Shown: positions 1 to 64,000 of the stretch, piece by piece
Layout: each line of letters opens with the position of its first letter
Position numbering within the stretch: position 1 is the stretch's first letter
NCBI GenBank assembly: GCA_963716255.1
Contig: OY970303.1
Coordinates: 416,001 to 480,000, forward strand
DNA from: an uncultured Gemmatimonadales bacterium
GTDB taxonomy: Bacteria > Gemmatimonadota > Gemmatimonadetes > Longimicrobiales > Longimicrobiaceae
Direction of reading: 5' to 3'
Length of the DNA stretch: 64,000 nucleotides
Program-made: the position numbers and the translations under genes
The notes under the pieces: generated by a model
Databases searched by the model: none
What the model was told of the DNA's origin: nothing
The model's input: only the letters and a program-made list of their open reading frames with translations

Positions 1-764
1 AGGGTGTTCACCGTGTGCGTCCACCCCAGGTGGTCGTTGAAGCCGATGCCGATGAAGGGGAAGCCCACCAGCGCCGCCCCGTACACGTCCACGCCGGGCC
101 CCGCGAGCTGCGCCTCGTACCAGGTGAAGATGTCTCCCCAGGGGAGGTGCGGGTTGGCGAGGAGCATCGCGTTTCCGCCGGCGGAGCGCGACGGGGCCAC
201 CGCCCACGCGTTGGAGCCCGCCCGGGCGCCCAGGATCCCCGCCGCGACCGCGCGCGGGTCGCCCAGGAAGTTGAAGTGGATGACGCGCTGCATGTGGGCG
301 AGGACGTCCTCGCCCGTGACGGGAAGCACGGCCTCGTAGCGGTCGGCGATGCGGTCGGCGTGCGCCGCGGCGTAGGCGTTGATCCCCGCGGCGAAGGCGT
401 CCAGCCGGCGGCGCCCCTCCGGGGTCTGCGCGCGGTACCACTCCCGCGCGCGCCCGGGAATCCCCATCCTGCGGGCGGAGCGGTCGGACTCCAGGAAGCG
501 CTCCCCCCAGTACTCGGCGCCGCGCCCCCGCGCCTGCCCGTACATGCGCAGGAGAAGATCGCCGTGGCTCCGGGCCTGCGCCCACCCGAAGGCGCGCGAG
601 ATCGCCTCCTCGTCGGCCCCGTACACGTGGGGAACGCCCCAGCGGTCCCACAGGATCTCGGCCCGGGGCGGCGGACCGGCGGGCGCCGACTGCGCGGCCG
701 CCGCGGCGGCGGACACGTACGCCAGGAGGGAGACGAGCAGGAGCGTTCGCCGCGAGGATCGCAT
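1..764 (-). CDS. Penicillin acylase / Ntn-hydrolase family protein (N-terminal part; runs off the left edge)
   Basis: Hand translation from ATG at 764: signal peptide MRSSRRTLLLVSLLAYVSAAAAAAQ, then EILWDRWGVPHVYG, GWAQA, GSNAWAVAPSRSAGGNAMLLANPHLPW (Ser nucleophile motif) and IGFNDHLGWTHTVN. Not in the ORF track because it is truncated. Confidence 0.9.
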   Translation of the reverse strand, partial: MRSSRRTLLLVSLLAYVSAAAAAAQSAPAGPPPRAEILWDRWGVPHVYGADEEAISRAFGWAQARSHGDLLLRMYGQARGRGAEYWGERFLESDRSARRMGIPGRAREWYRAQTPEGRRRLDAFAAGINAYAAAHADRIADRYEAVLPVTGEDVLAHMQRVIHFNFLGDPRAVAAGILGARAGSNAWAVAPSRSAGGNAMLLANPHLPWGDIFTWYEAQLAGPGVDVYGAALVGFPFIGIGFNDHLGWTHTVNT

Positions 765-977
765 GGGACCGTAGCCGATGGATGGAAGCCGCGCAGGGGA
801 AGGCAGGCCGGACGAGGCCGACTCATCACGATAACCGCCCTCCATTTCGCGCGCAACTGTTGTCGCGAACAATGCGCATCATGCCGACGGCCGGCCGACA
901 TGCGCGTGGAGCGCCGGACCGAGTGGAGCGAAATGCCGGTCGAGCGCCTCGGCGGCGGAAGTCACGGAAAGCGAAAT

Positions 978-1008
978 CCCCAGGGCGCGCTCTTGCGGCG
1001 CCCTGGGG
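978..1008 (-). terminator. Putative intrinsic terminator downstream of tRNA-Lys
   Basis: Inverted repeat ccccagggcgc...gcgccctgggg followed on the minus strand by atttcgcttt. Confidence 0.6.
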
Positions 1009-1012
1009 ACAA

Positions 1013-1085
1013 TGGGTCGGGTGGGGCTCGAACCCACGACCATCGGATTAAAAGTCCGGTGCTCTACCAGCTGAGCTACCGACCC
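1013..1085 (-). tRNA. tRNA-Lys (anticodon TTT), CCA not encoded
   Basis: Reverse complement GGGTCGGTAGCTCAGCTGGTAGAGCACCGGACTTTTAATCCGATGGTCGTGGGTTCGAGCCCCACCCGACCCA: acceptor stem, D-arm, anticodon loop CTTTTAA, TTCGA T-loop. Confidence 0.97.
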
Positions 1086-1243
1086 ACTGCTTCACCGCGG
1101 ACGCCCGGCCAGGCCGCCGGCGCGGCGCAAGCCGCAAAGATAACGACTCGCCCCCGGCGCCTCAACCACGCGGGAACCAAACACGCGGGGCGGTCCGGCT
1201 TTGCCGGACCGCCCCGCGCTACTTGCGCATCACATCGGGAGCT

Positions 1244-1377
1244 GCGTGAGGGATTTCGGCCCGGAGGGGCGAGACCCCGCGGGCAGTTTCGCGGGGGCTC
1301 GACTCCGTTGGGCTGCGTTGTTTGCAGCCCTACGGAGCCGAAGCCCGACCCCGGCGCCAGCCGGGGGCACGCCCAAC
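1244..1377 (+). repeat. Structured ~135-nt intergenic repeat, copy 1
   Basis: gcgtgagggat...gagacc[stem]gggctcgactccgt[stem]acggagccgaagcccgaccccggcgccagccgggggcacgccc; matches seven other copies. Confidence 0.95.
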
Positions 1378-1400
1378 TCAGCCGTAGCCGTTCAATGCCG

Positions 1401-1961
1401 TCACAGCGGCCGGATGAACACGTGGGTCCAGCGCCCCTCGTACACGCCCACCCCGTGGTGGGTGAGCGCGCAGTTCTCGATGTTCCTGCGGTGCGGCGCG
1501 CTGTTCATCCAGCTGCGGTACGCCTCCGACGCCGACGACTGACCCCACGCGATGTTCTCGCCGCCGGTGCTGTAGCGGATCCCCGCCGCGGCCAGCCGCG
1601 CCCACGGGTCCTGGCCGTCCGGGTTGGTGTGCGAGAAGAAGGAGCGCACCGCCATGTCGCGGCTGTGCCGGGCCGCCACCTCGGCCACGCGCGCGTCCCA
1701 CACCAGCGCGGGGCAGCCGATGGACGCGCGGTGCGCGTTGACCAGCGACGTGAACTCCTGCTCGGCGGACGCGGAGGCGGAGCCGTCCGGCGCGGGCCCC
1801 GTGGGCGGCGCCTCGCACGCGGCGACCGCGATGGCGAGCGCGAGCGCGGCCCAGCCGCGGAGGCGGCGGGAGGAGCGGCGAGCCGGAGTGTCGGGGGTGG
1901 CGGCGGCGAGCGGGGCGGACGGACGGACGGCGCGGGGACCGGCGAGCGGAAGGTTCCTCAT
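1401..1961 (-). CDS. CAP (SCP/PR-1) domain secreted protein / lipoprotein
   Basis: LVNAHRAS, AARHSRDMA, FFSHTNPDG, GENIAWGQ, WMNSAPHRRNI are CAP motifs. Lipobox-like VAAC. RBS gagga before ATG at 1961. Confidence 0.92.
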   Translation of the reverse strand: MRNLPLAGPRAVRPSAPLAAATPDTPARRSSRRLRGWAALALAIAVAACEAPPTGPAPDGSASASAEQEFTSLVNAHRASIGCPALVWDARVAEVAARHSRDMAVRSFFSHTNPDGQDPWARLAAAGIRYSTGGENIAWGQSSASEAYRSWMNSAPHRRNIENCALTHHGVGVYEGRWTHVFIRPL

Positions 1962-1972
1962 GGGGGATTCCT

Positions 1973-2065
1973 CTTCGGCGGCTCGACTGGCGTGGCGGAC
2001 GCGGGTGCGTCCACGGTAGCCTCGAAGCTTTGCGTCCCCGCCTTTCGACGGGTTTGCCGTTGTCG
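1973..2065 (-). promoter_or_regulatory. c-di-GMP-I (GEMM-I) riboswitch
   Basis: Minus strand ...acaacGGCAAACCcgtcGAAAggcgGGGACGCAAAGCttcgaggCTAcc...ccagtcgagccgccgaag carries the GGCAAACC, GAAA tetraloop and GGGACGCAAAG hallmarks. It ends at the RBS of the CAP gene. Confidence 0.88.
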
Positions 2066-2214
2066 GAGGTGCTCCGGCCCCCCTGTGGGCCAGGGCTGGG
2101 TGGTCCGGCACGGGCGGGCGCCCGCGGACCGTTTTCGAACGTTGAAAAAAGATTGCGCCACCGACCCGAATCGGTCAACCCCCCGGCGGGGGACCGGCCT
2201 CTCGCCGGAGACCC

Positions 2215-2350
2215 GCGTGAGGGATTCCGGCCCGAAGGGGCGAGACCCGGCGGCCGTTTGCCGGGGCTCGACTCCGTTGCAAACGGTAGTATCGTTTGCT
2301 ACGGAGCCGAAGCCCGACCCCGGCGCCAGCCGGGGGCACGCCCGAACCCG
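2215..2350 (+). repeat. Structured ~135-nt intergenic repeat, copy 2
   Basis: Same frame as copy 1 with different but paired stems (gcaaacg/cgtttgc; ccggc/gccgg). Confidence 0.95.
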
Positions 2351-2360
2351 CCGGAATCCG

Positions 2361-3800
2361 TCAATCGGCAAGCTCCAGCAGCGCGCCGACCTCCGCCCCC
2401 TGGCGCGTGTTCACCACCCCCCGCCCCCCACCCTGCGGCTGCATCCGCATCAGCGCCCCGCCGAACCGGCTCCCGAAGGCGAACAGCCCCCAGACGACGT
2501 CGTACGGCGCCACCCCCGACGCCCCGCTCTGGCGCGTGTACGGCACCGTCTCCAGGTACTCCTGCACCACCCAGTCGTTCTCGCGCAGCGCCCGCTCCAC
2601 CCCCTCCCGCCACTCCTCGTCGGTGCGGAACCGGCCTATGTGCACCTGGCTGCCCCCCAGCGCGGTGGCCTTCTTGAGCACGAACTCCGCGCGGCGCTCC
2701 ACCACGTCTTCCGGGATGCGCAGCGGTGCCCCGCGGAACACGCTGTCGGCCGGGAGGAGGCGGCGGGTCCAGGGAACGTGCTTCTCGATCAGGTCGCGCT
2801 CCGCCCGGGTGTACTCGCCGGACCCGGCGTTCTCGGAGATCAGGGCGAGGTTGCGCTTGTCCAGCAGGAGCGCGGTGACGGGCCCGCTGAACAGGTTGAT
2901 GCGCCCCTGCTTGAAGTGCCGGATCACCAGCTGCATGTCGCTGACGCCGCCGTGCTGCTCCACCGCGGTGTGCACCGGGACGCCGTCGAGGTTGAGCACG
3001 CCGTCGGTTTCCACCAGGTCCTCCGGCGCGCACAGGAGCACCCGCCCGACGGTGGGCCGGCCGTCCTCGGCCATGGCGCGGTCCATCTCCCGCTGGTACA
3101 GCTCCGGGTCGTGCAGCGCCACCTGGTCGTCGTAGTGCGGCCGCACCATCATGGCCACGTTGAACTCGCCTTCCTTCCAGGCGCCCATGCGGGCCGTGTC
3201 GTCCAGCAGGTGCCGGAAGAGGGCCCCCAGCGTGCGGGGCGGGCGCACGGCGATCCCCCGCTCCTCCAGGAAGCGGCGGAGCTCCGGGGAGCTGCGGTAC
3301 AGCTCGCCCACCCCGTGGGAGGAGAGCCCGCCCAGGAAGCTGCCAGCGTTGAACTCGATGCACTTGAGCCCGTCCGCCGTCTCGATGTAGTCGGCGCGGG
3401 AAAGGGCGCCCTCGATCCCGGTGGGCTCCTGGAGGACGAGGTCGAGCTGCTCCGGGTCCATCTCCAGGGCGATGATCTCGGACGGGTCCATCTCCTCCAG
3501 GGCGTTGGAGCGGTAGTACTCGCTCACCGCCGCCGGGCCGCCGCGGAGGAAGCGGAGAAGCGTGCTCTTGACCAGCCGGTCGATGCCGAGCGCCACCTCC
3601 CCCATCTCGCGCGCCTGCTCCGGCCCGATGAAGATGGGCCAGGGCTGGAGGGTGAACTTGCGGTAGACGGGGTCGGCGCCGAGCGAGGGGAAGGTGGCCC
3701 GCTCCAGGTACTCCGGGTTGCGCCTCACGAACTCCATGAAGTCGCGGTTGACCTCCGACCACCGCGTGTGGACCGGGCTCGCTTCGGCCTGGGAAGGCAT
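2361..3800 (-). CDS. Circularly permuted ATP-grasp / glutathionylspermidine-synthase-like amide ligase
   Basis: SRADYI...LKCIEFNAGS, FVLKKATALGGSQVHIG, WVVQEYL and VVNTRQGA motifs. Confidence 0.7.
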   Translation of the reverse strand: MPSQAEASPVHTRWSEVNRDFMEFVRRNPEYLERATFPSLGADPVYRKFTLQPWPIFIGPEQAREMGEVALGIDRLVKSTLLRFLRGGPAAVSEYYRSNALEEMDPSEIIALEMDPEQLDLVLQEPTGIEGALSRADYIETADGLKCIEFNAGSFLGGLSSHGVGELYRSSPELRRFLEERGIAVRPPRTLGALFRHLLDDTARMGAWKEGEFNVAMMVRPHYDDQVALHDPELYQREMDRAMAEDGRPTVGRVLLCAPEDLVETDGVLNLDGVPVHTAVEQHGGVSDMQLVIRHFKQGRINLFSGPVTALLLDKRNLALISENAGSGEYTRAERDLIEKHVPWTRRLLPADSVFRGAPLRIPEDVVERRAEFVLKKATALGGSQVHIGRFRTDEEWREGVERALRENDWVVQEYLETVPYTRQSGASGVAPYDVVWGLFAFGSRFGGALMRMQPQGGGRGVVNTRQGAEVGALLELAD

Positions 3801-3965
3801 CTGGGGATCTCGGGGCTGGATGGTGCGGACGGGCGCGCGGACGGTCCCGCGCCACCCGGGGTGGTGCCGGCAAGTATACTACGGCGCGGGCGGGCTCCGC
3901 GCACGGGGCCCGCCCTTCCGGGCGCGGCGGGCCGCCGCGGAGCGCCCGCGGCGGCCCGGGGCCGG

Positions 3966-6272
3966 CTACTTCCGGGTGATGCGCATGCCGTTGGGAGCGA
4001 CGCCCGGCTTCACCTCGGCCGGCTTCGGCGCCTCGCGGGCGGCGGGCGCCGCCCCCCGCCGCTCGTCGCGGCCGCCGCCCCGGGGGCGCTCCTCGCGGCG
4101 GGACGCGCTGCCGCCTCCGCCTCCCCCGCCGCTCCCCCGCCCCGCCCCCGACTTCATGCTCAGCGCGATGCGGTTGCGCGGCACGTCCACCGAGAGCACC
4201 CGAACCGTCACCCGGTCGCCCACCTTCGCCACCTCGTTGGGGTCGCGCACGAAGCGGTCCGACATCTCGGACACGTGCACCAGCCCGTCCTGGTGGACGC
4301 CCACGTCCACGAACGCCCCGAAGGCCACCACGTTGGTGATCGTCCCCTGGAGCGTCATCCCCTCCCTGAGGTCGGCCACCTTCTGCACGTCGTCGCGGAA
4401 GGCCGGCGCCTCGAAGGCGCTGCGCGGATCGCGCCCCGGCTTCTTCAGCTCGGCGACGATGTCCTCCAGCGTGGGGAGCCCCACCCCGTCGCCCACGTAC
4501 CTGCGCGGCTCGATGCGGCGGATGGCCTCCTCGTTCCCCACCAGCGAGTCCAGCCCCACCCCCAGGTCGCGGGCGATGGCCTCCACCAGCGCATAGCGCT
4601 CCGGGTGCACCGCGGAGCCGTCCAGCGGGTGCTCGCCGCCACGCACGCGCAGGAAGCCGACCGCCTGCTCGAAGGTCCGCGGCCCCAGCCCCGGGACCCT
4701 GAGGATCTGCCTGCGCGAGCGGAAGGCCCCCTCCCGGTCGCGCGTCTCGGCGATGCGCTGCGCCACCGAGGGCCCGATCCCCGCCACGTAGGCCAGGAGC
4801 GAGGGCGAGGCGGTGTTGACCTCCACCCCCACCCGGTTCACACAGCTCTCCACCGTCTCGTCCAGCCGCCGCTTGAGCCGCGTCTGCGACACGTCGTGCT
4901 GGTACTGTCCCACCCCGATGGACTTGGGGTCGATCTTGACCAGCTCCGCCAGCGGGTCCTGGAGCCGCCGCGCGATGGACACCGCCGAGCGCAGGGTGAG
5001 GTCCAGCTCCGGGAACTCCTCGCGCGCCAGGTCGGACGCCGAGTACACCGAGGCGCCCGCCTCGTTGACCATCACCACCGTCGGCCGCTGTTCGGCCGGC
5101 AGCTCGCGCACGGTCTCGCGCAGCAGCGCGTCCGTCTCGCGGCTGGCCGTGCCGTTCCCCACCGCCACCAGCTCTACCGAGTGCTCGCGGATCATGCGCG
5201 CGAGGTCCTTCCGGGCGCGGTCCTCCTGGTGGAGGTACACGTGCCCGGTGGCGAGCAGCGAGCCGGTGCGGCTCACCACCGCGAGCTTGCAGCCGGTCCG
5301 GTACCCGGGATCGACTCCCAGCACCGTCTTCTCCCCCGCGGGCGACGACAGCAGCAGCGCCTCAAGGTTCTGCCCGAAGATGAGGATGGCCTCCTCGTCC
5401 GCGCGCGTCTTCAGCTCCATGCGCAGCTCCACCTCCACCGAGGCGGCGATCAGCCGGCGGTACGCGTCCTCCACGGCGGCGCGCATCTGCTCCGGCGCGC
5501 GCGACGGGGCCACGAAGCGCTGCGCCAGCCCCGCCGCGATCTCCTCCTCCGGCGCCACCACCCGGGCCACCAGGAACTCCTCCGCCTCGCCGCGGCGGAC
5601 CGCCAGCACGCGGTGCCCGGGGAGGTCCCGGATGGGCTGCGAGAAGTCGTAGTAGTCCTGGAACTTGGAGGTTTCCTTCTCCCTGCCGCGCGCCGCCCGG
5701 CTTTCCAGCACGCCGCGCTCGCGGGTGCGCTCGCGCACGAACGCCCGCGCCGCCGCGTCGTCCGCCACGCGCTCCGCGACGATGTCGCGCGCCCCCGCCA
5801 GCGCGTCCTCGGCGGAGCCTACCTCCCTCGCCGGGTCCACGAAATTCGCCGCGGCCGCCCGCAGCTCCGCGTCCGTCGTCGCGCCCGCCCACAGCAGCTC
5901 CGCCAGCGGCTCCAGGCCGCGCTCCGCGGCGATGGTGGCCCGCGTGCGGCGCTTGGGCTTGTACGGGCGGTACAGGTCCTCCAGCGCCGACTTGGTGTCC
6001 GCGCGCTCCATGGCGGCGCGCAGCTCCGGCGTCAGCTTCCCCTGCTCCTCCACCGACTGGAGGATGGCGCGGCGCCGCTCGTCCAGCTCGCCCAGGTACT
6101 CGTGGCGGTCGCGGACGTCGCGGATCTGCACCTCGTCCAGCTCGCCCGTGGCTTCCTTGCGGTAGCGGGCGACGAAGGGGATGGTGTTCCCCTCCAGCAG
6201 GAGATCCAGCGCGGCGCGCACCTGGTTGACGCGGAGTCCAAGCTCGGCGGCGATCTTTTCAGCGTACGGCAT
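3966..6272 (-). CDS. tex: Tex family RNA-binding transcriptional accessory protein
   Basis: NTIPFVARYRKEATG, LEDLYRPYK, GVDPGYRTGCK, EAGASVYSAS, IGVGQYQHDV, C-terminal S1 domain. Confidence 0.97.
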   Translation of the reverse strand: MPYAEKIAAELGLRVNQVRAALDLLLEGNTIPFVARYRKEATGELDEVQIRDVRDRHEYLGELDERRRAILQSVEEQGKLTPELRAAMERADTKSALEDLYRPYKPKRRTRATIAAERGLEPLAELLWAGATTDAELRAAAANFVDPAREVGSAEDALAGARDIVAERVADDAAARAFVRERTRERGVLESRAARGREKETSKFQDYYDFSQPIRDLPGHRVLAVRRGEAEEFLVARVVAPEEEIAAGLAQRFVAPSRAPEQMRAAVEDAYRRLIAASVEVELRMELKTRADEEAILIFGQNLEALLLSSPAGEKTVLGVDPGYRTGCKLAVVSRTGSLLATGHVYLHQEDRARKDLARMIREHSVELVAVGNGTASRETDALLRETVRELPAEQRPTVVMVNEAGASVYSASDLAREEFPELDLTLRSAVSIARRLQDPLAELVKIDPKSIGVGQYQHDVSQTRLKRRLDETVESCVNRVGVEVNTASPSLLAYVAGIGPSVAQRIAETRDREGAFRSRRQILRVPGLGPRTFEQAVGFLRVRGGEHPLDGSAVHPERYALVEAIARDLGVGLDSLVGNEEAIRRIEPRRYVGDGVGLPTLEDIVAELKKPGRDPRSAFEAPAFRDDVQKVADLREGMTLQGTITNVVAFGAFVDVGVHQDGLVHVSEMSDRFVRDPNEVAKVGDRVTVRVLSVDVPRNRIALSMKSGAGRGSGGGGGGGSASRREERPRGGGRDERRGAAPAAREAPKPAEVKPGVAPNGMRITRK

Positions 6273-6311
6273 CGGTTGAATCTGAACGTTGAGCGAACCG
6301 CCCTGTCGACG

Positions 6312-6450
6312 GCGGGTTCGGGCGTGCCCCCGGCTGGCGCCGGGGTCGGGCTTCGGCTCCGTAACGCAGCAAACAACGCTGCGTAACGGAGTCGAGCCCC
6401 CGCGAAACTACCCGCGGGGTCTCGCCCCTTCGGGCCGGAATCCCTCACGC
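6312..6450 (-). repeat. Structured ~135-nt intergenic repeat, copy 3
   Basis: Reverse-complement match; variable stem acgcagc/gctgcgt. Confidence 0.95.
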
Positions 6451-6565
6451 GGGGCTCGCGCCGGGGGCAGCTACGACAAGTTAATCGGAGAGATCGAAGG
6501 AAGGCAGACTGGACAACCGGCAGACCCGTCGCACGAGGCCGGCACGCCGCGAACCGCCGTCGCAG

Positions 6566-6588
6566 TTGCAGGCTGTTCCCTGTTCCCT
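6566..6588 (-). repeat. Short repeat (gggaaca)2-gcctgcaac, second copy at ~16384-16407
   Basis: gttgcaggctgttccctgttccct is the reverse complement of agggaacagggaacagcctgcaac at 16384. Confidence 0.7.
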
Positions 6589-6595
6589 GCCGTCC

Positions 6596-7018
6596 TCAGT
6601 CCTCCGCCGCCGTGTTGAGCGCGTGGTGGTGCGTCCCGTACCAGGCCCCGAAGACCGCGGCCGCGATCTGGAGGAGGAGGGTCGCCGCGGCGACGGTGGG
6701 GTTGAGGCCCGTCCACTCCGCCGCGTCGACCGCCTGGGCGAGCAGGTTGGCGAGAAACCACACCACCAGCGAGAACAGGCCGATCCCCACCCCGTGCAGC
6801 ACCGGGGCCTCCCCCGTGCGCCACCCCACCAGCCACCCCCCGCAGAAGAACCCCACCAGCACCGCCAGGAGCACCCACCCGTTCCCGGAGTCAGCCGCGG
6901 GGTGGACGAGCCCCACGGCGGACATCCCCACCAGCGCCAGCCCCGTGACCGCGGCGGCGGCGAACCAGCCGAAGGCGACCCACGACGGGCGGACGTTCTG
7001 GAGGTGCTCGGTCTGCAT
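6596..7018 (-). CDS. Small 4-TM membrane protein, function unknown
   Basis: Four hydrophobic segments; directly follows rnhB. Confidence 0.8.
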   Translation of the reverse strand: MQTEHLQNVRPSWVAFGWFAAAAVTGLALVGMSAVGLVHPAADSGNGWVLLAVLVGFFCGGWLVGWRTGEAPVLHGVGIGLFSLVVWFLANLLAQAVDAAEWTGLNPTVAAATLLLQIAAAVFGAWYGTHHHALNTAAED

Positions 7019-7022
7019 GGGG

Positions 7023-7676
7023 TCAGCGTCCGTTCAGGGTGAGCTGCACCGGCGCGAAGGAGCGCCGGTGGTGCGGCGTGGGGCCCAGGCGCGCGAGCGC
7101 GTCCAGGTGCTCCGGGGTGCCGTACCCCTTGTTGCGCTCCCACCCGTAGCCGGGGTAGCGCGTCGCCAGGCGGGTCATCAGCCGGTCGCGTACCACCTTG
7201 GCGAGGATGGACGCGCAGGAGATACAGTGCACCAGCCGGTCGCCCTCCACCACCGCCGTGTGCGTGTCCGGCCCCAGCTCCTTCACCGGCAGCCCGTCCA
7301 CCAGCAGGTGGTCCGGCCGCACCGGGAGCCGCGCCACGGCACGCTGCATGGCGAGTGCCGTCGCGCGGCGGATGTTGATGGCGTCGATCTCGCGCGCCGA
7401 GGCGGCGCCCACCCCGAAGGCCACGGCGCACGCGCAGATCTCCTCCACCAGCTCCACGCGCCGCTCCGCCGCCAGACGCTTGCTGTCGTCCGCCCCGTCC
7501 ACGCACCTCCCCTCCGGCAGGATCACCGCGGCGGCCACCACCGGCCCGGCGAGCGGCCCCCGCCCCACCTCGTCCACCCCGGCCAGCACGGAAACGCCGC
7601 GGCTCCAGAACCCGCGCTCGATGGAGAGCCGGTCCCGGAGCCGTTCGTCGTCACCTGCCGACGCCTTTCTAGCCAT
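7023..7676 (-). CDS. rnhB: Ribonuclease HII
   Basis: GVDEVGRGPLAGPVVAAAV, DSKRL, ASILAKVVRD, NKGYGTPEH. Start placed at the ATG at 7676. Confidence 0.96.
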   Translation of the reverse strand: MARKASAGDDERLRDRLSIERGFWSRGVSVLAGVDEVGRGPLAGPVVAAAVILPEGRCVDGADDSKRLAAERRVELVEEICACAVAFGVGAASAREIDAINIRRATALAMQRAVARLPVRPDHLLVDGLPVKELGPDTHTAVVEGDRLVHCISCASILAKVVRDRLMTRLATRYPGYGWERNKGYGTPEHLDALARLGPTPHHRRSFAPVQLTLNGR

Positions 7677-7909
7677 CGAGCCGTTGCCGTTTGTCGACCC
7701 CGGCAGGATGCCACGGCGAAGGAAAATCGCGTGAATCAAGGCGGAGCCGAGGAGCGACCGAAACGTACTTCATGTACGTCGCAGGGAGCCCCGCAGGCGA
7801 CAACGCAGAGTCACGCGATTTTCCGAGCCGCTCACACTAGTGGGGCACCACGAGTGAGTTGATGGGGTATCCTTCGGCTTTGGGTACGCAGTTGTACAGG
7901 AGCCGAAGG

Positions 7910-8365
7910 ATGACGAAGCGGTACAAGGTGAAGCTGACGGAGCAGGAGCGCAGCGATCTGCTTGTGCTCACGCGCAAGGGGAAGGCAAGCGCGCGGCGGA
8001 TCAAACGCGCTCTGGTGGTGCTGCGCTCCGACGAGGGTGCCACGGACGAGCAGATCGTCGCGGGCGTGGGCGTCGGGGTCGCTACGGTGGAGCGCATCCG
8101 CAAGCGCTTCGTGGAAGAAGGGCTGGAGGCGGCTCTCTCAGAGAAACCCCGCCCGCCGATGCCGCCGAAGCTGACAGGCAAAGCGGAGGCCCTGCTCCTG
8201 GCGCTGGCCTGCAGCGACGTGCCTGGTGGGCGCGCCCGCTGGAGCATGCAGATGCTCGCGGACCGGCTGGTGGAACTGGGGGCGGTGGACTCGATCTCGG
8301 ATGAGACGGTGCGCCGCACGCTCAAAAAAGCAAGACGAAGCCGTGGCAGCGCCAGCAGTGGCTGA
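7910..8365 (+). CDS. IS630 transposase OrfA (HTH)
   Basis: MTKRYKVKLTEQER...TVERIRKRFVEEGLEAAL...RWSMQMLADRLVEL...ISDETVRRTLKK; A6G slippery site at 8324-8330. Confidence 0.92.
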   Translation: MTKRYKVKLTEQERSDLLVLTRKGKASARRIKRALVVLRSDEGATDEQIVAGVGVGVATVERIRKRFVEEGLEAALSEKPRPPMPPKLTGKAEALLLALACSDVPGGRARWSMQMLADRLVELGAVDSISDETVRRTLKKARRSRGSASSG

Positions 8366-9027
8366 TCCCGGAGATCACGGCCGAATTCGTCTGGCGGATG
8401 GAGGACGTGCTCGACCTGTATGCAGAGCCGAACGACCCGAAGCGGCCGCGTGTGGCCTTTGACGAGATGCCTCTGCAACTTCTGTCCGAGGTGCGCATGC
8501 CGCTGCCGGCGCGACCGGGGCAGGCCGAGCGGTTCGACTACGAGTACCGGCGCGAAGGCACGTGCAACCTCTTCCTCTTCTTCAGCCCCGACACCGCCTG
8601 GCGAGAGGTCAAGGTCACGCAGCGGCGCACCGCGATCGACTTCGCCCACTGCATGCGGGATCTGGTGGACGTGCATTTTCCGGAGGCGGAGAAGGTCCGC
8701 GTGGTGCTGGACAACCTGAACACGCACACGCCGGCCTCGCTCTACCAGGCGTTCGCGCCCGAGGAAGCAAGCCGGATCGCAAAGCGCCTGGAGTTGCACC
8801 ACACGCCCAAGCATGCAAGCTGGTTGAACATGGCCGAGGTGGAGTTCTCCGTGCTCGGCACTCAATGCTTGGACCGGCGCCTGCCCAGCATGGAAGTCGT
8901 GCAGCGTGAAACCGCCGTCTGGTGCCGCGACCGCAACGGCAGCAAGGCCACGATTCAGTGGCGTTTCACAACCGCCAAGGCTCGGGAGAAGTTCTCCTCC
9001 CGATACCCATCACCTCAGCCGGGGTGA
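8329..9027 (+). CDS. IS630 transposase OrfB (DDE), joined to OrfA by -1 frameshift
   Basis: KPWQRQQWLIP...FVWRMEDVLDLY...FDEMP...VVLDNLNTH...TPKHASWLNMAEVE, in the -1 frame relative to OrfA. Confidence 0.92.
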   Translation, partial: SKTKPWQRQQWLIPEITAEFVWRMEDVLDLYAEPNDPKRPRVAFDEMPLQLLSEVRMPLPARPGQAERFDYEYRREGTCNLFLFFSPDTAWREVKVTQRRTAIDFAHCMRDLVDVHFPEAEKVRVVLDNLNTHTPASLYQAFAPEEASRIAKRLELHHTPKHASWLNMAEVEFSVLGTQCLDRRLPSMEVVQRETAVWCRDRNGSKATIQWRFTTAKAREKFSSRYPSPQPG

Positions 9028-9031
9028 TCCA

Positions 9032-9379
9032 CTAGCGGGTGCGGAGCTCCTTGATTCGCGCCGCCTTGCCGCGGAGGGCGCGCAGGTAGTACAGCTTCGC
9101 CCGGCGCACGCGGCCCTGACGGACCACGTCGATGGTGGCGATCATGGGGGAGTGCAGCGGAAAGGTGCGCTCCACGCCGATGCCGTTGGAGATCTTGCGG
9201 ACCTTGAAGGTCTCCGAGATCCCGCCGTGCTTGCGGGCGATGCAGACGCCCTCGAAGGCCTGGATCCGCTCCTTTTCGCCCTCGCGGACGCGGACGTTGA
9301 CGCGGAGCGTGTCCCCCGGACGGAACTGGGGGAGGTCGGTCCGCATGTACTCCTGCTGGGTCTCGATGAACGGGTGCAT
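9032..9379 (-). CDS. rplS: 50S ribosomal protein L19
   Basis: [11 protein letters not shown]...[11 protein letters not shown]...[11 protein letters not shown]...[12 protein letters not shown]. Confidence 0.98.
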
Positions 9380-9458
9380 TGTGTCGCCCTTGGTGTTCTG
9401 AAAAGTGGAGAGGTTGAGCCGGCCGCCCACCGGGTCCGCGGGGGCACGACGCCCAACG

Positions 9459-10157
9459 TCAACTGTGCTCGTGGCGCTCCCACAGGTCGGGGCGCCGCTC
9501 GCGCGTGAGGCGCTCGGCCTGCTCGCGCTTCCAGGCCATGATCCTGGCGTGGTCCCCCGAGAGCAGCACCTCGGGGACCTTCATCCCGCGAAACTCCGCG
9601 GGCCGCGTGTACGAGGGCGGACTGAGCAGCCCCTCGTAGAATGAATCGGTGGACGCGGACTCGTGGTCCGACATCGCGCCGGGGAGGAGGCGGACCACGG
9701 CGTCCACGATCGCCAGCGCCGCGAACTCGCCGCCGGACAGGACGAAGTCCCCAAGGGAAACTTCCTCCGCGCCCAGCCCCTCCGGGACGCGCTGGTCCAC
9801 GTCCTTGTAGTGCCCGCACAGGAGCGTGAGCTCCGGCTCCAGCGACAGGCGGACCGCGTCGTCGTGCGTGAACCGCTTCCCCCGGGCCGACATCAGGAGG
9901 ACCTTCCCCCCCGGCCGGCCCGCTCCCGGGGCGGCGATCGACTCCACCGCCTCGAAGAAGGGGGCGGGCTTCATCACCATCCCCGAGCCGCCGCCGAACG
10001 GGTAGTCGTCCGTGGTGCGGTGCCGGTCGTGGGTGAAGTCCCGCAGGTCCACGTAGTCGTACTCCACCAGCCCCGCCGCCGCGGCCCGCGCGGGAATGCT
10101 GAGCCCCAGCGGCCCCCGGAAGAACTCCGGGAAGAGCGTGACCAGGTGGATCCGCAT
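9459..10157 (-). CDS. trmD: tRNA (guanine37-N1)-methyltransferase
   Basis: [51 protein letters not shown]. Confidence 0.98.
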
Positions 10158-10693
10158 CAGAGCTCCAGCAGGCCGGCCGGCGGGTCGATCTCCAGCTCGC
10201 GCCCCTCCACGTCCACGCGGCGGATCATCTCCGCGACGAAGGGGAGCATCAGCTCCCGCTTGCCGCGGCGCTCCACCGCCAGCATGTGCCCGGAAGGCGT
10301 CTCGTAGACGTCGCGCACCCGGCCTACCTCCTCCTCCCCGGCAATCACCCGCATCCCGACGAGGTGGTGGAAGAACACCTCCCCCTCGTCCAGCGGGGCG
10401 GCCTCCGAGGCCGGGATCAGCAGCGAGCGGCCGCGCAGCGCCTCCACCTCCGGCGTCAGCGAGGTGATCCCCGCCACCCTGAGGAGGAACCCGCCCTTGA
10501 AGGGGCGGGCCCGCTCCACCGTAATCGAGCCCCCGTCCGGCCTGCCCGCCGCGTCCCCCAGCAGGAGGACGCGCCCGGGGATGAAGACCGCGTCGGGACG
10601 GTCGGTCTCCACCCGGACGGACAGCTCACCCCGGATCCCGTGCGGCTTCTGGACCGTGCCGACCGCCAGGAACTCCGTCTCGCTCCCCGACAT
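10157..10693 (-). CDS. rimM: Ribosome maturation factor RimM
   Basis: VGTVQKPHGIRGE...LDEGEVFFHHLVGM...LPFVAEMI; position between rpsP and trmD. Confidence 0.95.
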   Translation of the reverse strand: MSGSETEFLAVGTVQKPHGIRGELSVRVETDRPDAVFIPGRVLLLGDAAGRPDGGSITVERARPFKGGFLLRVAGITSLTPEVEALRGRSLLIPASEAAPLDEGEVFFHHLVGMRVIAGEEEVGRVRDVYETPSGHMLAVERRGKRELMLPFVAEMIRRVDVEGRELEIDPPAGLLEL

Positions 10694-10716
10694 GGGGCGC
10701 TGCCCGGGCGCGGGGC

Positions 10717-11412
10717 TCAGCCCTGCGGCTGCTCGCCCTCGGCCTCGGCCGGGGCGGCCTCACCCTCGGCCTCGGCCGGGGCGGCCTCACCCTCGGCCTC
10801 CACCGGGGCGGCCTCGCCCTCGGCGGGCGCGGCGTCGGCCTCGGCGGGAGCAGCTTCGGCTTCGGCCTCGGCGGGAGCGGTCTCGGTCTCCGTCACGGCG
10901 GGGGCAGCCTCGGCCTCGGTCTCGGCGCCGCCCGTCATGCGCTCGGCGACCGCGCCGGCGGCGTCACGCACCGCCTCGACCACCGTGGAGGCCGCGCTGG
11001 TGGCGGTCTCCGCGACCGTGGAAGCCACGCTGGAAGCGGTCCCGGCGACGGCGGCGACCGCCGCGCTGGCCGTCTCCGCCACCTTGCCGGCCGCGCCCTT
11101 CACGGCGCCGGCGGCCTTGGAGGCCACCCCGCCCGCGGCGGCCACGGCGTCCTCGACCGCCGACGGCTCCTTGTAGACGCCCGCCTGCTTGAAGAGCGAC
11201 TGCACGGTGTCGGTGGGCATGGCGCCCTTGCCGATCCACGCGAGCGCCTTGTCCCGGTCCACGACCAGGGTGGCGGGGTTGGTGGTCGGGTTGTAGTGCC
11301 CCACGTTGGCCACGAAGCGGCCGTCGCGCGGGAAGCTGCTCTCCGCGACCACGATGCGGTAGTGCGGGGCCTTCTTACGGCCCATGCGGCGAAGACGGAT
11401 CTTCAGCGCCAT
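10717..11412 (-). CDS. rpsP: 30S ribosomal protein S16 with long Ala/Glu-rich C-terminal extension
   Basis: [37 protein letters not shown] aggag before ATG at 11412. Confidence 0.97.
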
Positions 11413-11569
11413 TCCTGACTCCTGGTGTTGAACGGGTGGCGTCCAGCGCCGCCGGCTCCATGGCCGGCCCGGGTCGCGCGGACGATCGGCGGAGCGCGAA
11501 GCGCCCCGGTGCGGGGACACAGTCCCCAACTTCTCTTCCTGCCGTTTCTCCTTGCCCCCATCGAGCCGA

Positions 11570-12931
11570 CTACCGGCCGAAGGGCATTCCGCCGCCAAAC
11601 GGCATCTTCGGCATCCCTCCCTTGGGCATCATCCCCTGGAGGGCCTTCATCTGCTTCATCAGCTTCTGCATGTCCTTGAACTGCGCCAGCAGGCGGTTGA
11701 TCTCCACCACCGGCCGGCCGCAGCCGCGGGAGATGCGGGCGCGGCGCGAGCCGTTCAGCATCTCCGGGCGCTTGCGCTCCTGGGCCGTCATGGACAGGAT
11801 GATCGCCTCCAGGTGCTTCATCCGCTGCGGATCCACCTTGACGTTCTTGAGCATCTTGGTGTTCACGCCGGGGATCATCTTCAGCAGGTTCTCCAGCGGG
11901 CCCAGGCTCTGGATCTGCCGCATGGCGACCAGGAAGTCGTCCAGGTCGAAGCGGCCGGAGCCCATCATCTTGCGCTCCAGCTTGGCCGCCTGGTCCGCGT
12001 CGAAGCTGGCCTGCGCCTTCTCCACCAGCGACAGCACGTCCCCCATCTGGAGGATGCGGCCCGCCATGCGCTCGGGGTGGAAGTCCTCCAGCCCGTCCAG
12101 CTTCTCGCCGACGCCCAGGAACTTGATGGGCTTGCCGGTGACCCCGTAGATGGAGAGCGCCGCGCCGCCGCGTGCGTCGCCGTCCATCTTGGTGAGCACC
12201 ACGCCGGTGACGTCCAGGGCGTCGTTGAAGCCCTGCGCGATGGTCACCGCCTCCTGGCCCGTCATGCCGTCCGCGACGAACAGGATCTCGGCGGGCTTCA
12301 GCACCTCCTTGAGGCGCTTCAGCTCGTCCATCATCTCCTCGTCGATCTGCAGACGCCCCGCGGTGTCGAAGATCACCACCCGGTCGCGCTCGCGGATCGC
12401 CGTTTCCAGCGCGCGGCGCGCGATCCCCAGCACGTCCGTGGAGCCCGGCTCCGCGTACACGGGGACGCCCACCTGCTCGCCCAGCGTCTGCAGCTGCTCC
12501 ACGGCGGCGGGGCGATACACGTCGGCGGCCACCAGGCGCGTCTGCCGCATCTCGCGCTTCATCTTGCGCGCGATCTTGCCGGCGGTGGTGGTCTTCCCGG
12601 AGCCCTGGAGCCCCACCATCATGATGACGGTGGGCGGCGTGGGGGCGATGGCGAGCGCCGCGCGCTTCTCGCCCAGCATGGCCGTCAGCTCCTCGTGCAC
12701 CACCTTGACGAGCTGCTGCCCGGGGCTCACCGCCTTGAGCACCCGCTCGCCGAGCGCCTTCTCCTCCACGCGCTTCATGAAGTCGCGCGTGATCTGGTAG
12801 TTGACGTCGGCTTCCAGGAGGACGCGCCGGATTTCCCGGAGCCCCTCGCGGATCATGGGTTCGGTGAGCACCCCCCGCTGGCGGAGGCCGCTGAGCACGC
12901 CTTCGAGCTTTTCGCTGAGCTGGTCGAACAC
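11570..12931 (-). CDS. ffh: Signal recognition particle protein
   Basis: GTG start [41 protein letters not shown], Met-rich M domain. Confidence 0.98.
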
Positions 12932-13081
12932 GGTGCCGTCGGGTACGCGGGATGGCGCATACGCCAAAGTCGGCGCCCGCCGGGTGTCTCAGCCCGGAGG
13001 CGCCGATGTGGAGCCGTCTAATATAGGCCAGCCGCGCGTTTCCTACAACCCTGGATGGTGGGGGATCTTCGGGAGGGAACT

Positions 13082-13218
13082 GCGGGTTCGGGCGTGCCCC
13101 CGGCTGGCGCCGGGGTCGGGCTTCGGCTCCGTAACGCAGCAAACAACGCTGCGTAACGGAGTCGAGCCCCCGCAAACAGCCGCGCGGTCTCGCCCCTTCG
13201 GGCCGAAATCCCTCACGC
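13082..13218 (-). repeat. Structured ~135-nt intergenic repeat, copy 4
   Basis: Reverse-complement match to the consensus. Confidence 0.95.
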
Positions 13219-13233
13219 GGCATCGAGCTGGCG

Positions 13234-13752
13234 TCATCGGCAGTCGTGCACCTCGTCCTTGTCCACGAACCGCACGGCCCTCGCGGTGGCGGGGATGCGG
13301 ACGGCGTCCACCGGCTGGGTCAGCGCGCCGGTGACGGCGCACCCCGCGCCGGGTGAGCTCCTGCGGACGGTCGCGACGAGCTCGGAGCCGGTGTCGTACA
13401 CGGAGTCCACCACGACGCCGTGCCCGCCGCTCGACCGCTCGCCGAGCGCGGCCAGCAGCACGGTCTCGCGCGCAAAGTCGACGGCGGGGAGCGGCGGCTG
13501 CGGCGTGCGGGTCTGGTGGATCCTCGCCCACGCCTCGCGCCACTCGCCCTCGCTGCGCACCACCAGGCGCGCGGGAGCGGTGAAGCCGCTGTAGTATTCC
13601 AGGGCGCGTCCGCCGGTCCCGAAGCGGGTCACGGGGATGGGCGAGCCCTGCCCCTGCCGGTCCGCGCTCGCGTCGCCGCCGGTCAGCGAGGAGGAGGCGC
13701 AGCCGGCCAGACCGGCCGCGAGGGCGAGCGCCAGCACGAGAGTCCTGCGCAT
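13234..13752 (-). CDS. Lipoprotein with PrcB C-terminal-like domain
   Basis: MRRTLVLALALAAGLAGC lipobox; PAVDFARETVLLAALGERSSGGHGV...ALTQPVDAVRIP. Confidence 0.8.
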   Translation of the reverse strand: MRRTLVLALALAAGLAGCASSSLTGGDASADRQGQGSPIPVTRFGTGGRALEYYSGFTAPARLVVRSEGEWREAWARIHQTRTPQPPLPAVDFARETVLLAALGERSSGGHGVVVDSVYDTGSELVATVRRSSPGAGCAVTGALTQPVDAVRIPATARAVRFVDKDEVHDCR

Positions 13753-13883
13753 GGGGTCCTCCGCGGATGAATAGGGTTCGGCGTGAAGCGGGGCGCCCCG
13801 CTTCACGGTGACGGTATACGTCCGGTACCCATGACAGCACGGCGCGGTCCACCGGGCGGACGCCGCCGGTCGGTGCCCGGGAA

Positions 13884-15773
13884 TTACAACGCGGCGACTC
13901 TGGGCCCCGCGGTGCCGGTCCAGCCGGGGATGGCGTCGAACACCCGCAGCGCCAGCGGCACCTTGCCGAAGGGGGCGCTCACCTGCACCCCGGCGATCCG
14001 CGGGAGCGCCTCGCCCAGCATCTCCCGGGCGATGGCGATCCCCTCGTCCACCGCGGCCTCCTTGCCCACCTCGCTGGCGTGGCGCATCCGCTCGATCACC
14101 CGCTCCGGGACGACGACGCCGGGGACCTCGTTGGCCAGGAACTCGGCGTTGCGGGCGCTGACCAGCGGCCAGATCCCCGCCACCACCGGGATGCGGATCC
14201 CCTCGCGGTCGATGCGCTCCAGGAAGCGGAAGAGCTGCGCCACGTCGAACACCGGCTGGGTGATGGCGTACTCCGCCCCCGCCTCCACCTTCCAGTAGAA
14301 GCGCTTCAGCTCGTGCTCCAGGTCCTCGGCGCCGGGGTTCACCCCCACGCCGATGGTGAACTGCGTGGGCGCCCCCAGGGCGTTGCCACCGGGGTCGAGC
14401 CCGCGGTTCAGGCGCGACACCAGGTTGGTGAGGCCGATGGCGTCGATGTCGAAGACCGCCGTCGCGTCCGGGTACGGCCCCATCTTGGGCGGGTCGCCGG
14501 TGATGAGGAGCAGGTTGCGGAGCCCCAGCGCCTGCGCGCCCAGCAGGTCCGAGAGCATCCCCAGCAGGTTGCGGTCGCGGCAGCAGTAGTGCACCACCGC
14601 CTCGATCCCCACCCGCTGCTGGATGAGCACCGCCGTGGCCAGGGCGCCCATGCGGCTCTGCGCGCGCGGCCCGTCCGGGACGTTGACGCCGTCCACGCCG
14701 GCCTCGCGCAGGAGGCGGACGCCCTCCAGCATGGCCTCCGGACTGGAGCCGCGCGGCGGGACGATCTCCACCGTGGTCACGAACTCGCCGCGCGCCAGCT
14801 TCCCGCCCCATGCCGAGCGTTCCGCGAGCGGAGTGGGCTCCAGCCCCGCGTCCGCGGCCTGCTCCGGCTGCGAGGCGCTCACCCGCACCGAGCGGCCGGG
14901 CGCCAGCATGCGCACCGCGCCCGACATGCGGGTGATGTGCTCCGGCGTGGTGCCGCAGCACCCGCCCACGAAGCGCACCCCCTTGCGGATGAGCCGCGCG
15001 GCGTAGGTGGCCATGTACTCGGGCGACGCCATGTAGATGGTGCGCCCGTCCACCTCGCGGGGGAGCCCGGCGTTGGGCTGCGTGGAGAGCGGGTGCGCGG
15101 TGGCGGCGTGCATGCTCTCCACCGCCTGCAGCATGGCGCTGGGGCCCACGCTGCAGTTGAGCCCCACCACGTCGGCGCCCCACTCGGCCAGGCGCTCGGC
15201 CAGCGTGGCGGCCTCGGTGCCGAAGGGGGTGCGGCCGTCCTCGCGGATCACCATCTGCGCGACGACGGGGAGGTCGCACAGGGCGCGCACGGCGAGCACC
15301 GCCTGGCGCACCTCGTCCAGGTCGGCGAAGGTTTCCAGGACGAACAGGTCCACCCCGCCTTCCAGCAGCGCCTCGGCCTGCTCGGCGAACAGGGCGCGCG
15401 CCTCGGCGGCGGAGGTGGGCCCGAACGGCTCGATCCGCAGCCCCAGCGGCCCCATGGCGCCGGCCACGCACACGCGCTCGCCGGCCGCGGCGCGCGCGAT
15501 CTGCGCGGCGCGCACGTTGATGTCGCGGAGCCGCTCCTCCAGCCCGTACTTGGCCAGCTTGAGCCGGTTGGCGCCGTAGGAGTTGGTCTCCAGGATCTCC
15601 GCCCCGGCCCGGACGTAGGCGCGGTGGACGTCGCCCACCAGGTCGGGCTGGACCAGGTTCAGCTCGTCGTAGGAGCGGTTGATGTAGACGCCCCGCGAGT
15701 ACAGCATGGTGCCCATCGCACCGTCGAACAGGTGCGGGCGTCCGTCGTCCAGGAGCTCTCTAAAGTCGGCCAT
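13884..15773 (-). CDS. yitJ: Bifunctional homocysteine S-methyltransferase / methylenetetrahydrofolate reductase
   Basis: FDGAMGTML, GLNCSVGP, GGCCGTTPEHI; MTHFR half with HYCCRDRN, ITGDPPK, AITQPVFD. Confidence 0.93.
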   Translation of the reverse strand: MADFRELLDDGRPHLFDGAMGTMLYSRGVYINRSYDELNLVQPDLVGDVHRAYVRAGAEILETNSYGANRLKLAKYGLEERLRDINVRAAQIARAAAGERVCVAGAMGPLGLRIEPFGPTSAAEARALFAEQAEALLEGGVDLFVLETFADLDEVRQAVLAVRALCDLPVVAQMVIREDGRTPFGTEAATLAERLAEWGADVVGLNCSVGPSAMLQAVESMHAATAHPLSTQPNAGLPREVDGRTIYMASPEYMATYAARLIRKGVRFVGGCCGTTPEHITRMSGAVRMLAPGRSVRVSASQPEQAADAGLEPTPLAERSAWGGKLARGEFVTTVEIVPPRGSSPEAMLEGVRLLREAGVDGVNVPDGPRAQSRMGALATAVLIQQRVGIEAVVHYCCRDRNLLGMLSDLLGAQALGLRNLLLITGDPPKMGPYPDATAVFDIDAIGLTNLVSRLNRGLDPGGNALGAPTQFTIGVGVNPGAEDLEHELKRFYWKVEAGAEYAITQPVFDVAQLFRFLERIDREGIRIPVVAGIWPLVSARNAEFLANEVPGVVVPERVIERMRHASEVGKEAAVDEGIAIAREMLGEALPRIAGVQVSAPFGKVPLALRVFDAIPGWTGTAGPRVAAL

Positions 15774-15788
15774 CCGGATCCTGCTTCG

Positions 15789-16280
15789 TTAATCGTTTCC
15801 CTCAGCCGAGGGGAGGTAGCCTTTCGGCACGACGATGGGCACCCGGGCGGTCACCGGCACGTACCACAGCACCCGCCCCCGCCCGTCGAGCCCCACCTCG
15901 GTGGCCCCGTCCGGGGGAACGCATCCCACGCGGCCGCCCTCCTCCAGCGGATACACCCAGCGCTGCGCCGTCTCGCGCTGCAGCCGCGCCGTCAGCTCCT
16001 CCACCGCGGGCGGGGGCGTCCCGGTGGGGACGCGCCGGGACAGGTGATCCAGCGTCCCGGTGGTGCAGGTGGCCCCCGGCGCCCCCAGGAGCGCGCGCAC
16101 GCCGGCCGAGTCCGCCATGAGCTGCAGGTCCGCGACCCGCCGCTCGCGCCGCCGCTCGGGGCTCAGCAGGATGTACGCGACCACCGCGAGCCCCGCCACG
16201 AGGATGAGCGCCGTGACCCGCCGCGCCCCCCGCTGCCGCGTCCTCAGCGCCTGGTCGACCCTTCGATCTCGCGTAGCGAT
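15789..16280 (-). CDS. Hypothetical protein with one N-terminal TM helix; start uncertain
   Basis: GC3-rich ORF with VTALILVAGLAVVAYILL; the best RBS (ggagg) precedes an ATC codon at 16280. Confidence 0.6.
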   Translation of the reverse strand: MATRDRRVDQALRTRQRGARRVTALILVAGLAVVAYILLSPERRRERRVADLQLMADSAGVRALLGAPGATCTTGTLDHLSRRVPTGTPPPAVEELTARLQRETAQRWVYPLEEGGRVGCVPPDGATEVGLDGRGRVLWYVPVTARVPIVVPKGYLPSAEGND

Positions 16281-16417
16281 GGCTGCCTCCCCGCGGAGTG
16301 TTCGTCCCGCCCGCCCGGCACCCGCCGGGCGCGCGACATCATACCATGCTACGGCCGCACCATCTTCGCCAGAGGAACGGCGAGGGAACAGGGAACAGCC
16401 TGCAACGACAACGGCGA

Positions 16418-16540
16418 CCCCCTCCCCCGGCCCCTCCTTGCAAGGGGGAGGGGAGAACGGCACGACCGCGCCGGGGGTCCGGCGCCGCTCTCCCCCTTTC
16501 CCCCGCTTGCGGGGGAGAGGGGGCCGGGGGGTTGGGGGGC
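16418..16540. repeat. Two head-to-head palindromic REP-like units (cccct...cccgcaagcggg...gaggg family)
   Basis: cccctcccccggcccctccttgcaaggggggagggag and ctccccctttcccccgcttgcgggggagagggggccgggggg; same family at 31295-31345, 47807-47858 and 57494-57629. Confidence 0.8.
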
Positions 16541-16569
16541 CCACCCTCGCGGACGCCAGCGCAAAACCC

Positions 16570-16704
16570 GCGTGAGGGATTCCGGCCCGAAGGGGCGAGA
16601 CCCGCGGGCAGTTTCGCGGGGCTCGACTCCGTTGCACACAGTTTTATCGTGTGCTACGGAGCCGAAGCCCGACCCCGGCGCCAGCCGGGGGCACGCCCGA
16701 ACCC
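16570..16704 (+). repeat. Structured ~135-nt intergenic repeat, copy 5
   Basis: Variable stem gcacac/gtgtgc. Confidence 0.95.
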
Positions 16705-16728
16705 TCTGCCGTCCAGCCGTCCAAAAAC

Positions 16729-19700
16729 TCAGCTCGTGGAAAAATACTTCGCCGCCGGGTGATGAACGACCAGCGCCGCGGTCGACTGCTCCGGGTCCAG
16801 CTGGAACGCGCTGGTCAGCCCCACCCCGATCGTCTCCTGCACCGGCAGGATCCGGAACAGCGTCTCGTGCTGCTCCACGTCCGGGCACGCCGGGTACCCC
16901 CACGAGTAGCGCAGCCCGCGCGGCTCGGCGATCCCCAGCTCCTCGCGCACCCGGCGGTTGACCAGCTCCGCGGTGCCCTCGGCCGTCTGCACCGAGAACC
17001 CGTGCAGGAAGTACCCCTCGCTGTAGTCGCCGCCCTGGTTGCGCCCGGCGACGAACTCCGCGGCGCGGTCCCCGCTGGTCACCACCTGGAGCGGGAGGAC
17101 GTCCTCCGGGCCCCTGCCGTCCAGCGGGCGGAAGTAGTCGGCAAGGCACAGCTGCTCGCGGTCCTCCTGGCGCGGGAACGCGAAGCGCCCGATCTCGCGG
17201 GTGCGGTCCGCCGGGTCGAAGACCACCACCGCGTCGCCGTCGCGCCCCGCCGGGAAGTAGCCGTACACGGCGCGCGGGCGCAGCCACCCCTGCGTGCGGG
17301 CCTCGCGGGTGTAGCGGGCCAGGCGCGGCTCGAAGTCCTCGCGGACGATGCGGTCCCACTCCTCGCCCTTGAGGTTGCGGGCGCCCCACTGCATGCGGTA
17401 CAGCGTGTTGCGGTCGATGCACTCCACCACCGAGTCCACCGGGATGCGGTCCAGCACCTTCCACCCCCAGAAGGGCGGCGCGGGCGCTTCGACCACGGGG
17501 ACCGTGGGGTTCAGGCGCGAGGCGGGGCGCATTCCCGCGGCCTTTGCCTTGTTGGCCGCGTACTCCTCGCTGCGGCGCACCATCTCCTGGTTGTGCGCGC
17601 GGATGAAGTCGTCCGCGTCGCCCGCCGTGAGGCGGTCCATGGTGGACAGCCCCTCGAAGGCGTCCTTGCAGTAGAACATCCCCGACTCGTACGGGGTGCC
17701 CTCGGCCACCATGGCGGCGCCACGCACGAAGCTGGGGTTGATGGCCGCGCCGCCCACCAGCAGCGGGTACCGCATCCCGCGGCGGTGCAGCTCCTGCGCG
17801 CACAGCGGCATCTGCTTGGAGGTGGACACCAGCAGCGCGCTCAGCCCGATGGCGTCGGCGCCCACCTCCTCGGCCTTTTCCAGGATGGTGTTGACGGGAA
17901 CCTGCTTCCCCAGGTCGAACACCGTGTAGCCGTTGTTGGTGAGGATGGTGTTCACCAGCGACTTGCCGATGTCGTGCACGTCGCCGTACACGGTGGCGAG
18001 CACCACCTTGCCCTTGGTCTGCCCCTCGGCCTTTTCCAGGTAGTTTTCCAGCCGCGCCACCGCCTTCTTCATCACCTCGGCGCTCTGCAGCACGAAGGGG
18101 AGGATCAGCTCGCCGGCCCCGAACTTGTCGCCCACCTCCTTCATGGCCGGGAGCAGCACGTCGTTGAGCACCGGCACGGCGCCCTGCCGCTCCACCGCCC
18201 GGTCGATGAGCTCCTCGATCCCTTCCTTCTTGCGGTGCAGGATCTTCCAGTGGAGCGCGGCCTCGGGCTCCATCTCGGCCGTGGGGTCCACGGCCGAGTC
18301 GGTGTCGGCCGACTTGCCCTCGTAGAAGGCGATGAAGGCGGCGAGCGGGTCGTGGGCCTCGGTGCGGCGGTCCCAGATCAGGTCGTCGGCGAGGCGGCGC
18401 TCCTCCTCGGCGATCTCGAAGTACGGCTTGACGTGCGCCGGGTTGATGATGGCGGTGTCCAGCCCCGCCTCCACGCAGTGGTGGAGGAACACGGAGTTGA
18501 GCACGGCGCGCGCGTGCGGCGCCAGCCCGAAGCTGACGTTGGACACGCCCAGCGTGGTGAGCACGCCCGGCAGCTCGGCCTTGATGGCGCGGATCCCCTC
18601 GACGGTCTCCACGGCCGAGCGGCGGAACTCCTCGTCGCCGGTGGCCAGCGTGAAGGTGAGCGCGTCGAAGATCAGCGCGTCCGGCTGCAGCCCGTATTCC
18701 GTCGTCGCGATGTCGCGGATCTTGCGGGCGGCGGCGAGCTTGTCGCCCGCCGTCTTGCACATCCCGCCGAGGTCCTTGTCGATGGTCAGCGCGATCACCG
18801 CGGCCCCGTGCGCGGCCACCGCCGGGAGCACGGCGTCGATGCGCTCGCGCCCGTTCTCCAGGTTGATGGAGTTGACCACGGCGCGCCCCGGCGACTGCTT
18901 GAGCGCGGCGTCGATGGTCCCCGCCTCGGTGGAGTCGATGCAGAGCGGCGCCTCCACCCCCTGGGAAAGGAGCTTCACCACCGTGCGCATCTGCTCGTCC
19001 TCGTCCGGCCGCTCGGTGAGCGCGACGCACACGTCCAGCACGTGCGCGCCGCTCTCCGTCTGCTCGCGGGCCACCTCCAGCACGCCGTCGTAGTCGTCGG
19101 CCAGGAGGAAGCGCTTGACCTTGCGCGACCCCTGCGCGTTGACGCGCTCGCCGATCATGGTGGGCGCGGGCACCTGCACCAGGTCGGTGGCGCGGATCCC
19201 GGAGGAAAGGCGGGGGACGTACTCCACCTCGCGCCGCAGGGGCGCGGTGCCGCCCACTCGCGCCACCAGCTCGCGGATGTGGTCCGGCGTGGTGCCGCAG
19301 CACCCGCCCACCACGCCCACGCCCAGCTCCTTGACGAACTCCTCCAGCTGCGCGGCGAAGGGCTCCGGCGTCATGGGGTACACCGCGACGCCGCCCTCGT
19401 TGTGGGGGATGCCGGCGTTGGGGATGACGGAGATGGGGAGCCGGGTGTTCTCGGCCAGCCAGCGGATGGGCTGGCGCATGTGCTCGGGGCCGGTGGAGCA
19501 GTTGAGCCCCAGCACGTCCACCCGCAGCGCCTCCAGCGTCACCATCGCCGCGCCGATGTCGGTGCCCAGGAGCATGCGGCCGGAGGTGTCCAGCGTCACC
19601 TGCACCTGGAGCGCCACGGGCCTCCCCGCCTCCGCGATGGCCCGGCGGCACCCGAAGACCGCGGCCTTCACCTCCAGGATGTCCTGCGAGGTCTCGATCA

Positions 19701-20196
19701 GCAGCACGTCCACGCCGCCCTCCACCAGCGCCGCCGCCTGCTCGGCGAACACGGGGACCAGCTCGTCGAAGGTGATGTTGCCCAGCGTGGGGTCGCTCGC
19801 CGAGGGGAGGAACCCGGAGGGCCCGATGGAGCCGGCGACGAAGCGCGGCTTTTCCGGCGTGGCGAAGCGGTCGGCCACGCCGCGCGCCAGGCGGGCGGCG
19901 GCCACGTTGATCTCGCGCACCCGGTCGCCCAGTCCGTACTCGGCCAGGGTGATGCGGTTGGAGCGGAAGGTGTCCGTCTCCAGCACGTCGGCCCCCGCCT
20001 CCAGGTACGAGGCGTGGATCTCCTCGATGACGTCCGGCCTGGAGATCACCAGGTAGTCGTTGCACCCCTCCAGCCGCTCCCCGCCGAAGTCCGACGCGGA
20101 CAGGTCGTAGCGCTGGATGGAGGTCCCCATGGCGCCGTCGAAGACGACGACGCGCTGCCCGAGAGCCTGGAGGTACGGAGACTGGGTCGTGGACAT
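16729..20196 (-). CDS. metH: Cobalamin-dependent methionine synthase
   Basis: FDGAMGT, GGCCGTTPDHI, IGERVNAQGS, GDVHDIGK B12-binding motif, RYSWGYPACPD. Confidence 0.98.
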   Translation of the reverse strand: MSTTQSPYLQALGQRVVVFDGAMGTSIQRYDLSASDFGGERLEGCNDYLVISRPDVIEEIHASYLEAGADVLETDTFRSNRITLAEYGLGDRVREINVAAARLARGVADRFATPEKPRFVAGSIGPSGFLPSASDPTLGNITFDELVPVFAEQAAALVEGGVDVLLIETSQDILEVKAAVFGCRRAIAEAGRPVALQVQVTLDTSGRMLLGTDIGAAMVTLEALRVDVLGLNCSTGPEHMRQPIRWLAENTRLPISVIPNAGIPHNEGGVAVYPMTPEPFAAQLEEFVKELGVGVVGGCCGTTPDHIRELVARVGGTAPLRREVEYVPRLSSGIRATDLVQVPAPTMIGERVNAQGSRKVKRFLLADDYDGVLEVAREQTESGAHVLDVCVALTERPDEDEQMRTVVKLLSQGVEAPLCIDSTEAGTIDAALKQSPGRAVVNSINLENGRERIDAVLPAVAAHGAAVIALTIDKDLGGMCKTAGDKLAAARKIRDIATTEYGLQPDALIFDALTFTLATGDEEFRRSAVETVEGIRAIKAELPGVLTTLGVSNVSFGLAPHARAVLNSVFLHHCVEAGLDTAIINPAHVKPYFEIAEEERRLADDLIWDRRTEAHDPLAAFIAFYEGKSADTDSAVDPTAEMEPEAALHWKILHRKKEGIEELIDRAVERQGAVPVLNDVLLPAMKEVGDKFGAGELILPFVLQSAEVMKKAVARLENYLEKAEGQTKGKVVLATVYGDVHDIGKSLVNTILTNNGYTVFDLGKQVPVNTILEKAEEVGADAIGLSALLVSTSKQMPLCAQELHRRGMRYPLLVGGAAINPSFVRGAAMVAEGTPYESGMFYCKDAFEGLSTMDRLTAGDADDFIRAHNQEMVRRSEEYAANKAKAAGMRPASRLNPTVPVVEAPAPPFWGWKVLDRIPVDSVVECIDRNTLYRMQWGARNLKGEEWDRIVREDFEPRLARYTREARTQGWLRPRAVYGYFPAGRDGDAVVVFDPADRTREIGRFAFPRQEDREQLCLADYFRPLDGRGPEDVLPLQVVTSGDRAAEFVAGRNQGGDYSEGYFLHGFSVQTAEGTAELVNRRVREELGIAEPRGLRYSWGYPACPDVEQHETLFRILPVQETIGVGLTSAFQLDPEQSTAALVVHHPAAKYFSTS

Positions 20197-20206
20197 GTGC
20201 GCCTGG

Positions 20207-20244
20207 AAAACGAAAAAGGCCCCGCGACTGTAGGAGTGCGGGGC
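20207..20244 (-). terminator. Intrinsic terminator in the metH leader
   Basis: Minus strand gccccgc-actcctacagtc-gcggggc then ctttttcgtttt, about 10 nt before the metH ATG. Confidence 0.8.
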
Positions 20245-20286
20245 GTTGCTACCGGGTCACGATCCTGCCGGTAATCCGAATCCCGA

Positions 20287-20341
20287 CTCTTTAGCGTTTT
20301 TTTTAGGTGGTCGCAAGCGGTCGCGCTCAAATCCATCCACC
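20287..20341 (-). promoter_or_regulatory. SAM-II riboswitch
   Basis: Minus strand GGUGG-AUGGAUUUGAGCGCGACCGCUUGCGA-CCACC-U-A-run-CGCUAAAGAG: P1 stem, GAUUU and GCUUGC loop elements, and the A-rich linker plus GCUAAA of SAM-II; lies upstream of metH. Confidence 0.85.
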
Positions 20342-20574
20342 GTCGCCTCGCGGCGACAGGACCAAGCTACACGGCGGGCGCGGGCCGCGCAAGGGAGCCG
20401 TTCATCCTTTTACCCGGATGCACGGCTGAACAACGTCGGGCGGCGGCGCCGCGGCCGGAGATGCTTGCCATGCCGGGGCGCGCCGTCGAATATGATGCAG
20501 GCTGCGGCCGCCGGGCCGGCCGGGCGCCTTTCCGGACCGGTCCACCCGCACTCCCACCTGGCAAGGAGCCCCGA

Positions 20575-21942
20575 TTGGCTGACAGCGGCCACTACAAGGA
20601 CGCGATCCTGGACGCCCTCGCGACGAGGGCCAACGTCGCCCAGTTCGTCAGCTTCGATCCGGGGCTGCGGCAGCGTCACGCCTGGATTCGCGGCCACGAG
20701 CCGAACACCTCGCTGGGCACGGCGGAAGGGGCGGTCGGCGCGATGCTCGCCTCGGCGCCCGAGGGTTCGGTGAACATCCGCAGCTTCGAGCCCCACGACC
20801 CCAAGAGCCGCGAGTTCATCTACGGCCGCAGGAGCGCGGACGAGGTGCTCGCGGACCTGCGGCGGCTGGCGGCGGAGGGACTCTACACCATCGTCAACGA
20901 AACCGTGAACGTGGACGACGGCGGCGTCTCGGGGGTCTCCTTCGGCAACGTGGTGGAGTTCGCCCCCGCGGATACACCGCGGGCGGTTGAAAAGCCGGGG
21001 ACGGCGGCGCTCACCCGCGACCTGGCGGGCCGTGTGTTCCGCACCGTGTACGGCTTCGCGCCAGCCCTCCCGGAACGTCCGGAGCTCCGCGTGGAGTTCA
21101 GCATCCACCCGCTGCGCCGCGGCTACCGGCACGACCACACCATCGTCTGGGAGATGGAGGAGCTCGCGGAGCCTCCCACGGAGGCGCACGTCGGATGGCC
21201 CAACCTCTTCAGCCGGATGCTGGGCGACAAGGCGTACGGCCTGCTCGTCGCCGACGCGCTGGGACTGCGGGTGCCGAACACGCAGGCCTTTCCCCGCCGC
21301 CTGGCGCCGTTCGCGTTCGGGAGCGACACGGGGCTGGCCGAGGCCTGGATCCGCACCTGCCCCACGGTGCAGCAGCCGGGCCGCTTCACCACCCGCCGCG
21401 GGTGGCTGGACCCCTACCGGCTGATGCAGGAGGAGGACCCGGAGGGAACGGCGATCGCATCCATCCTCGCCCAGCAGGGGGTGGACGCGAACCACTCCGG
21501 GGCGCTCATCTCGCAACCGGACGGCGAGCCGCTGGTGGAGGGGGTCTCCGGCTTCGGGGACCCGTTCATGGTGGGCGAGGCCCCGCCGGAGGAGCTGCCC
21601 GCACGGGTGGTGGCGGACGTGCTGGGGGTGTACCGGCGCGCGTCGGCCATGCTGGGGCCGGTGCGCTTCGAGTGGGTGCACGACGGCCGGGAGGTGTGGG
21701 TGGTTCAGCTGCACCGCGGGGCCAGCGCCACCCACGGCCGGGTCATCTTCCCGGGCGGGGCGGAGCGCTTCCACCGCTTCGACGTCGCCGGGGGGATCGG
21801 CGCGCTTCGCGAGCTGATCGCGAGGCTCGACGGGAGCGGCGAGGGAGTGGTGCTGGTGGGCCGGGTGGGCGTCACCAGCCACTTCGGCGACCTGCTTCGC
21901 CGCGCGCGCGTCCCGTCGCGCATCGAGGCGCCGGAGGACTGA
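20575..21942 (+). CDS. Dikinase-like protein (PEP-synthase/PPDK-type ATP-grasp plus phospho-His swivel domain)
   Basis: TTG start after aaggag. GDKAYGL..LRVP, WIRT, ILAQQGVDANHSGALI, VEGVSGFGDPFMVG, RFEWVHDGREVWVVQLH resemble PPDK_N; VGVTSHFGDLLRRARVPS resembles GGxTSHAAIVARELGIP. Confidence 0.65.
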   Translation: MADSGHYKDAILDALATRANVAQFVSFDPGLRQRHAWIRGHEPNTSLGTAEGAVGAMLASAPEGSVNIRSFEPHDPKSREFIYGRRSADEVLADLRRLAAEGLYTIVNETVNVDDGGVSGVSFGNVVEFAPADTPRAVEKPGTAALTRDLAGRVFRTVYGFAPALPERPELRVEFSIHPLRRGYRHDHTIVWEMEELAEPPTEAHVGWPNLFSRMLGDKAYGLLVADALGLRVPNTQAFPRRLAPFAFGSDTGLAEAWIRTCPTVQQPGRFTTRRGWLDPYRLMQEEDPEGTAIASILAQQGVDANHSGALISQPDGEPLVEGVSGFGDPFMVGEAPPEELPARVVADVLGVYRRASAMLGPVRFEWVHDGREVWVVQLHRGASATHGRVIFPGGAERFHRFDVAGGIGALRELIARLDGSGEGVVLVGRVGVTSHFGDLLRRARVPSRIEAPED

Positions 21943-22060
21943 TCTCTCCCCCGGTCGGCTCTCCCTTCAGGAAAAACCCGGCTCCCGTCCATCAAATCAC
22001 CTGGATCCCGCGACCCGGCGGGGTCACCAGCCGTCCTCATCCTCCGGCATCCACACCGCC

Positions 22061-24895
22061 ATGAGCGAGACGACACCGCCAGAAGGCCGTTCCGACGAGG
22101 CGACGACAGAACCAGGCGAGGGAAAGCGGGAAGCCGGGGAAGCAACGCCGAAGCCCGCGGAGGGAATGCCGCCGAAACCCGCGGTGGAAGCGCCGCTGAA
22201 GCCAGCGGAGGAAGCGCCGCCGAAACCCGCGGTGGAAGCGCCGCCGAAGCCCGCGGAGGGAGCTCCGCCGAAGCTGCCGCCGAAGCCAGGCAGGCGGGAG
22301 TTGGCGCCCGACGACGACGGACCGAAGCCGCGTAGCGCAGGAATCCCCTGGATCGTGGGCCTCGTCGCAGCGCTCGCCGGCGCGGTGGCGGTGATAGGCA
22401 TCAACAGCTTCCTTGGGCTGGGGCTGGGATGCGGGGACGTCTGCCGGGCGGACGAGGGGAGGACCGTGCAGGAGGAAGCGCAGTCCGGGGGCCCGCCGTC
22501 CTCCGTCGTCTTCGCCCACGTCGCCGACGCCCGGATCGGAGCGGCCGACGACACCACCAGCGCGTCCAACCAGGCCGCCCTCGCGGCGGTGATGCGCGCC
22601 ATCCGCGCCCAGCCGGGGGCCGAGACTCCCCGCTTCCTTGTGCTTTCGGGCGCCGTCCTGGGGGACACCTCCGTCGCCGGGGAGGCGCCCGCGCCACCGC
22701 CTCAGGGAGCGCCTGCCGTCCCCCCACCCTCGCCGGCCGTCCAGGACACGACCCCGGTCCCCGCTGCGCCGGCCGTTCAGGGCGCGGCCGCGGTCCCCGC
22801 GTCCACCGGGGGACAGGCCATCGGCAGGTGGCGGGACCAGGCCGATTCGCTGGCGGCCGTGCTTGCCTCGAGCCCCGTTGCGAACGTGTACCTGGCGTCC
22901 GCCCGTCCCCTGCCGGCGGGCTTCCTCGCCCGGCTGCGGGAGCGGCTGCGCCGGAGCGGAGTCGGCGTCCAGGACCTCACCGCCTGCTACGACGCGGCCG
23001 GCGTCGCCCCGGGAGCTTGCAGGACCGGAGTACCCGGAACGCGGTTCGTCCTGGTGGGCTACCGCTCCACGCCGGGCGCCGACACGTCGTCCGGCGGGTC
23101 GCTCGAGCGGCTCGGCACGCTGCTGAGCCAGACGCCCCGGGCCAACCAGCGGGCCGTCGTGGTCGCGGGCAGCCTGCCGCCGGGCGGCGGGGGCAGGCCT
23201 GCCTCACCGGAAGGCGAGGCATCCGGTGAGCCCCCGGACACGGCGTCCCGCTGGACGCGGCTCATCCGGCCGGACGACGTGGCCGCCGTGCTGGGTCCCG
23301 CCGACGAAGCGTCGCCCGACGGCGAAGGAAAGTTCCGGCCGGCTCCCCCCCTGGGGGTGGCCGACCCCGGGAGCGCGGTCGCGAGGAACGGGTTCGCCCT
23401 GGTGCGGCTCGGCCCGGGCGGCGCCACGCAGCGGATCGTCTCCCACGACCGGCAGACGGGGATGCTTTCCGGGGAGAGCCTCGCGGCGGCCCCCGCAGCC
23501 GAGGAGCAGGGCGCATTCCGGCGATTGTTCGAGTGGCTGTGGAGCCTCCCGAACAACACGCGCGACCTGGCCCGCGCAACCGTGCTCCTCCTGGGGCTCC
23601 TGTTCGCCTTCCTCACCGTGGCCGCTCTCTGGGAGGTTCCCGGCAAAACCAGGATGGTGACGGTGCAGCTCGCCGCGATGCCGGCGGAAGGGGCCGCGAA
23701 CGCGTCCCCCGTGCAGCAGGTCCAGCAGGTCCAGGTCCCGGACTCCCTCCCCGGCGGAAGCGTTTTCCAGGGGAACCTGGCGCGCACCGTCTGGAGCGGG
23801 CTCACCGGGATCGCGGCGGTCACGCTGCTCACGCAGTTCTGGCAGCTGTCCGGGATCAAGGCCGAAGCCCTGTACGTCGTGATGTTCGGGGTTTCCTTCC
23901 TGGCGCTGCTCCTGACGATGGCGTTCATCCGGGCCGTCGCGGAAGGGCTTCGCAGCCGGATAGCGAGCGCGCGCCTCATCCCGACGTGGGATCCGCCGGC
24001 CAGGCTGGAAGGCCAGGGCGCGGCCATGTACTGGACCGCTCACCGCTCCCGGTCGTGGGTGACCTACTGGGTCCACCGCGCCTGGAGATGGCTCGTTTCC
24101 CTCCGGGAAACCCTGCTGGTGTTCGTCGACACGTTCGTCACCGTGCTGATGGGGCAGCGCTACGACGCGAACCTGGTGTGGGAGAAGCGCATCGTCGAGG
24201 ACCAGCGCGCCCTGCTCCGGATGGCGCACCTGCTCCGGGACAACATCGGCGAAGCGGTCCGCGGAGCGGTGCTGGGGAAAACCGGCCGCAGCGGAGGCTG
24301 CCCGGAGCTGGAGAAGGGGATTCGCGTGAGCATCAGCGTGCTCTCGGACGACGGGACGACGGCGTTCTACATCTCCTCGTCCGCTCGCAGCCTCGACCGG
24401 CGGTTCGGGCAGAAGTCGCTCGCCTGGCTCGCGATCTACGCACGCGAGCCGCGCTGGTGGGTGGACACGTACCCCGAGGATTCCATCATCGCCTTCGACA
24501 ACACGGTCGGAGCTCTCCCCGGGCCGACCGGGCCGCTGATGCTGGCCGACTACTTCGAGCCCCGCTTCCGTTCGGATTACGAGGCGTTCATCGTCGTCCC
24601 TCTTCCATGGAATCGCGGCGACGTGGCGGAGGGGGGAAGGCGTGGGGGGCTCCACATCTCGTTCGAGAAGGCCGACTGGTTCAAAGCGCTGTGGCCTTCC
24701 CTGCACGACGCCGGCCTACCGGCCACACCCCCTCCGGGCGACATTTACGGGGCGAGCTTCGACTTCCTCACGGACCTGCAGAGCGAGACCCTCCTCGCGG
24801 TGCTGGAGCAGGCACTGGACATGCTGGGGGTGGTCGTGTCGAGGTTCGACCAGACCATTTACGAGAGCCGCATCCGCGGGCACAACGCCGGCTGA
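22061..24895 (+). CDS. Large membrane protein: Pro/Glu repeats, TM, degenerate metallophosphoesterase-like domain, ~3 TM, GAF-like C-terminus
   Basis: KPAxEAPP repeats; FAHVADARIG and PRFLVLSGAV resemble decayed phosphoesterase motifs; hydrophobic helices; IRVSISVLSDDG...AFIVVPLP...GGLHISFE is GAF-like. Confidence 0.6.
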   Translation: MSETTPPEGRSDEATTEPGEGKREAGEATPKPAEGMPPKPAVEAPLKPAEEAPPKPAVEAPPKPAEGAPPKLPPKPGRRELAPDDDGPKPRSAGIPWIVGLVAALAGAVAVIGINSFLGLGLGCGDVCRADEGRTVQEEAQSGGPPSSVVFAHVADARIGAADDTTSASNQAALAAVMRAIRAQPGAETPRFLVLSGAVLGDTSVAGEAPAPPPQGAPAVPPPSPAVQDTTPVPAAPAVQGAAAVPASTGGQAIGRWRDQADSLAAVLASSPVANVYLASARPLPAGFLARLRERLRRSGVGVQDLTACYDAAGVAPGACRTGVPGTRFVLVGYRSTPGADTSSGGSLERLGTLLSQTPRANQRAVVVAGSLPPGGGGRPASPEGEASGEPPDTASRWTRLIRPDDVAAVLGPADEASPDGEGKFRPAPPLGVADPGSAVARNGFALVRLGPGGATQRIVSHDRQTGMLSGESLAAAPAAEEQGAFRRLFEWLWSLPNNTRDLARATVLLLGLLFAFLTVAALWEVPGKTRMVTVQLAAMPAEGAANASPVQQVQQVQVPDSLPGGSVFQGNLARTVWSGLTGIAAVTLLTQFWQLSGIKAEALYVVMFGVSFLALLLTMAFIRAVAEGLRSRIASARLIPTWDPPARLEGQGAAMYWTAHRSRSWVTYWVHRAWRWLVSLRETLLVFVDTFVTVLMGQRYDANLVWEKRIVEDQRALLRMAHLLRDNIGEAVRGAVLGKTGRSGGCPELEKGIRVSISVLSDDGTTAFYISSSARSLDRRFGQKSLAWLAIYAREPRWWVDTYPEDSIIAFDNTVGALPGPTGPLMLADYFEPRFRSDYEAFIVVPLPWNRGDVAEGGRRGGLHISFEKADWFKALWPSLHDAGLPATPPPGDIYGASFDFLTDLQSETLLAVLEQALDMLGVVVSRFDQTIYESRIRGHNAG
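22147..22285 (+). repeat. 24-bp tandem coding repeat (PKPAxEAP)
   Basis: About five imperfect copies of gccgaarcccgcggwggaagcgcc. Confidence 0.85.
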
Positions 24896-24951
24896 GCCGG
24901 GACGCCGGGCCGGTCGCCTGCCACTGACCACCTGCGAGCGCGAGGAAAAGA

Positions 24952-25590
24952 TTGACCTGGGAGTACGAACTGGACACGGATGAGCGGAGACACACCCGCA
25001 CGTTCCGCGAGGAATGTGCACTCGCGTTCGCCGCGCTGGACTGCATCCTGAACGGAGACAAGGGGATCTACGCCAGCAGCGAGCTCACCACCGGCCGGCG
25101 GGCGTACGGCCTGTTCGACGAGCACGGAGTCCACAGCGCGCACGAGCTGCGCGACAAGCTCGGCGAGGACCCGCACCGCAGCCTCGTCCTGATCCCCAAC
25201 TGCGAGGCCGCGGCCGACTTCGCCCGGCGCCTGCGGGAGCGCTTCGGCGGGACGGAGCCGGTGATCACCCCCGCCCCGTTCGAGGCGCCGGGGTGGAGCC
25301 AGGCGGAGTACCTCCACTTCTGGGAGACGCTGATCCGCACCCGGACCCGGGCCGTCTACTTCAACGAGGCGTGGGAGTACAGCAACGGCTGCACCTTCGA
25401 GTTCGCCGTGGCCCACGACGCGGGTGTCCCCACCTTCGACGCGCGCTGCGAGCCGCTGGAGTTGGAGCGCGGCGTCGAGCTCGTCGCGCGGGCCGTGCGG
25501 GAGCTGGAGTCCCGCGGTGTGGACCCGGCCCGCCTCCGCACCCACCTCGGGCGGCTGGAAGGAATGCGGGCCCCGGCCGGCTCGCCCTGA
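24952..25590 (+). CDS. Nucleoside 2-deoxyribosyltransferase-like (DUF4406-like) protein
   Basis: IYASSELTTG, VITPA, and AVYFNEAWEYSNGCTFEFAVAHDAGVPTF matching WExSxGxxxExxxAxxxG; TTG start after gagga. Confidence 0.7.
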   Translation: MTWEYELDTDERRHTRTFREECALAFAALDCILNGDKGIYASSELTTGRRAYGLFDEHGVHSAHELRDKLGEDPHRSLVLIPNCEAAADFARRLRERFGGTEPVITPAPFEAPGWSQAEYLHFWETLIRTRTRAVYFNEAWEYSNGCTFEFAVAHDAGVPTFDARCEPLELERGVELVARAVRELESRGVDPARLRTHLGRLEGMRAPAGSP

Positions 25591-25811
25591 CGCCCCGGCG
25601 GCCCACCTCTGCCGGCCCCGACGCCCGCCACCCCCGCCCGGGTGGCGGGCGTCGCGCCGGGTGCAAGCGAAGCGGCCACACCCGGCGCGCCGGGCGAAGA
25701 AGCTTGCCTCCCGCATGTTTTCCGTCCATTCTGGCCGACGGAGCGCCGGGGGATCCGGACCGCTCGGCTCCCCGGAGGAGCCCCTTCACCCTTCCTCGGA
25801 ACAGGCAGACG

Positions 25812-27344
25812 ATGACATTCCGGCTTCTCCCCCTCCGCGCCGCGGCCCCGCTCCTCCTCGCGGCGGCGCTGGCCGCGTGCGCCGAGCGCGCCGATTCGCC
25901 GCTCTCCCCCGCCCCGGCGCCGCGCGCCGACGTCGCGGCCGCCGCGGTGACGGGAACCATCGTGCTGGCGGGCGGCGGCGCGGAGGGAGACGTGGGCGAC
26001 ACCTCGTCGTGGAGCTACAAGCTGTACAGGGAGGTGGTGGAGAACGGCGACGTGGACGGCGACGGCGTGGTCCGCGTGGCGGTGCTGACGGTGGACGCGT
26101 CCACCTCGTTCATCACCGACTACTTCGAGTGGATCGGGACCACGCTGGGCGTGCCGGTGGACGCCACGATCTACCAGGTGACCACGCGGGCGGAGGCCAA
26201 CGACCCGGCGCGGGTGGGCGCGGTGGCCAACGCCGACGCGGTCTTCCTCAAGGGCGGAGACCAGGGCGTGTACTACGACCAGTGGAACGGCACCCTCCTG
26301 GAAACGCACGTGCGCACCGTGGTGGAGACGCGCGGCGGGGCCGTGGGCGGCACCAGCGCGGGGGCCATGAGCCAGTCGCAGTTCTGCCTGTGCGGCAGCG
26401 CCGACCTGGTCTCCGCCGACGTGATGACCAACTCGCACACCTCCTTCCTCAACGATGTGAGCGACGGCGGCACCGGCATCCACACCGATTTCCTGAATTT
26501 CCTGGGCGGCGCCGTGGTGGACACACACTTCACCGAGCGCGCGCGCTTCGGGCGGCTGCTGGGGACCATGGCGAAGGCCGCCGAGGACAACGCCGCGCCC
26601 GGGATCCTGGGCATCGGCATCGAGCGGCAGACAGGGCTCGCCATCCGCGGCGGGGTGGCCGAGGTGATCGGCAACGGCGAGGTGTCGTTCGTGCAGCAGA
26701 CGCCCGCCACGGCGCGCATCCGCACGCCGGGCAAGCCGCTCGTGTACACGCACCTGCGGGTGGACCGGCTCACGCACGGGTGGACGTACGACCTGGGCGC
26801 GAAGCTGCCGGGCACGGCGGCGCCGGGGGTGCTGGCCGTCAGCTACGCCGGCGACGGCGCGGCCAACTCCGGGGCGCTCAGCATCGCGGGCTCCACGGAG
26901 CGGGACAACTCCAGGTTCGAGAAGGTGGCCACGTACTCCAGCAAGGACTACTCGCTGGCGAACACCTCGGCGAGCGTGTTCGTGCGCAGCGGCGTGGGCT
27001 TCACGGACGCGGGCAACTCCGGCAATCGCGGCTTCAAGCAGGAAACGCTGTTCCGCGCCCTGTACGACGTGCCGGCGTACAGCGGGCTCCTGCTGTTTTC
27101 CGGCGGCACCGCGTCGCGCGTGGCCGCCAGCCCGGACGTGCTCTCGTTCTCCGGCGCGGGGACCATCGTGGTGGACGGCAGGACGGTGGCGAGCCGCGGG
27201 CTTTCGCCGTACAAGTCGTACCAGGCCACCAGCAAGGGGACGCTCAGGGCGGCGGCGCTCACCGGCCTCACGGTGCACGTGCTCGCCGAGTCCGCCACCA
27301 CGGGCAAGCGCTACAACACGCGGACTCATGCGGTGGTGCCGTGA
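25812..27344 (+). CDS. Cyanophycinase-like S51 peptidase lipoprotein
   Basis: LAAC lipobox; IVLAGGG, ADAVFLKGGDQ, GGTSAGAM, DTHFTERARFGRL, GIGIE. Confidence 0.88.
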   Translation: MTFRLLPLRAAAPLLLAAALAACAERADSPLSPAPAPRADVAAAAVTGTIVLAGGGAEGDVGDTSSWSYKLYREVVENGDVDGDGVVRVAVLTVDASTSFITDYFEWIGTTLGVPVDATIYQVTTRAEANDPARVGAVANADAVFLKGGDQGVYYDQWNGTLLETHVRTVVETRGGAVGGTSAGAMSQSQFCLCGSADLVSADVMTNSHTSFLNDVSDGGTGIHTDFLNFLGGAVVDTHFTERARFGRLLGTMAKAAEDNAAPGILGIGIERQTGLAIRGGVAEVIGNGEVSFVQQTPATARIRTPGKPLVYTHLRVDRLTHGWTYDLGAKLPGTAAPGVLAVSYAGDGAANSGALSIAGSTERDNSRFEKVATYSSKDYSLANTSASVFVRSGVGFTDAGNSGNRGFKQETLFRALYDVPAYSGLLLFSGGTASRVAASPDVLSFSGAGTIVVDGRTVASRGLSPYKSYQATSKGTLRAAALTGLTVHVLAESATTGKRYNTRTHAVVP

Positions 27345-27361
27345 CTGAACTGATCTGAGTG

Positions 27362-27800
27362 GCGGGTTCGGGCGTGCCCCCGGCTGGCGCCGGGGTCGGG
27401 CTTCGGCTCCGTAAGCGAGCAAACGACGCTCGCCAACGGAGTCGAGCCCCCGCGAAACTGCCCGCGGGGTCTGAGCAGCCGGGATGATGCTTGACACTTT
27501 GGACCGGGAGGATGCTTGACACTCCCTCCCGTTCCTACCAAGGACTTACGCTGTTTCTGACCAGAGAGCAGTGAGGGATCCCCTCAGTGCTACCCTCTCC
27601 TACGGCAGGGGGCAACACCGAGCAGCAGTGAGGGTTACCCTACCTAAGCATTCAGCAAAGCGCTTGGGATTCGATCCATTTCCTAGTCGCTGCGCCGAAG
27701 CCTCTCTCATCAGGGAGTGTCAAGCATCCTCCCGGTCTATTCTGTCAACCATCAACCCGGTCCATACCGTCTCGCCCCTTCGGGCCGTAATCCCTCACGC
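27362..27800 (-). repeat. Structured repeat copy 6, split by an insertion (27362-27472 and 27769-27800)
   Basis: Consensus ...ggggtct|cgccccttcgggccg... is interrupted at gtct. Confidence 0.92.
27473..27768. mobile_element. Non-autonomous ~296-bp MITE with doubled subterminal inverted repeats
   Basis: Perfect 26-bp IR gaccgggaggatgcttgacactccct (27502-27527 / 27712-27737), plus a second outer copy at each end; gtc(t) duplicated at 27469-27472 and 27769-27772; lower GC than the flanks. Confidence 0.85.
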
Positions 27801-27892
27801 GGCTCCATGTGAAAATCCGGCACATAATTCGCGTCACTTTCCGGCGCGGCAACTCCGCCGTGGGTGGGAACCCCCCAATCGCAGAGGGAATC

Positions 27893-28102
27893 ATGAGTCA
27901 GTCTTCGCGCAGCAGGATCCGGCTGGCCTTCGGGGCCGCGATCGTCGCGTCGATGGGCTTCGGCGTCACGCAGGCGGTGGCGAAGCCGCAGGCGGCCGAG
28001 GTCGGTCCCAGGACCTGCCCGACGGGCACGGTGGCGTGCACCTGCGGCTTCCAGATCATCGCCTGCGTGGCCCCGGGGGGCCTCTGCCCGCACTGCCCCT
28101 GA
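27893..28102 (+). CDS. Small secreted 6-Cys peptide (69 aa)
   Basis: MSQSSRSRIRLAFGAAIVASMGFGVTQAVA-KPQAAEVGPRTCPTGTVACTCGFQIIACVAPGGLCPHCP; RBS gaggg; terminator follows. Confidence 0.8.
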   Translation: MSQSSRSRIRLAFGAAIVASMGFGVTQAVAKPQAAEVGPRTCPTGTVACTCGFQIIACVAPGGLCPHCP

Positions 28103-28127
28103 CGGAGAGCGGTGCACCGGACTGGGG

Positions 28128-28164
28128 CGGCCCCGCACCGGAATGGTGCGGGGCCGTTCTCGTT
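28128..28164 (+). terminator. Intrinsic terminator after the Cys-rich peptide
   Basis: cggccccgcacc-ggaat-ggtgcggggccg (12-bp stem) then ttctcgtt. Confidence 0.75.
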
Positions 28165-28283
28165 GCGGGACGGGGCTACGTAGCGGTTTGGCGGCTCCCG
28201 GCGGAGCGCGTAGCTTGCGGGTGCACCCGTGGCGGCCGCGCCGCGGGTGAGGCCCCGGCCCGCGCTCCCCGCCTCCCCCGCGC

Positions 28284-29531
28284 TTGAACGCGTACAGCCT
28301 ACTCCTGCTCCTGGGCGCCGCCAACGGCTTCATCCTGGCCGCGCTCCTCCGGCTCGCGCGCGCCAACCGCCGCGCGAACCGCCTGCTCGCGGCGCTGGTC
28401 GCCCTGGTCTCGCTGCGTCTCCTCCCGTACGTGCTCGGCTACGCGGGCGCCTACGACGCGCACCGCTGGCTGACCTTCGCCCCCTTCGACCTTTCGCTCG
28501 CCTTCGGACCCCTCCTGTGGGGGTACGTGGCCGCGCTCACCACCGGCGAGCGGCCGCGGCGCTGGGGGTGGCACCTGGCCCCCGCCGCCGCGCAGCTCGC
28601 CTACTCGCTGGCGTGCTTCGCCCTGGCGCCGGAGGCCAAGTGGCGGTGGTACACCGGGCCCCACCTGCACGCCGTCGCGCCGGCGGAGCTCGCGGCGGCG
28701 CTGCTGTCGCTGGCGGCGTACCTGCGCGCGGCGTGGCGCCGCTACGCCGCCTACCAGGAGTGGCTGGCCGCCAACCTGAGCAACCGCGAGGAGCTGCGCC
28801 TGGGGTGGCTCCGGGGGGTGCTCCTGGCGTTCGGCGCCACGCTGTGCGTGGGCGCCGGGTTCGCCCTGACCTCCTGGCTGGTCACCCCGCTCGACTACTT
28901 CGACCGCTTCCCGCAGATGGTCTGGCTGGCCGGGCTGGTCTACTTCCTGGGGCTGGTGGGATGGCGGCACGGCGAGCGCGCCTACCCCCATCCCGCCCCG
29001 GACGAGGCCGTCCCCGCCGCGACCGCCGCCGACCCGGAGCCGCCTCCGGCCCGGAGCCCGGACGACGCCCCGCCGCCGGCCGTCCGCTCCGGGGCGACGG
29101 CGGAGGCCGCGGCGGACGCCGCCGGTGCGACGGCGGCGCTCGCCGCGCGGTGGGCGGCGCGGGTGGCGGAGGCCGGCTGGTGGCGCGACGAGGAGCTCAC
29201 GCTCGCGGCGCTCGCGCGGCACCTGGGCACCTCGCCGCGCTCCCTGTCGCGCGCGCTGAACGAGGGGCTGGGGCAGAGCTTCAACGAGTTCGTCAACCGC
29301 ATGCGGGTGGACGCGGTCGCCGCCGAGCTGCGCGACCCGGCGCGCCGGCGCGACCTGCTCGCCGTCGCGCTGGACGCGGGCTTCAGCTCCAAGGCCAGCT
29401 TCAACCGCGCGTTCCGGGCGTACACCGGCACCACCCCGTCCGAATTCCGCCGCCGCGCGGAGGCGGAACGTCTCAATGCGCGCCAGTGTGCGCTCCCCGC
29501 GGAAAGTGCGACGCGGGGCGGCGACGGCTGA
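28284..29531 (+). CDS. AraC-family regulator with N-terminal multi-TM sensor domain
   Basis: About seven hydrophobic helices, then LTLAALARHLG...SFNEFVNRMRV...ALDAGFSSKASFNRAFRAYTGTTPSEFR. Confidence 0.92.
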   Translation: MNAYSLLLLLGAANGFILAALLRLARANRRANRLLAALVALVSLRLLPYVLGYAGAYDAHRWLTFAPFDLSLAFGPLLWGYVAALTTGERPRRWGWHLAPAAAQLAYSLACFALAPEAKWRWYTGPHLHAVAPAELAAALLSLAAYLRAAWRRYAAYQEWLAANLSNREELRLGWLRGVLLAFGATLCVGAGFALTSWLVTPLDYFDRFPQMVWLAGLVYFLGLVGWRHGERAYPHPAPDEAVPAATAADPEPPPARSPDDAPPPAVRSGATAEAAADAAGATAALAARWAARVAEAGWWRDEELTLAALARHLGTSPRSLSRALNEGLGQSFNEFVNRMRVDAVAAELRDPARRRDLLAVALDAGFSSKASFNRAFRAYTGTTPSEFRRRAEAERLNARQCALPAESATRGGDG

Positions 29532-29571
29532 GCTACCTTGCGGGCGTACCCCGAACCCGAGGACCGCGCTC

Positions 29572-31107
29572 ATGCACCTGCCGCCCATCCCTCCCCCGCC
29601 CTCCCGTCCAGCTCGCTCGGTCCGCGCCGCCACGCTGGCGCTCGCCCTGGCGGCGTGCGGCGCCGGGGCGGGCCCGCTGCGCGCCCAGTCGCCCCCGGCG
29701 CGCATCCCGGCCGCGGAGCTGCTGGAGGACTTCGCTTTGCTCCGCGACGCGTACGAGACGCTGCACCCCGGCCTGTACCGCTACGCCGACAGCGCACAGG
29801 TGGCCGCGAACTTCGGCGCGCTCCGGGAGGAGCTGAGCCGCGACCGCACGCTGGCGGAAGCGTACCTCGCCATCTCCGTCTTCCTGGCGAGCGTCCGCTG
29901 CGGCCACAGCTACGCCAACTTCTTCAACCAGCCGGACGCCGTGGCGGGGGCGCTGCTGCAGCGCGACCGGCTTCCCTTCCTGTTCCGCTGGATCGGCGGC
30001 CGCATGGTCGTCACCCGCAACCTGTCCGCGGAGCCGCGCCTCGCCCCGGGGACGGAGGTGCGCCGCATCAACGGCGTTCCCGCCGCCGACGTCCTCCGCG
30101 GCCTGCTCACGGTGGCGAGGGCGGACGGCTCCAACGACGCCAAGCGCGTCGCGGGGATGGAACTGCGGGGCGACAGCCGCTACGAGGCGTTCGACGTCTT
30201 CTTCCCCCTCCTCTTCCCGCCCCCGGACGGGCCGTGGAGCTTCGAGGTGGCCGGGCCCCTGGGCGCCCCCGCCGCCACGGTCCGCGCCCGCCCCCTCGCC
30301 TACGCAGAGCGGCTGGCCGCGACCGGGCGCGCCGCCGCGGACCGGCCCGCGGACGACCCGGGCTGGGAGTTCCGCTTCCTGGACGACGGGACCGGCTACC
30401 TGCGCATGCCCACCTGGGCGCTGTACAATTCCCGCTGGGACTGGAAGGCGTACCTGGACAACGTGTTCGCCCGGCTCGACGAGCGGGGCGCGGGGGCGCT
30501 GGTGATCGACCTGCGCGGCAACGAGGGGGGAACCGGGGTGGGGGACGAGATCCTGTCCCGGCTGGTGACGCGCGACCTCCGCCTGGACGGGTTCCGCCGC
30601 CGGGTCCGCGGCCGCAGCGTCCCCGAGCGCCTGCGGCCGCACCTGGACACCTGGGACCGCTCCTTCCTGGACTGGGGCGACCAGGCCGTGCCCGCCGAGG
30701 GCGGCTTCTACACCCTGACGCGATACGACGACGAGCCCGGGAGCAGCGTCGTGCGGGCCGCCGCCCGCCCCTTCCGCGGGCGCACCTACGTGCTGGTGGA
30801 CGCCTCCAACAGCTCCGCGACCTTCGAGTTCGCCCTGGCCGCGCGACAGAACCGCCTGGCGACGCTGGTGGGGCAGCCCACCGGCGGCAACCAGCGCGGC
30901 ATCAACGGCGGCGCGTTCTTCTTCCTGCGCCTCCCCCGCAGCGGCATCGAGGTGGACGTACCGCTCATCGGCTACTTCCCGCCGGGCGAGCGGCCCGACG
31001 CCGGCATCGTCCCGGACGTGCTCGTGGAGCCCAGCGCCGACGACGTGGCCCGCGGCGTGGACACGGAGCTGCGCGCCGTGCTGGATCTCCTTCGCCGGAC
31101 GCCCTGA
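29572..31107 (+). CDS. S41 family peptidase, secreted
   Basis: LHPGLYRY, LVIDLRGNEGG, NSSATFEFA, LVGQPTGG, GIVPDV. Confidence 0.9.
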   Translation: MHLPPIPPPPSRPARSVRAATLALALAACGAGAGPLRAQSPPARIPAAELLEDFALLRDAYETLHPGLYRYADSAQVAANFGALREELSRDRTLAEAYLAISVFLASVRCGHSYANFFNQPDAVAGALLQRDRLPFLFRWIGGRMVVTRNLSAEPRLAPGTEVRRINGVPAADVLRGLLTVARADGSNDAKRVAGMELRGDSRYEAFDVFFPLLFPPPDGPWSFEVAGPLGAPAATVRARPLAYAERLAATGRAAADRPADDPGWEFRFLDDGTGYLRMPTWALYNSRWDWKAYLDNVFARLDERGAGALVIDLRGNEGGTGVGDEILSRLVTRDLRLDGFRRRVRGRSVPERLRPHLDTWDRSFLDWGDQAVPAEGGFYTLTRYDDEPGSSVVRAAARPFRGRTYVLVDASNSSATFEFALAARQNRLATLVGQPTGGNQRGINGGAFFFLRLPRSGIEVDVPLIGYFPPGERPDAGIVPDVLVEPSADDVARGVDTELRAVLDLLRRTP

Positions 31108-31132
31108 CCCGGAGATCGGGGTGAAAGACCGC

Positions 31133-31264
31133 GGTCCGGGCGTGCCCCCGCTGGCGCGGGGTCGGGCTGCGGCTCCGTAGCAGACGAAACGACCGTCTGC
31201 AACGGAGGCGAGCCCCGGCAAACTGCCGCCGGGTCTCGCCGCTTCGCGCTCGCATCCCTCACGC
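31133..31264 (-). repeat. Structured ~135-nt repeat, copy 7 (most divergent)
   Basis: rc gcgtgagggatgcgagcgcgaagcggcgagacccggcggcagtttgccggggctcgcctccgttgcagacg...cgtctgctacggagccgcagcccgaccccgcgccagcgggggcacgccc. Confidence 0.9.
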
Positions 31265-31294
31265 GGGTTTGGCGCTGGCGCCCGCGCGGGTGGC

Positions 31295-31345
31295 CCCCCT
31301 CACCCCCCGGCCCCCTCTCCCCCGCAAGCGGGGGAAAGGGGGAGT
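31295..31345. repeat. Palindromic REP-like unit attached to repeat copy 7
   Basis: ccccctcaccccccggccccctctcccccgcaagcgggggaaagggggag is near-identical to the reverse complement of 16490-16540. Confidence 0.8.
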
Positions 31346-31589
31346 ACCGCACGGCACCTTTGCCTTGGACGCCTTGCGGACGCCTCGAGGAGCCTTGGTC
31401 TACACGGATCTCGTTTGACCCGGCGCGTGCGCTGCCCGCTCGTCGTCCGGGATCGGGCGAAGCCGACCGTCTTGCAGGCGAGCGCCTCCACGACACACAT
31501 TGCAAAAGGGCCCGACGCGGGCGGTGCGGACCCGGATCCTCGGCGCAGGCGCCGGGCCGCCGCGTACATCTCACACGCCTGCCACTCCC

Positions 31590-32072
31590 ATGCGATCGAC
31601 TCCGTTCCTCCTGTGCCTGGCGACCGGCTGCGCCGCCCTGTCCCGCTCCGCTCCCGTGCCGCCGGAGGTGACCGAGCTGGCGGGGTGCTACGCCATGGAG
31701 TACGGCGCCTGGGGGCCCGAGATCCACGACATAATTCCGTACTCGGCGCCGAAACTTGCCGCGGCTATCCGCCTGCGCACCGCAGCGTGGAGGGATCGGA
31801 TCGATCGGAAAAGGCGATTGTACCACCTCGACGTACTCCCCGCCGCGCCGACCGGCCCCTACCCGTTCCAGGTGTGGAGTCTCGTCGGCAGGGACTCGGT
31901 CTGGGTGGGAATGCCGGTTTCGCTTTTCGGGGCTATCGAGCTGCACCTCCGGCGGGAGGACGCCGATCTGCGCGGAGAGGTCGAGGCCTCCACCGACTAC
32001 GTCAACCCTCCGGCGCCATACTCGACGCGCACAGGGGCCACCGCCCGCCGCATCCCCTGCCCCGCTTCGTAG
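31590..32072 (+). CDS. Hypothetical lipoprotein
   Basis: MRSTPFLLCLATGC lipobox-like signal. Confidence 0.6.
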   Translation: MRSTPFLLCLATGCAALSRSAPVPPEVTELAGCYAMEYGAWGPEIHDIIPYSAPKLAAAIRLRTAAWRDRIDRKRRLYHLDVLPAAPTGPYPFQVWSLVGRDSVWVGMPVSLFGAIELHLRREDADLRGEVEASTDYVNPPAPYSTRTGATARRIPCPAS

Positions 32073-32119
32073 CGCGCGCACCCAACCTGAGCCGGCCCCG
32101 GACGGCTGGAGCCCGACGC

Positions 32120-32162
32120 AGCGAACCGCCCCGGACCTCGACGAGGTCCGGGGCGGTTCGCT
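32120..32162. terminator. Perfect 20-bp hairpin between convergent genes (likely bidirectional terminator)
   Basis: agcgaaccgccccggacctc-gac-gaggtccggggcggttcgct. Confidence 0.7.
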
Positions 32163-32194
32163 TCACCTGCGGCCGCGTGGCTCGGATGAGCCTC

Positions 32195-32328
32195 GCGTGA
32201 GGGATTTCGGCCCGAAGGGGCGAGACCGCGCGGCTGTTTGCGCGGGCTCGACTCCGTTACGCAGCGTTGTTTGCTGCGTTACGGAGCCGAAGCCCGACCC
32301 CGGCGCCAGCCGGGGGCACGCCCAAACC
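32195..32328 (+). repeat. Structured ~135-nt intergenic repeat, copy 8
   Basis: Stems cgcgc/gcgcg and acgcagc/gctgcgt. Confidence 0.95.
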
Positions 32329-32355
32329 GTCGGTCACCAGCAGTCGAAACCGTCC

Positions 32356-34251
32356 TCAGGCCACCGTCTTCGCCCAGTCCAGCCACTCCTGCTGCCGCTC
32401 GCGCGACACCCCCCACCGGCTCCCATCCACCCCGAACCAGTACTGGCGGATCTCCTCCGGCGCACTCGCCCGGCGCATCACCTCGTCGGGCTCCATCCGG
32501 AACAGCTCCATGATGGTGCGGATCATGGCGAGATCGCTCGCGGAGTGGCGAGGCGTGGCACCTTCCGGCCTGTGCGCCCGCGCGACGACGGCACGGCGCG
32601 GCACGTACACCCACTCCTCGGTGAACACCGGCGTCTCGTCCACCTCGGGATAGGTGAGCACCGTCTTCACCACCTCCTCGAAGTGGTCCATGCGGTGCTT
32701 GAAGCTCTGCTCCATCCCGTACATGCCCAGCAGGTAGTGAAGCGCCAGGTCCTTCGCCTTCACCTCCACGCCGTCGCAGGCGAAGAAGAAGGGATCCTGC
32801 GTCTCGTGGAGCTCCAGGTCCTGGAATCCCGCCGAGAAGAGCATCACCGCCATCTGCACCGGCCCGATGTGCGGGATGTCGTGCCCCGTCTTGCTGTGCT
32901 TGTCCACCACGTGGTGGAACCACTGCCCCGCCGGCCCCTCGTCGAAGAAGTCGTGCACCACGACCACCGCCCCCGGCTTCATCACCAGGCGCGCCTCGCG
33001 CGTGGCGTCGAACATGTCGGGGATGTGGTGCGTGCCGTAGGCGAAGAGCACCCCGTCCAGCGAGTCCGCCAGGAAGGTGCGCGACAGCTGCGTGGCGTCC
33101 TCGCGCGAGGGGAGCCCCCACAGCCCCGCCCGGTAGAACATGTGCGGGGAGATGTCGTTGGTCACGATCAGCGCCCCGCCCTGCTGGTCCCGCCCGGCCG
33201 CCACGAACGCCGCGGCGCGGTCCGCCAGCGGCTCGGCGCCCGGCACCTCGGCGAGCCACGCCGCCTCGCCCGCGCTCACCAGGCCCCGCAGCTCCGCGCC
33301 GGAGATGGAGATCTCCTCCGAGACCGCCGGCTCGCCGGCATGCGCGGCCAGCAGGCGCGCCGTGTAGCGGGTCTCGCCCTGCACCGCCCCGTCCGCGGCG
33401 GCATCCTCCGCCCGGCGCACCAGCAGCACCGCGACGTGCGGGTCCACGGCCGCGAGGCGCTCCAGCAGCCCGCGCGCGGCGGCGGGAAGCTCGGCTCCGT
33501 CCGCGGGGAAGAGGCCGGCGTCCTCCACGATCACCAGGCGCGTGTCGGCCACGCCCTTTTCCGCCTCCAGCAGGCGCCACACGTACCCGTCGCCCCCCAG
33601 CACGTCCAGGAAGATCCCCGGCTCGCCCTCGCGGGCGCCCAGGAGGTCCAGGAGCATGCGGGCGCCCATCCAGCGGCTGGCCTGGAAGCTCGCCATGCCG
33701 CGGGTGTATTCCGCGCCGCGCCCGCGCAGGTCGAAGTCGCCGCCCATGATGTCGCGCCAGATGGGCGCGTACTCGTTCTCCTGGCGGATCACCCCGGCCG
33801 CCGCGGACCAGCGCGGGTGCGCGGCCATGCGCGCCTTCCACTCCGCCTCCAGGTCGCGGAGCCCCTTGTCCTCCAGCATCTCCAGCTCGTCCGCGCTCCA
33901 CAGCGGCGAGAAGGAGACGCGGGCGCGCTCCCGCAGCGCCTCGAAGGCAGCGGGCGGGAGGTGGTCGCGCAGGAGGCGCCACACGCCCGCCTCGGACGCC
34001 CCGCCCACGATGACGCGGTTCAGTGCCTCCGAGTGGCCGTGCAGGTAGGCGCGCTCCTCGCGCTCCACGCCGGGAAGGGCGGTGATGGGCAGCCCCAGGC
34101 CGTCGCGGATCCGCCTGGCCTCGCGCGAGAGCGGCAGGGGAGCGGCGGCGCCCGGCGCGCCGTGGCGCGCCCCGGCACCTTCCGCGGGCGCCGCGGGAGA
34201 GGCCTGCGCCCTCCCGGCCGCCAGCCCGCTCGCCCTCTGGTCGATCGCCAT
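32356..34251 (-). CDS. Class I SAM-dependent methyltransferase with large insertion (BGC tailoring)
   Basis: IFLDVLGGDG (motif I), IVTNDISPHM, DSLDGVLFAYGTHHIPD, LVMKPGAVVVVHD; RBS aggagga. Confidence 0.8.
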   Translation of the reverse strand: MAIDQRASGLAAGRAQASPAAPAEGAGARHGAPGAAAPLPLSREARRIRDGLGLPITALPGVEREERAYLHGHSEALNRVIVGGASEAGVWRLLRDHLPPAAFEALRERARVSFSPLWSADELEMLEDKGLRDLEAEWKARMAAHPRWSAAAGVIRQENEYAPIWRDIMGGDFDLRGRGAEYTRGMASFQASRWMGARMLLDLLGAREGEPGIFLDVLGGDGYVWRLLEAEKGVADTRLVIVEDAGLFPADGAELPAAARGLLERLAAVDPHVAVLLVRRAEDAAADGAVQGETRYTARLLAAHAGEPAVSEEISISGAELRGLVSAGEAAWLAEVPGAEPLADRAAAFVAAGRDQQGGALIVTNDISPHMFYRAGLWGLPSREDATQLSRTFLADSLDGVLFAYGTHHIPDMFDATREARLVMKPGAVVVVHDFFDEGPAGQWFHHVVDKHSKTGHDIPHIGPVQMAVMLFSAGFQDLELHETQDPFFFACDGVEVKAKDLALHYLLGMYGMEQSFKHRMDHFEEVVKTVLTYPEVDETPVFTEEWVYVPRRAVVARAHRPEGATPRHSASDLAMIRTIMELFRMEPDEVMRRASAPEEIRQYWFGVDGSRWGVSRERQQEWLDWAKTVA

Positions 34252-34309
34252 ACGTCTTCCTCCTTGATCACGGTCGGATGCCGCCGCAGGCGGCACGATA
34301 CGGGGACGG

Positions 34310-36010
34310 CTATGCTTCCTGCGCCTGCGCCGAGGCGAGGGGCAGGGGCACGCCGACCGGGCGGTACTGGAAGGACTCGGGGCTGCCGTCGTACTCGATC
34401 TGCCCGGAGTCCAGCTTGATGATGCGGTCCGCGACGCCGTAGTAGTGGTCGTCGTGGCTGATGACCACGCACGTCTTGCCGCGGGCCTTGAGCTCGGGGA
34501 GGAGCTGGAGGTAGAAGACCTCCTTGAAGAGCGGGTCCTGGTCCGCCGCCCACTCGTCGAACAGGTAGATGGGGCGGTCCTCCAGGTACGCGACCAGGAG
34601 CGCGAGGCGCTTGCGCTGGCCCTGCGAAAGAGCGGTGGTGGACAGCTTGCCGCCCTCCACCCGGACCTTGTGCGCCAGGTGGAGCTCCGACAGGAAGCGC
34701 GTCGCCAGCGCGTCCATCTCCGGCGACTCCATGCCCAGCAGCGAGTCGAACAGGTAGAAGTCCGAGAACACCACCGCGAACTGGTGCAGGTAGTCCGCGC
34801 GGTTGGCGTCGGTGACCGGGCGCCCGTCGAAGCGCAGCTCCCCCGACTCGGGGACGTAGAGCCCCAGGATCAGCTTGGCGAGCGTGGTCTTGCCGCTGCC
34901 GTTGCCGCCCACCATGAACACCGTCTCCCCCCGGGAGATCGTCATGTCGATGGGGCCCAGCGTGAACGGCTCCTCCTCGCCGTCGCGGTGGTAGGCGTGC
35001 GTGACGCCGGCCATCTCCAGGCTGCTCCACTCCGCGCGCTGCTCCGGCACCGGGGCGCCGGGGAGGCGCGGCACGGGCCCGCGGGCGTCGTCCAGCGACA
35101 GCCCCAGGTCGTCGATCTTGCGCAGGGAGACCTGCGCGCGCGACATCTCGGGGATGACGCCCAGCATGACCTCCAGCGGAGTCATCATGTACAGCAGGAC
35201 CAGCGCGTACCCGGTCATCGTCTCCAGCCCCACCACCTCGAAGGAGGGGACCAGGAAGATGATGGAGCCGATCATCATGAAGATCACCAGCTGCCCCCAC
35301 CCGGCCGCGGCGCTGTAGATGGTGGACGCCGTCACCGTGAGGCGCTTGAGCACCACGCCCGTGGCGTCCAGGCCGTAGATCAGCCCGTCCTGACGCGGGA
35401 AGTGCAGCTTCAGTTCCTTGTACCCGTTGGTGATCGCCCGGAAGTGGGCGAACAGCGTGTCGGACTCCTCGCGCGCCTTACGCTGGTACGACTGGGCCCG
35501 CAACATGGGGATCTGGTAGGTGACCACCCCCACCAACATGAAGCACAGCACGATGATCAGCACCTTCCAGGAGAGCCACCCCAGGTAGAGGAGCGACCCC
35601 GTCACCATCGCTCCGTGCACGAACAGCTGCGGGAGCGAGGTCATGGTCATGACGATGACGTTCACGTCCTGGGTGAGCGCCGCCAGCAGCCGGTGCGACC
35701 CGATCTCCTCCAGCCTCTGGAGCGGCGCGGCCAGGATGCGCCGGCTGAGCTGCGTGCGCAGCTCCAGGATCGTGTTCTGCCCCAGGGTGGTGATGATGAA
35801 CGTGGAGAAGCCGCGCGCGAACGGGAGGATGAGGCAGAGTGCCAGGAACTGAAGCACCAGGGTCCGGTGCGTCCAGGGCTGCGCGGTGTGGATGGCCCGG
35901 TTCATCAGGGCGAGGAGCCCCGCGTTGCTCGCTCCGCTCACCACGCCCGCAGCGATGGACAGCACCACCAGGAGGGGCGATCTGCGGAGGAGCACGAAGA
36001 GAAGCTTCAT
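34310..36010 (-). CDS. Cyclic peptide export ABC transporter (SyrD/PvdE/YojI family)
   Basis: GYKELKL, FTLGPIDM, GGNGSGKTT, FSDFYLFD, LSQGQRKRLAL, FDEWAADQDP. Confidence 0.95.
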   Translation of the reverse strand: MKLLFVLLRRSPLLVVLSIAAGVVSGASNAGLLALMNRAIHTAQPWTHRTLVLQFLALCLILPFARGFSTFIITTLGQNTILELRTQLSRRILAAPLQRLEEIGSHRLLAALTQDVNVIVMTMTSLPQLFVHGAMVTGSLLYLGWLSWKVLIIVLCFMLVGVVTYQIPMLRAQSYQRKAREESDTLFAHFRAITNGYKELKLHFPRQDGLIYGLDATGVVLKRLTVTASTIYSAAAGWGQLVIFMMIGSIIFLVPSFEVVGLETMTGYALVLLYMMTPLEVMLGVIPEMSRAQVSLRKIDDLGLSLDDARGPVPRLPGAPVPEQRAEWSSLEMAGVTHAYHRDGEEEPFTLGPIDMTISRGETVFMVGGNGSGKTTLAKLILGLYVPESGELRFDGRPVTDANRADYLHQFAVVFSDFYLFDSLLGMESPEMDALATRFLSELHLAHKVRVEGGKLSTTALSQGQRKRLALLVAYLEDRPIYLFDEWAADQDPLFKEVFYLQLLPELKARGKTCVVISHDDHYYGVADRIIKLDSGQIEYDGSPESFQYRPVGVPLPLASAQAQEA

Positions 36011-36077
36011 GGCGTTCGGTCTGGGTGCGGTGGGGAAGCAAGGCTGGTGGAGGGGACCGTCCCCCCCGCCCCGTCCG

Positions 36078-37112
36078 TCAGTGGATCACGCGCGAGTCCG
36101 GCGACAGCCTGCCGTCGCGCGACTTGCGCAGGTCGCGGGTGACGTTCACCCGCTTCAGCCACCGGTCCGTGCCGTCGTAGTGGGCCTTGAACGGCTTGCG
36201 GCCGTGCACGGCCTTGAAGTTGTCCACGAAGATGAAGTCGCCCGGGGACAGGGCATGGTCCTCGATCACCTCGTCCACCTGGCGGATCAGCTCGTCCAGG
36301 GCGGCCTGGGCCTCGTCGTTGTCGCGGACCGGGTCCATGAAGTACGGGTCCAGCCGGATGTAGGGCGACTCGGTGCCGCCCGAGAACACCGGGATCTTCT
36401 CCGGGGTGTCCCACATCTCGTCGATCTTGGCGTAGGCGCGCTGGAGGAGCGCCTCCTCCTCGGGCGAGCGGCCGTTCTTCTGGCCCCGGTTCTTGGCCAG
36501 GTGCGACTCGTCGGGACGGATGGTGAAGTGCGGCTCGCTCAGGAGGCGCGCATGGTCCGGGGTGAGGTTCACCCGCTCCAGCGAGGCGAAGGTGGTGGGG
36601 ACGCCGTCCGGGTTGCGGAGGCACATCAGCCCCAGGTAGTCGCCGCGGTACGGGTGGAAGGCGTCCTCCGTGTGCCAGGTGAGCGTTTCCTCGCTCCCGC
36701 TCCCCAGCTGCTCGTGCTCGTGCCCCTGGATGGGGAAGATGTCGTGGACGATGCGCCCGTCCTGCTGGGTGGACCAGCCGATGACGTCGCCCAGCAGCGA
36801 GGCGAAGAGGACCAGGAGGATCTCCTCCTCCAGCGTGTCGTTGGAGGGGTCCTTGTCGCGCCAGTGCCGCGGCGTGCGGCCGATCCTGCCCTGGTCCACC
36901 GGGTAGCCGGAGACGGTCAGGAGCGCGTCCTTGGGCTCGGTGAGCCGGAACTCGCGGAAGGCGGCGCGTACGCGCCGCGGCAGCTCGTGCGCGTAGACGT
37001 CCGCTTCCTTCAGGAACTGTGGATCTTCCGGCGTCTGGTAGCGCGAAGCGAGCTCCCGGAGCACACTCCGGATCGAAGCGACCTCGTCGCCGGTCAGCAC
37101 GACCCTGGGCAT
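36078..37112 (-). CDS. Fe(II)/2-oxoglutarate dioxygenase, VioC/MppO-like (arginine-type beta-hydroxylase)
   Basis: QQDGRIVHDIFP, WHTEDAFHPYRGDYLGLMCLRNPD (HxE), DNFKAVHGRKPF, DRWLKRV. Confidence 0.88.
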   Translation of the reverse strand: MPRVVLTGDEVASIRSVLRELASRYQTPEDPQFLKEADVYAHELPRRVRAAFREFRLTEPKDALLTVSGYPVDQGRIGRTPRHWRDKDPSNDTLEEEILLVLFASLLGDVIGWSTQQDGRIVHDIFPIQGHEHEQLGSGSEETLTWHTEDAFHPYRGDYLGLMCLRNPDGVPTTFASLERVNLTPDHARLLSEPHFTIRPDESHLAKNRGQKNGRSPEEEALLQRAYAKIDEMWDTPEKIPVFSGGTESPYIRLDPYFMDPVRDNDEAQAALDELIRQVDEVIEDHALSPGDFIFVDNFKAVHGRKPFKAHYDGTDRWLKRVNVTRDLRKSRDGRLSPDSRVIH

Positions 37113-37187
37113 GGACAACCTCTCTTTGAGTCTGGATGTTGTGCGGCCGGGCGGGTCGAATCGGCCCGGTCCGGCCGCGTACGCGAA

Positions 37188-38315
37188 CTAGACGAGCGCG
37201 GGCGCCGCGGCGGAGCGCAGCTGGAGCGAGAGCCGGGCAAGGCCCTCCTCCAGCACCTCCGTCGACCTCCCGAATCCCAGCCGGACGTGCTGCGCGTGGC
37301 CGAAGCAGTTGCCCGGCACCAGGAGCACCCGCTGCTCGCGGGCCAGCTGGTGGCAGAACGCCTCCACGTCCGGCACGGAGTCCAGTCGCGGAAAGGCGGT
37401 GACCCCGCCGCGCGGCGGGACCCAGGTGACCAGGTCGTCGTGCTCCGCCACCCAGGCGGCCAGCACGTCGCGGTTGTGGCGGGCCAGCCCCACTCGCTCC
37501 GCCAGCAGGCGGTCCGCGTGCACGACGGCGCGCTCGGCGATCATCTCCACCAGCGGCGACAGGTGCAGCGTTACGTAGTCGCGCACCCGGATCATCTCCT
37601 CCAGGATCTCCGGAGCGGCGAAGCACCACCCCACCCGCAGCCCAGGGAGCCCGTACGCCTTGGAAAAGGTGCCCGTGGAGATGGCGCGCTCGTACTTCAG
37701 CACCGGCTCCGGGAGCGGAGGAGTGTCGTAGGTCAGCTCCAGGAAGGCGTTGTCCCAAACGAGGTAGGCGCCCGCGCGGTCGCAGGCGGCGATCAGCGCG
37801 TCCTGCCCTTCGGGGGTGAGGGTGGCGCCGGTGGGGTTGTGGGGGAAGTTGACCACCACCATGCGCGTGCGCGGCCCGATCAGGCGCACCCCCTCCTCCA
37901 CGTCGGGGACGAAGCCGTTCTCCCAGCGCAGCGGCCAGTGCTTGAGCGCGCACCCCAGCGCTTCCGCGACGGCGTACAGCTGGGGGTAGCACGGGTCCAG
38001 CACCACCACCTCGTCGCCGGGGCGGAGGAGCGCGTGGTCCATGAGGAAGTTGGCCTCGCTGGAGCCGTGCGTCGCCATGGCGCGCGACGTGTCGCCGCCC
38101 AGCCAGCGGTCGGCGAGGGCACGGCGCAGCCCGTCGCCGCCCAGCGACATGCTGTCCTGGAAGACGACGCGGTCGAAGTCGGCCTCGGTGATCCCCACCA
38201 GCCGGCGCAGGTCGACCATGGAAAAGTCGTCGACCCCGCTGCTGCCGATGTCGACGTCCGTGTCGAAGTAGTAGTAGCGCATCCAGTTTTCCAGGAGCGC
38301 CGGAGGTAGCTGCAT
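37188..38315 (-). CDS. Capreomycidine synthase, VioD/CmnD-like PLP enzyme
   Basis: LLENWMRYYYFDTDVDIGSSGV, THGSSEA, VNFPHNPTG, LVWDNAF, TFSKAYGLPGLRVGW; adjacent to the VioC-like gene. Confidence 0.88.
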   Translation of the reverse strand: MQLPPALLENWMRYYYFDTDVDIGSSGVDDFSMVDLRRLVGITEADFDRVVFQDSMSLGGDGLRRALADRWLGGDTSRAMATHGSSEANFLMDHALLRPGDEVVVLDPCYPQLYAVAEALGCALKHWPLRWENGFVPDVEEGVRLIGPRTRMVVVNFPHNPTGATLTPEGQDALIAACDRAGAYLVWDNAFLELTYDTPPLPEPVLKYERAISTGTFSKAYGLPGLRVGWCFAAPEILEEMIRVRDYVTLHLSPLVEMIAERAVVHADRLLAERVGLARHNRDVLAAWVAEHDDLVTWVPPRGGVTAFPRLDSVPDVEAFCHQLAREQRVLLVPGNCFGHAQHVRLGFGRSTEVLEEGLARLSLQLRSAAAPALV

Positions 38316-38341
38316 GGCTCGTCCCGGTTGTGTCGCGCGGC

Positions 38342-39106
38342 TCAGCGGAGCGCCAGGCGAAGCAGGTCCTCGGATACCGCGTGCACCAGCTGCTGGCGCG
38401 CGCCGTTCAAAAAGAAGTGGCCGCCCGGGAACATGCGCAGCTTGAAGAACCCCCGGGTGTGCTCCTTCCACGCCATGAGGTCGTCGCGGCTCACGTCCGG
38501 GTCCTCCAGCCCGCCGAACGCGGAGATGGGGATGTCCAGCGGCACGCCCTCGCGCAGGGCGTAGGTCTCGCACAGCTCGAAGTCGGCCCGGAGAATGGGG
38601 GCGAAGAGCTCCATCAGCTCCGGGTGCTCCAGGATCTCGTCGGGCGTGCCGTTCAGGTTGCGGAGCTCCACCTGGAACTCCTCCTCCGGCAGCCCGTGGA
38701 GCTTGCGCTTGTCGCTGGGGCGCTGCGGGGCGCGCCGTCCGGACACCAGCAGGTGCTCGGGGAGCTGCTTCCCCACGGCGCGCAGGCGCCGGGTGAGCTC
38801 GAAGGCCAGCATCGCCCCCATGCTGTGCCCGAACAGGGCAAAGGGCACGTCCATGTACGGCGACAGCTCCTCGGCCAGCTGCTCCACCAGCGCCTCGGAG
38901 CGGGTGAGCGCGGGCTCGGTGAAGCGGTTGCCCCGCCCCGGGAGGTGAACCGGGACGACGTGGATCTCGGGAGGCGCCACGGCTCCCCACCCCCGGAAGA
39001 CGGAGGCGCCGCCCCCCGCGTACGGGAAGCAGAAGAGGCGGAGGCGCGCCCGGGGCCCGGGCTTTTCCCATTCGACGACGGAGCTCTTCCTGGCTGCGTT
39101 GCTCAC
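38342..39106 (-). CDS. Type II thioesterase
   Basis: LFCFPYAGGGAS, FGHSMGA, LRADF, FPGGHFF. Confidence 0.95.
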   Translation of the reverse strand: MSNAARKSSVVEWEKPGPRARLRLFCFPYAGGGASVFRGWGAVAPPEIHVVPVHLPGRGNRFTEPALTRSEALVEQLAEELSPYMDVPFALFGHSMGAMLAFELTRRLRAVGKQLPEHLLVSGRRAPQRPSDKRKLHGLPEEEFQVELRNLNGTPDEILEHPELMELFAPILRADFELCETYALREGVPLDIPISAFGGLEDPDVSRDDLMAWKEHTRGFFKLRMFPGGHFFLNGARQQLVHAVSEDLLRLALR

Positions 39107-39358
39107 TGCCTGCCATGGTTGGAGCCGGGGAAAGCGCATCCGCTCGTCCCCCGGCTGCTTGTGAACGCCCGCCCCGGCGCGCCGGAGAGGTGCCCCAAGA
39201 GGGCCTGTACACGCCTGAAGCTACCCGCGAACACGTGGTTTAGCAACCCTCCTGTCGCAAAATAACTGGCGCTTTGGACCCTCATCCGGGCGGGATCCGG
39301 CGCGTCGCCTGGACCGCCGGGAAGTGCACCCCGGCGGCCATGCGCCGCGCCTCGCGGC

Positions 39359-40474
39359 TCAGTCGAACGGGACGCCGGACGCCGCGGACAGGCGGCGGAG
39401 CTGCTCCACCACCGGGAGGATCACCGGGACCCCGTCCACGCGCCGCTTCTCCTCGGCGCGGCGGTTGGGATCGCCCGGGATCATGGGGCCGGAGGTACCC
39501 GCGGCGGGGCGGGTGCCGCGGATGGTGCGCACCCAGTCGTCCACCTGGCTCCTGAACTCGGCCGGGTCGATGAAGCCGTCGATGCGGAGCGCCATGAAGA
39601 AGTGCCCCACCCCCCTGCCCACGTAGCGCGGCGGGGCCGGCAGGTTGGCCGGGAAGGGCGGCGGGTACGGCCCCCAGTTGGCGCCGCTCAGCACCGCCGA
39701 AAGCATGTCCACCATGGCGGCCATGCAGTACCCCTTGTGGCCGCCGTGCTGGAAGTCGCCGCCCAGAGGGAGAAGGGCGCCCCCGGCCAGCATCTCGCCC
39801 GGGTCGGTGGTCATGCGCCCGTCGCGGTCCACGGCGCACCCCTCGGGGATACGCTCGCCCTTGCGCGCGGCGTGCTCCACCTTGCCGAAGGCGATTGCGC
39901 TGGTGGTCACGTCGATGACCACGTCCGGCTCCTCGCCCCCGGGGAAGGCGATGGCCATGGGGTTGGTGCCCAGCATCTTCTCGGCGCCGTAGAGCGGGGC
40001 CACCTGCGGGGGCGAGTTGGTCATCGCCCACACGATCATGTCGCGCGGGAGACCCTGGAGCGCGTAGTACTCGCCGATGCCGAAGTGGTTGCTGTTGCGG
40101 ACCGCGACCGAGCCGGAGCCCGCCGCGTCCGCCTTGTCCATGGCGATGCGGTTGGCGCGCGGTCCCACCACCAGCCCCAGCCCGTTGTCCCCGTCCACCG
40201 TGGCGGTGGCGAGGGTCTCGCGCACCACGCTGAGCTGCGGCCGGGGGTTGATCCACCCGCGCTCGAACATCTCCACGTACTGCGCCAGCCGCGCGACGCC
40301 GTGGGTGTCGATCCCCCGCAGGTCGGCGGTGGCGAGCACGTCGGCGGCCAGGCGCGCGTCCTCCTCCGGCACCTCGCGCCACCGGAGGATGCGGGTGGAG
40401 AACTCGCGCAGCCGCTCGATTGGAAAGACCTCCACCGCCGCCGGGGCGGGAGCCCCCGCGCCGCCCGCGCTCAC
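39359..40474 (-). CDS. Ldh_2 (malate/L-lactate dehydrogenase-like, NAD(P)) oxidoreductase
   Basis: ADLRGIDTHG, VDGDNGLG, VRNSNHFG, LGTNPMAIAFP, GGHKGYCMA; GTG start overlaps the upstream TGA. Confidence 0.92.
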   Translation of the reverse strand: MSAGGAGAPAPAAVEVFPIERLREFSTRILRWREVPEEDARLAADVLATADLRGIDTHGVARLAQYVEMFERGWINPRPQLSVVRETLATATVDGDNGLGLVVGPRANRIAMDKADAAGSGSVAVRNSNHFGIGEYYALQGLPRDMIVWAMTNSPPQVAPLYGAEKMLGTNPMAIAFPGGEEPDVVIDVTTSAIAFGKVEHAARKGERIPEGCAVDRDGRMTTDPGEMLAGGALLPLGGDFQHGGHKGYCMAAMVDMLSAVLSGANWGPYPPPFPANLPAPPRYVGRGVGHFFMALRIDGFIDPAEFRSQVDDWVRTIRGTRPAAGTSGPMIPGDPNRRAEEKRRVDGVPVILPVVEQLRRLSAASGVPFD

Positions 40475-41680
40475 CGTCCCCTCTTCAGCACCCGGCCGAG
40501 CCGAGCCACGCCCTCGTGGATGCGCTCGGGGCCGCAGTGGGAGAAGTTGAGGCGCACGCAGTTGGAGGCGTAGCCGTCGCCGCCCACCGCGAAGGCGCTC
40601 CCGGGGAAGAAGGCGACGCCCTCGGTGTCCAGCGCGGTGGCGAGGAGCGCCGTGGCGTCGGTCCCCTCGGCGAGCTCCACCCAGGTGAAGACGCCGGCCG
40701 TGGGAGAGCGCCAGCGCGCCTCGCCGCCCAGGTGCTCGCGGAGCGCCGCGTCCATGGCGTCGCGCCGTGCGCCGTACTCGCGCCGCAGCGTTTCCAGGTG
40801 GCCGGGGAGGAGCCCGTCGTCGATGTACGCGGAGATGATCCGCTGGGTGAAGGTGGAGGTGTTGATGTCGGTCGCCTCCTTGATGATCCCCAGCGGACGG
40901 ATCAGCTCCTCCGGCACCACCAGCCACCCGCAGCGGAGCGCGGGGGCGAAGATCTTGGAGAAGGTCCCCATGTACAGCACCCAGCGCTCGTCCAGCGCGC
41001 GCAGGGGGAAGAGGATTGTCGACGTACTGGAAGTAGCCGTACGCGTCGTCCTCCAGGATGGGCACTCGGTGCTCGCGGGCCAGCTCCACCAGGCGCCGCC
41101 GCTTTTCGGCGCTGACGCTCACCCCCAGCGGGTTGTTGCCGTCGGTGACGACGTAGATCAGCGCGGGGCGCTCCCCGGCCGCGAGCAGAGCCTCCACGGC
41201 GTCCACGTCGATCCCGGTGTCCAGGTCGGTGGGGACGGTGAGGATCTCGGGCTGGAAGGGCTCCACCGCCTGCTGGAAGCCGGTGTAGCAGAGCCGCTCC
41301 GTGAGCAGGGTGCCGCCGGGGTTCAGCAGCAGCCGCGTGAGCAGGCTCATGCACTGCTGGCCGCCGGCGGTGAGGAACACCTGCTCCTCGCGGCACTCCA
41401 CGCCGCGCCGGGCCATCAGCTCCACCACCTGCCGCCGGAGCGGCGCGAACGGCGGGGAGTACTGGAGCGCGAGCGGGTCCTGCGCCAGCACCCGCTCCGC
41501 GGCGGTCGACAGGCCGGCGGCGGGGAACAGGTCCGGCGCCGGGAAGCCCAGCGCGAGGGAGAGGATTCCGGGCTGGGAGCTCCGGACCAGCATGGTCTGC
41601 AGCGCCGAGGGGCGGACTTCCTGCGCCCAGCGGGCGAGCGTCAGCTCCTCGGTGGCCTGCATCGTGGGGATGGCGGACAC
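40471..41680 (-). pseudogene. PLP-dependent class I/II aminotransferase, frameshifted at ~41004-41008 (pseudogene or sequencing error)
   Basis: N-half (SLALGFPAPDLFP, ALQYS, NNPLG, ILEDDAYG) and C-half (LYMGTFSKIFAPALRCGW, VRLNFS) are in different frames across a G5 run. Confidence 0.85.
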
Positions 41681-41691
41681 GGTCTCCCCGC

Positions 41692-42810
41692 TCAGATGTT
41701 GCCGCGGAGGGCCTGCTCGGCCTCGAGTGACTCGAAGAGCGCCTTGATGTTCCCGGCGCCGAAGCCCTTGGCGCCGCGCCGCTCGATCACCTCCACGAAG
41801 AAGGTGGGGCGGCCCTCCAGCGGCTCCGTGAAGGTCTGCAGCAGGATGCCGTCCTCCTCGCGGTCGATCTGCACGCCCAGCTCGGAGGCGGGGATCATGT
41901 CCGCGGGGTCCACCGCGCCGATGCGCGCCTCCAGCATCTGGTAGTAGGTCTGCGGCACGCGCAGGAACTTGATGCCGTTGCCCTGGAGCGCGCGCACGAC
42001 CGTGAAGATGTCCTCGGTGAGGTAGGCTACGTGCTGGCTGCCGGCGCCCTTGTTGAAGTCCAGGTACTCCTCGATCTGCGACTTGCCCTTGGAGGGGGCG
42101 GGCTCCTGCATGGGGAACTTGATGCTCCCGGTGGGATCCTCCACCACCTTGGAGTTCATCGCGCTGCGCTCGGTCCACACCATCTCGTGCTTGGACTGGT
42201 GGAAGCCCAGCACGTTGGTGTAGAAGTCCACCTGCGCGTCCAGGTCGCCCTCGCGCAGGCTGACGGCGACGTGGTCAACCGCGAGGAGCCCGCGCCCCAG
42301 CGACGCGGCCGGGCCCATGTGGTCCACCGGCTGGTAGTGCGGGAGGAAGCGCCCGGCGTAGTCGCCGCGCTGGATGAAGGAGTGCACCGTGTCGCCGAAA
42401 GCGCCGATGGTGGCCTTGACCACCCTGCCGCCGTCGTCCGAGAAGGCGGTGGGCTCCATGATGGGGGTGGCGCCGCGGGACACCGCGGCCTCGAAGGCCT
42501 GCGCCACGTCGTCCACCGTGAAGGCCACGTCGCGGACGCCGTCGCCGTGCTGGTGCACGTGCAGCGCGATGGGGCTGTCCGGGGTGAGGCCGCTGGACAC
42601 CACCAGCCGGATGCGCCCCTGCTCGAGCGCGAAGGAGGCGCGGTCGCGCACGCCGGTGGCGAGCCCGGCTCTGCCCACGGGGCGGAAGCCGAAGATCGTG
42701 CGGTAGAAGTGCGCCGCCTGGAAGGCGTTGCCCACCCACATCTCCACGTGGTCGATGCCTCTGAGCTGGACGGCGCTCCGGGTCGCGACTTCCTCTTCGA
42801 TCTTGGCCAT
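41692..42810 (-). CDS. HppD-family dioxygenase with 4-hydroxymandelate synthase (HmaS)-like signature
   Basis: HGDGVRDVAF, VDHVA, QHVA, FFVEVIER; AMNSKVV and GNIKAL (HmaS-type) rather than GNFKAL. Confidence 0.8.
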   Translation of the reverse strand: MAKIEEEVATRSAVQLRGIDHVEMWVGNAFQAAHFYRTIFGFRPVGRAGLATGVRDRASFALEQGRIRLVVSSGLTPDSPIALHVHQHGDGVRDVAFTVDDVAQAFEAAVSRGATPIMEPTAFSDDGGRVVKATIGAFGDTVHSFIQRGDYAGRFLPHYQPVDHMGPAASLGRGLLAVDHVAVSLREGDLDAQVDFYTNVLGFHQSKHEMVWTERSAMNSKVVEDPTGSIKFPMQEPAPSKGKSQIEEYLDFNKGAGSQHVAYLTEDIFTVVRALQGNGIKFLRVPQTYYQMLEARIGAVDPADMIPASELGVQIDREEDGILLQTFTEPLEGRPTFFVEVIERRGAKGFGAGNIKALFESLEAEQALRGNI

Positions 42811-43152
42811 GGTTGGTTGTCCTCTGCCGGGATTGAATTCGCGGCGACGCGGGGTCGCCCTCGGGCTCTGGGTGCGGTGCTGCGACGACTCCGGCCGCCG
42901 GCGGAGCGGCTTCCGTCCGCTTCCTGTCCTCACAAGTGCGGGATGCCCGGCGGCGGGGACGCGGAAGAGCCGCGCCCGCGGGGCCTGCGCCACCGCGGTC
43001 TACGGGCGGCGCGGAGGGGCGCGCTCCCGACGTGCCCGCGCAACAGGGGTCGTATAATATTCGCATCCTGTATGCCAGGGTGCAACCCTGCCGACGGCCC
43101 GCGCGGCGATGCGAGCCGAAGCGGCCGGCCGGTATCTCCGCCCGCCGTCCGC

Positions 43153-59385
<16,233 letters not shown>

Positions 59386-59396
59386 GCGCCCGCCGC

Positions 59397-62300
59397 TCAC
59401 CCCCGCCCCGCGGCCCGGCGCTCGCGCAGGATGCGCTGCACCTCCTCCGGAGACATCCCCGCCACCAGGCGCAGCATCTTCGCGGCCTTCTCGGTCTGCC
59501 CGGGGCGCGGCTCCAGCCGGGCCAGCGCCGCGGCCAGGCCGGCCACGGTGGGCGTCTCGAAGAGCACGCGCAGCGGCAGCTCCGCGTGCAGCATCCGGCG
59601 GGTGCGGGTGACGACGCGCGTGGCCAGCAGCGAGTGCCCGCCCAGCGCGAAGAAGTCGTCGTGCACGCCCACGCGCTCCACCCCCAGCACGTCCCGCCAG
59701 ATGTCCGCCAGCACCTCCTCGACCGCGGTGCGCGGTGCGGCGTACTCGCGCTCCGCGGCGGACGCGTCCGGTGCCGGGAGCGCCGCCCGGTCCGTCTTGC
59801 CGTTGGACGTCAGCGGAAGCGCCTCCAGGACCACCCAGTCCGCGGGGACCATGTAGTCCGGGAGCCGGCCCCGGAGCCAGGCGCGCAGCACCTCCACGTC
59901 CGGCCCGCGCGCGCCCTCCCCCACCACGTACGCGGCGAGCCGCCGGTCGCCCGGCGCGTCCTCGCGCGCCATGACGAACGCCTCGCGCACCGCCGGGTGG
60001 TCGGTCAGCACGGCCTCCACCTCGCCGGTCTCGATGCGGAAGCCGCGGATCTTGACCTGGAAGTCCATCCGGCCCAGGACCTCCAGGCCGGCGTCCGCCA
60101 GGCGGCGCACCCGGTCGCCGGTGCGGTACAGCCTCGCGCCGGGCTCCGCGGAGAACGGGTCCGGGACAAAGCGCTCCGCGGTGAGGTCCGGCCGCTCCAG
60201 GTAGCCGCGCGCCACCCCTTCCCCGCCGATGAAAAGCTCGCCCGGCACCCCCGCCGGCACCGGCTCGCCGTGCGGGTCCAGCACGTACAGCCGCACGTTG
60301 CCGTGGGGCGTGCCCACCGGGAGGTTGTGCCGCCGCGCGCCCCCGTCGTCCCCCGCCTCCAGCCGCAGCGTGGTCGACGTGCAAGCCGTTTCCGTGAGGC
60401 CGAAGACGTGCACCAACGGCACGCCCAGCGTCGCCCACTCCGCCAGCCGCTCCGGCGCGACGCGCTCCCCGCCCACGATCACCCAGCGCACGCACTCCGG
60501 GACGCGCCCGCCGCCGTGCACCAGGTCGTACGTCCACTCGTGCCAGTACGCCGTGGGCAGCTCCAGCCCCGTCACCCCGTGCTTGGCGATGGCGCGCGTC
60601 AGCTCCGGCGGCGAGAACAGGTCCTCCCCCGCCAGCACCACCGCCGCCCCCGCCAGCCAGGTGGGGAACAGCTCCTCCACCACCACGTCGAACCCCAGCG
60701 ACGCGAACTGGAGCACGCGGTCGCCCGCCCCCAGCCCCATCCGCGCCGCCATGTCCACCGCGAAGTTCACCACCGCCCGGTGCGGCACCGCCACCCCCTT
60801 GGGCCGCCCGGTGGAGCCGGAGGTGTAGATGACGTAGGCCAGGTTGTCGGGGGACGACGAGTGCGAAAGTACGCCCGCATCCACCGGAGTGTCGTGCTGG
60901 AGGGAGGTGTCCACCGCGACGACCTCGCCCGCGAACCACCCGAACCGGTCCGCCAGTGCTTCCTGCGTGAGCAGCACCCGCGCGCCGCAGTCCTCCAGCA
61001 CCCAGCGCAGGCGGTCCTCCGGGTAGCCAGGATCCAGCGGCACGTACGCCGCGCCCGCCTTCAGCGCCCCCAGGATCGCGGCCGGCATCTCCGGGCCGCG
61101 ATCCATGGAGATCCCCACCCGCTCCTCCGGGCCCACGCCCAGCTCCCGCAGGCGGGCGGCGACCTCCGCGGCGCGCGCGTCCAGCCCGGCAAAGGTCAGC
61201 TCGCCGCCCTCGAACACCACGGCCGGGGCGTCCGGCGCGAGGACGGCCCGTGCGGCGAAGGCTCCGTGGAGGGTGAGGTGGCGCGGGAAGTCGTACGCGG
61301 TGTCGTTCCAGCGCTCCACCACCCGCTCGCGCTCGCCGGGCGGCATCAGCGGCAGGGCGGAGACGCGGGCCGAGGGTTCCGCCGCCATCCCCTCCAGCAG
61401 GACGCGGAAGTGCTCCATCATGCGGTCCACGGTGGCCGCGTCCCACAGCTCGGCGCGGAACTCCACGCCGCAGCGCAGCCCGCCGTCCTCGCCGAAAAGC
61501 ACCAGCGCCAGGTCGAAGGGCGTCGCCCCGGTCTCCGTCGCCAGCGGCTCCACCTCCACCTCGCCCAGCCGCAGCGGCTCGCCGCCCAGCTCCGCCAGGG
61601 TGAACATCACCTGGAAGAGCGGCGTGTGCCCCAGGCTGCGCTCCACCCGCAGCTCGTCCACCAGCCGCTCGAAGGGGAGGTCCTGGTGGGTCTGCGCCTC
61701 CAGCATCCGTTCGCGCGCCTGCGCCAGCAGCTCCCGTGTGGTGGGGTCCGCGGACAGGTCGGCGCGCAGCACCAGCGTGTTGACGAAGAAGCCGATCATT
61801 CCCTCCGTCTCCAGCCGCGTGCGCCCGGCCACCGGCGTCCCCACCAGCACGTCGTCCGTGCCGGCGTAGCGGGCGAGCAGCGCCTGGAACCCCGCCAGCA
61901 GCGTCATGAACAGCGTGGCGCCCTCCCGCCGCGACAGCGCGCGCAGCGCGTCCGCCAGCTCCGCCGGGAGGTGGAAGACCCGGAAGCCTCCCTCCGGGCT
62001 CGGCGCCGCCGGGCGGGGGCGGTCCGTGGGGAGCTCCAGCAGCGGGGGGGCGCCCCGCAGCCGCTCGCGCCAGTAGGCGAGCTGCCGCCCGGTGGTCTCG
62101 CCGTCCAGCCAGCGGCGCTGCCAGGCCGCGTAGTCGGCGTACTGCACCGGCAGCTCCGGGAGCGGCGAGGGCTCGCCGTGCAGGGAGGCGCCGTACAGCG
62201 CGGACACCTCGCGCACCAGGATGGGCGTGGACCACTCGTCGCTGACGATGTGGTGCACGGTGAAGAGCGCCACCGCGTGGTCCTCGCCCAGACGGAGGAG

Positions 62301-64000
62301 CGTGCCCCGCAGCAGCGGCCCCGCGGCCAGGTCGAAGGGCGCCGCGGCCTCCTCGCGCGCCAGCTCGCGCACGCGCGCCTCGCGCTCCGCCTCCGGCAGC
62401 CCCGCCAGGTCCACCCGCCGGAAGGCGAAGGGCCCCGGCTCCAGCACCACCTGCGCGGCGTCGCCGTCCGCGCCGGGGCGGAACACCGTGCGCAGCGTCT
62501 CGTGCCGCCGGGCCACCTCCGCCACGCTCCGCTCCAGCGCCGCCACGTCCAGCCGGCCGCGCAGCCGCAGCGCCACGGGGAGGTTGTAGGCGGGGTCGCC
62601 CGGGTCCAGCTGCTCGATGAACCACAGCCGCTGCTGCGAGAACGACAGCGGCAGCGCGCCGGGCCCGTCGCGCGGCACCGGGACGATGGGAGGCGCCTGC
62701 TCTCCCGGCCCGTCGCCGCGCAGCGCCTCCACCCGCTCCGCCATGGCCCGCACCGTGGGCGACTCGAAGAGCGCGCGGATGGGCACCTCCACCTCCAGCG
62801 CGCGGCGCACCCGGGAGACCACCCGCGTCGCCAGCAGCGAGTGCCCGCCCATGCGGAAGAAGTCGTCCTCCGCGCCCACCCGCTCCACCCCCAGCACCTC
62901 CGCCCAGATCGCCGCCAGCGCCTCCTCCGTGGGCGTCCCCGGCGCCACGTAGCCCTCGTCCGGCGCGCCGCCCTCCGGCGCGGGAAGCGCCCCGCGGTCC
63001 ACCTTGCCGTTGGGGGTGAGCGGAAAGGCGTCCACGGCCACGAACGCGGACGGGACCATGAAGTCCGGGAGCCGCTCCCGCAGGTGGTCGCGAAGCTCCT
63101 CGGACGGCGCTTCCGCCCCCGGCTCCTGGACCACGTACGCCACCAGCCGCCCGTCCCCCGGGGGGTCCTCGCGCACCAGCACCAGCGCCTCGCGCACCTC
63201 GGCGTGCTCCAGGAGCTGCGCCGCCACCTCGCCGGGCTCGATGCGGAAGCCGCGCACCTTGACCTGGTGGTCGGCGCGGCCCAGGAACTCCAGGTTTCCG
63301 TCCTCCAGCCAGCGCGCGCGGTCGCCGGTGAAGTACATCCGCGCCCCCGGCATCCCCGAGAACGGGTCGGGGACGAAGCGCTCCGCCGTCAGCTCCGGCT
63401 GCCCCAGGTAGCCGCGCGCCACCCCCTCCCCGCCCACGAACAATTCCCCCGGCACCTCCGGCGACGACGGCTGCATGCGCCCGTCCAGCACGTACAGGCG
63501 CATGTTGGCGAAGGGCCGCCCAACGGGGACCATGGCGTCCGCGCCGCGCGCCGCGCCCCCTCCCTCGTAGAACGAGCTGTCCACCGTCGCCTCGGCCACC
63601 CCGTAGGCGTGGATCCAGCGCGTCCCGGGGGCGCACAGGGCGCGGACCTCCTCGTGCTCGCGCCCGTACCAGGCGTCCGAGCCCACCACCAGCAGCCGCA
63701 TGAAGTCCAGCCGCTCCCCCGTCTCACGCAGGTGCGCGGCGAGGGCGCGCAGCACCGCCGGGACGAACTCCGCGGTCTCCACCCCGTGCCGCCGCATCAG
63801 CGCGTACAGCGCGGGCGGGTCCAGCAGCGTGTCCACCGGCACGGGCACCAGCATCCCGCCGGAGCCCAGCGCCCGCAGGAAGTCCCCCGCGAACACGTCG
63901 AAGGAGAAGCTCGCCATCTGCAGGTGCACGGTCGGGCCGGGGCGCAGCTCGAAGGCCTCCTCCCACGCGTGGTAGGCGTTCACCCAGCTGCGGTGCTCCA
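59397..64000 (-). CDS. NRPS, C-terminal part (...A-T-C-A-T); 5' end beyond the window
   Basis: Partial A (FSFDVFAGD, code DVGEVGAVDK, Orn/Dab-like), T, C (HHIVSDEWS), A (DVEEIGVCTK), T (GGHSL), short helical tail. Confidence 0.95.
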   Translation of the reverse strand, partial: EHRSWVNAYHAWEEAFELRPGPTVHLQMASFSFDVFAGDFLRALGSGGMLVPVPVDTLLDPPALYALMRRHGVETAEFVPAVLRALAAHLRETGERLDFMRLLVVGSDAWYGREHEEVRALCAPGTRWIHAYGVAEATVDSSFYEGGGAARGADAMVPVGRPFANMRLYVLDGRMQPSSPEVPGELFVGGEGVARGYLGQPELTAERFVPDPFSGMPGARMYFTGDRARWLEDGNLEFLGRADHQVKVRGFRIEPGEVAAQLLEHAEVREALVLVREDPPGDGRLVAYVVQEPGAEAPSEELRDHLRERLPDFMVPSAFVAVDAFPLTPNGKVDRGALPAPEGGAPDEGYVAPGTPTEEALAAIWAEVLGVERVGAEDDFFRMGGHSLLATRVVSRVRRALEVEVPIRALFESPTVRAMAERVEALRGDGPGEQAPPIVPVPRDGPGALPLSFSQQRLWFIEQLDPGDPAYNLPVALRLRGRLDVAALERSVAEVARRHETLRTVFRPGADGDAAQVVLEPGPFAFRRVDLAGLPEAEREARVRELAREEAAAPFDLAAGPLLRGTLLRLGEDHAVALFTVHHIVSDEWSTPILVREVSALYGASLHGEPSPLPELPVQYADYAAWQRRWLDGETTGRQLAYWRERLRGAPPLLELPTDRPRPAAPSPEGGFRVFHLPAELADALRALSRREGATLFMTLLAGFQALLARYAGTDDVLVGTPVAGRTRLETEGMIGFFVNTLVLRADLSADPTTRELLAQARERMLEAQTHQDLPFERLVDELRVERSLGHTPLFQVMFTLAELGGEPLRLGEVEVEPLATETGATPFDLALVLFGEDGGLRCGVEFRAELWDAATVDRMMEHFRVLLEGMAAEPSARVSALPLMPPGERERVVERWNDTAYDFPRHLTLHGAFAARAVLAPDAPAVVFEGGELTFAGLDARAAEVAARLRELGVGPEERVGISMDRGPEMPAAILGALKAGAAYVPLDPGYPEDRLRWVLEDCGARVLLTQEALADRFGWFAGEVVAVDTSLQHDTPVDAGVLSHSSSPDNLAYVIYTSGSTGRPKGVAVPHRAVVNFAVDMAARMGLGAGDRVLQFASLGFDVVVEELFPTWLAGAAVVLAGEDLFSPPELTRAIAKHGVTGLELPTAYWHEWTYDLVHGGGRVPECVRWVIVGGERVAPERLAEWATLGVPLVHVFGLTETACTSTTLRLEAGDDGGARRHNLPVGTPHGNVRLYVLDPHGEPVPAGVPGELFIGGEGVARGYLERPDLTAERFVPDPFSAEPGARLYRTGDRVRRLADAGLEVLGRMDFQVKIRGFRIETGEVEAVLTDHPAVREAFVMAREDAPGDRRLAAYVVGEGARGPDVEVLRAWLRGRLPDYMVPADWVVLEALPLTSNGKTDRAALPAPDASAAEREYAAPRTAVEEVLADIWRDVLGVERVGVHDDFFALGGHSLLATRVVTRTRRMLHAELPLRVLFETPTVAGLAAALARLEPRPGQTEKAAKMLRLVAGMSPEEVQRILRERRAAGRG

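Follow-up and report, generated by a model that had tools for sequence, protein, structure and literature searches.

A folded module with the Flavo-1 frame, repeated in a Gemmatimonadota chromosome, as a candidate single-stranded DNA landmark

The 64,000-nucleotide stretch analyzed here (the window) contains an intergenic repeat whose copies lie on both strands and whose stems change in sequence. It raises the question of which molecule is folded, what the fold is for and how it came to be repeated. Eight copies had been claimed from inspection of the window and all eight were found:

1244-1374, plus strand: full repeat copy with the six-helix core
2215-2343, plus strand: full repeat copy
6320-6450, minus strand: full repeat copy; a Tex gene lies downstream on the same strand
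13090-13218, minus strand: full repeat copy; an SRP54-family gene lies downstream on the same strand
16570-16698, plus strand: full repeat copy, 3′ of a methionine synthase gene, with a short 5′ accessory module
27370-27800, minus strand: split copy, whole span, interrupted by a MITE
27370-27472, minus strand: 3′ part of the split copy
27473-27768, no strand: 296-bp MITE inside the split copy, with a 4-bp duplication
27769-27800, minus strand: 5′ part of the split copy
31138-31264, minus strand: full repeat copy whose small hairpin is the variant CGC-GAA-GCG
31265-31344, minus strand: accessory modules on the 5′ side of the 31138 copy, among them a C-rich/G-rich hairpin (read directly)
32195-32323, plus strand: full repeat copy nearest the family consensus, which served as query

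The stem alleles, T-T mismatch, small-hairpin swap and end pairing described in the initial annotation are all present in the sequence, and the 3′ ends of six of the eight copies were confirmed to lie near a convergent stop codon, at a distance of 15-30 nt. Comparison with DUF559 loci revealed that the C-rich/G-rich hairpin at 31265-31344 resembles the type flanking DUF559 genes. The MITE has subterminal inverted repeats of ~49 bp and derives from a 1.33-kb rve-integrase (IS481-like) element; all 8 genomic members of its family sit at an identical site of the repeat. A degenerate GCCGT-type tail of the 1244-1374 copy reaches the stop of a convergent CAP-domain gene at 1401.

The 130-nt unit consists of six helices with a four-way junction inside. 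Covariation was analyzed in 20 copies from the window genome and its relatives, which as kin are not independent: 96% of 911 cells pair, both sides have changed in 27 of the 46 pairs, and the covariation score was 0.361 versus 0.098 after shuffling (0 of 500 shuffles reached 0.361, and slid controls gave 0.06 or less). Folding of two copies gave z values of -3.7 to -4.6 as RNA and -4.7 to -6.2 as DNA. Among 198 distinct members from different phyla, the unconstrained pair beside P1 is Watson-Crick in 189, and each of the four pair types occurs. The long-range P0 and P1 pairs co-vary between distantly related phyla and also within a subfamily of seven copies in the window genome. A MAFFT alignment that mixed the plasmid, phage and window forms, which differ in length, was misaligned and was left out of these counts. 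Compensatory change and covariation well above shuffles support the earlier claim that selection acts on the fold. The same pattern could in principle be a by-product of palindrome-perfecting template switching with the fold itself unselected, and stem A does have roughly a dozen multi-pair alleles and few forms between them. The probability of this explanation is close to negligible: conserved T-T and A-G mismatches have been left uncorrected, and the long-range compensation largely refutes it, although template switching may add to the variation of stems A and B.

The initial annotation had proposed either a functional RNA or a REP-like single-stranded DNA, and it is the second half of that proposal that stood. 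Of the 815 full copies, 748 could be parsed for the small hairpin and 67 could not; 743 of the parsed ones have a C-GNA-G loop there, a type of loop that is unusually stable in DNA. When 107 copies were folded with DNA parameters, the minimum-energy structure contained the covarying P1 in 102 on the element strand and in 72 on the reverse strand; RNA parameters recovered it in 26 and 12, respectively, missing it on the element strand in 81. Triloops and folding together favour single-stranded DNA over RNA, and we infer that the working molecule is single-stranded DNA of the GCGTGAGGGAT strand. A functional structured RNA (an ncRNA, a ribozyme, or a 3′-UTR or leader element, on either strand) would agree with the strong covariation, an RNA folding z of about -4, the closeness of copies behind stop codons and the filing of the short form as RNA in Rfam. 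We nevertheless consider it very unlikely, given the DNA-type triloops, the missed P1 and the lack of strand preference (227 copies sense versus 256 antisense, p=0.20). The repeat matched no ribozyme or riboswitch family in Rfam, and Flavo-1 matches in F. psychrophilum occur in either orientation and are frequently untranscribed, according to the available part of PMC9723704. Around one copy no sigma-70 or terminator patterns were seen (sigma-70 scan 32080-32360). The small size of the G-T over A-C excess (98 versus 66) counts against the single-stranded DNA reading.

A possible relation to Flavo-1 had been suggested. The outer frame is indeed shared with the supplementary alignment of Weinberg 2010, but no window or genome copy matched RF01705, either at the gathering threshold (42 bits) or at E<=10, and the Rfam searches at these thresholds returned unrelated hairpin matches only. 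Among short relatives found by the frame, 3 of 19 loci pass the Flavo-1 gathering score.

Counting across the genome, which is 96.7% complete, gave 863 matches, 815 of them full length and 797 distinct, so that the family is far larger than the window alone could reveal. Very few broken pairs were found among the 815 copies. The repeat occupies 266 of 676 convergent, 470 of 4,066 tandem and 45 of 676 divergent gaps. The idea that copies insert precisely at stop codons was considered and rejected: the distance is spread, a degenerate tail fills it, and we read the arrangement as use of space. Copies are spaced by a median of 5.6 kb, on both strands, and divide between the replichores as 429 to 386 (p=0.14, with rough ori/ter positions); replichore-linked priming was rejected for this lack of bias. 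A 321-kb island with 104 large gaps is devoid of the repeat. When occupied orthologous gaps were compared, 21 of 46 were filled in a single genome only, and stem A differed in 15 of 16 parsed orthologous pairs. Stems A and B are associated no more strongly than after shuffling (V=0.11 versus 0.12), and 25 of 25 combinations occur. Pieces retaining only the 3′ part number 36 versus about 3 true 5′-only pieces (among 9 listed). The repeat is restricted to a single genus and its close relatives; among 200 other genomes of the phylum, 7 have 1-2 chance-like matches each, and a phylum-wide pattern was rejected. IS elements target the copies. With its unbiased strand, reassorted stems, gain and loss among relatives and role as an IS target, the chromosomal repeat behaves like REP/BIME sequences. 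A lattice of priming or replication-restart sites domesticated by the host, or a drive for DNA transfer resembling uptake sequences, either of them kept for the benefit of the cell, would account for the 5.6-kb spacing on both strands and the rarity of broken pairs. It is highly improbable in view of the narrow host range, the absence of replichore bias, the empty island and the gain and loss of sites.

A mobiliser was sought in the same genome. The HUH transposase (TnpA/RAYT) of the earlier proposal received no support, as PF01797 had 0 matches in the 96.7% complete genome, and the four-helix-bundle gene (PF05635) likewise had 0 in the genome search. Clustering of 1,329 proteins of 60-420 aa encoded near copies revealed no enriched family save IS inserted in copies. 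The variant pair C1:1510838/1512201 was rejected as a REPtron; it encloses an ABC permease. Of the 815 copies, 291 have a DUF559-type hairpin no more than 350 nt away on the 5′ side and 0 have one on the 3′ side; in the remaining 524 copies no hairpin of this type was detected. In 11 of 11 loci the DUF559 gene is bracketed by inverted hairpins, and none of these genes is flanked by the repeat core itself. The Vsr-like DUF559 nuclease is the likely candidate mobiliser.

Homologues of the repeat occur in plasmids and phages. A profile of 19 plasmid and phage members only, chosen with anchors common to the window repeat, gave 736 matches in the window genome, all but 14 on main-family copies, and detected both copies in F (E 3e-8 and 4e-6). 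The module was found in 4,471 of 72,556 plasmid records, and 3,543 of these plasmids are conjugative. On the transferred strand of F it immediately follows Frpo1 and Frpo2 on their 3′ side; in F and pC15-1a it is on the ssiD strand, 93-94 nt past the published ssiD end in 4 of 4 cases, so that published ssiD ends short of it. Its start is 40-41 nt past the ColIb ssi end motif. It is also present in IncN and other conjugative leading regions, with 4 copies in an IncN plasmid and 3 variants, two of them weak, in R46. Twenty-five copies in 10 plasmid regions were examined: they are co-oriented in 9 of 9 multi-copy regions, and 21 are on the template strand of the next 5′-side gene, a count that ignores two hypothetical ORFs annotated over the module. 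Fifteen of the 25 precede ssb, ardC, ccg, DUF932 or DUF3560 operons, and the other 10 are not before named establishment genes. The module was not detected in ColIb-P9 (1-45 kb), where a different folded sequence stands behind 2 of 3 ssi ends, and with DNA parameters the IncN module folded no more stably than its shuffles (z 0.2).

According to the available part of a preprint (bioRxiv 10.64898/2026.01.09.698686), rifampicin abolishes early conversion of F near ssp1/Frpo, which disfavours a strong primase/primosome site at the F module. The same single-stranded module could instead be a barrier or insulator that stalls second-strand synthesis or upstream transcription just before the single-strand promoter and so prolongs early expression, the chromosomal copies still being selfish. 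It stands on the exact side from which the complementary-strand polymerase or an upstream transcript would come, and upstream genes frequently end 2-70 nt away. That preprint, in the part available, also shows a structural roadblock at F ssp2; ssp2 is, however, a different site, and upstream of the antirestriction gene there the profile had no match. A barrier also gives a poor account of the next group of homologues, and we regard it as unlikely.

In microviruses the module is intergenic and present in single copy. Single-stranded DNA phages show a T bias (PMC3278643, in the part available). In 7 microvirus genomes with the module sense to the genes, T makes up 0.51-0.63 of coding four-fold sites (0.59 in phiX174), and in 12 genomes with the module antisense A makes up 0.49-0.59, so that 19 of 19 genomes carry the module on the T-rich strand. 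This placement in Bacteroidota-type microviruses implies one negative-sense clade; the sample comprises three clades with one orientation switch, and virion polarity is deduced from base composition. phiX174 itself (NC_001422) had no match with four profiles at E<=1. A phage collection searched with one phage form gave 4 weak matches. Longer viral loci contain 53 copies, of which 15 have a gene of their own strand on the 5′ side, and inverted pairs occur in 3 of 8 multi-copy loci. These inverted pairs, like the gap occupancy, presence/absence among relatives and IS targeting in the chromosome, would suit a REP/MITE-type repeat whose fold is a substrate of some nuclease or transposase and whose plasmid and phage copies are insertions with no priming role. 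The fixed slot at Frpo1/Frpo2, the co-orientation in plasmids and the tracking of the T-rich strand argue against this; nor were RAYT, an enriched neighbour family among the proteins clustered, target-site duplications (at the filled and empty sites displayed) or MITE-type terminal inverted repeats seen, the repeat ends pairing over only 5 bp. We judge it quite unlikely.

The occurrence of homologous modules beside F single-strand promoters and in small single-stranded DNA phages makes a folded single-stranded DNA signal likely. On balance we favour the view that the repeat is the long version of a folded, widely distributed DNA module with the Flavo-1 frame, a single-stranded landmark of single-strand origins and promoters, amplified selfishly and REP-like in this chromosome. 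The module is predicted to load a host priming machine and so help to start second-strand synthesis. In plasmids and phages it would assist RNA polymerase (more likely) or primase/primosome, and the primer or transcript would run toward the 5′ side of the module. In the chromosome, DUF559 may nick the fused hairpins and free a strand, which its own module would help to make double-stranded and which could then recombine into other copies or new intergenic sites. Such a route is proposed to leave the 3′ end constant and the 5′ modules variable, without duplicating the target. A bolder extension is tentative and has rather less than an even chance: Flavo-1 would be no RNA but the tip of a cross-phylum single-stranded DNA priming landmark that F/IncN leading regions share with plasmids and phages of Bacteroidota and with the second-strand origins of microviruses; it would mark a clade of negative-sense microviruses whose packaged strand is the non-coding one; and with DUF559-nicked hairpins it would form a miniature self-priming replicon that has colonised the chromosome 815 times.

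A literature search found no description of the module as a unit, of the DUF559-repeat link or of negative-sense microviruses; Masai and Arai 1997, Nomura 1991 and Delver and Belogurov 1997 could cover the F or CUP segment. Flavo-1, an orphan motif for 15 years, gains a role testable with plasmid F and M13 in E. coli K-12, and attention is drawn to an overlooked conserved module that thousands of conjugative plasmids carry next to the classic single-strand promoter. Uncultured Bacteroidota-type microviruses gain a candidate second-strand origin, and some are predicted to have reversed genome polarity. The data also suggest a route from a plasmid or phage signal to a REP-scale chromosomal repeat without RAYT.

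The complementary-strand origins of single-stranded DNA phages include phiX174 PAS, the G4 ori and the M13 minus origin. In microviruses the folded module lies between genes, on the predicted virion strand; no similarity was found between the module and the phiX174-type signal. With Frpo/ssiD of F, ssi1-3 of ColIb-P9 and the class 1-3 single-stranded DNA promoters (PMC9849209, PMC11541004, PMC12672017) the plasmid homologues share strand and neighbourhood, being on the transferred strand upstream of leading-region operons, a likeness inapplicable to chromosomal copies. In the Samuel 2024 table the low-confidence Frpo* 2 holds the whole module and Frpo* 6 and 7 hold part. Class 1 Frpo/ssi elements differ in that their -35/-10 boxes lie in a long stem, whereas the module is compact and multi-junction, has no boxes, lies outside the published sequences and has no homology to them. 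The CUP repeats of IncN plasmids (Delver and Belogurov 1997, as cited in PMC6289460 and PMC5371602) are a further comparison, as the module copies of the IncN plasmid and R46 occupy the distal end of repeated leading-region spacers; the available parts of the two latter papers report CUPs as double-stranded DNA promoters with ArdK sites and mention no folded module. REP/BIME and REPIN-RAYT systems share with the window repeat hundreds of intergenic palindromic copies, enrichment between convergent genes, mosaic modules, use as IS targets and a single candidate mobiliser gene enclosed by hairpins of its own. REP/BIME palindromes are single and 20-40 nt long, whereas the window repeat is a 130-nt multi-junction unit with few-copy homologues in plasmids and single-stranded DNA phages; in place of a Y1/RAYT gene it has the DUF559 candidate, tied to accessory hairpins. 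Flavo-1 (RF01705; Weinberg et al. 2010, PMC2864571) shares the outer frame GCGTKAGGGAT...AGCCCGAC, the GGG/CCC helix and the A-G mismatch, and is likewise multi-copy, intergenic and found in both orientations. Its single long inner hairpin is replaced in the window repeat by a four-way junction (three extra helices), and the latter is under the Rfam threshold, resides in a Gemmatimonadota host and is read as single-stranded DNA; intermediate forms that link the two occur in phages, Fibrobacter and plasmids.

All eight repeat copies lie in the window at the positions first claimed for them. A profile built from six of the window copies and searched against the source genome (8.42 Mb, 73% GC) returned 863 matches, 815 of them full length and 797 distinct. 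Close matches were found in all eight same-genus genomes; of 32 relatives further removed, four also had them, two only marginally. The same form recurs in records whose titles name Longimicrobiaceae or Gemmatimonadota, which is therefore the likely host group. Seven of 200 other genomes sampled from the phylum contained one or two pattern matches, chance-like in appearance. Other features observed in the window are:

1013-1085 (-), tRNA
1973-2067 (-), c-di-GMP-I-GGC riboswitch upstream of a CAP-domain gene
10706-10992, array of 21/27-nt tandem repeats inside a coding region
20281-20346 (-), borderline SAM-II match upstream of methionine synthase
43153-63983 (-), large modular NRPS-like genes with a 3.2-kb period and zero repeat copies

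The repeat folds into six helices. P0 pairs its two ends with each other; P1 (GGG/CCC with an A-G mismatch) meets P5, the 3′ hairpin, in a three-way junction and also closes a four-way junction with stem A, stem B and the triloop hairpin as its arms. The pairs of this fold rank highest by mutual information (813 distinct rows). Both sides have changed in 27 of 46 pairs, with a score of 0.361 versus 0.098 for shuffled sequences (20 rows); because the copies are kin, these figures count sequences and not events. P0 and P1 are both altered on both sides in one source-genome subfamily, whose inner anchors resemble those of the plasmid F version (G000:C1 denotes contig coordinates of the source genome):

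G000:C1:619743, 619986, 1510831, 1512196, 4299559, 7798364 and 7840246, the seven copies of the subfamily in which P0 and P1 are compensated

Of 748 copies parsed at the small hairpin, 743 read C-GNA-G; in other phyla, P5 loops are mostly GNA or GNNA. Such loops are very stable in DNA and are not known to be so in RNA. The covarying P1 was recovered with DNA parameters in 102 of 107 sampled copies (element strand) versus 26 of 107 with RNA parameters. G-T exceeded A-C only mildly (98 vs 66), and the IncN module folded no better than shuffled sequences. Flavo-1 matches in F. psychrophilum are described in both orientations and frequently fall outside transcripts (PMC9723704). We consider the functional form of the module very probably to be DNA.

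Analysis of the chromosomal distribution revealed that 814 of the 815 full copies are intergenic. By our own gene calls (5,419 genes), copies are present in 266 of 676 gaps between convergent genes, in 470 of 4,066 tandem gaps and in 45 of 676 divergent ones. No orientation preference was seen in tandem gaps (227 sense vs 256 antisense, p=0.20) or between replichore strands (429 leading vs 386 lagging, p=0.14, with the origin placed roughly). The short distance from the 3′ end to a convergent stop codon, noticed initially in the window, holds for 542 of 814 copies (median about 24 nt), and degenerate GCMGT units, between one and four of them, fill this space. No linkage was seen between the alleles of stems A and B (V 0.11 vs 0.12 shuffled; 647 of 815 copies parsed). 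A 321-kb island (G000:C1:4876961-5198486), in which there are 104 large gaps, contains zero full copies. A Tn3-like transposase, helicases and a duplicated gene cluster were seen in this island, judged from first residues only.

Comparison with about 1 Mb from three relatives (89-95% identity, contigs picked for holding repeat matches) covered 411 orthologous gaps. The repeat was present in 46 of these, in both genomes at 25 and in one genome at 21. Stem A alleles differ in 15 of the 16 shared pairs parsed on both sides, and flanking modules and tails likewise differ between shared copies; no target duplication was visible at the compared sites. Among partial copies, 36 retain the 3′ end and nine of those listed the 5′ end, these nine including five complete or internally deleted variants and one chance match. 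The chromosomal behaviour of the repeat is of the REP/BIME type. The HUH transposase proposed in the initial annotation was not found, a search of the source genome for RAYT genes (PF01797) giving no match.

The repeat is itself a target for insertion: all 13 full IS or MITE copies from three families (names inferred from Pfam) are repeat-internal. Four rve-integrase elements and their four MITEs occupy one site of the repeat (8/8), four IS4-like elements are inserted in stem B, and one IS5-like element lies in the stem A loop, its one partial relative being located elsewhere.

Window 27473-27768, 296-bp MITE of the rve-integrase (IS481-like) element
G000:C1:639709-641035, rve-integrase (IS481-like) element, with three further copies

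Hairpins fused to many copies also flank genes for Vsr-like DUF559 nucleases. The source genome has only one clear gene of this kind (3HRL match, E 4e-20):

G000:C1:125110-125650 (L083:1380-1910, the same locus), DUF559 gene with inverted hairpins on both sides

Inverted hairpins bracket DUF559 at 11 of 11 loci, this one and all ten clear loci of five relatives (L401-L410). At the orthologous site the DUF559 proteins are only 53-60% identical, the cassette diverging far faster than its neighbours. Of the 815 cores, 291 have DUF559-type hairpins on the 5′ side and none has them on the 3′ side; 255 of 335 copies of one hairpin type lie 5′ of cores. DUF559 is a putative nicking enzyme of the fused hairpins. 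A 1.39-kb IS (seven near-identical copies and one diverged) was also observed inside a DUF559-type hairpin in five of the seven close copies:

G000:C1:835965, 1706921, 3796209, 3968254 and 6027540, 1.39-kb IS in a DUF559-type hairpin

The likeness to Flavo-1, raised initially as a possibility, is borne out for the outer frame, which is the same in the alignment of PMC2864571, but by score the repeat is not a Flavo-1 member. Searches with this frame gave two overlapping sets of 88 and 91 viral loci and, for long forms only, an estimated 7,100 genome stretches. The 124 long-form genome loci listed are mostly from Bacteroidota, with Fibrobacter, Treponema and Longimicrobiaceae, and the same four-way interior recurs in several forms from phages and Fibrobacter. 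In several clusters of tailed-phage loci the module comes after a terminase-like gene or lies ahead of opposite-strand ArdA/ArdC-like genes. Within viral loci of at least 9 kb, 38 of 53 module copies have opposite-strand 5′ genes, and three of eight multi-copy loci contain inverted pairs. Five viral contigs (L311, L376, L331, L365, L386) are phage regions with two to five divergent modules, some co-oriented and others in inverted pairs.

In conjugative plasmids the module was reached through weak matches. A window copy used as query matched 146 plasmid records (E 2e-4 to about 0.3), 125 of them conjugative, and following these matches led to modules with the same inner anchors; one such module then matched 4,471 plasmid records. 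A profile built from 19 members of plasmids and phages, chosen for shared anchors, recovered 736 source-genome sites, which ties the families together. Plasmid F has two modules, one behind each Frpo, on the published ssiD strand and 93-94 nt past the ssiD end. For 25 copies in ten plasmid regions reached through these matches, modules share a single strand in all nine multi-copy regions, and 21 of 25 are carried by the strand that serves as template for the next 5′-side gene. Fifteen copies lie ahead of named establishment genes and 10 do not. A low-confidence candidate of Samuel 2024, Frpo* 2, contains one module, unnamed in that supplementary table. No module match was detected in phiX174 or in the first 45 of 93 kb of ColIb-P9. 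At two of the three ssi ends of ColIb-P9, the slot that the module has in F, here at a distance of 41 nt behind the end, holds a different GC-rich folded sequence, possibly a functional substitute:

L415 (ColIb-P9), near 34925 and 27892, minus strand, GC-rich folded sequence

Microviruses carry a single intergenic copy, whose orientation relative to the genes is sense in some genomes and antisense in the rest. At coding four-fold sites T prevails in 7/7 sense genomes (0.51-0.63; phiX174 0.59) and A in 12/12 antisense genomes (0.49-0.59), a count leaving out one further GenBank genome that was not parsed. The same T-rich-strand association was seen in 21/21 shorter loci (an overlapping set). 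As ssDNA phages favour T-ending codons (PMC3278643), the module likely marks the virion strand. The antisense clade is predicted from its composition to package the non-coding strand:

L308, L315, L343, L347, L351, L355, L358, L362, L363, L369, L380 and L399, A-rich (antisense) clade, mirror of phiX174

A tree of 14 of these capsids with phiX174 placed the sense genomes in two clades and the antisense genomes in one, which makes this one orientation switch rather than 19 observations. No report of reversed-polarity microviruses was found in the literature searched, including the available part of PMC3394797.

With fold, homology, placement and chromosomal dynamics established, the module may be viewed as a landmark made of folded ssDNA, sitting at the 3′ border of a larger non-coding origin/promoter region. 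It would load RNA polymerase or primase, and synthesis would then run towards its 5′ side. Frpo is described as promoter and primer source at once (PMC9849209, PMC11541004 and PMC12672017). Early F conversion near ssp1 is rifampicin-sensitive according to bioRxiv 10.64898/2026.01.09.698686, and this speaks against F having an independent primase site. The same source lends weight to the main rival, that the module is a replication roadblock, since folded ssDNA is able to act as one. On the landmark reading, the chromosomal route would start with a nick at the fused DUF559 hairpins; the second strand would then be made with the module's own help, and recombination would carry the product into other repeat copies. 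Such a route would fit because the 3′ end is fixed, the 5′ modules vary, duplications are absent and alleles are shuffled; against it weighs the absence of a detected DUF559-type hairpin from two thirds of copies. We give the combined mechanism, ssDNA landmark with DUF559-linked chromosomal amplification, a little more credence than doubt.

No description of the module as a unit was found in the literature searched, some key older papers being beyond its reach. Compared with known systems, the repeat is not a MITE, not Frpo, not a RAYT-associated REP and, by score, not Flavo-1. It acts like a REP in the chromosome and probably as a single-strand signal in mobile elements.

Follow-up and report, generated by a model that had tools for sequence, protein, structure and literature searches.

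Type II Thoeris and Pycsar each pair a signal enzyme with a membrane effector. The module analysed here (genes P1, P2, and P3) likewise combined a predicted nucleotide enzyme of TIR/NDT-like fold with exchangeable membrane proteins, but its proteins matched neither TIR, macro, nor cyclase families, and it would need a predicted upstream kinase or reductase and had unrelated effector domains. According to a review (PMC13434031), Kongming turns dAMP through dIMP into a dITP signal and relies on a deaminase, a kinase supplied by the phage, and a Sir2 NADase. Kongming and the module would share a deoxynucleotide-derived signal made by an enzyme acting on the base together with a kinase (proposed for the module), while the module encoded its own kinase or reductase and had a membrane protein instead of the Sir2 NADase as the partner. 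For Clover, CloB is a nucleotidyltransferase in the accessible text (bioRxiv 10.1101/2025.07.09.663793), while P1 was a predicted His-relay enzyme; a dGTPase, the likeness to Clover and to stand-alone anti-phage dGTPases, was found at 13 of 80 P1 loci (best 80 of 266) but not in the trio of the window (the whole 64,000-nucleotide stretch of DNA analysed).

The module would work like known nucleotide-signal systems if the model below holds; by the tests run, it was a member of none. PADLOC 2.0.0 assigned P1, P2, and P3 to 0 families at E 0.1, Pfam and NCBIfam scans placed none of the three above a family cut-off, and no description of the module was found in a search of open-access main texts (comparative-genomics supplements may list the family); the sequence-only reading had likewise recognised no named system. 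The available passages of PMC9503650 and bioRxiv 10.64898/2026.01.15.699771 made no mention of a dikinase or an NDT. The module is real, uncharacterised, and modular, with a new His-relay enzyme family.

Gene layout and predicted proteins

Three co-oriented genes divergent from metH, with gaps of 118 bp (P1/P2) and 56 bp (P2/P3) and two TTG starts, had been described in the sequence-only reading, and this layout was confirmed:

16729-20196, minus strand: metH, divergent from the trio
20281-20346, minus strand: SAM-II riboswitch upstream of metH (44.1 bits, the Rfam gathering score)
20575..21942, plus strand: P1, 455 aa, TTG start; predicted His-relay phosphotransferase (PPDK/rifampin-phosphotransferase type) without a Pfam family
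20575..21183, plus strand: P1 N-terminal domain (residues 1-203) with invariant residues; likely acceptor-binding
21196..21729, plus strand: P1 ATP-grasp nucleotide-binding domain (residues 208-385), PPDK-type
21730..21939, plus strand: P1 compact His-swivel domain (residues 386-455) with the TSH motif; His436 codon at 21880-21882
22061..24895, plus strand: P2, 944 aa, ATG start; membrane protein
22493..23500, plus strand: P2 calcineurin-like phosphoesterase domain (Pfam Metallophos in homologs); likely outside the cytoplasm
23576..23947, plus strand: P2 membrane segments (residues ~506-629); hydropathy peaks at 506-524 and 596-629
24173..24892, plus strand: P2 conserved C-terminal domain; candidate ligand sensor, GAF-like by eye only
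24952..25590, plus strand: P3, 212 aa, TTG start; NDT/DUF4406-like predicted N-glycosidase

The riboswitch was rejected as a regulator of the trio because it was oriented towards metH, and promoter and terminator scans at the trio gave nothing usable. The A/T-richer third codon positions noted earlier for P2 were reproduced: third-position GC was 0.883 in P2, 0.938 in P1, and 0.943 in P3, compared to 0.981, 0.981, and 0.966 in the three housekeeping neighbours metH, gene 13884-15773, and ffh, respectively; total GC around the trio was ordinary. P1, P2, and P3 were each single-copy in the genome, and the nearest named relatives of the trio proteins came from Longimicrobiaceae.

P1 was very probably a His-relay kinase, judged from its predicted fold and conserved residues. 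It displayed two markers of the His-swivel dikinase superfamily (PPDK, PEP synthase, and rifampin phosphotransferase [RPH]), namely a PPDK-type ATP-grasp and a conserved TSH-His swivel. The structural alignment extended to RPH residue 844-847 and PPDK residue 475, thus covering the His domain, and H436 of the TSH motif was kept in 110/110 aligned P1 proteins; the dikinase-like enzyme proposed earlier was upheld in both fold and histidine. The His motifs of P1 and PPDK/PEP synthase were matched by hhalign at E 0.0008 over 23 columns, a weak comparison in which the PEP-synthase reference profile was partly mis-cut. The P1 sequence did not reach the Pfam thresholds of PPDK_N and PEP-utilizers, and PDB sequence searches with P1 and with P3 gave chance-level matches only. 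Two narrower identities were rejected: (i) PPDK or PEP synthase proper, since P1 had no C-terminal PEP/pyruvate TIM-barrel and stopped after the His domain at residue 455, and (ii) rifampin phosphotransferase proper, since there was no rifampin-binding domain and the ATP-grasp directly adjoined the His domain. Compared to RPH, PPDK, and PEP synthase, P1 contained the same predicted His-swivel machinery, but it was about half their size, and its presumed acceptor domain was N-terminal and unalignable to their RIF-binding or pyruvate domains.

This N-terminal domain, with K8 conserved in 109/110 and R69, E109, R136, R172, E174, and E193 each in 110/110 proteins, was likely acceptor-binding and possibly a second, divergent PPDK-type nucleotide-binding domain. 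Among named Atlas clusters, its three best matches (scores 0.78-0.82) had PPDK_N in 11-50% of their members, which is no more than a lead, and tests of whether P1 is internally duplicated (hhalign, run both with secondary structure and without it; custom profile alignment, z 1.6, 200 shuffles) were not significant. With at least 2385 clusters at 90% identity, P1 represented a large unannotated enzyme family with dikinase machinery. The search for longer P1 fusions returned one protein (weak evidence given the crowding).

P2 was composed of a Pro-rich start, a hydrophobic segment (94-112) followed by a Cys, a degenerate phosphoesterase domain, membrane segments, and the conserved C-terminal domain. 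The calcineurin-like phosphoesterase domain had been missed in the sequence-only reading. The GAF-like pocket proposed there for P2 gained no profile support: the C-terminal domain, conserved across 38 aligned members, matched no Pfam or PDB profile, GAF included, and a PDB search with its own profile stayed at chance level. Its hhalign match to the C-terminal domain of one of the other membrane-partner families was weak (E 0.024 over 104 columns). The phosphoesterase domain, likely extracytoplasmic, matched Pfam Metallophos in homologs (E 8.6e-8 in L035; E 5.5e-4, under the cut-off, in L011). Its four metal-binding motifs were intact in 24 of 40 P2 homologs, some of the remainder being truncated, and all four were lost in the window P2, which does not qualify as an active metallophosphoesterase. 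A lipobox-like Cys or lipoprotein-like signal was present at the start of 17 of 24 P2 homologs examined, and a further conserved hydrophobic stretch (residues ~575-594) lay below the hydropathy threshold.

P3 had a flavodoxin-like fold according to its top structural matches (1t1j, 7m5h, NDTs, and MilB); Foldseek with the P3 model gave no match at E 0.001. Fold and Glu150 (codon 25399-25401; 111/116 aligned relatives) together bore out the NDT-like enzyme proposed earlier, and we take this Glu to be the nucleophile of NDT-like N-glycosidases. Compared to the NDT, DNPH1, and MilB N-glycosidases and to DUF4406, P3 shared the fold and the conserved Tyr, Ser, and Glu, but it was longer (212 aa) with extra helices, it was tied to P1 or a reductase plus membrane proteins, and its N-glycosidase role was predicted. 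P3 scored 13.8 bits against Pfam DUF4406 (gathering score 22), and 2 of 19 relatives passed; a plasmid P3 homolog was annotated as DUF4406. In three P3 relatives (P0257, P0261, and P0266), the NDT-like domain occurred twice in tandem, and the second copy appeared degenerate.

Gene linkage, partner exchange, and the reductase swap

The synteny comparison was applied to the best 80 of 266 genome loci harbouring a P1 relative, and neighbours were counted within 4 kb of P1. A P3 homolog was observed near P1 at 44 of these 80 loci, across at least seven phyla, and was fused to it in six; further P1-P3 fusions were recognised in proteins P0378, P0391, P0392, and P0338 and on viral contigs L173, L174, and L179. 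A P2 homolog was present at 15 of the 80, with P3 at 14 of them and a contig end at the 15th, and three other membrane-protein families, labelled F7, F8, and F14 from our own clustering, were present at 11, 7, and 5 loci, respectively. A membrane protein stood beside P1 and P3 at 33 of the 44 loci (P2 type 14, F7 11, F8 7, and F14 1), and an F7-family protein was fused to a P3 homolog at L045. Other neighbours in the same 80 loci were AddB (19), dGTPase (13), PfkB-NDT (7), QueC (7), and AAA ATPase (5); a reductase was present in 0/80, and P3, dGTPase, and PfkB-NDT were all absent in 23/80.

In the sample of the own phylum, three of the 301 genomes (own genome included) carried P1, all three with the trio in the same gene order. 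P1, P2, and P3 clustered beyond chance, because P1 was this rare and yet both other carriers held the trio in order. In a second phylum sample of 401 genomes (centre genome included), P1 was found in six and P3 in three, and all three P3 carriers had P1; the distribution was thus patchy in both samples. Nine genomes with a P3-less P1 locus contained no P3 homolog elsewhere (positive control detected; many of them were metagenome-assembled and possibly incomplete).

The three genes almost certainly form a linked module, and the synteny across genomes that the sequence-only reading called for was found, with the trio recurring across phyla. The module was not a fixed set of three genes: P1 was often alone and a reductase replaced it in one clade, and the trio as an obligate unit was rejected. 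In the P1 tree (FastTree), the AddAB-linked group comprised 13 loci without and seven with P2 plus P3, and the two kinds were interleaved, so that the pair was repeatedly lost or gained; at one Thermoanaerobaculia site, P2 and P3 were repeatedly absent together with P1 retained. At one locus (L218; G435:C97 18605-28369), two P1 paralogs were interleaved in the order addB, P1, addA, P1. An AAA ATPase of ~780-850 aa with an unannotated N-terminal domain immediately preceded P3-P1, whether paired or fused, at L058, L063, L064, L070, L071, L084, L172-L174, and L179.

The comparison was also applied to the best 80 of 187 metagenome loci harbouring a P3 relative: 19 contained P1, 39 contained a ribonucleotide reductase, and 0 contained both. 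Among the loci of at least 5 kb (n=33), P1 was present in 16, the reductase in 13, both in 0, and neither in four. P2 plus reductase plus P3 occurred in 14 of the 80 loci, and P1 plus P2 plus P3 in 14. The reductase passed the NrdJ_Z cut-off and was thereby a class II ribonucleoside-diphosphate reductase, with catalytic motifs kept in 11 of 12 aligned copies. All 39 reductase-linked P3 proteins fell into one P3 clade (SH-aLRT 100; quick tree, 111 rows), and the swap was therefore one retained event rather than 39 independent ones. A second nrdJ, 34-36% identical, adjoined the reductase cassette in L122 and L155 (in L155, the second copy may be the one counted); in L122, L155, and L162, the reductase-clade P3 gene neighboured a second, divergent nrdJ of opposite orientation.

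Proposed mechanism and competing explanations

From these observations, we infer substrates, product, and direction of signalling as follows: (i) ATP bound by the C-terminal ATP-grasp of P1 would charge His436, in the manner of RPH and PPDK; (ii) the swivel would hand the phosphate to a dNMP in the N-terminal domain, giving dNDP (or dNTP if pyrophosphate were passed); (iii) P3 would release or exchange the base via Glu150, giving a deoxyribose-phosphate-type signal; and (iv) P2, or a substitute membrane protein, would bind the P3 product and act as the effector. The input would be a shift in deoxynucleotide pools in phage infection or DNA degradation. The substrate of P1 is probably a (deoxy)nucleotide: a dNMP is suggested because the reductase, NMP kinases, and a one-phosphate His relay all yield nucleoside diphosphates, and P1 neighbours acting on deoxynucleotides included, besides the dGTPase, PfkB-NDT plus QueC at 7/80 loci (best 80 of 266) and, on plasmids, a YfbR-like HD protein and a kinase-PurA fusion. 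The replacement of P1 by a reductase in one lineage suggests that the module likely makes its signal from DNA building blocks. A defence role is slightly favoured because of patchiness, mobility (see below), exchangeable membrane partners, and a logic like that of Thoeris, Pycsar, and, within their accessible texts, Kongming and Clover; worded most cautiously, the module possibly serves virus defence. The whole model, with P1 as a dNMP kinase, P3 cleaving a deoxynucleotide, and P2 as the product-binding effector, most likely against phages, is the leading candidate, though it falls somewhat short of an even chance.

Nucleotide salvage or sanitation without signalling or defence, the best-surviving alternative, is unlikely overall. 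P1 would recycle dNMPs from DNA degradation or repair, P3 would remove damaged or modified nucleotides like DNPH1/MilB-type hydrolases, and P2 would be a nucleotide-scavenging surface phosphoesterase. It would account for AddB at 19 of the 80 P1 loci (and P1 twice interleaved with addB and addA in G435), for an Agrobacterium plasmid on which P1 lies downstream of paired PD-(D/E)XK and UvrD genes, for P1 in phage-like replication modules, for the intact phosphoesterase motifs in 24/40 P2 homologs, and for the lack of convincing defence neighbours in trio loci. The AddB link, however, came almost wholly from one related Acidobacteriota group, the same slot was filled by unrelated membrane proteins, and the window P2 kept the C-terminal domain with a degenerate phosphoesterase; salvage also accords poorly with a reductase additional to an adjacent nrdJ and with partners that destroy dGTP.

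A guard or toxin-antitoxin arrangement is less probable still: P3 would be a toxic nucleotide destroyer, P2 would restrain it or sense envelope damage, and P1 (or the reductase) would be the antidote refilling the pool drained by P3. NDT-type toxic effectors are known from retrons, and the loss of P2 and P3 as a pair while P1 stays is as such an arrangement would have it. So is P1 beside dGTPases, the accessory enzyme of Clover suppressing dNTPase toxicity according to the accessible text (bioRxiv 10.1101/2025.07.09.663793). The fusions of P3 to P1 (6/80 loci, best 80 of 266) and to a membrane protein (L045) fit substrate hand-over or local signalling and speak against a guard, as does a membrane partner at 33/44 P1+P3 loci with no obvious enzyme-inhibitor features. 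Small-molecule or envelope modification, in which P1 would phosphorylate a sugar or other non-nucleotide (like RPH, Hpe kinase, and glucan water dikinase) and P2/P3 would process the product at the membrane, is very improbable: the closest P1 folds, RPH and HpeI, have non-nucleotide acceptors and the P1 acceptor domain is unassigned, but the representative neighbours scanned included no recurring glycosyltransferase or biosynthetic genes and the recurring partners were deoxynucleotide enzymes.

An extended form of the deoxynucleotide-signal model is likewise unlikely: nucleotide-signalling immunity of a new class, where dNDP made within the module by a two-nucleotide-site His-relay kinase or a dedicated class II ribonucleotide reductase would be turned by the NDT-like enzyme into a base-free or base-exchanged deoxyribose-phosphate messenger for interchangeable membrane effectors, phages having borrowed the kinase for replication or counter-defence. 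Under this extension, dNMP kinase chemistry by His relay would be previously undescribed. The exclusive reductase swap and a P3 homolog fused to a kinase (a cytidylate-kinase-like domain in P0383) offer a direct test, with deoxynucleotides as the P1 product and P3 substrate. If this holds, it would add a new nucleotide-phosphorylation route, give DUF4406-like proteins a role, and add a signalling module carrying its own reductase; biochemical work is practical because cultured carriers exist (Novosphingobium, Sphingomonas, and Mesorhizobium).

P1 on mobile elements and its defence neighbourhood

P1 was found on 14 plasmids, 10 of them conjugative, and in the six plasmid regions opened it lay beside (i) dGTPase plus PfkB plus QueC, (ii) AAA plus DUF4406, or (iii) YfbR-like HD plus a kinase-PurA fusion. 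Ten IMG/VR contigs carried P1: four with AAA and a P3 homolog, two within clusters of RecA, DnaB, and primase genes, and two close to an SSB gene. P1 had no match in 50,697 GenBank phages, and gp139 of Bacillus phage G, annotated as pyruvate phosphate dikinase, matched P1 in structure only. In the phage-like replication clusters (RecA, DnaB, primase, DnaJ, and nuclease; L178 and L180) or near SSB (L175 and L176), P1 is a possible phage nucleotide-supply or counter-defence gene.

For enrichment near defence genes, a check named in the sequence-only reading, 140 of the 315 genes flanking the loci were scanned with PADLOC (no control set). The scan gave 14 matches, of which the convincing long ones were in dGTPase-type L079 and L078 and none in trio-type loci. 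Both dGTPases scanned matched the corresponding PADLOC model with E values of 1e-118 or lower. Rhizobial loci (L068, L072, L075, L078-L081, and L083) contained P1 with dGTPase, a PfkB-NDT fusion, QueC, and an OGG/HhH glycosylase; the QueC and OGG of these dGTPase-type loci matched PADLOC models, and the set is a candidate base-modifying defence cassette. At L085-L088, P1 was accompanied by a YfbR-like HD protein, by DUF7002, and by a fusion of a kinase with adenylosuccinate synthetase; L087 also contained a PUA-calcineurin gene. Single plasmid P1 loci had toxin-antitoxin, ubiquitin-like, and PUA-calcineurin neighbours, and a PycTM-like gene was present in P1 locus L057.

The window itself was not a defence island. 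Downstream of the trio, as also in L003, it contained a cyanophycinase-like S51 peptidase gene (25812-27344; under the NCBIfam cut-off), and at 32356-34296 (minus strand) a gene whose 630-aa product has a class I methyltransferase domain that is split. An interspersed ~110 bp repeat, REP-like or a small mobile element, was found in intergenic DNA (window copies at 1272-1374, 2243-2352, 6311-6422, 13082-13190, 16601-16704, 27341-27520, 31133-31236, and 32223-32328), with 855 blastn matches genome-wide, 818 of them of at least 80 bp.

Follow-up and report, generated by a model that had tools for sequence, protein, structure and literature searches.

A predicted Hmo-free hydroxyphenylglycine cassette with an Ldh_2-family dehydrogenase that may serve many NRPS clusters in trans

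The locus raises the question of what a tight run of three genes beside a nonribosomal peptide synthetase (NRPS) supplies, and to which modules. The window, that is, the whole analyzed stretch of 64,000 nucleotides, carries on its minus strand an Fe(II) dioxygenase gene of the HPPD/HmaS family (41692..42810, 372 aa; Pfam Glyoxalase and alignments), of a Pro-retaining "hybrid" type and predicted to encode a 4-hydroxymandelate synthase; a gene for a class I/II, LysN-like PLP aminotransferase (40471..41680; Pfam Aminotran_1_2), frameshifted near 41003, with a predicted HpgT role; and a gene for an Ldh_2-family NAD(P)-linked 2-hydroxyacid dehydrogenase (39359..40474, 371 aa, NSPPQ motif; Pfam Ldh_2), predicted to be a 4-hydroxymandelate dehydrogenase. 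Re-reading of the sequence bore out the coupling described in the earlier note (three minus-strand genes, an 11-bp gap and a GTGA overlap), and a motif check found AMNS, FPMQEP and GNIKAL in the dioxygenase; the observation of the trio and its motifs stood, whereas the frameshift of the aminotransferase had been overlooked. The arrangement recurs in 22 of the 27 genomes with the hybrid dioxygenase among 71 surveyed genomes of the host family (44 lack it) and is therefore not due to chance.

Also on the minus strand are genes encoding a type II thioesterase, an NRPS housekeeping neighbour (38342..39139; family profile), a VioD-like capreomycidine synthase (37188..38315; TIGR03947, 511 bits versus a cut-off of 391), a VioC-like arginine beta-hydroxylase (36078..37112; profile, with the GntD model cut-off exceeded too) and a cyclic-peptide export ABC transporter (34310..36010; TIGR01194). 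The VioD-like gene represents a second precursor cassette within the same gene run as the trio. Directly upstream of the trio lies a five-module NRPS (43153..59385, minus strand) with the codes DVEEVGVCTK, DFWNVGMVHK, DAEDIGTVVK, DAWFLGDVVK and DVASNGLTYK, followed by part of a two-module NRPS (59397..64000, minus strand; adenylation codes), and the cluster continues for about 21 kb past the window with a FAAL-type NRPS, a TauD-like gene, an NRPS and a PKS. An Hpg module within the adjacent NRPS was ruled out, with 0 of its 10 codes fitting, and neither an Hpg-like code nor an FMN oxidase was found in the two-module NRPS region and the 21-kb extension. A promoter scan found nothing, and a plasmid search gave no match at 60% or above.

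The dioxygenase is the only HPPD/HmaS-family member found in the genome. Its iron ligands (H180, H260 and E340) are invariant across 120 of 120 homologues, and, in the HPPD residue numbering of S. avermitilis (1T47: Leu228, Pro243, Asn245 and Phe364), Met, Gln and Ile occupy the positions of Leu228, Asn245 and Phe364, the Met and Ile being the same in the alignment as those of the Hmo-linked HmaS proteins of loci L136 and L137. The alignment upheld the hybrid signature noticed earlier, with the HPPD Asn gone and the Pro kept: Asn245 is lost in 115 of the 120 nearest homologues, and these 115 hybrids all have Pro at the Pro243 position, with Val, Met or Leu (72) or Gln (43) at that of Asn245. 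The window enzyme was not placed under the actinobacterial HmaS signature (Thr at Pro243 and a hydrophobic residue at Asn245), because it has Pro and Gln there; actinobacterial HmaS has Ile in place of this Gln. In a tree of 32 rows from which the seven signature columns had been removed, 12 hybrid and 5 actinobacterial HmaS-type proteins formed one clade excluding HPPDs (support 100/97); within it, the branch leading to the actinobacterial proteins is long and the order of branching is not firm. The idea that HPPDs had acquired the hybrid signature by convergence was rejected, since the tree without the signature columns groups the hybrids with HmaS.

It is highly improbable that the enzyme is an ordinary HPPD making homogentisate as a pigment or building block, with a generic aromatic aminotransferase and dehydrogenase as neighbours, although it passes the HPPD model TIGR01263 (375 versus 277 bits), scores higher against HPPD than against HmaS structures, the best structure matches being HPPDs, and has an HPPD-like C-terminus. 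Every named protein among the 120 homologues is labelled HPPD. Against this, the equivalents of Leu228, Asn245 and Phe364 are all changed, loss of the Asn or Phe is reported to cripple homogentisate formation in HPPD, and the dioxygenase co-occurs with Hpg-like adenylation domains. Moreover, the expectation that the homogentisate route is not taken agrees with the absence of homogentisate catabolism wherever the hybrid enzyme occurs: a profile search for homogentisate 1,2-dioxygenase matched none of the 27 hybrid genomes, the source genome (G000) included, and HgmA_N was found in 3 of the 71 family genomes, exactly the three with a canonical HPPD.

The dehydrogenase is the only Ldh_2 protein found in the genome (387 bits to PF02615). 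Its fold was confirmed by structure search (TM 0.81–0.88 to family structures), and motif mapping showed that the catalytic His44, Arg48 and His116 (AllD numbering) are kept as H58, R62 and H130. The cassette clade has clade-specific changes at substrate-site positions, including a Pro where AllD has Asp141 and an altered loop following the Met251 position; because the pLDDT of this loop in the AlphaFold model was below 50, the model was not used to argue about the pocket. All NCBIfam subfamily scores were below their cut-offs (bits/cut-off: ComC, 266/500; AllD, 173/356 and 159/496; YbiC-type, 184/336; YiaK, 132/316). An Ldh_2 enzyme acting on mandelate or aryl-glycolate was not found in the literature searched.

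Members of the cassette Ldh_2 clade (at least 69% identity) were present in 27 of 27 hybrid genomes versus 1 of 44 others. They adjoin the dioxygenase in 22 of the 27, in two gene orders, are unlinked from it in three (G036, G055 and G058) and lie on separate broken contigs in two. Independent pairs for dioxygenase and Ldh_2, drawn on a species tree built from one gene by a quick method and covering 50 of the 71 genomes, numbered 7 same, 0 opposite and 1 tied (p 0.016). The synteny of hmaS and Ldh_2 without hmo that the earlier note had proposed to look for was thereby found across two genera, and its suggestion that no hmo lies elsewhere in the cluster held for both the cluster and the related loci, with FMN_dh/Hmo detected in none of 37 cassette loci. 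Across the phylum, the signature pattern matched 3 of 401 genomes, two of them in the family and one (G422) false, there being no dioxygenase at L284, and a wider distribution in the phylum was rejected. A metagenome scan with distant hybrids revealed the signature in 5 of 80 loci, on short contigs, with an aminotransferase at one and the third gene visible in none.

A housekeeping flavoenzyme could instead oxidize the mandelate in a genome that does make Hpg, leaving Ldh_2 a side role in 4-hydroxyphenyllactate recovery, in making hydroxy-acid units by reduction of aryl keto acids, or in transhydrogenase-type redox balancing. FMN_dh is present in 21 of the 27 hybrid genomes (and in 24 of the 44 negatives), with the single FMN_dh of the source genome 41% identical to an Hmo and 3.7 Mb from the cassette, and FAD-linked oxidases (FAD-oxidase_C genes) were present in each of the five genomes tested for them. 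This reading would also accommodate the three genomes with unlinked Ldh_2 and the breadth of the family, which includes reductases and a malate–lactate transhydrogenase. E. coli YbiC/HcxB, moreover, reduces aryl pyruvates. However, all 27 genomes with the dioxygenase also have the Ldh_2, whereas FMN_dh does not follow it: FMN_dh was not found in six of the hybrid genomes, three of which are 94–98% complete, and showed no co-variation with the hybrid dioxygenase in the independent-pair analysis. The window enzyme also falls short of the YbiC-type cut-off, and a flavoenzyme in this step is, on balance, improbable.

The aminotransferase gene starts with GTG at 41680 and spans 1210 nt, which is not a multiple of three. 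Relative to five of five related loci and to contigs from four of four sequencing runs compared, none of this very strain (best share 0.41), 2 nt are missing at a homopolymer near 41003, so that the aminotransferase has no open frame in this assembly; the frame is intact in all of these loci and runs. In related locus L003, the frame is open and the catalytic Asp, Lys and Arg motifs are present. The cassette aminotransferase is only 33% identical to an HmaS-adjacent actinobacterial one. The homopolymer profile of the assembly resembles that of relatives and therefore does not point to a general error rate across the genome. In this strain alone, the frameshift may be real, in which case the step would be missing or performed by either of two intact paralogues, 55% and 54% identical, that lie in other NRPS regions. 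The break is, after all, in the window sequence itself, and the runs compared come from other strains. This is nevertheless rather unlikely, since the change removes 2 nt from a homopolymer, is the sole uncompensated coding frame break seen in a 9.3-kb comparison with a locus of 96% identity and is contradicted by all five loci and four runs, and the genome carries 61 putative consumers of the product. Most likely, the frameshift is an assembly error.

These putative consumers are 61 of the 437 adenylation-like domains in the genome (14%), which read DI[FLW]H[FLYC]G, a pattern resembling the Hpg code DIYHLGLLCK, and are spread over 15 NRPS regions other than the adjacent NRPS. DIFHFGLILK and DIFHFGLVIK, the most frequent versions, match the known code at 6 of 10 positions, including Asp, His, Gly301 and Leu322, and differ from it at 4. 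Ile or Val often stands at 330, where a Leu-to-Val change contributed to the loss of Hpg binding in teicoplanin A1, and a structure search with a DIFHFG domain did not rank teicoplanin Hpg domains first. The marker of these domains was found in 25 of 27 cassette genomes versus 2 of 44 others (those 61% and 77% complete) and was absent from all 581 A3 motifs in 14 genomes that are rich in NRPSs but lack the cassette; independent pairs for marker and cassette were about 6/0/2 (median p 0.03). Cassette genomes G031 and G039 lack it, the relaxed pattern there not being above control, and G008 carries it without a cassette gene, having been rejected as cassette-positive on account of an Ldh_2 only 30% identical. 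On the distribution of codes, the consumers of the cassette product likely sit in these 15 other regions.

The alternative raised earlier, in which the trio would supply an aryl hydroxy acid as a building block, loses weight: the co-occurring domains retain Asp235, which binds the amino group, and, with an in-frame condensation motif upstream in 58 of 62, are mostly elongation modules; this fits an amino acid and also speaks against a hydroxy-acid side role of Ldh_2. The amino acid itself might be a different non-standard one, namely, phenylglycine from phenylpyruvate or a ring-oxidized product of the oxepinone or quinolacetate type, loaded by DIFHFG-type domains. HmaS enzymes accept phenylpyruvate, and HPPD variants at the signature positions, where the window enzyme has its Pro/Gln active site, yield oxepinone or quinolacetate, single changes giving mixed products with oxepinone among them. 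The adenylation code, too, is not identical to that of Hpg. Such a product is, however, quite improbable: the dioxygenase groups with HmaS, the Asn position holds Val, Met or Leu in 72 of 115 hybrids and an Ile-to-Val change there retains HmaS activity, the domains carry His278, the residue binding the Hpg phenol in teicoplanin A1, which points to a phenol, and a ring-oxidized product would offer no keto acid to the transaminase.

One Hmo-free Hpg cassette probably serves many NRPS clusters in trans. From the observed gene order, families, residues, co-occurrence, tree position and code distribution, we infer that the dioxygenase would convert 4-hydroxyphenylpyruvate to (S)-4-hydroxymandelate, Ldh_2 would oxidize this with NAD(P)+ to the keto acid in place of Hmo, and the aminotransferase would yield L-Hpg, which, with one cassette per genome, would feed some 60 modules in 15 NRPS regions. 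NAD-linked oxidation of hydroxymandelate is probably uphill; it would be pulled forward by transamination, and tyrosine as the amino donor would regenerate the first substrate, as it does in the canonical Hpg cycle. The replacement of Hmo by Ldh_2 proposed in the earlier note gains support from the absence of hmo, the synteny in two genera and the lack of homogentisate catabolism. An Hmo-free Ldh_2 Hpg cassette was not found in the literature searched. More tentatively, and with slightly less than even probability, the Hmo-free, peroxide-free cassette may be a genome-wide hub that places Hpg among the most frequent NRPS monomers of the lineage (14% of adenylation-like domains here), the Pro-retaining dioxygenases a slow-evolving HmaS grade ancestral to the actinobacterial enzymes, and the middle step a swappable slot open to an FMN oxidase, to Ldh_2 and, in a different lineage, to a nickel-pincer LarA-family enzyme.

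Hpg is a hallmark of glycopeptide and lipopeptide antibiotics, and the route to it is presented in teaching as an invariable trio of enzymes. If the proposed role is true, Ldh_2 in place of Hmo would amount to a non-orthologous displacement that arose in nature, adding a new substrate class to the Ldh_2 family and providing phenylglycine biocatalysis with an NAD-linked (S)-mandelate dehydrogenase. A genome-mining search for hmaS plus hmo, or one that trusts an "hppD" label, would miss the cassette, and a matching code for adenylation domains would make dozens of orphan modules per genome readable in a family that is rich in NRPSs and has hardly been explored.

Compared with the canonical HmaS–Hmo–HpgT pathway of actinobacterial glycopeptide and lipopeptide clusters, the cassette shares an HmaS-clade dioxygenase and a PLP aminotransferase beside NRPS genes, as well as Hpg-like codes with His278, but has Ldh_2 in third place and no FMN oxidase, a dioxygenase keeping Pro and having Gln or Val, and putative consumers scattered over many clusters instead of alongside. 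The Hpg pathway of Herpetosiphon aurantiacus uses an Hmo-type oxidase. Reportedly the subject of work by Kastner et al. (PMID 22307823), it resembles the present case in having an HPPD-like HmaS outside actinobacteria; its genes lie in a PKS/NRPS locus, and the cloning primer in Table S2 gives an HPPD-type C-terminus ending in LRGNL, versus LRGNI here. With the Ldh_2 L-2-hydroxyacid dehydrogenases (the sulfolactate dehydrogenase ComC 2X06, Pyrococcus 1V9N, E. coli AllD, YbiC and the Veillonella transhydrogenase), the cassette enzyme shares the fold and the His/Arg/His residues, whereas its position under every subfamily cut-off and its clade-specific Pro and loop set it apart. In engineered phenylglycine cascades, according to PMC8715069, a dehydrogenase rather than Hmo supplies the aryl-glyoxylate; those systems are man-made and draw on different enzyme families, namely, D-mandelate dehydrogenase with a racemase, whereas here a natural Ldh_2 enzyme would fill this place.

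The window lies within one 8.42 Mb contig (positions 416001–480000) of a genome that is 97% complete (G000), and the trio is encoded on its minus strand as a glyoxalase-fold dioxygenase of 372 aa (42810–41692), a class I/II aminotransferase (41680–40471) and an Ldh_2 protein (40474–39359). The tight coupling described in the earlier note (an 11-bp gap and a GTGA overlap) was confirmed; a frameshift in the aminotransferase had been overlooked there. The frame is broken near position 41003, where a homopolymer is 2 nt short relative to five of five related loci; the same 2 nt are missing relative to contigs of all four sequencing runs examined (24 listed), which derive from material other than the source strain. 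A comparison of 9.3 kb with a 96% identical locus showed no other uncompensated coding break, and this one is most likely an assembly error. Two intact aminotransferase paralogues (55% and 54% identical) are present elsewhere in G000; the dioxygenase and the Ldh_2 gene were each the sole family member found in this genome.

The trio is preceded by a hybrid NRPS–PKS cluster of about 42 kb extending past the window; at 43153–43400, the last NRPS of this cluster ends in a carrier domain and a charged tail, without a thioesterase domain. It is followed by genes for a type II thioesterase, VioD-like and VioC-like proteins (capreomycidine route; 36078–38315, same gene run), a peptide exporter and a 631-aa protein (32356–34251) with just a weak methyltransferase match (E = 1.5e-4), which relatives also have as the last gene of the run (68–94% identity). 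The genome has another VioC-like gene near position 15000, with 66% identity to the one in the window, and the adjacent NRPS has a code, DVEE[IVL]GVCTK, that marks a candidate consumer for the VioC/VioD route. In locus L124 (genome G009), the complete run (trio, thioesterase, VioD, VioC and methyltransferase-like gene) lies between mutS and a TetR gene, and an NRPS was not found in the 17 kb stretch around it, which is compatible with a stand-alone precursor island. The cassette often has SbnA/SbnB-like diaminopropionate genes, as well as genes for other PLP enzymes related to SbnA, on its 3' side (loci L105, L106, L115, L116 and L119), suggesting that precursor-supply genes are clustered. The window also contains an IS630-like transposase pair (HTH and DDE_3; 7841–9024) between rnhB and rplS, as well as four plus-strand open frames of 220–1025 codons with no Pfam match (20275–27341).

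The named records closest to the dioxygenase (87–97% identity) belong to Longimicrobiaceae or Gemmatimonadota MAGs. Relative to the HPPD of S. avermitilis, the protein carries Leu228→Met, Asn245→Gln and Phe364→Ile and retains Pro243; two HmaS genes adjoining an alpha-hydroxy acid oxidase encode Met, Ile/Leu, Ile and Thr at the Leu228, Asn245, Phe364 and Pro243 positions, respectively. Among the 120 nearest homologues, 115 had the hybrid pattern (Met-Asn-Ser and Pro, Asn absent), with Val (59), Gln (43), Met (11) or Leu (2) at the Asn position, and five were canonical HPPDs. According to excerpts of PMC3739788 and PMC13260116, HPPD with Phe364-to-Ile forms hydroxymandelate together with oxepinone and homogentisate, and HPPD that has lost the Asn is uncoupled; HmaS with Ile-to-Val at the Asn position stays active (PMC7225752, excerpt). 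When 32 of the 53 gathered sequences were placed in a mixture-model tree (seven signature columns removed), 12 hybrids grouped with 5 HmaS-type proteins of actinobacteria in one clade (100/97) nested in HPPDs, the actinobacterial branch being long and the branching order inside the clade open; a quick 53-row tree agreed with this grouping. HgmA_C had no match in the G000 genome, and HgmA_N was found in 3 of the 71 family genomes, exactly those with canonical HPPD. Hydroxymandelate synthase activity is highly probable for the dioxygenase, which is outside the actinobacterial HmaS signature class and likely HmaS-like in action. From the residues, the tree and the HgmA absence, it would convert hydroxyphenylpyruvate to (S)-hydroxymandelate. 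Separately, an HmaS-type gene without the active-site Ser was seen on a Streptomyces finlayi plasmid (L289, 374–7721), accompanied by an FAD-linked oxidase and a protein with a condensation domain; neither Hmo nor an aminotransferase was found beside it in this stretch.

An HPPD-family match was present in 30 of the 71 family genomes (27 of the hybrid clade, at least 57% identity, and 3 canonical). Ldh_2 of at least 69% identity occurred in all 27 hybrid genomes and, among the 44 others (which include the unpublished genome G022, on which no conclusion rests), only in G035, where the genome is 77% complete and the gene sits at the end of a contig; other Ldh_2 genes examined were 28–40% identical or gave no match. 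The two genes were adjacent in 22 of the 27 hybrid genomes, 13 co-directional and 9 divergent, with Ldh_2 pointing away from the dioxygenase–aminotransferase pair in the latter, and the 22 loci were flanked by differing NRPS and precursor genes; Ldh_2 was unlinked in three genomes (G036, G055 and G058) and on a separate contig in two (G010 and G030). The Hmo query matched none of the 37 cassette-related loci; two expectations of the earlier note held, in that no hmo was found in the cluster and the hmaS-like gene and Ldh_2 are syntenic without it. The one full FMN_dh gene of G000 lies 3.7 Mb from the trio, with no NRPS context in the 4 kb examined, and is 41% identical to an hmaS-linked oxidase. 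FMN_dh was not found in six hybrid genomes (G011, G030, G048, G054, G056 and G059; 77–98% complete, with G048, G054 and G056 being close kin) and was present in 24 of the 44 negatives. The dioxygenase changed state 10 times on a quick one-gene species tree (Tex, 50 of the 71 genomes); independent pairs gave 7 same, 0 opposite and 1 tied for dioxygenase and Ldh_2 (p = 0.016), and no association of the dioxygenase with FMN_dh.

The Ldh_2 protein has the family fold and, by motif mapping, keeps the catalytic residues of AllD (His, Arg and His; PMC3527362, excerpt). Its homologues fall into two steps, 69–98% identity (51 clusters) and 62–67% (69 clusters), told apart by twenty positions. Since these include 155–157 (PPQ in the cassette group versus mostly TKL; 155 is the AllD Asp141 equivalent) and 275–278, directly after the Met251 equivalent, the sequences suggest an altered substrate, whose identity these positions do not specify. 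Various homologues carry the source label L-2-hydroxycarboxylate dehydrogenase (NAD+), consistent with the (S) product of HmaS. Co-occurrence, the missing oxidase and family chemistry suggest that Ldh_2 would oxidize hydroxymandelate to hydroxybenzoylformate with NAD(P)+, and the aminotransferase would then form L-Hpg. By analogy with a family transhydrogenase with bound cofactor (PMC13034625, excerpt), such a cofactor could possibly bypass the unfavourable equilibrium of mandelate oxidation.

The adjoining NRPS cluster has 10 adenylation-like domains, and no Hpg-like code was read in any of them. G000 contains 437 such domains in 27 regions of its 8.4 Mb genome, an extreme NRPS load (genus relatives show 73–274 A3 motifs), with recurrent codes DVASNGLTYK (18 times), DAGKIGGIRK/DAAKVGGIRK (16) and DARGLGHVNK (8). 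The code DI[FLW]H[FLYC]G was read in 61 of them, in 15 regions. A published table gives DIYHLGLLCK as the Hpg code (PMC9113097), and in teicoplanin A1, as excerpted from PMC10687080, the phenol is bound by His at a code position shared with the DIFHFG type and Leu-to-Val at position 330 contributes to Hpg exclusion; many DIFHFG-type codes have Ile or Val at this position, a real caveat for Hpg loading. With a slightly wider pattern, 58 of 62 DIFHFG-type domains had an in-frame upstream condensation motif, and 12 had a methyltransferase motif versus 5 of 345 others. These domains adjoin the cassette in four relatives (L104, L109, L112 and L131) and share its cluster in a fifth (L132). The marker HAVP[AS]LM (56 of 57 matches in the DIFHFG-type class) was found in 27 of the 71 family genomes, namely 25 of the 27 cassette genomes, G035 and G008 (61% complete), and in none of the 581 A3 motifs of fourteen cassette-free genomes with at least 20 A3 motifs each; independent cassette–marker pairs were about 6/0/2 (median p = 0.03, range 0.016–0.125). 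Because of the code, the marker distribution and the independent pairs, the cassette most likely furnishes the substrate of the DIFHFG-type domains in trans, and code and co-occurrence suggest that these domains would load Hpg. Taken jointly, the four steps, Hmo-free Hpg synthesis and loading by DIFHFG-type domains, make up a fairly probable reading; the proposal of the earlier note is supported and extended.

Outside the family, in two of 401 genomes of another sample, the hybrid dioxygenase and aminotransferase are followed by a LarA-family gene, directly 3' of an NRPS in both cases (G643, L294:6933–10559; G621, unpublished, L295:6826–10374). Their nickel-pincer proteins fall under all four LarA model cut-offs; Ldh_2 was not found in either genome, nor FMN_dh in that of G643, which by itself suffices to show this variant, G621 being a second case. 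The LarA-family protein may represent a third way of carrying out the mandelate step, or it may racemize hydroxymandelate.

Neither the Ldh_2 replacement nor the DIFHFG code was found in the literature searched, mostly from journals outside subscription; the Longimicrobium terrae genome note lists NRPS clusters and leaves Hpg unmentioned (PMC7291104). The trio shares its pathway logic with the canonical HmaS–Hmo–HpgT route, of which the proposed Hpg cassette would be a new variant. The Herpetosiphon Hpg work of Kastner et al. is reportedly a precedent for an HPPD-like HmaS. Herpetosiphon (genome paper PMC3368417, excerpt) provides this precedent, and its HmaS was used in PMC8715069, with a primer that encodes an HPPD-like C-terminus.
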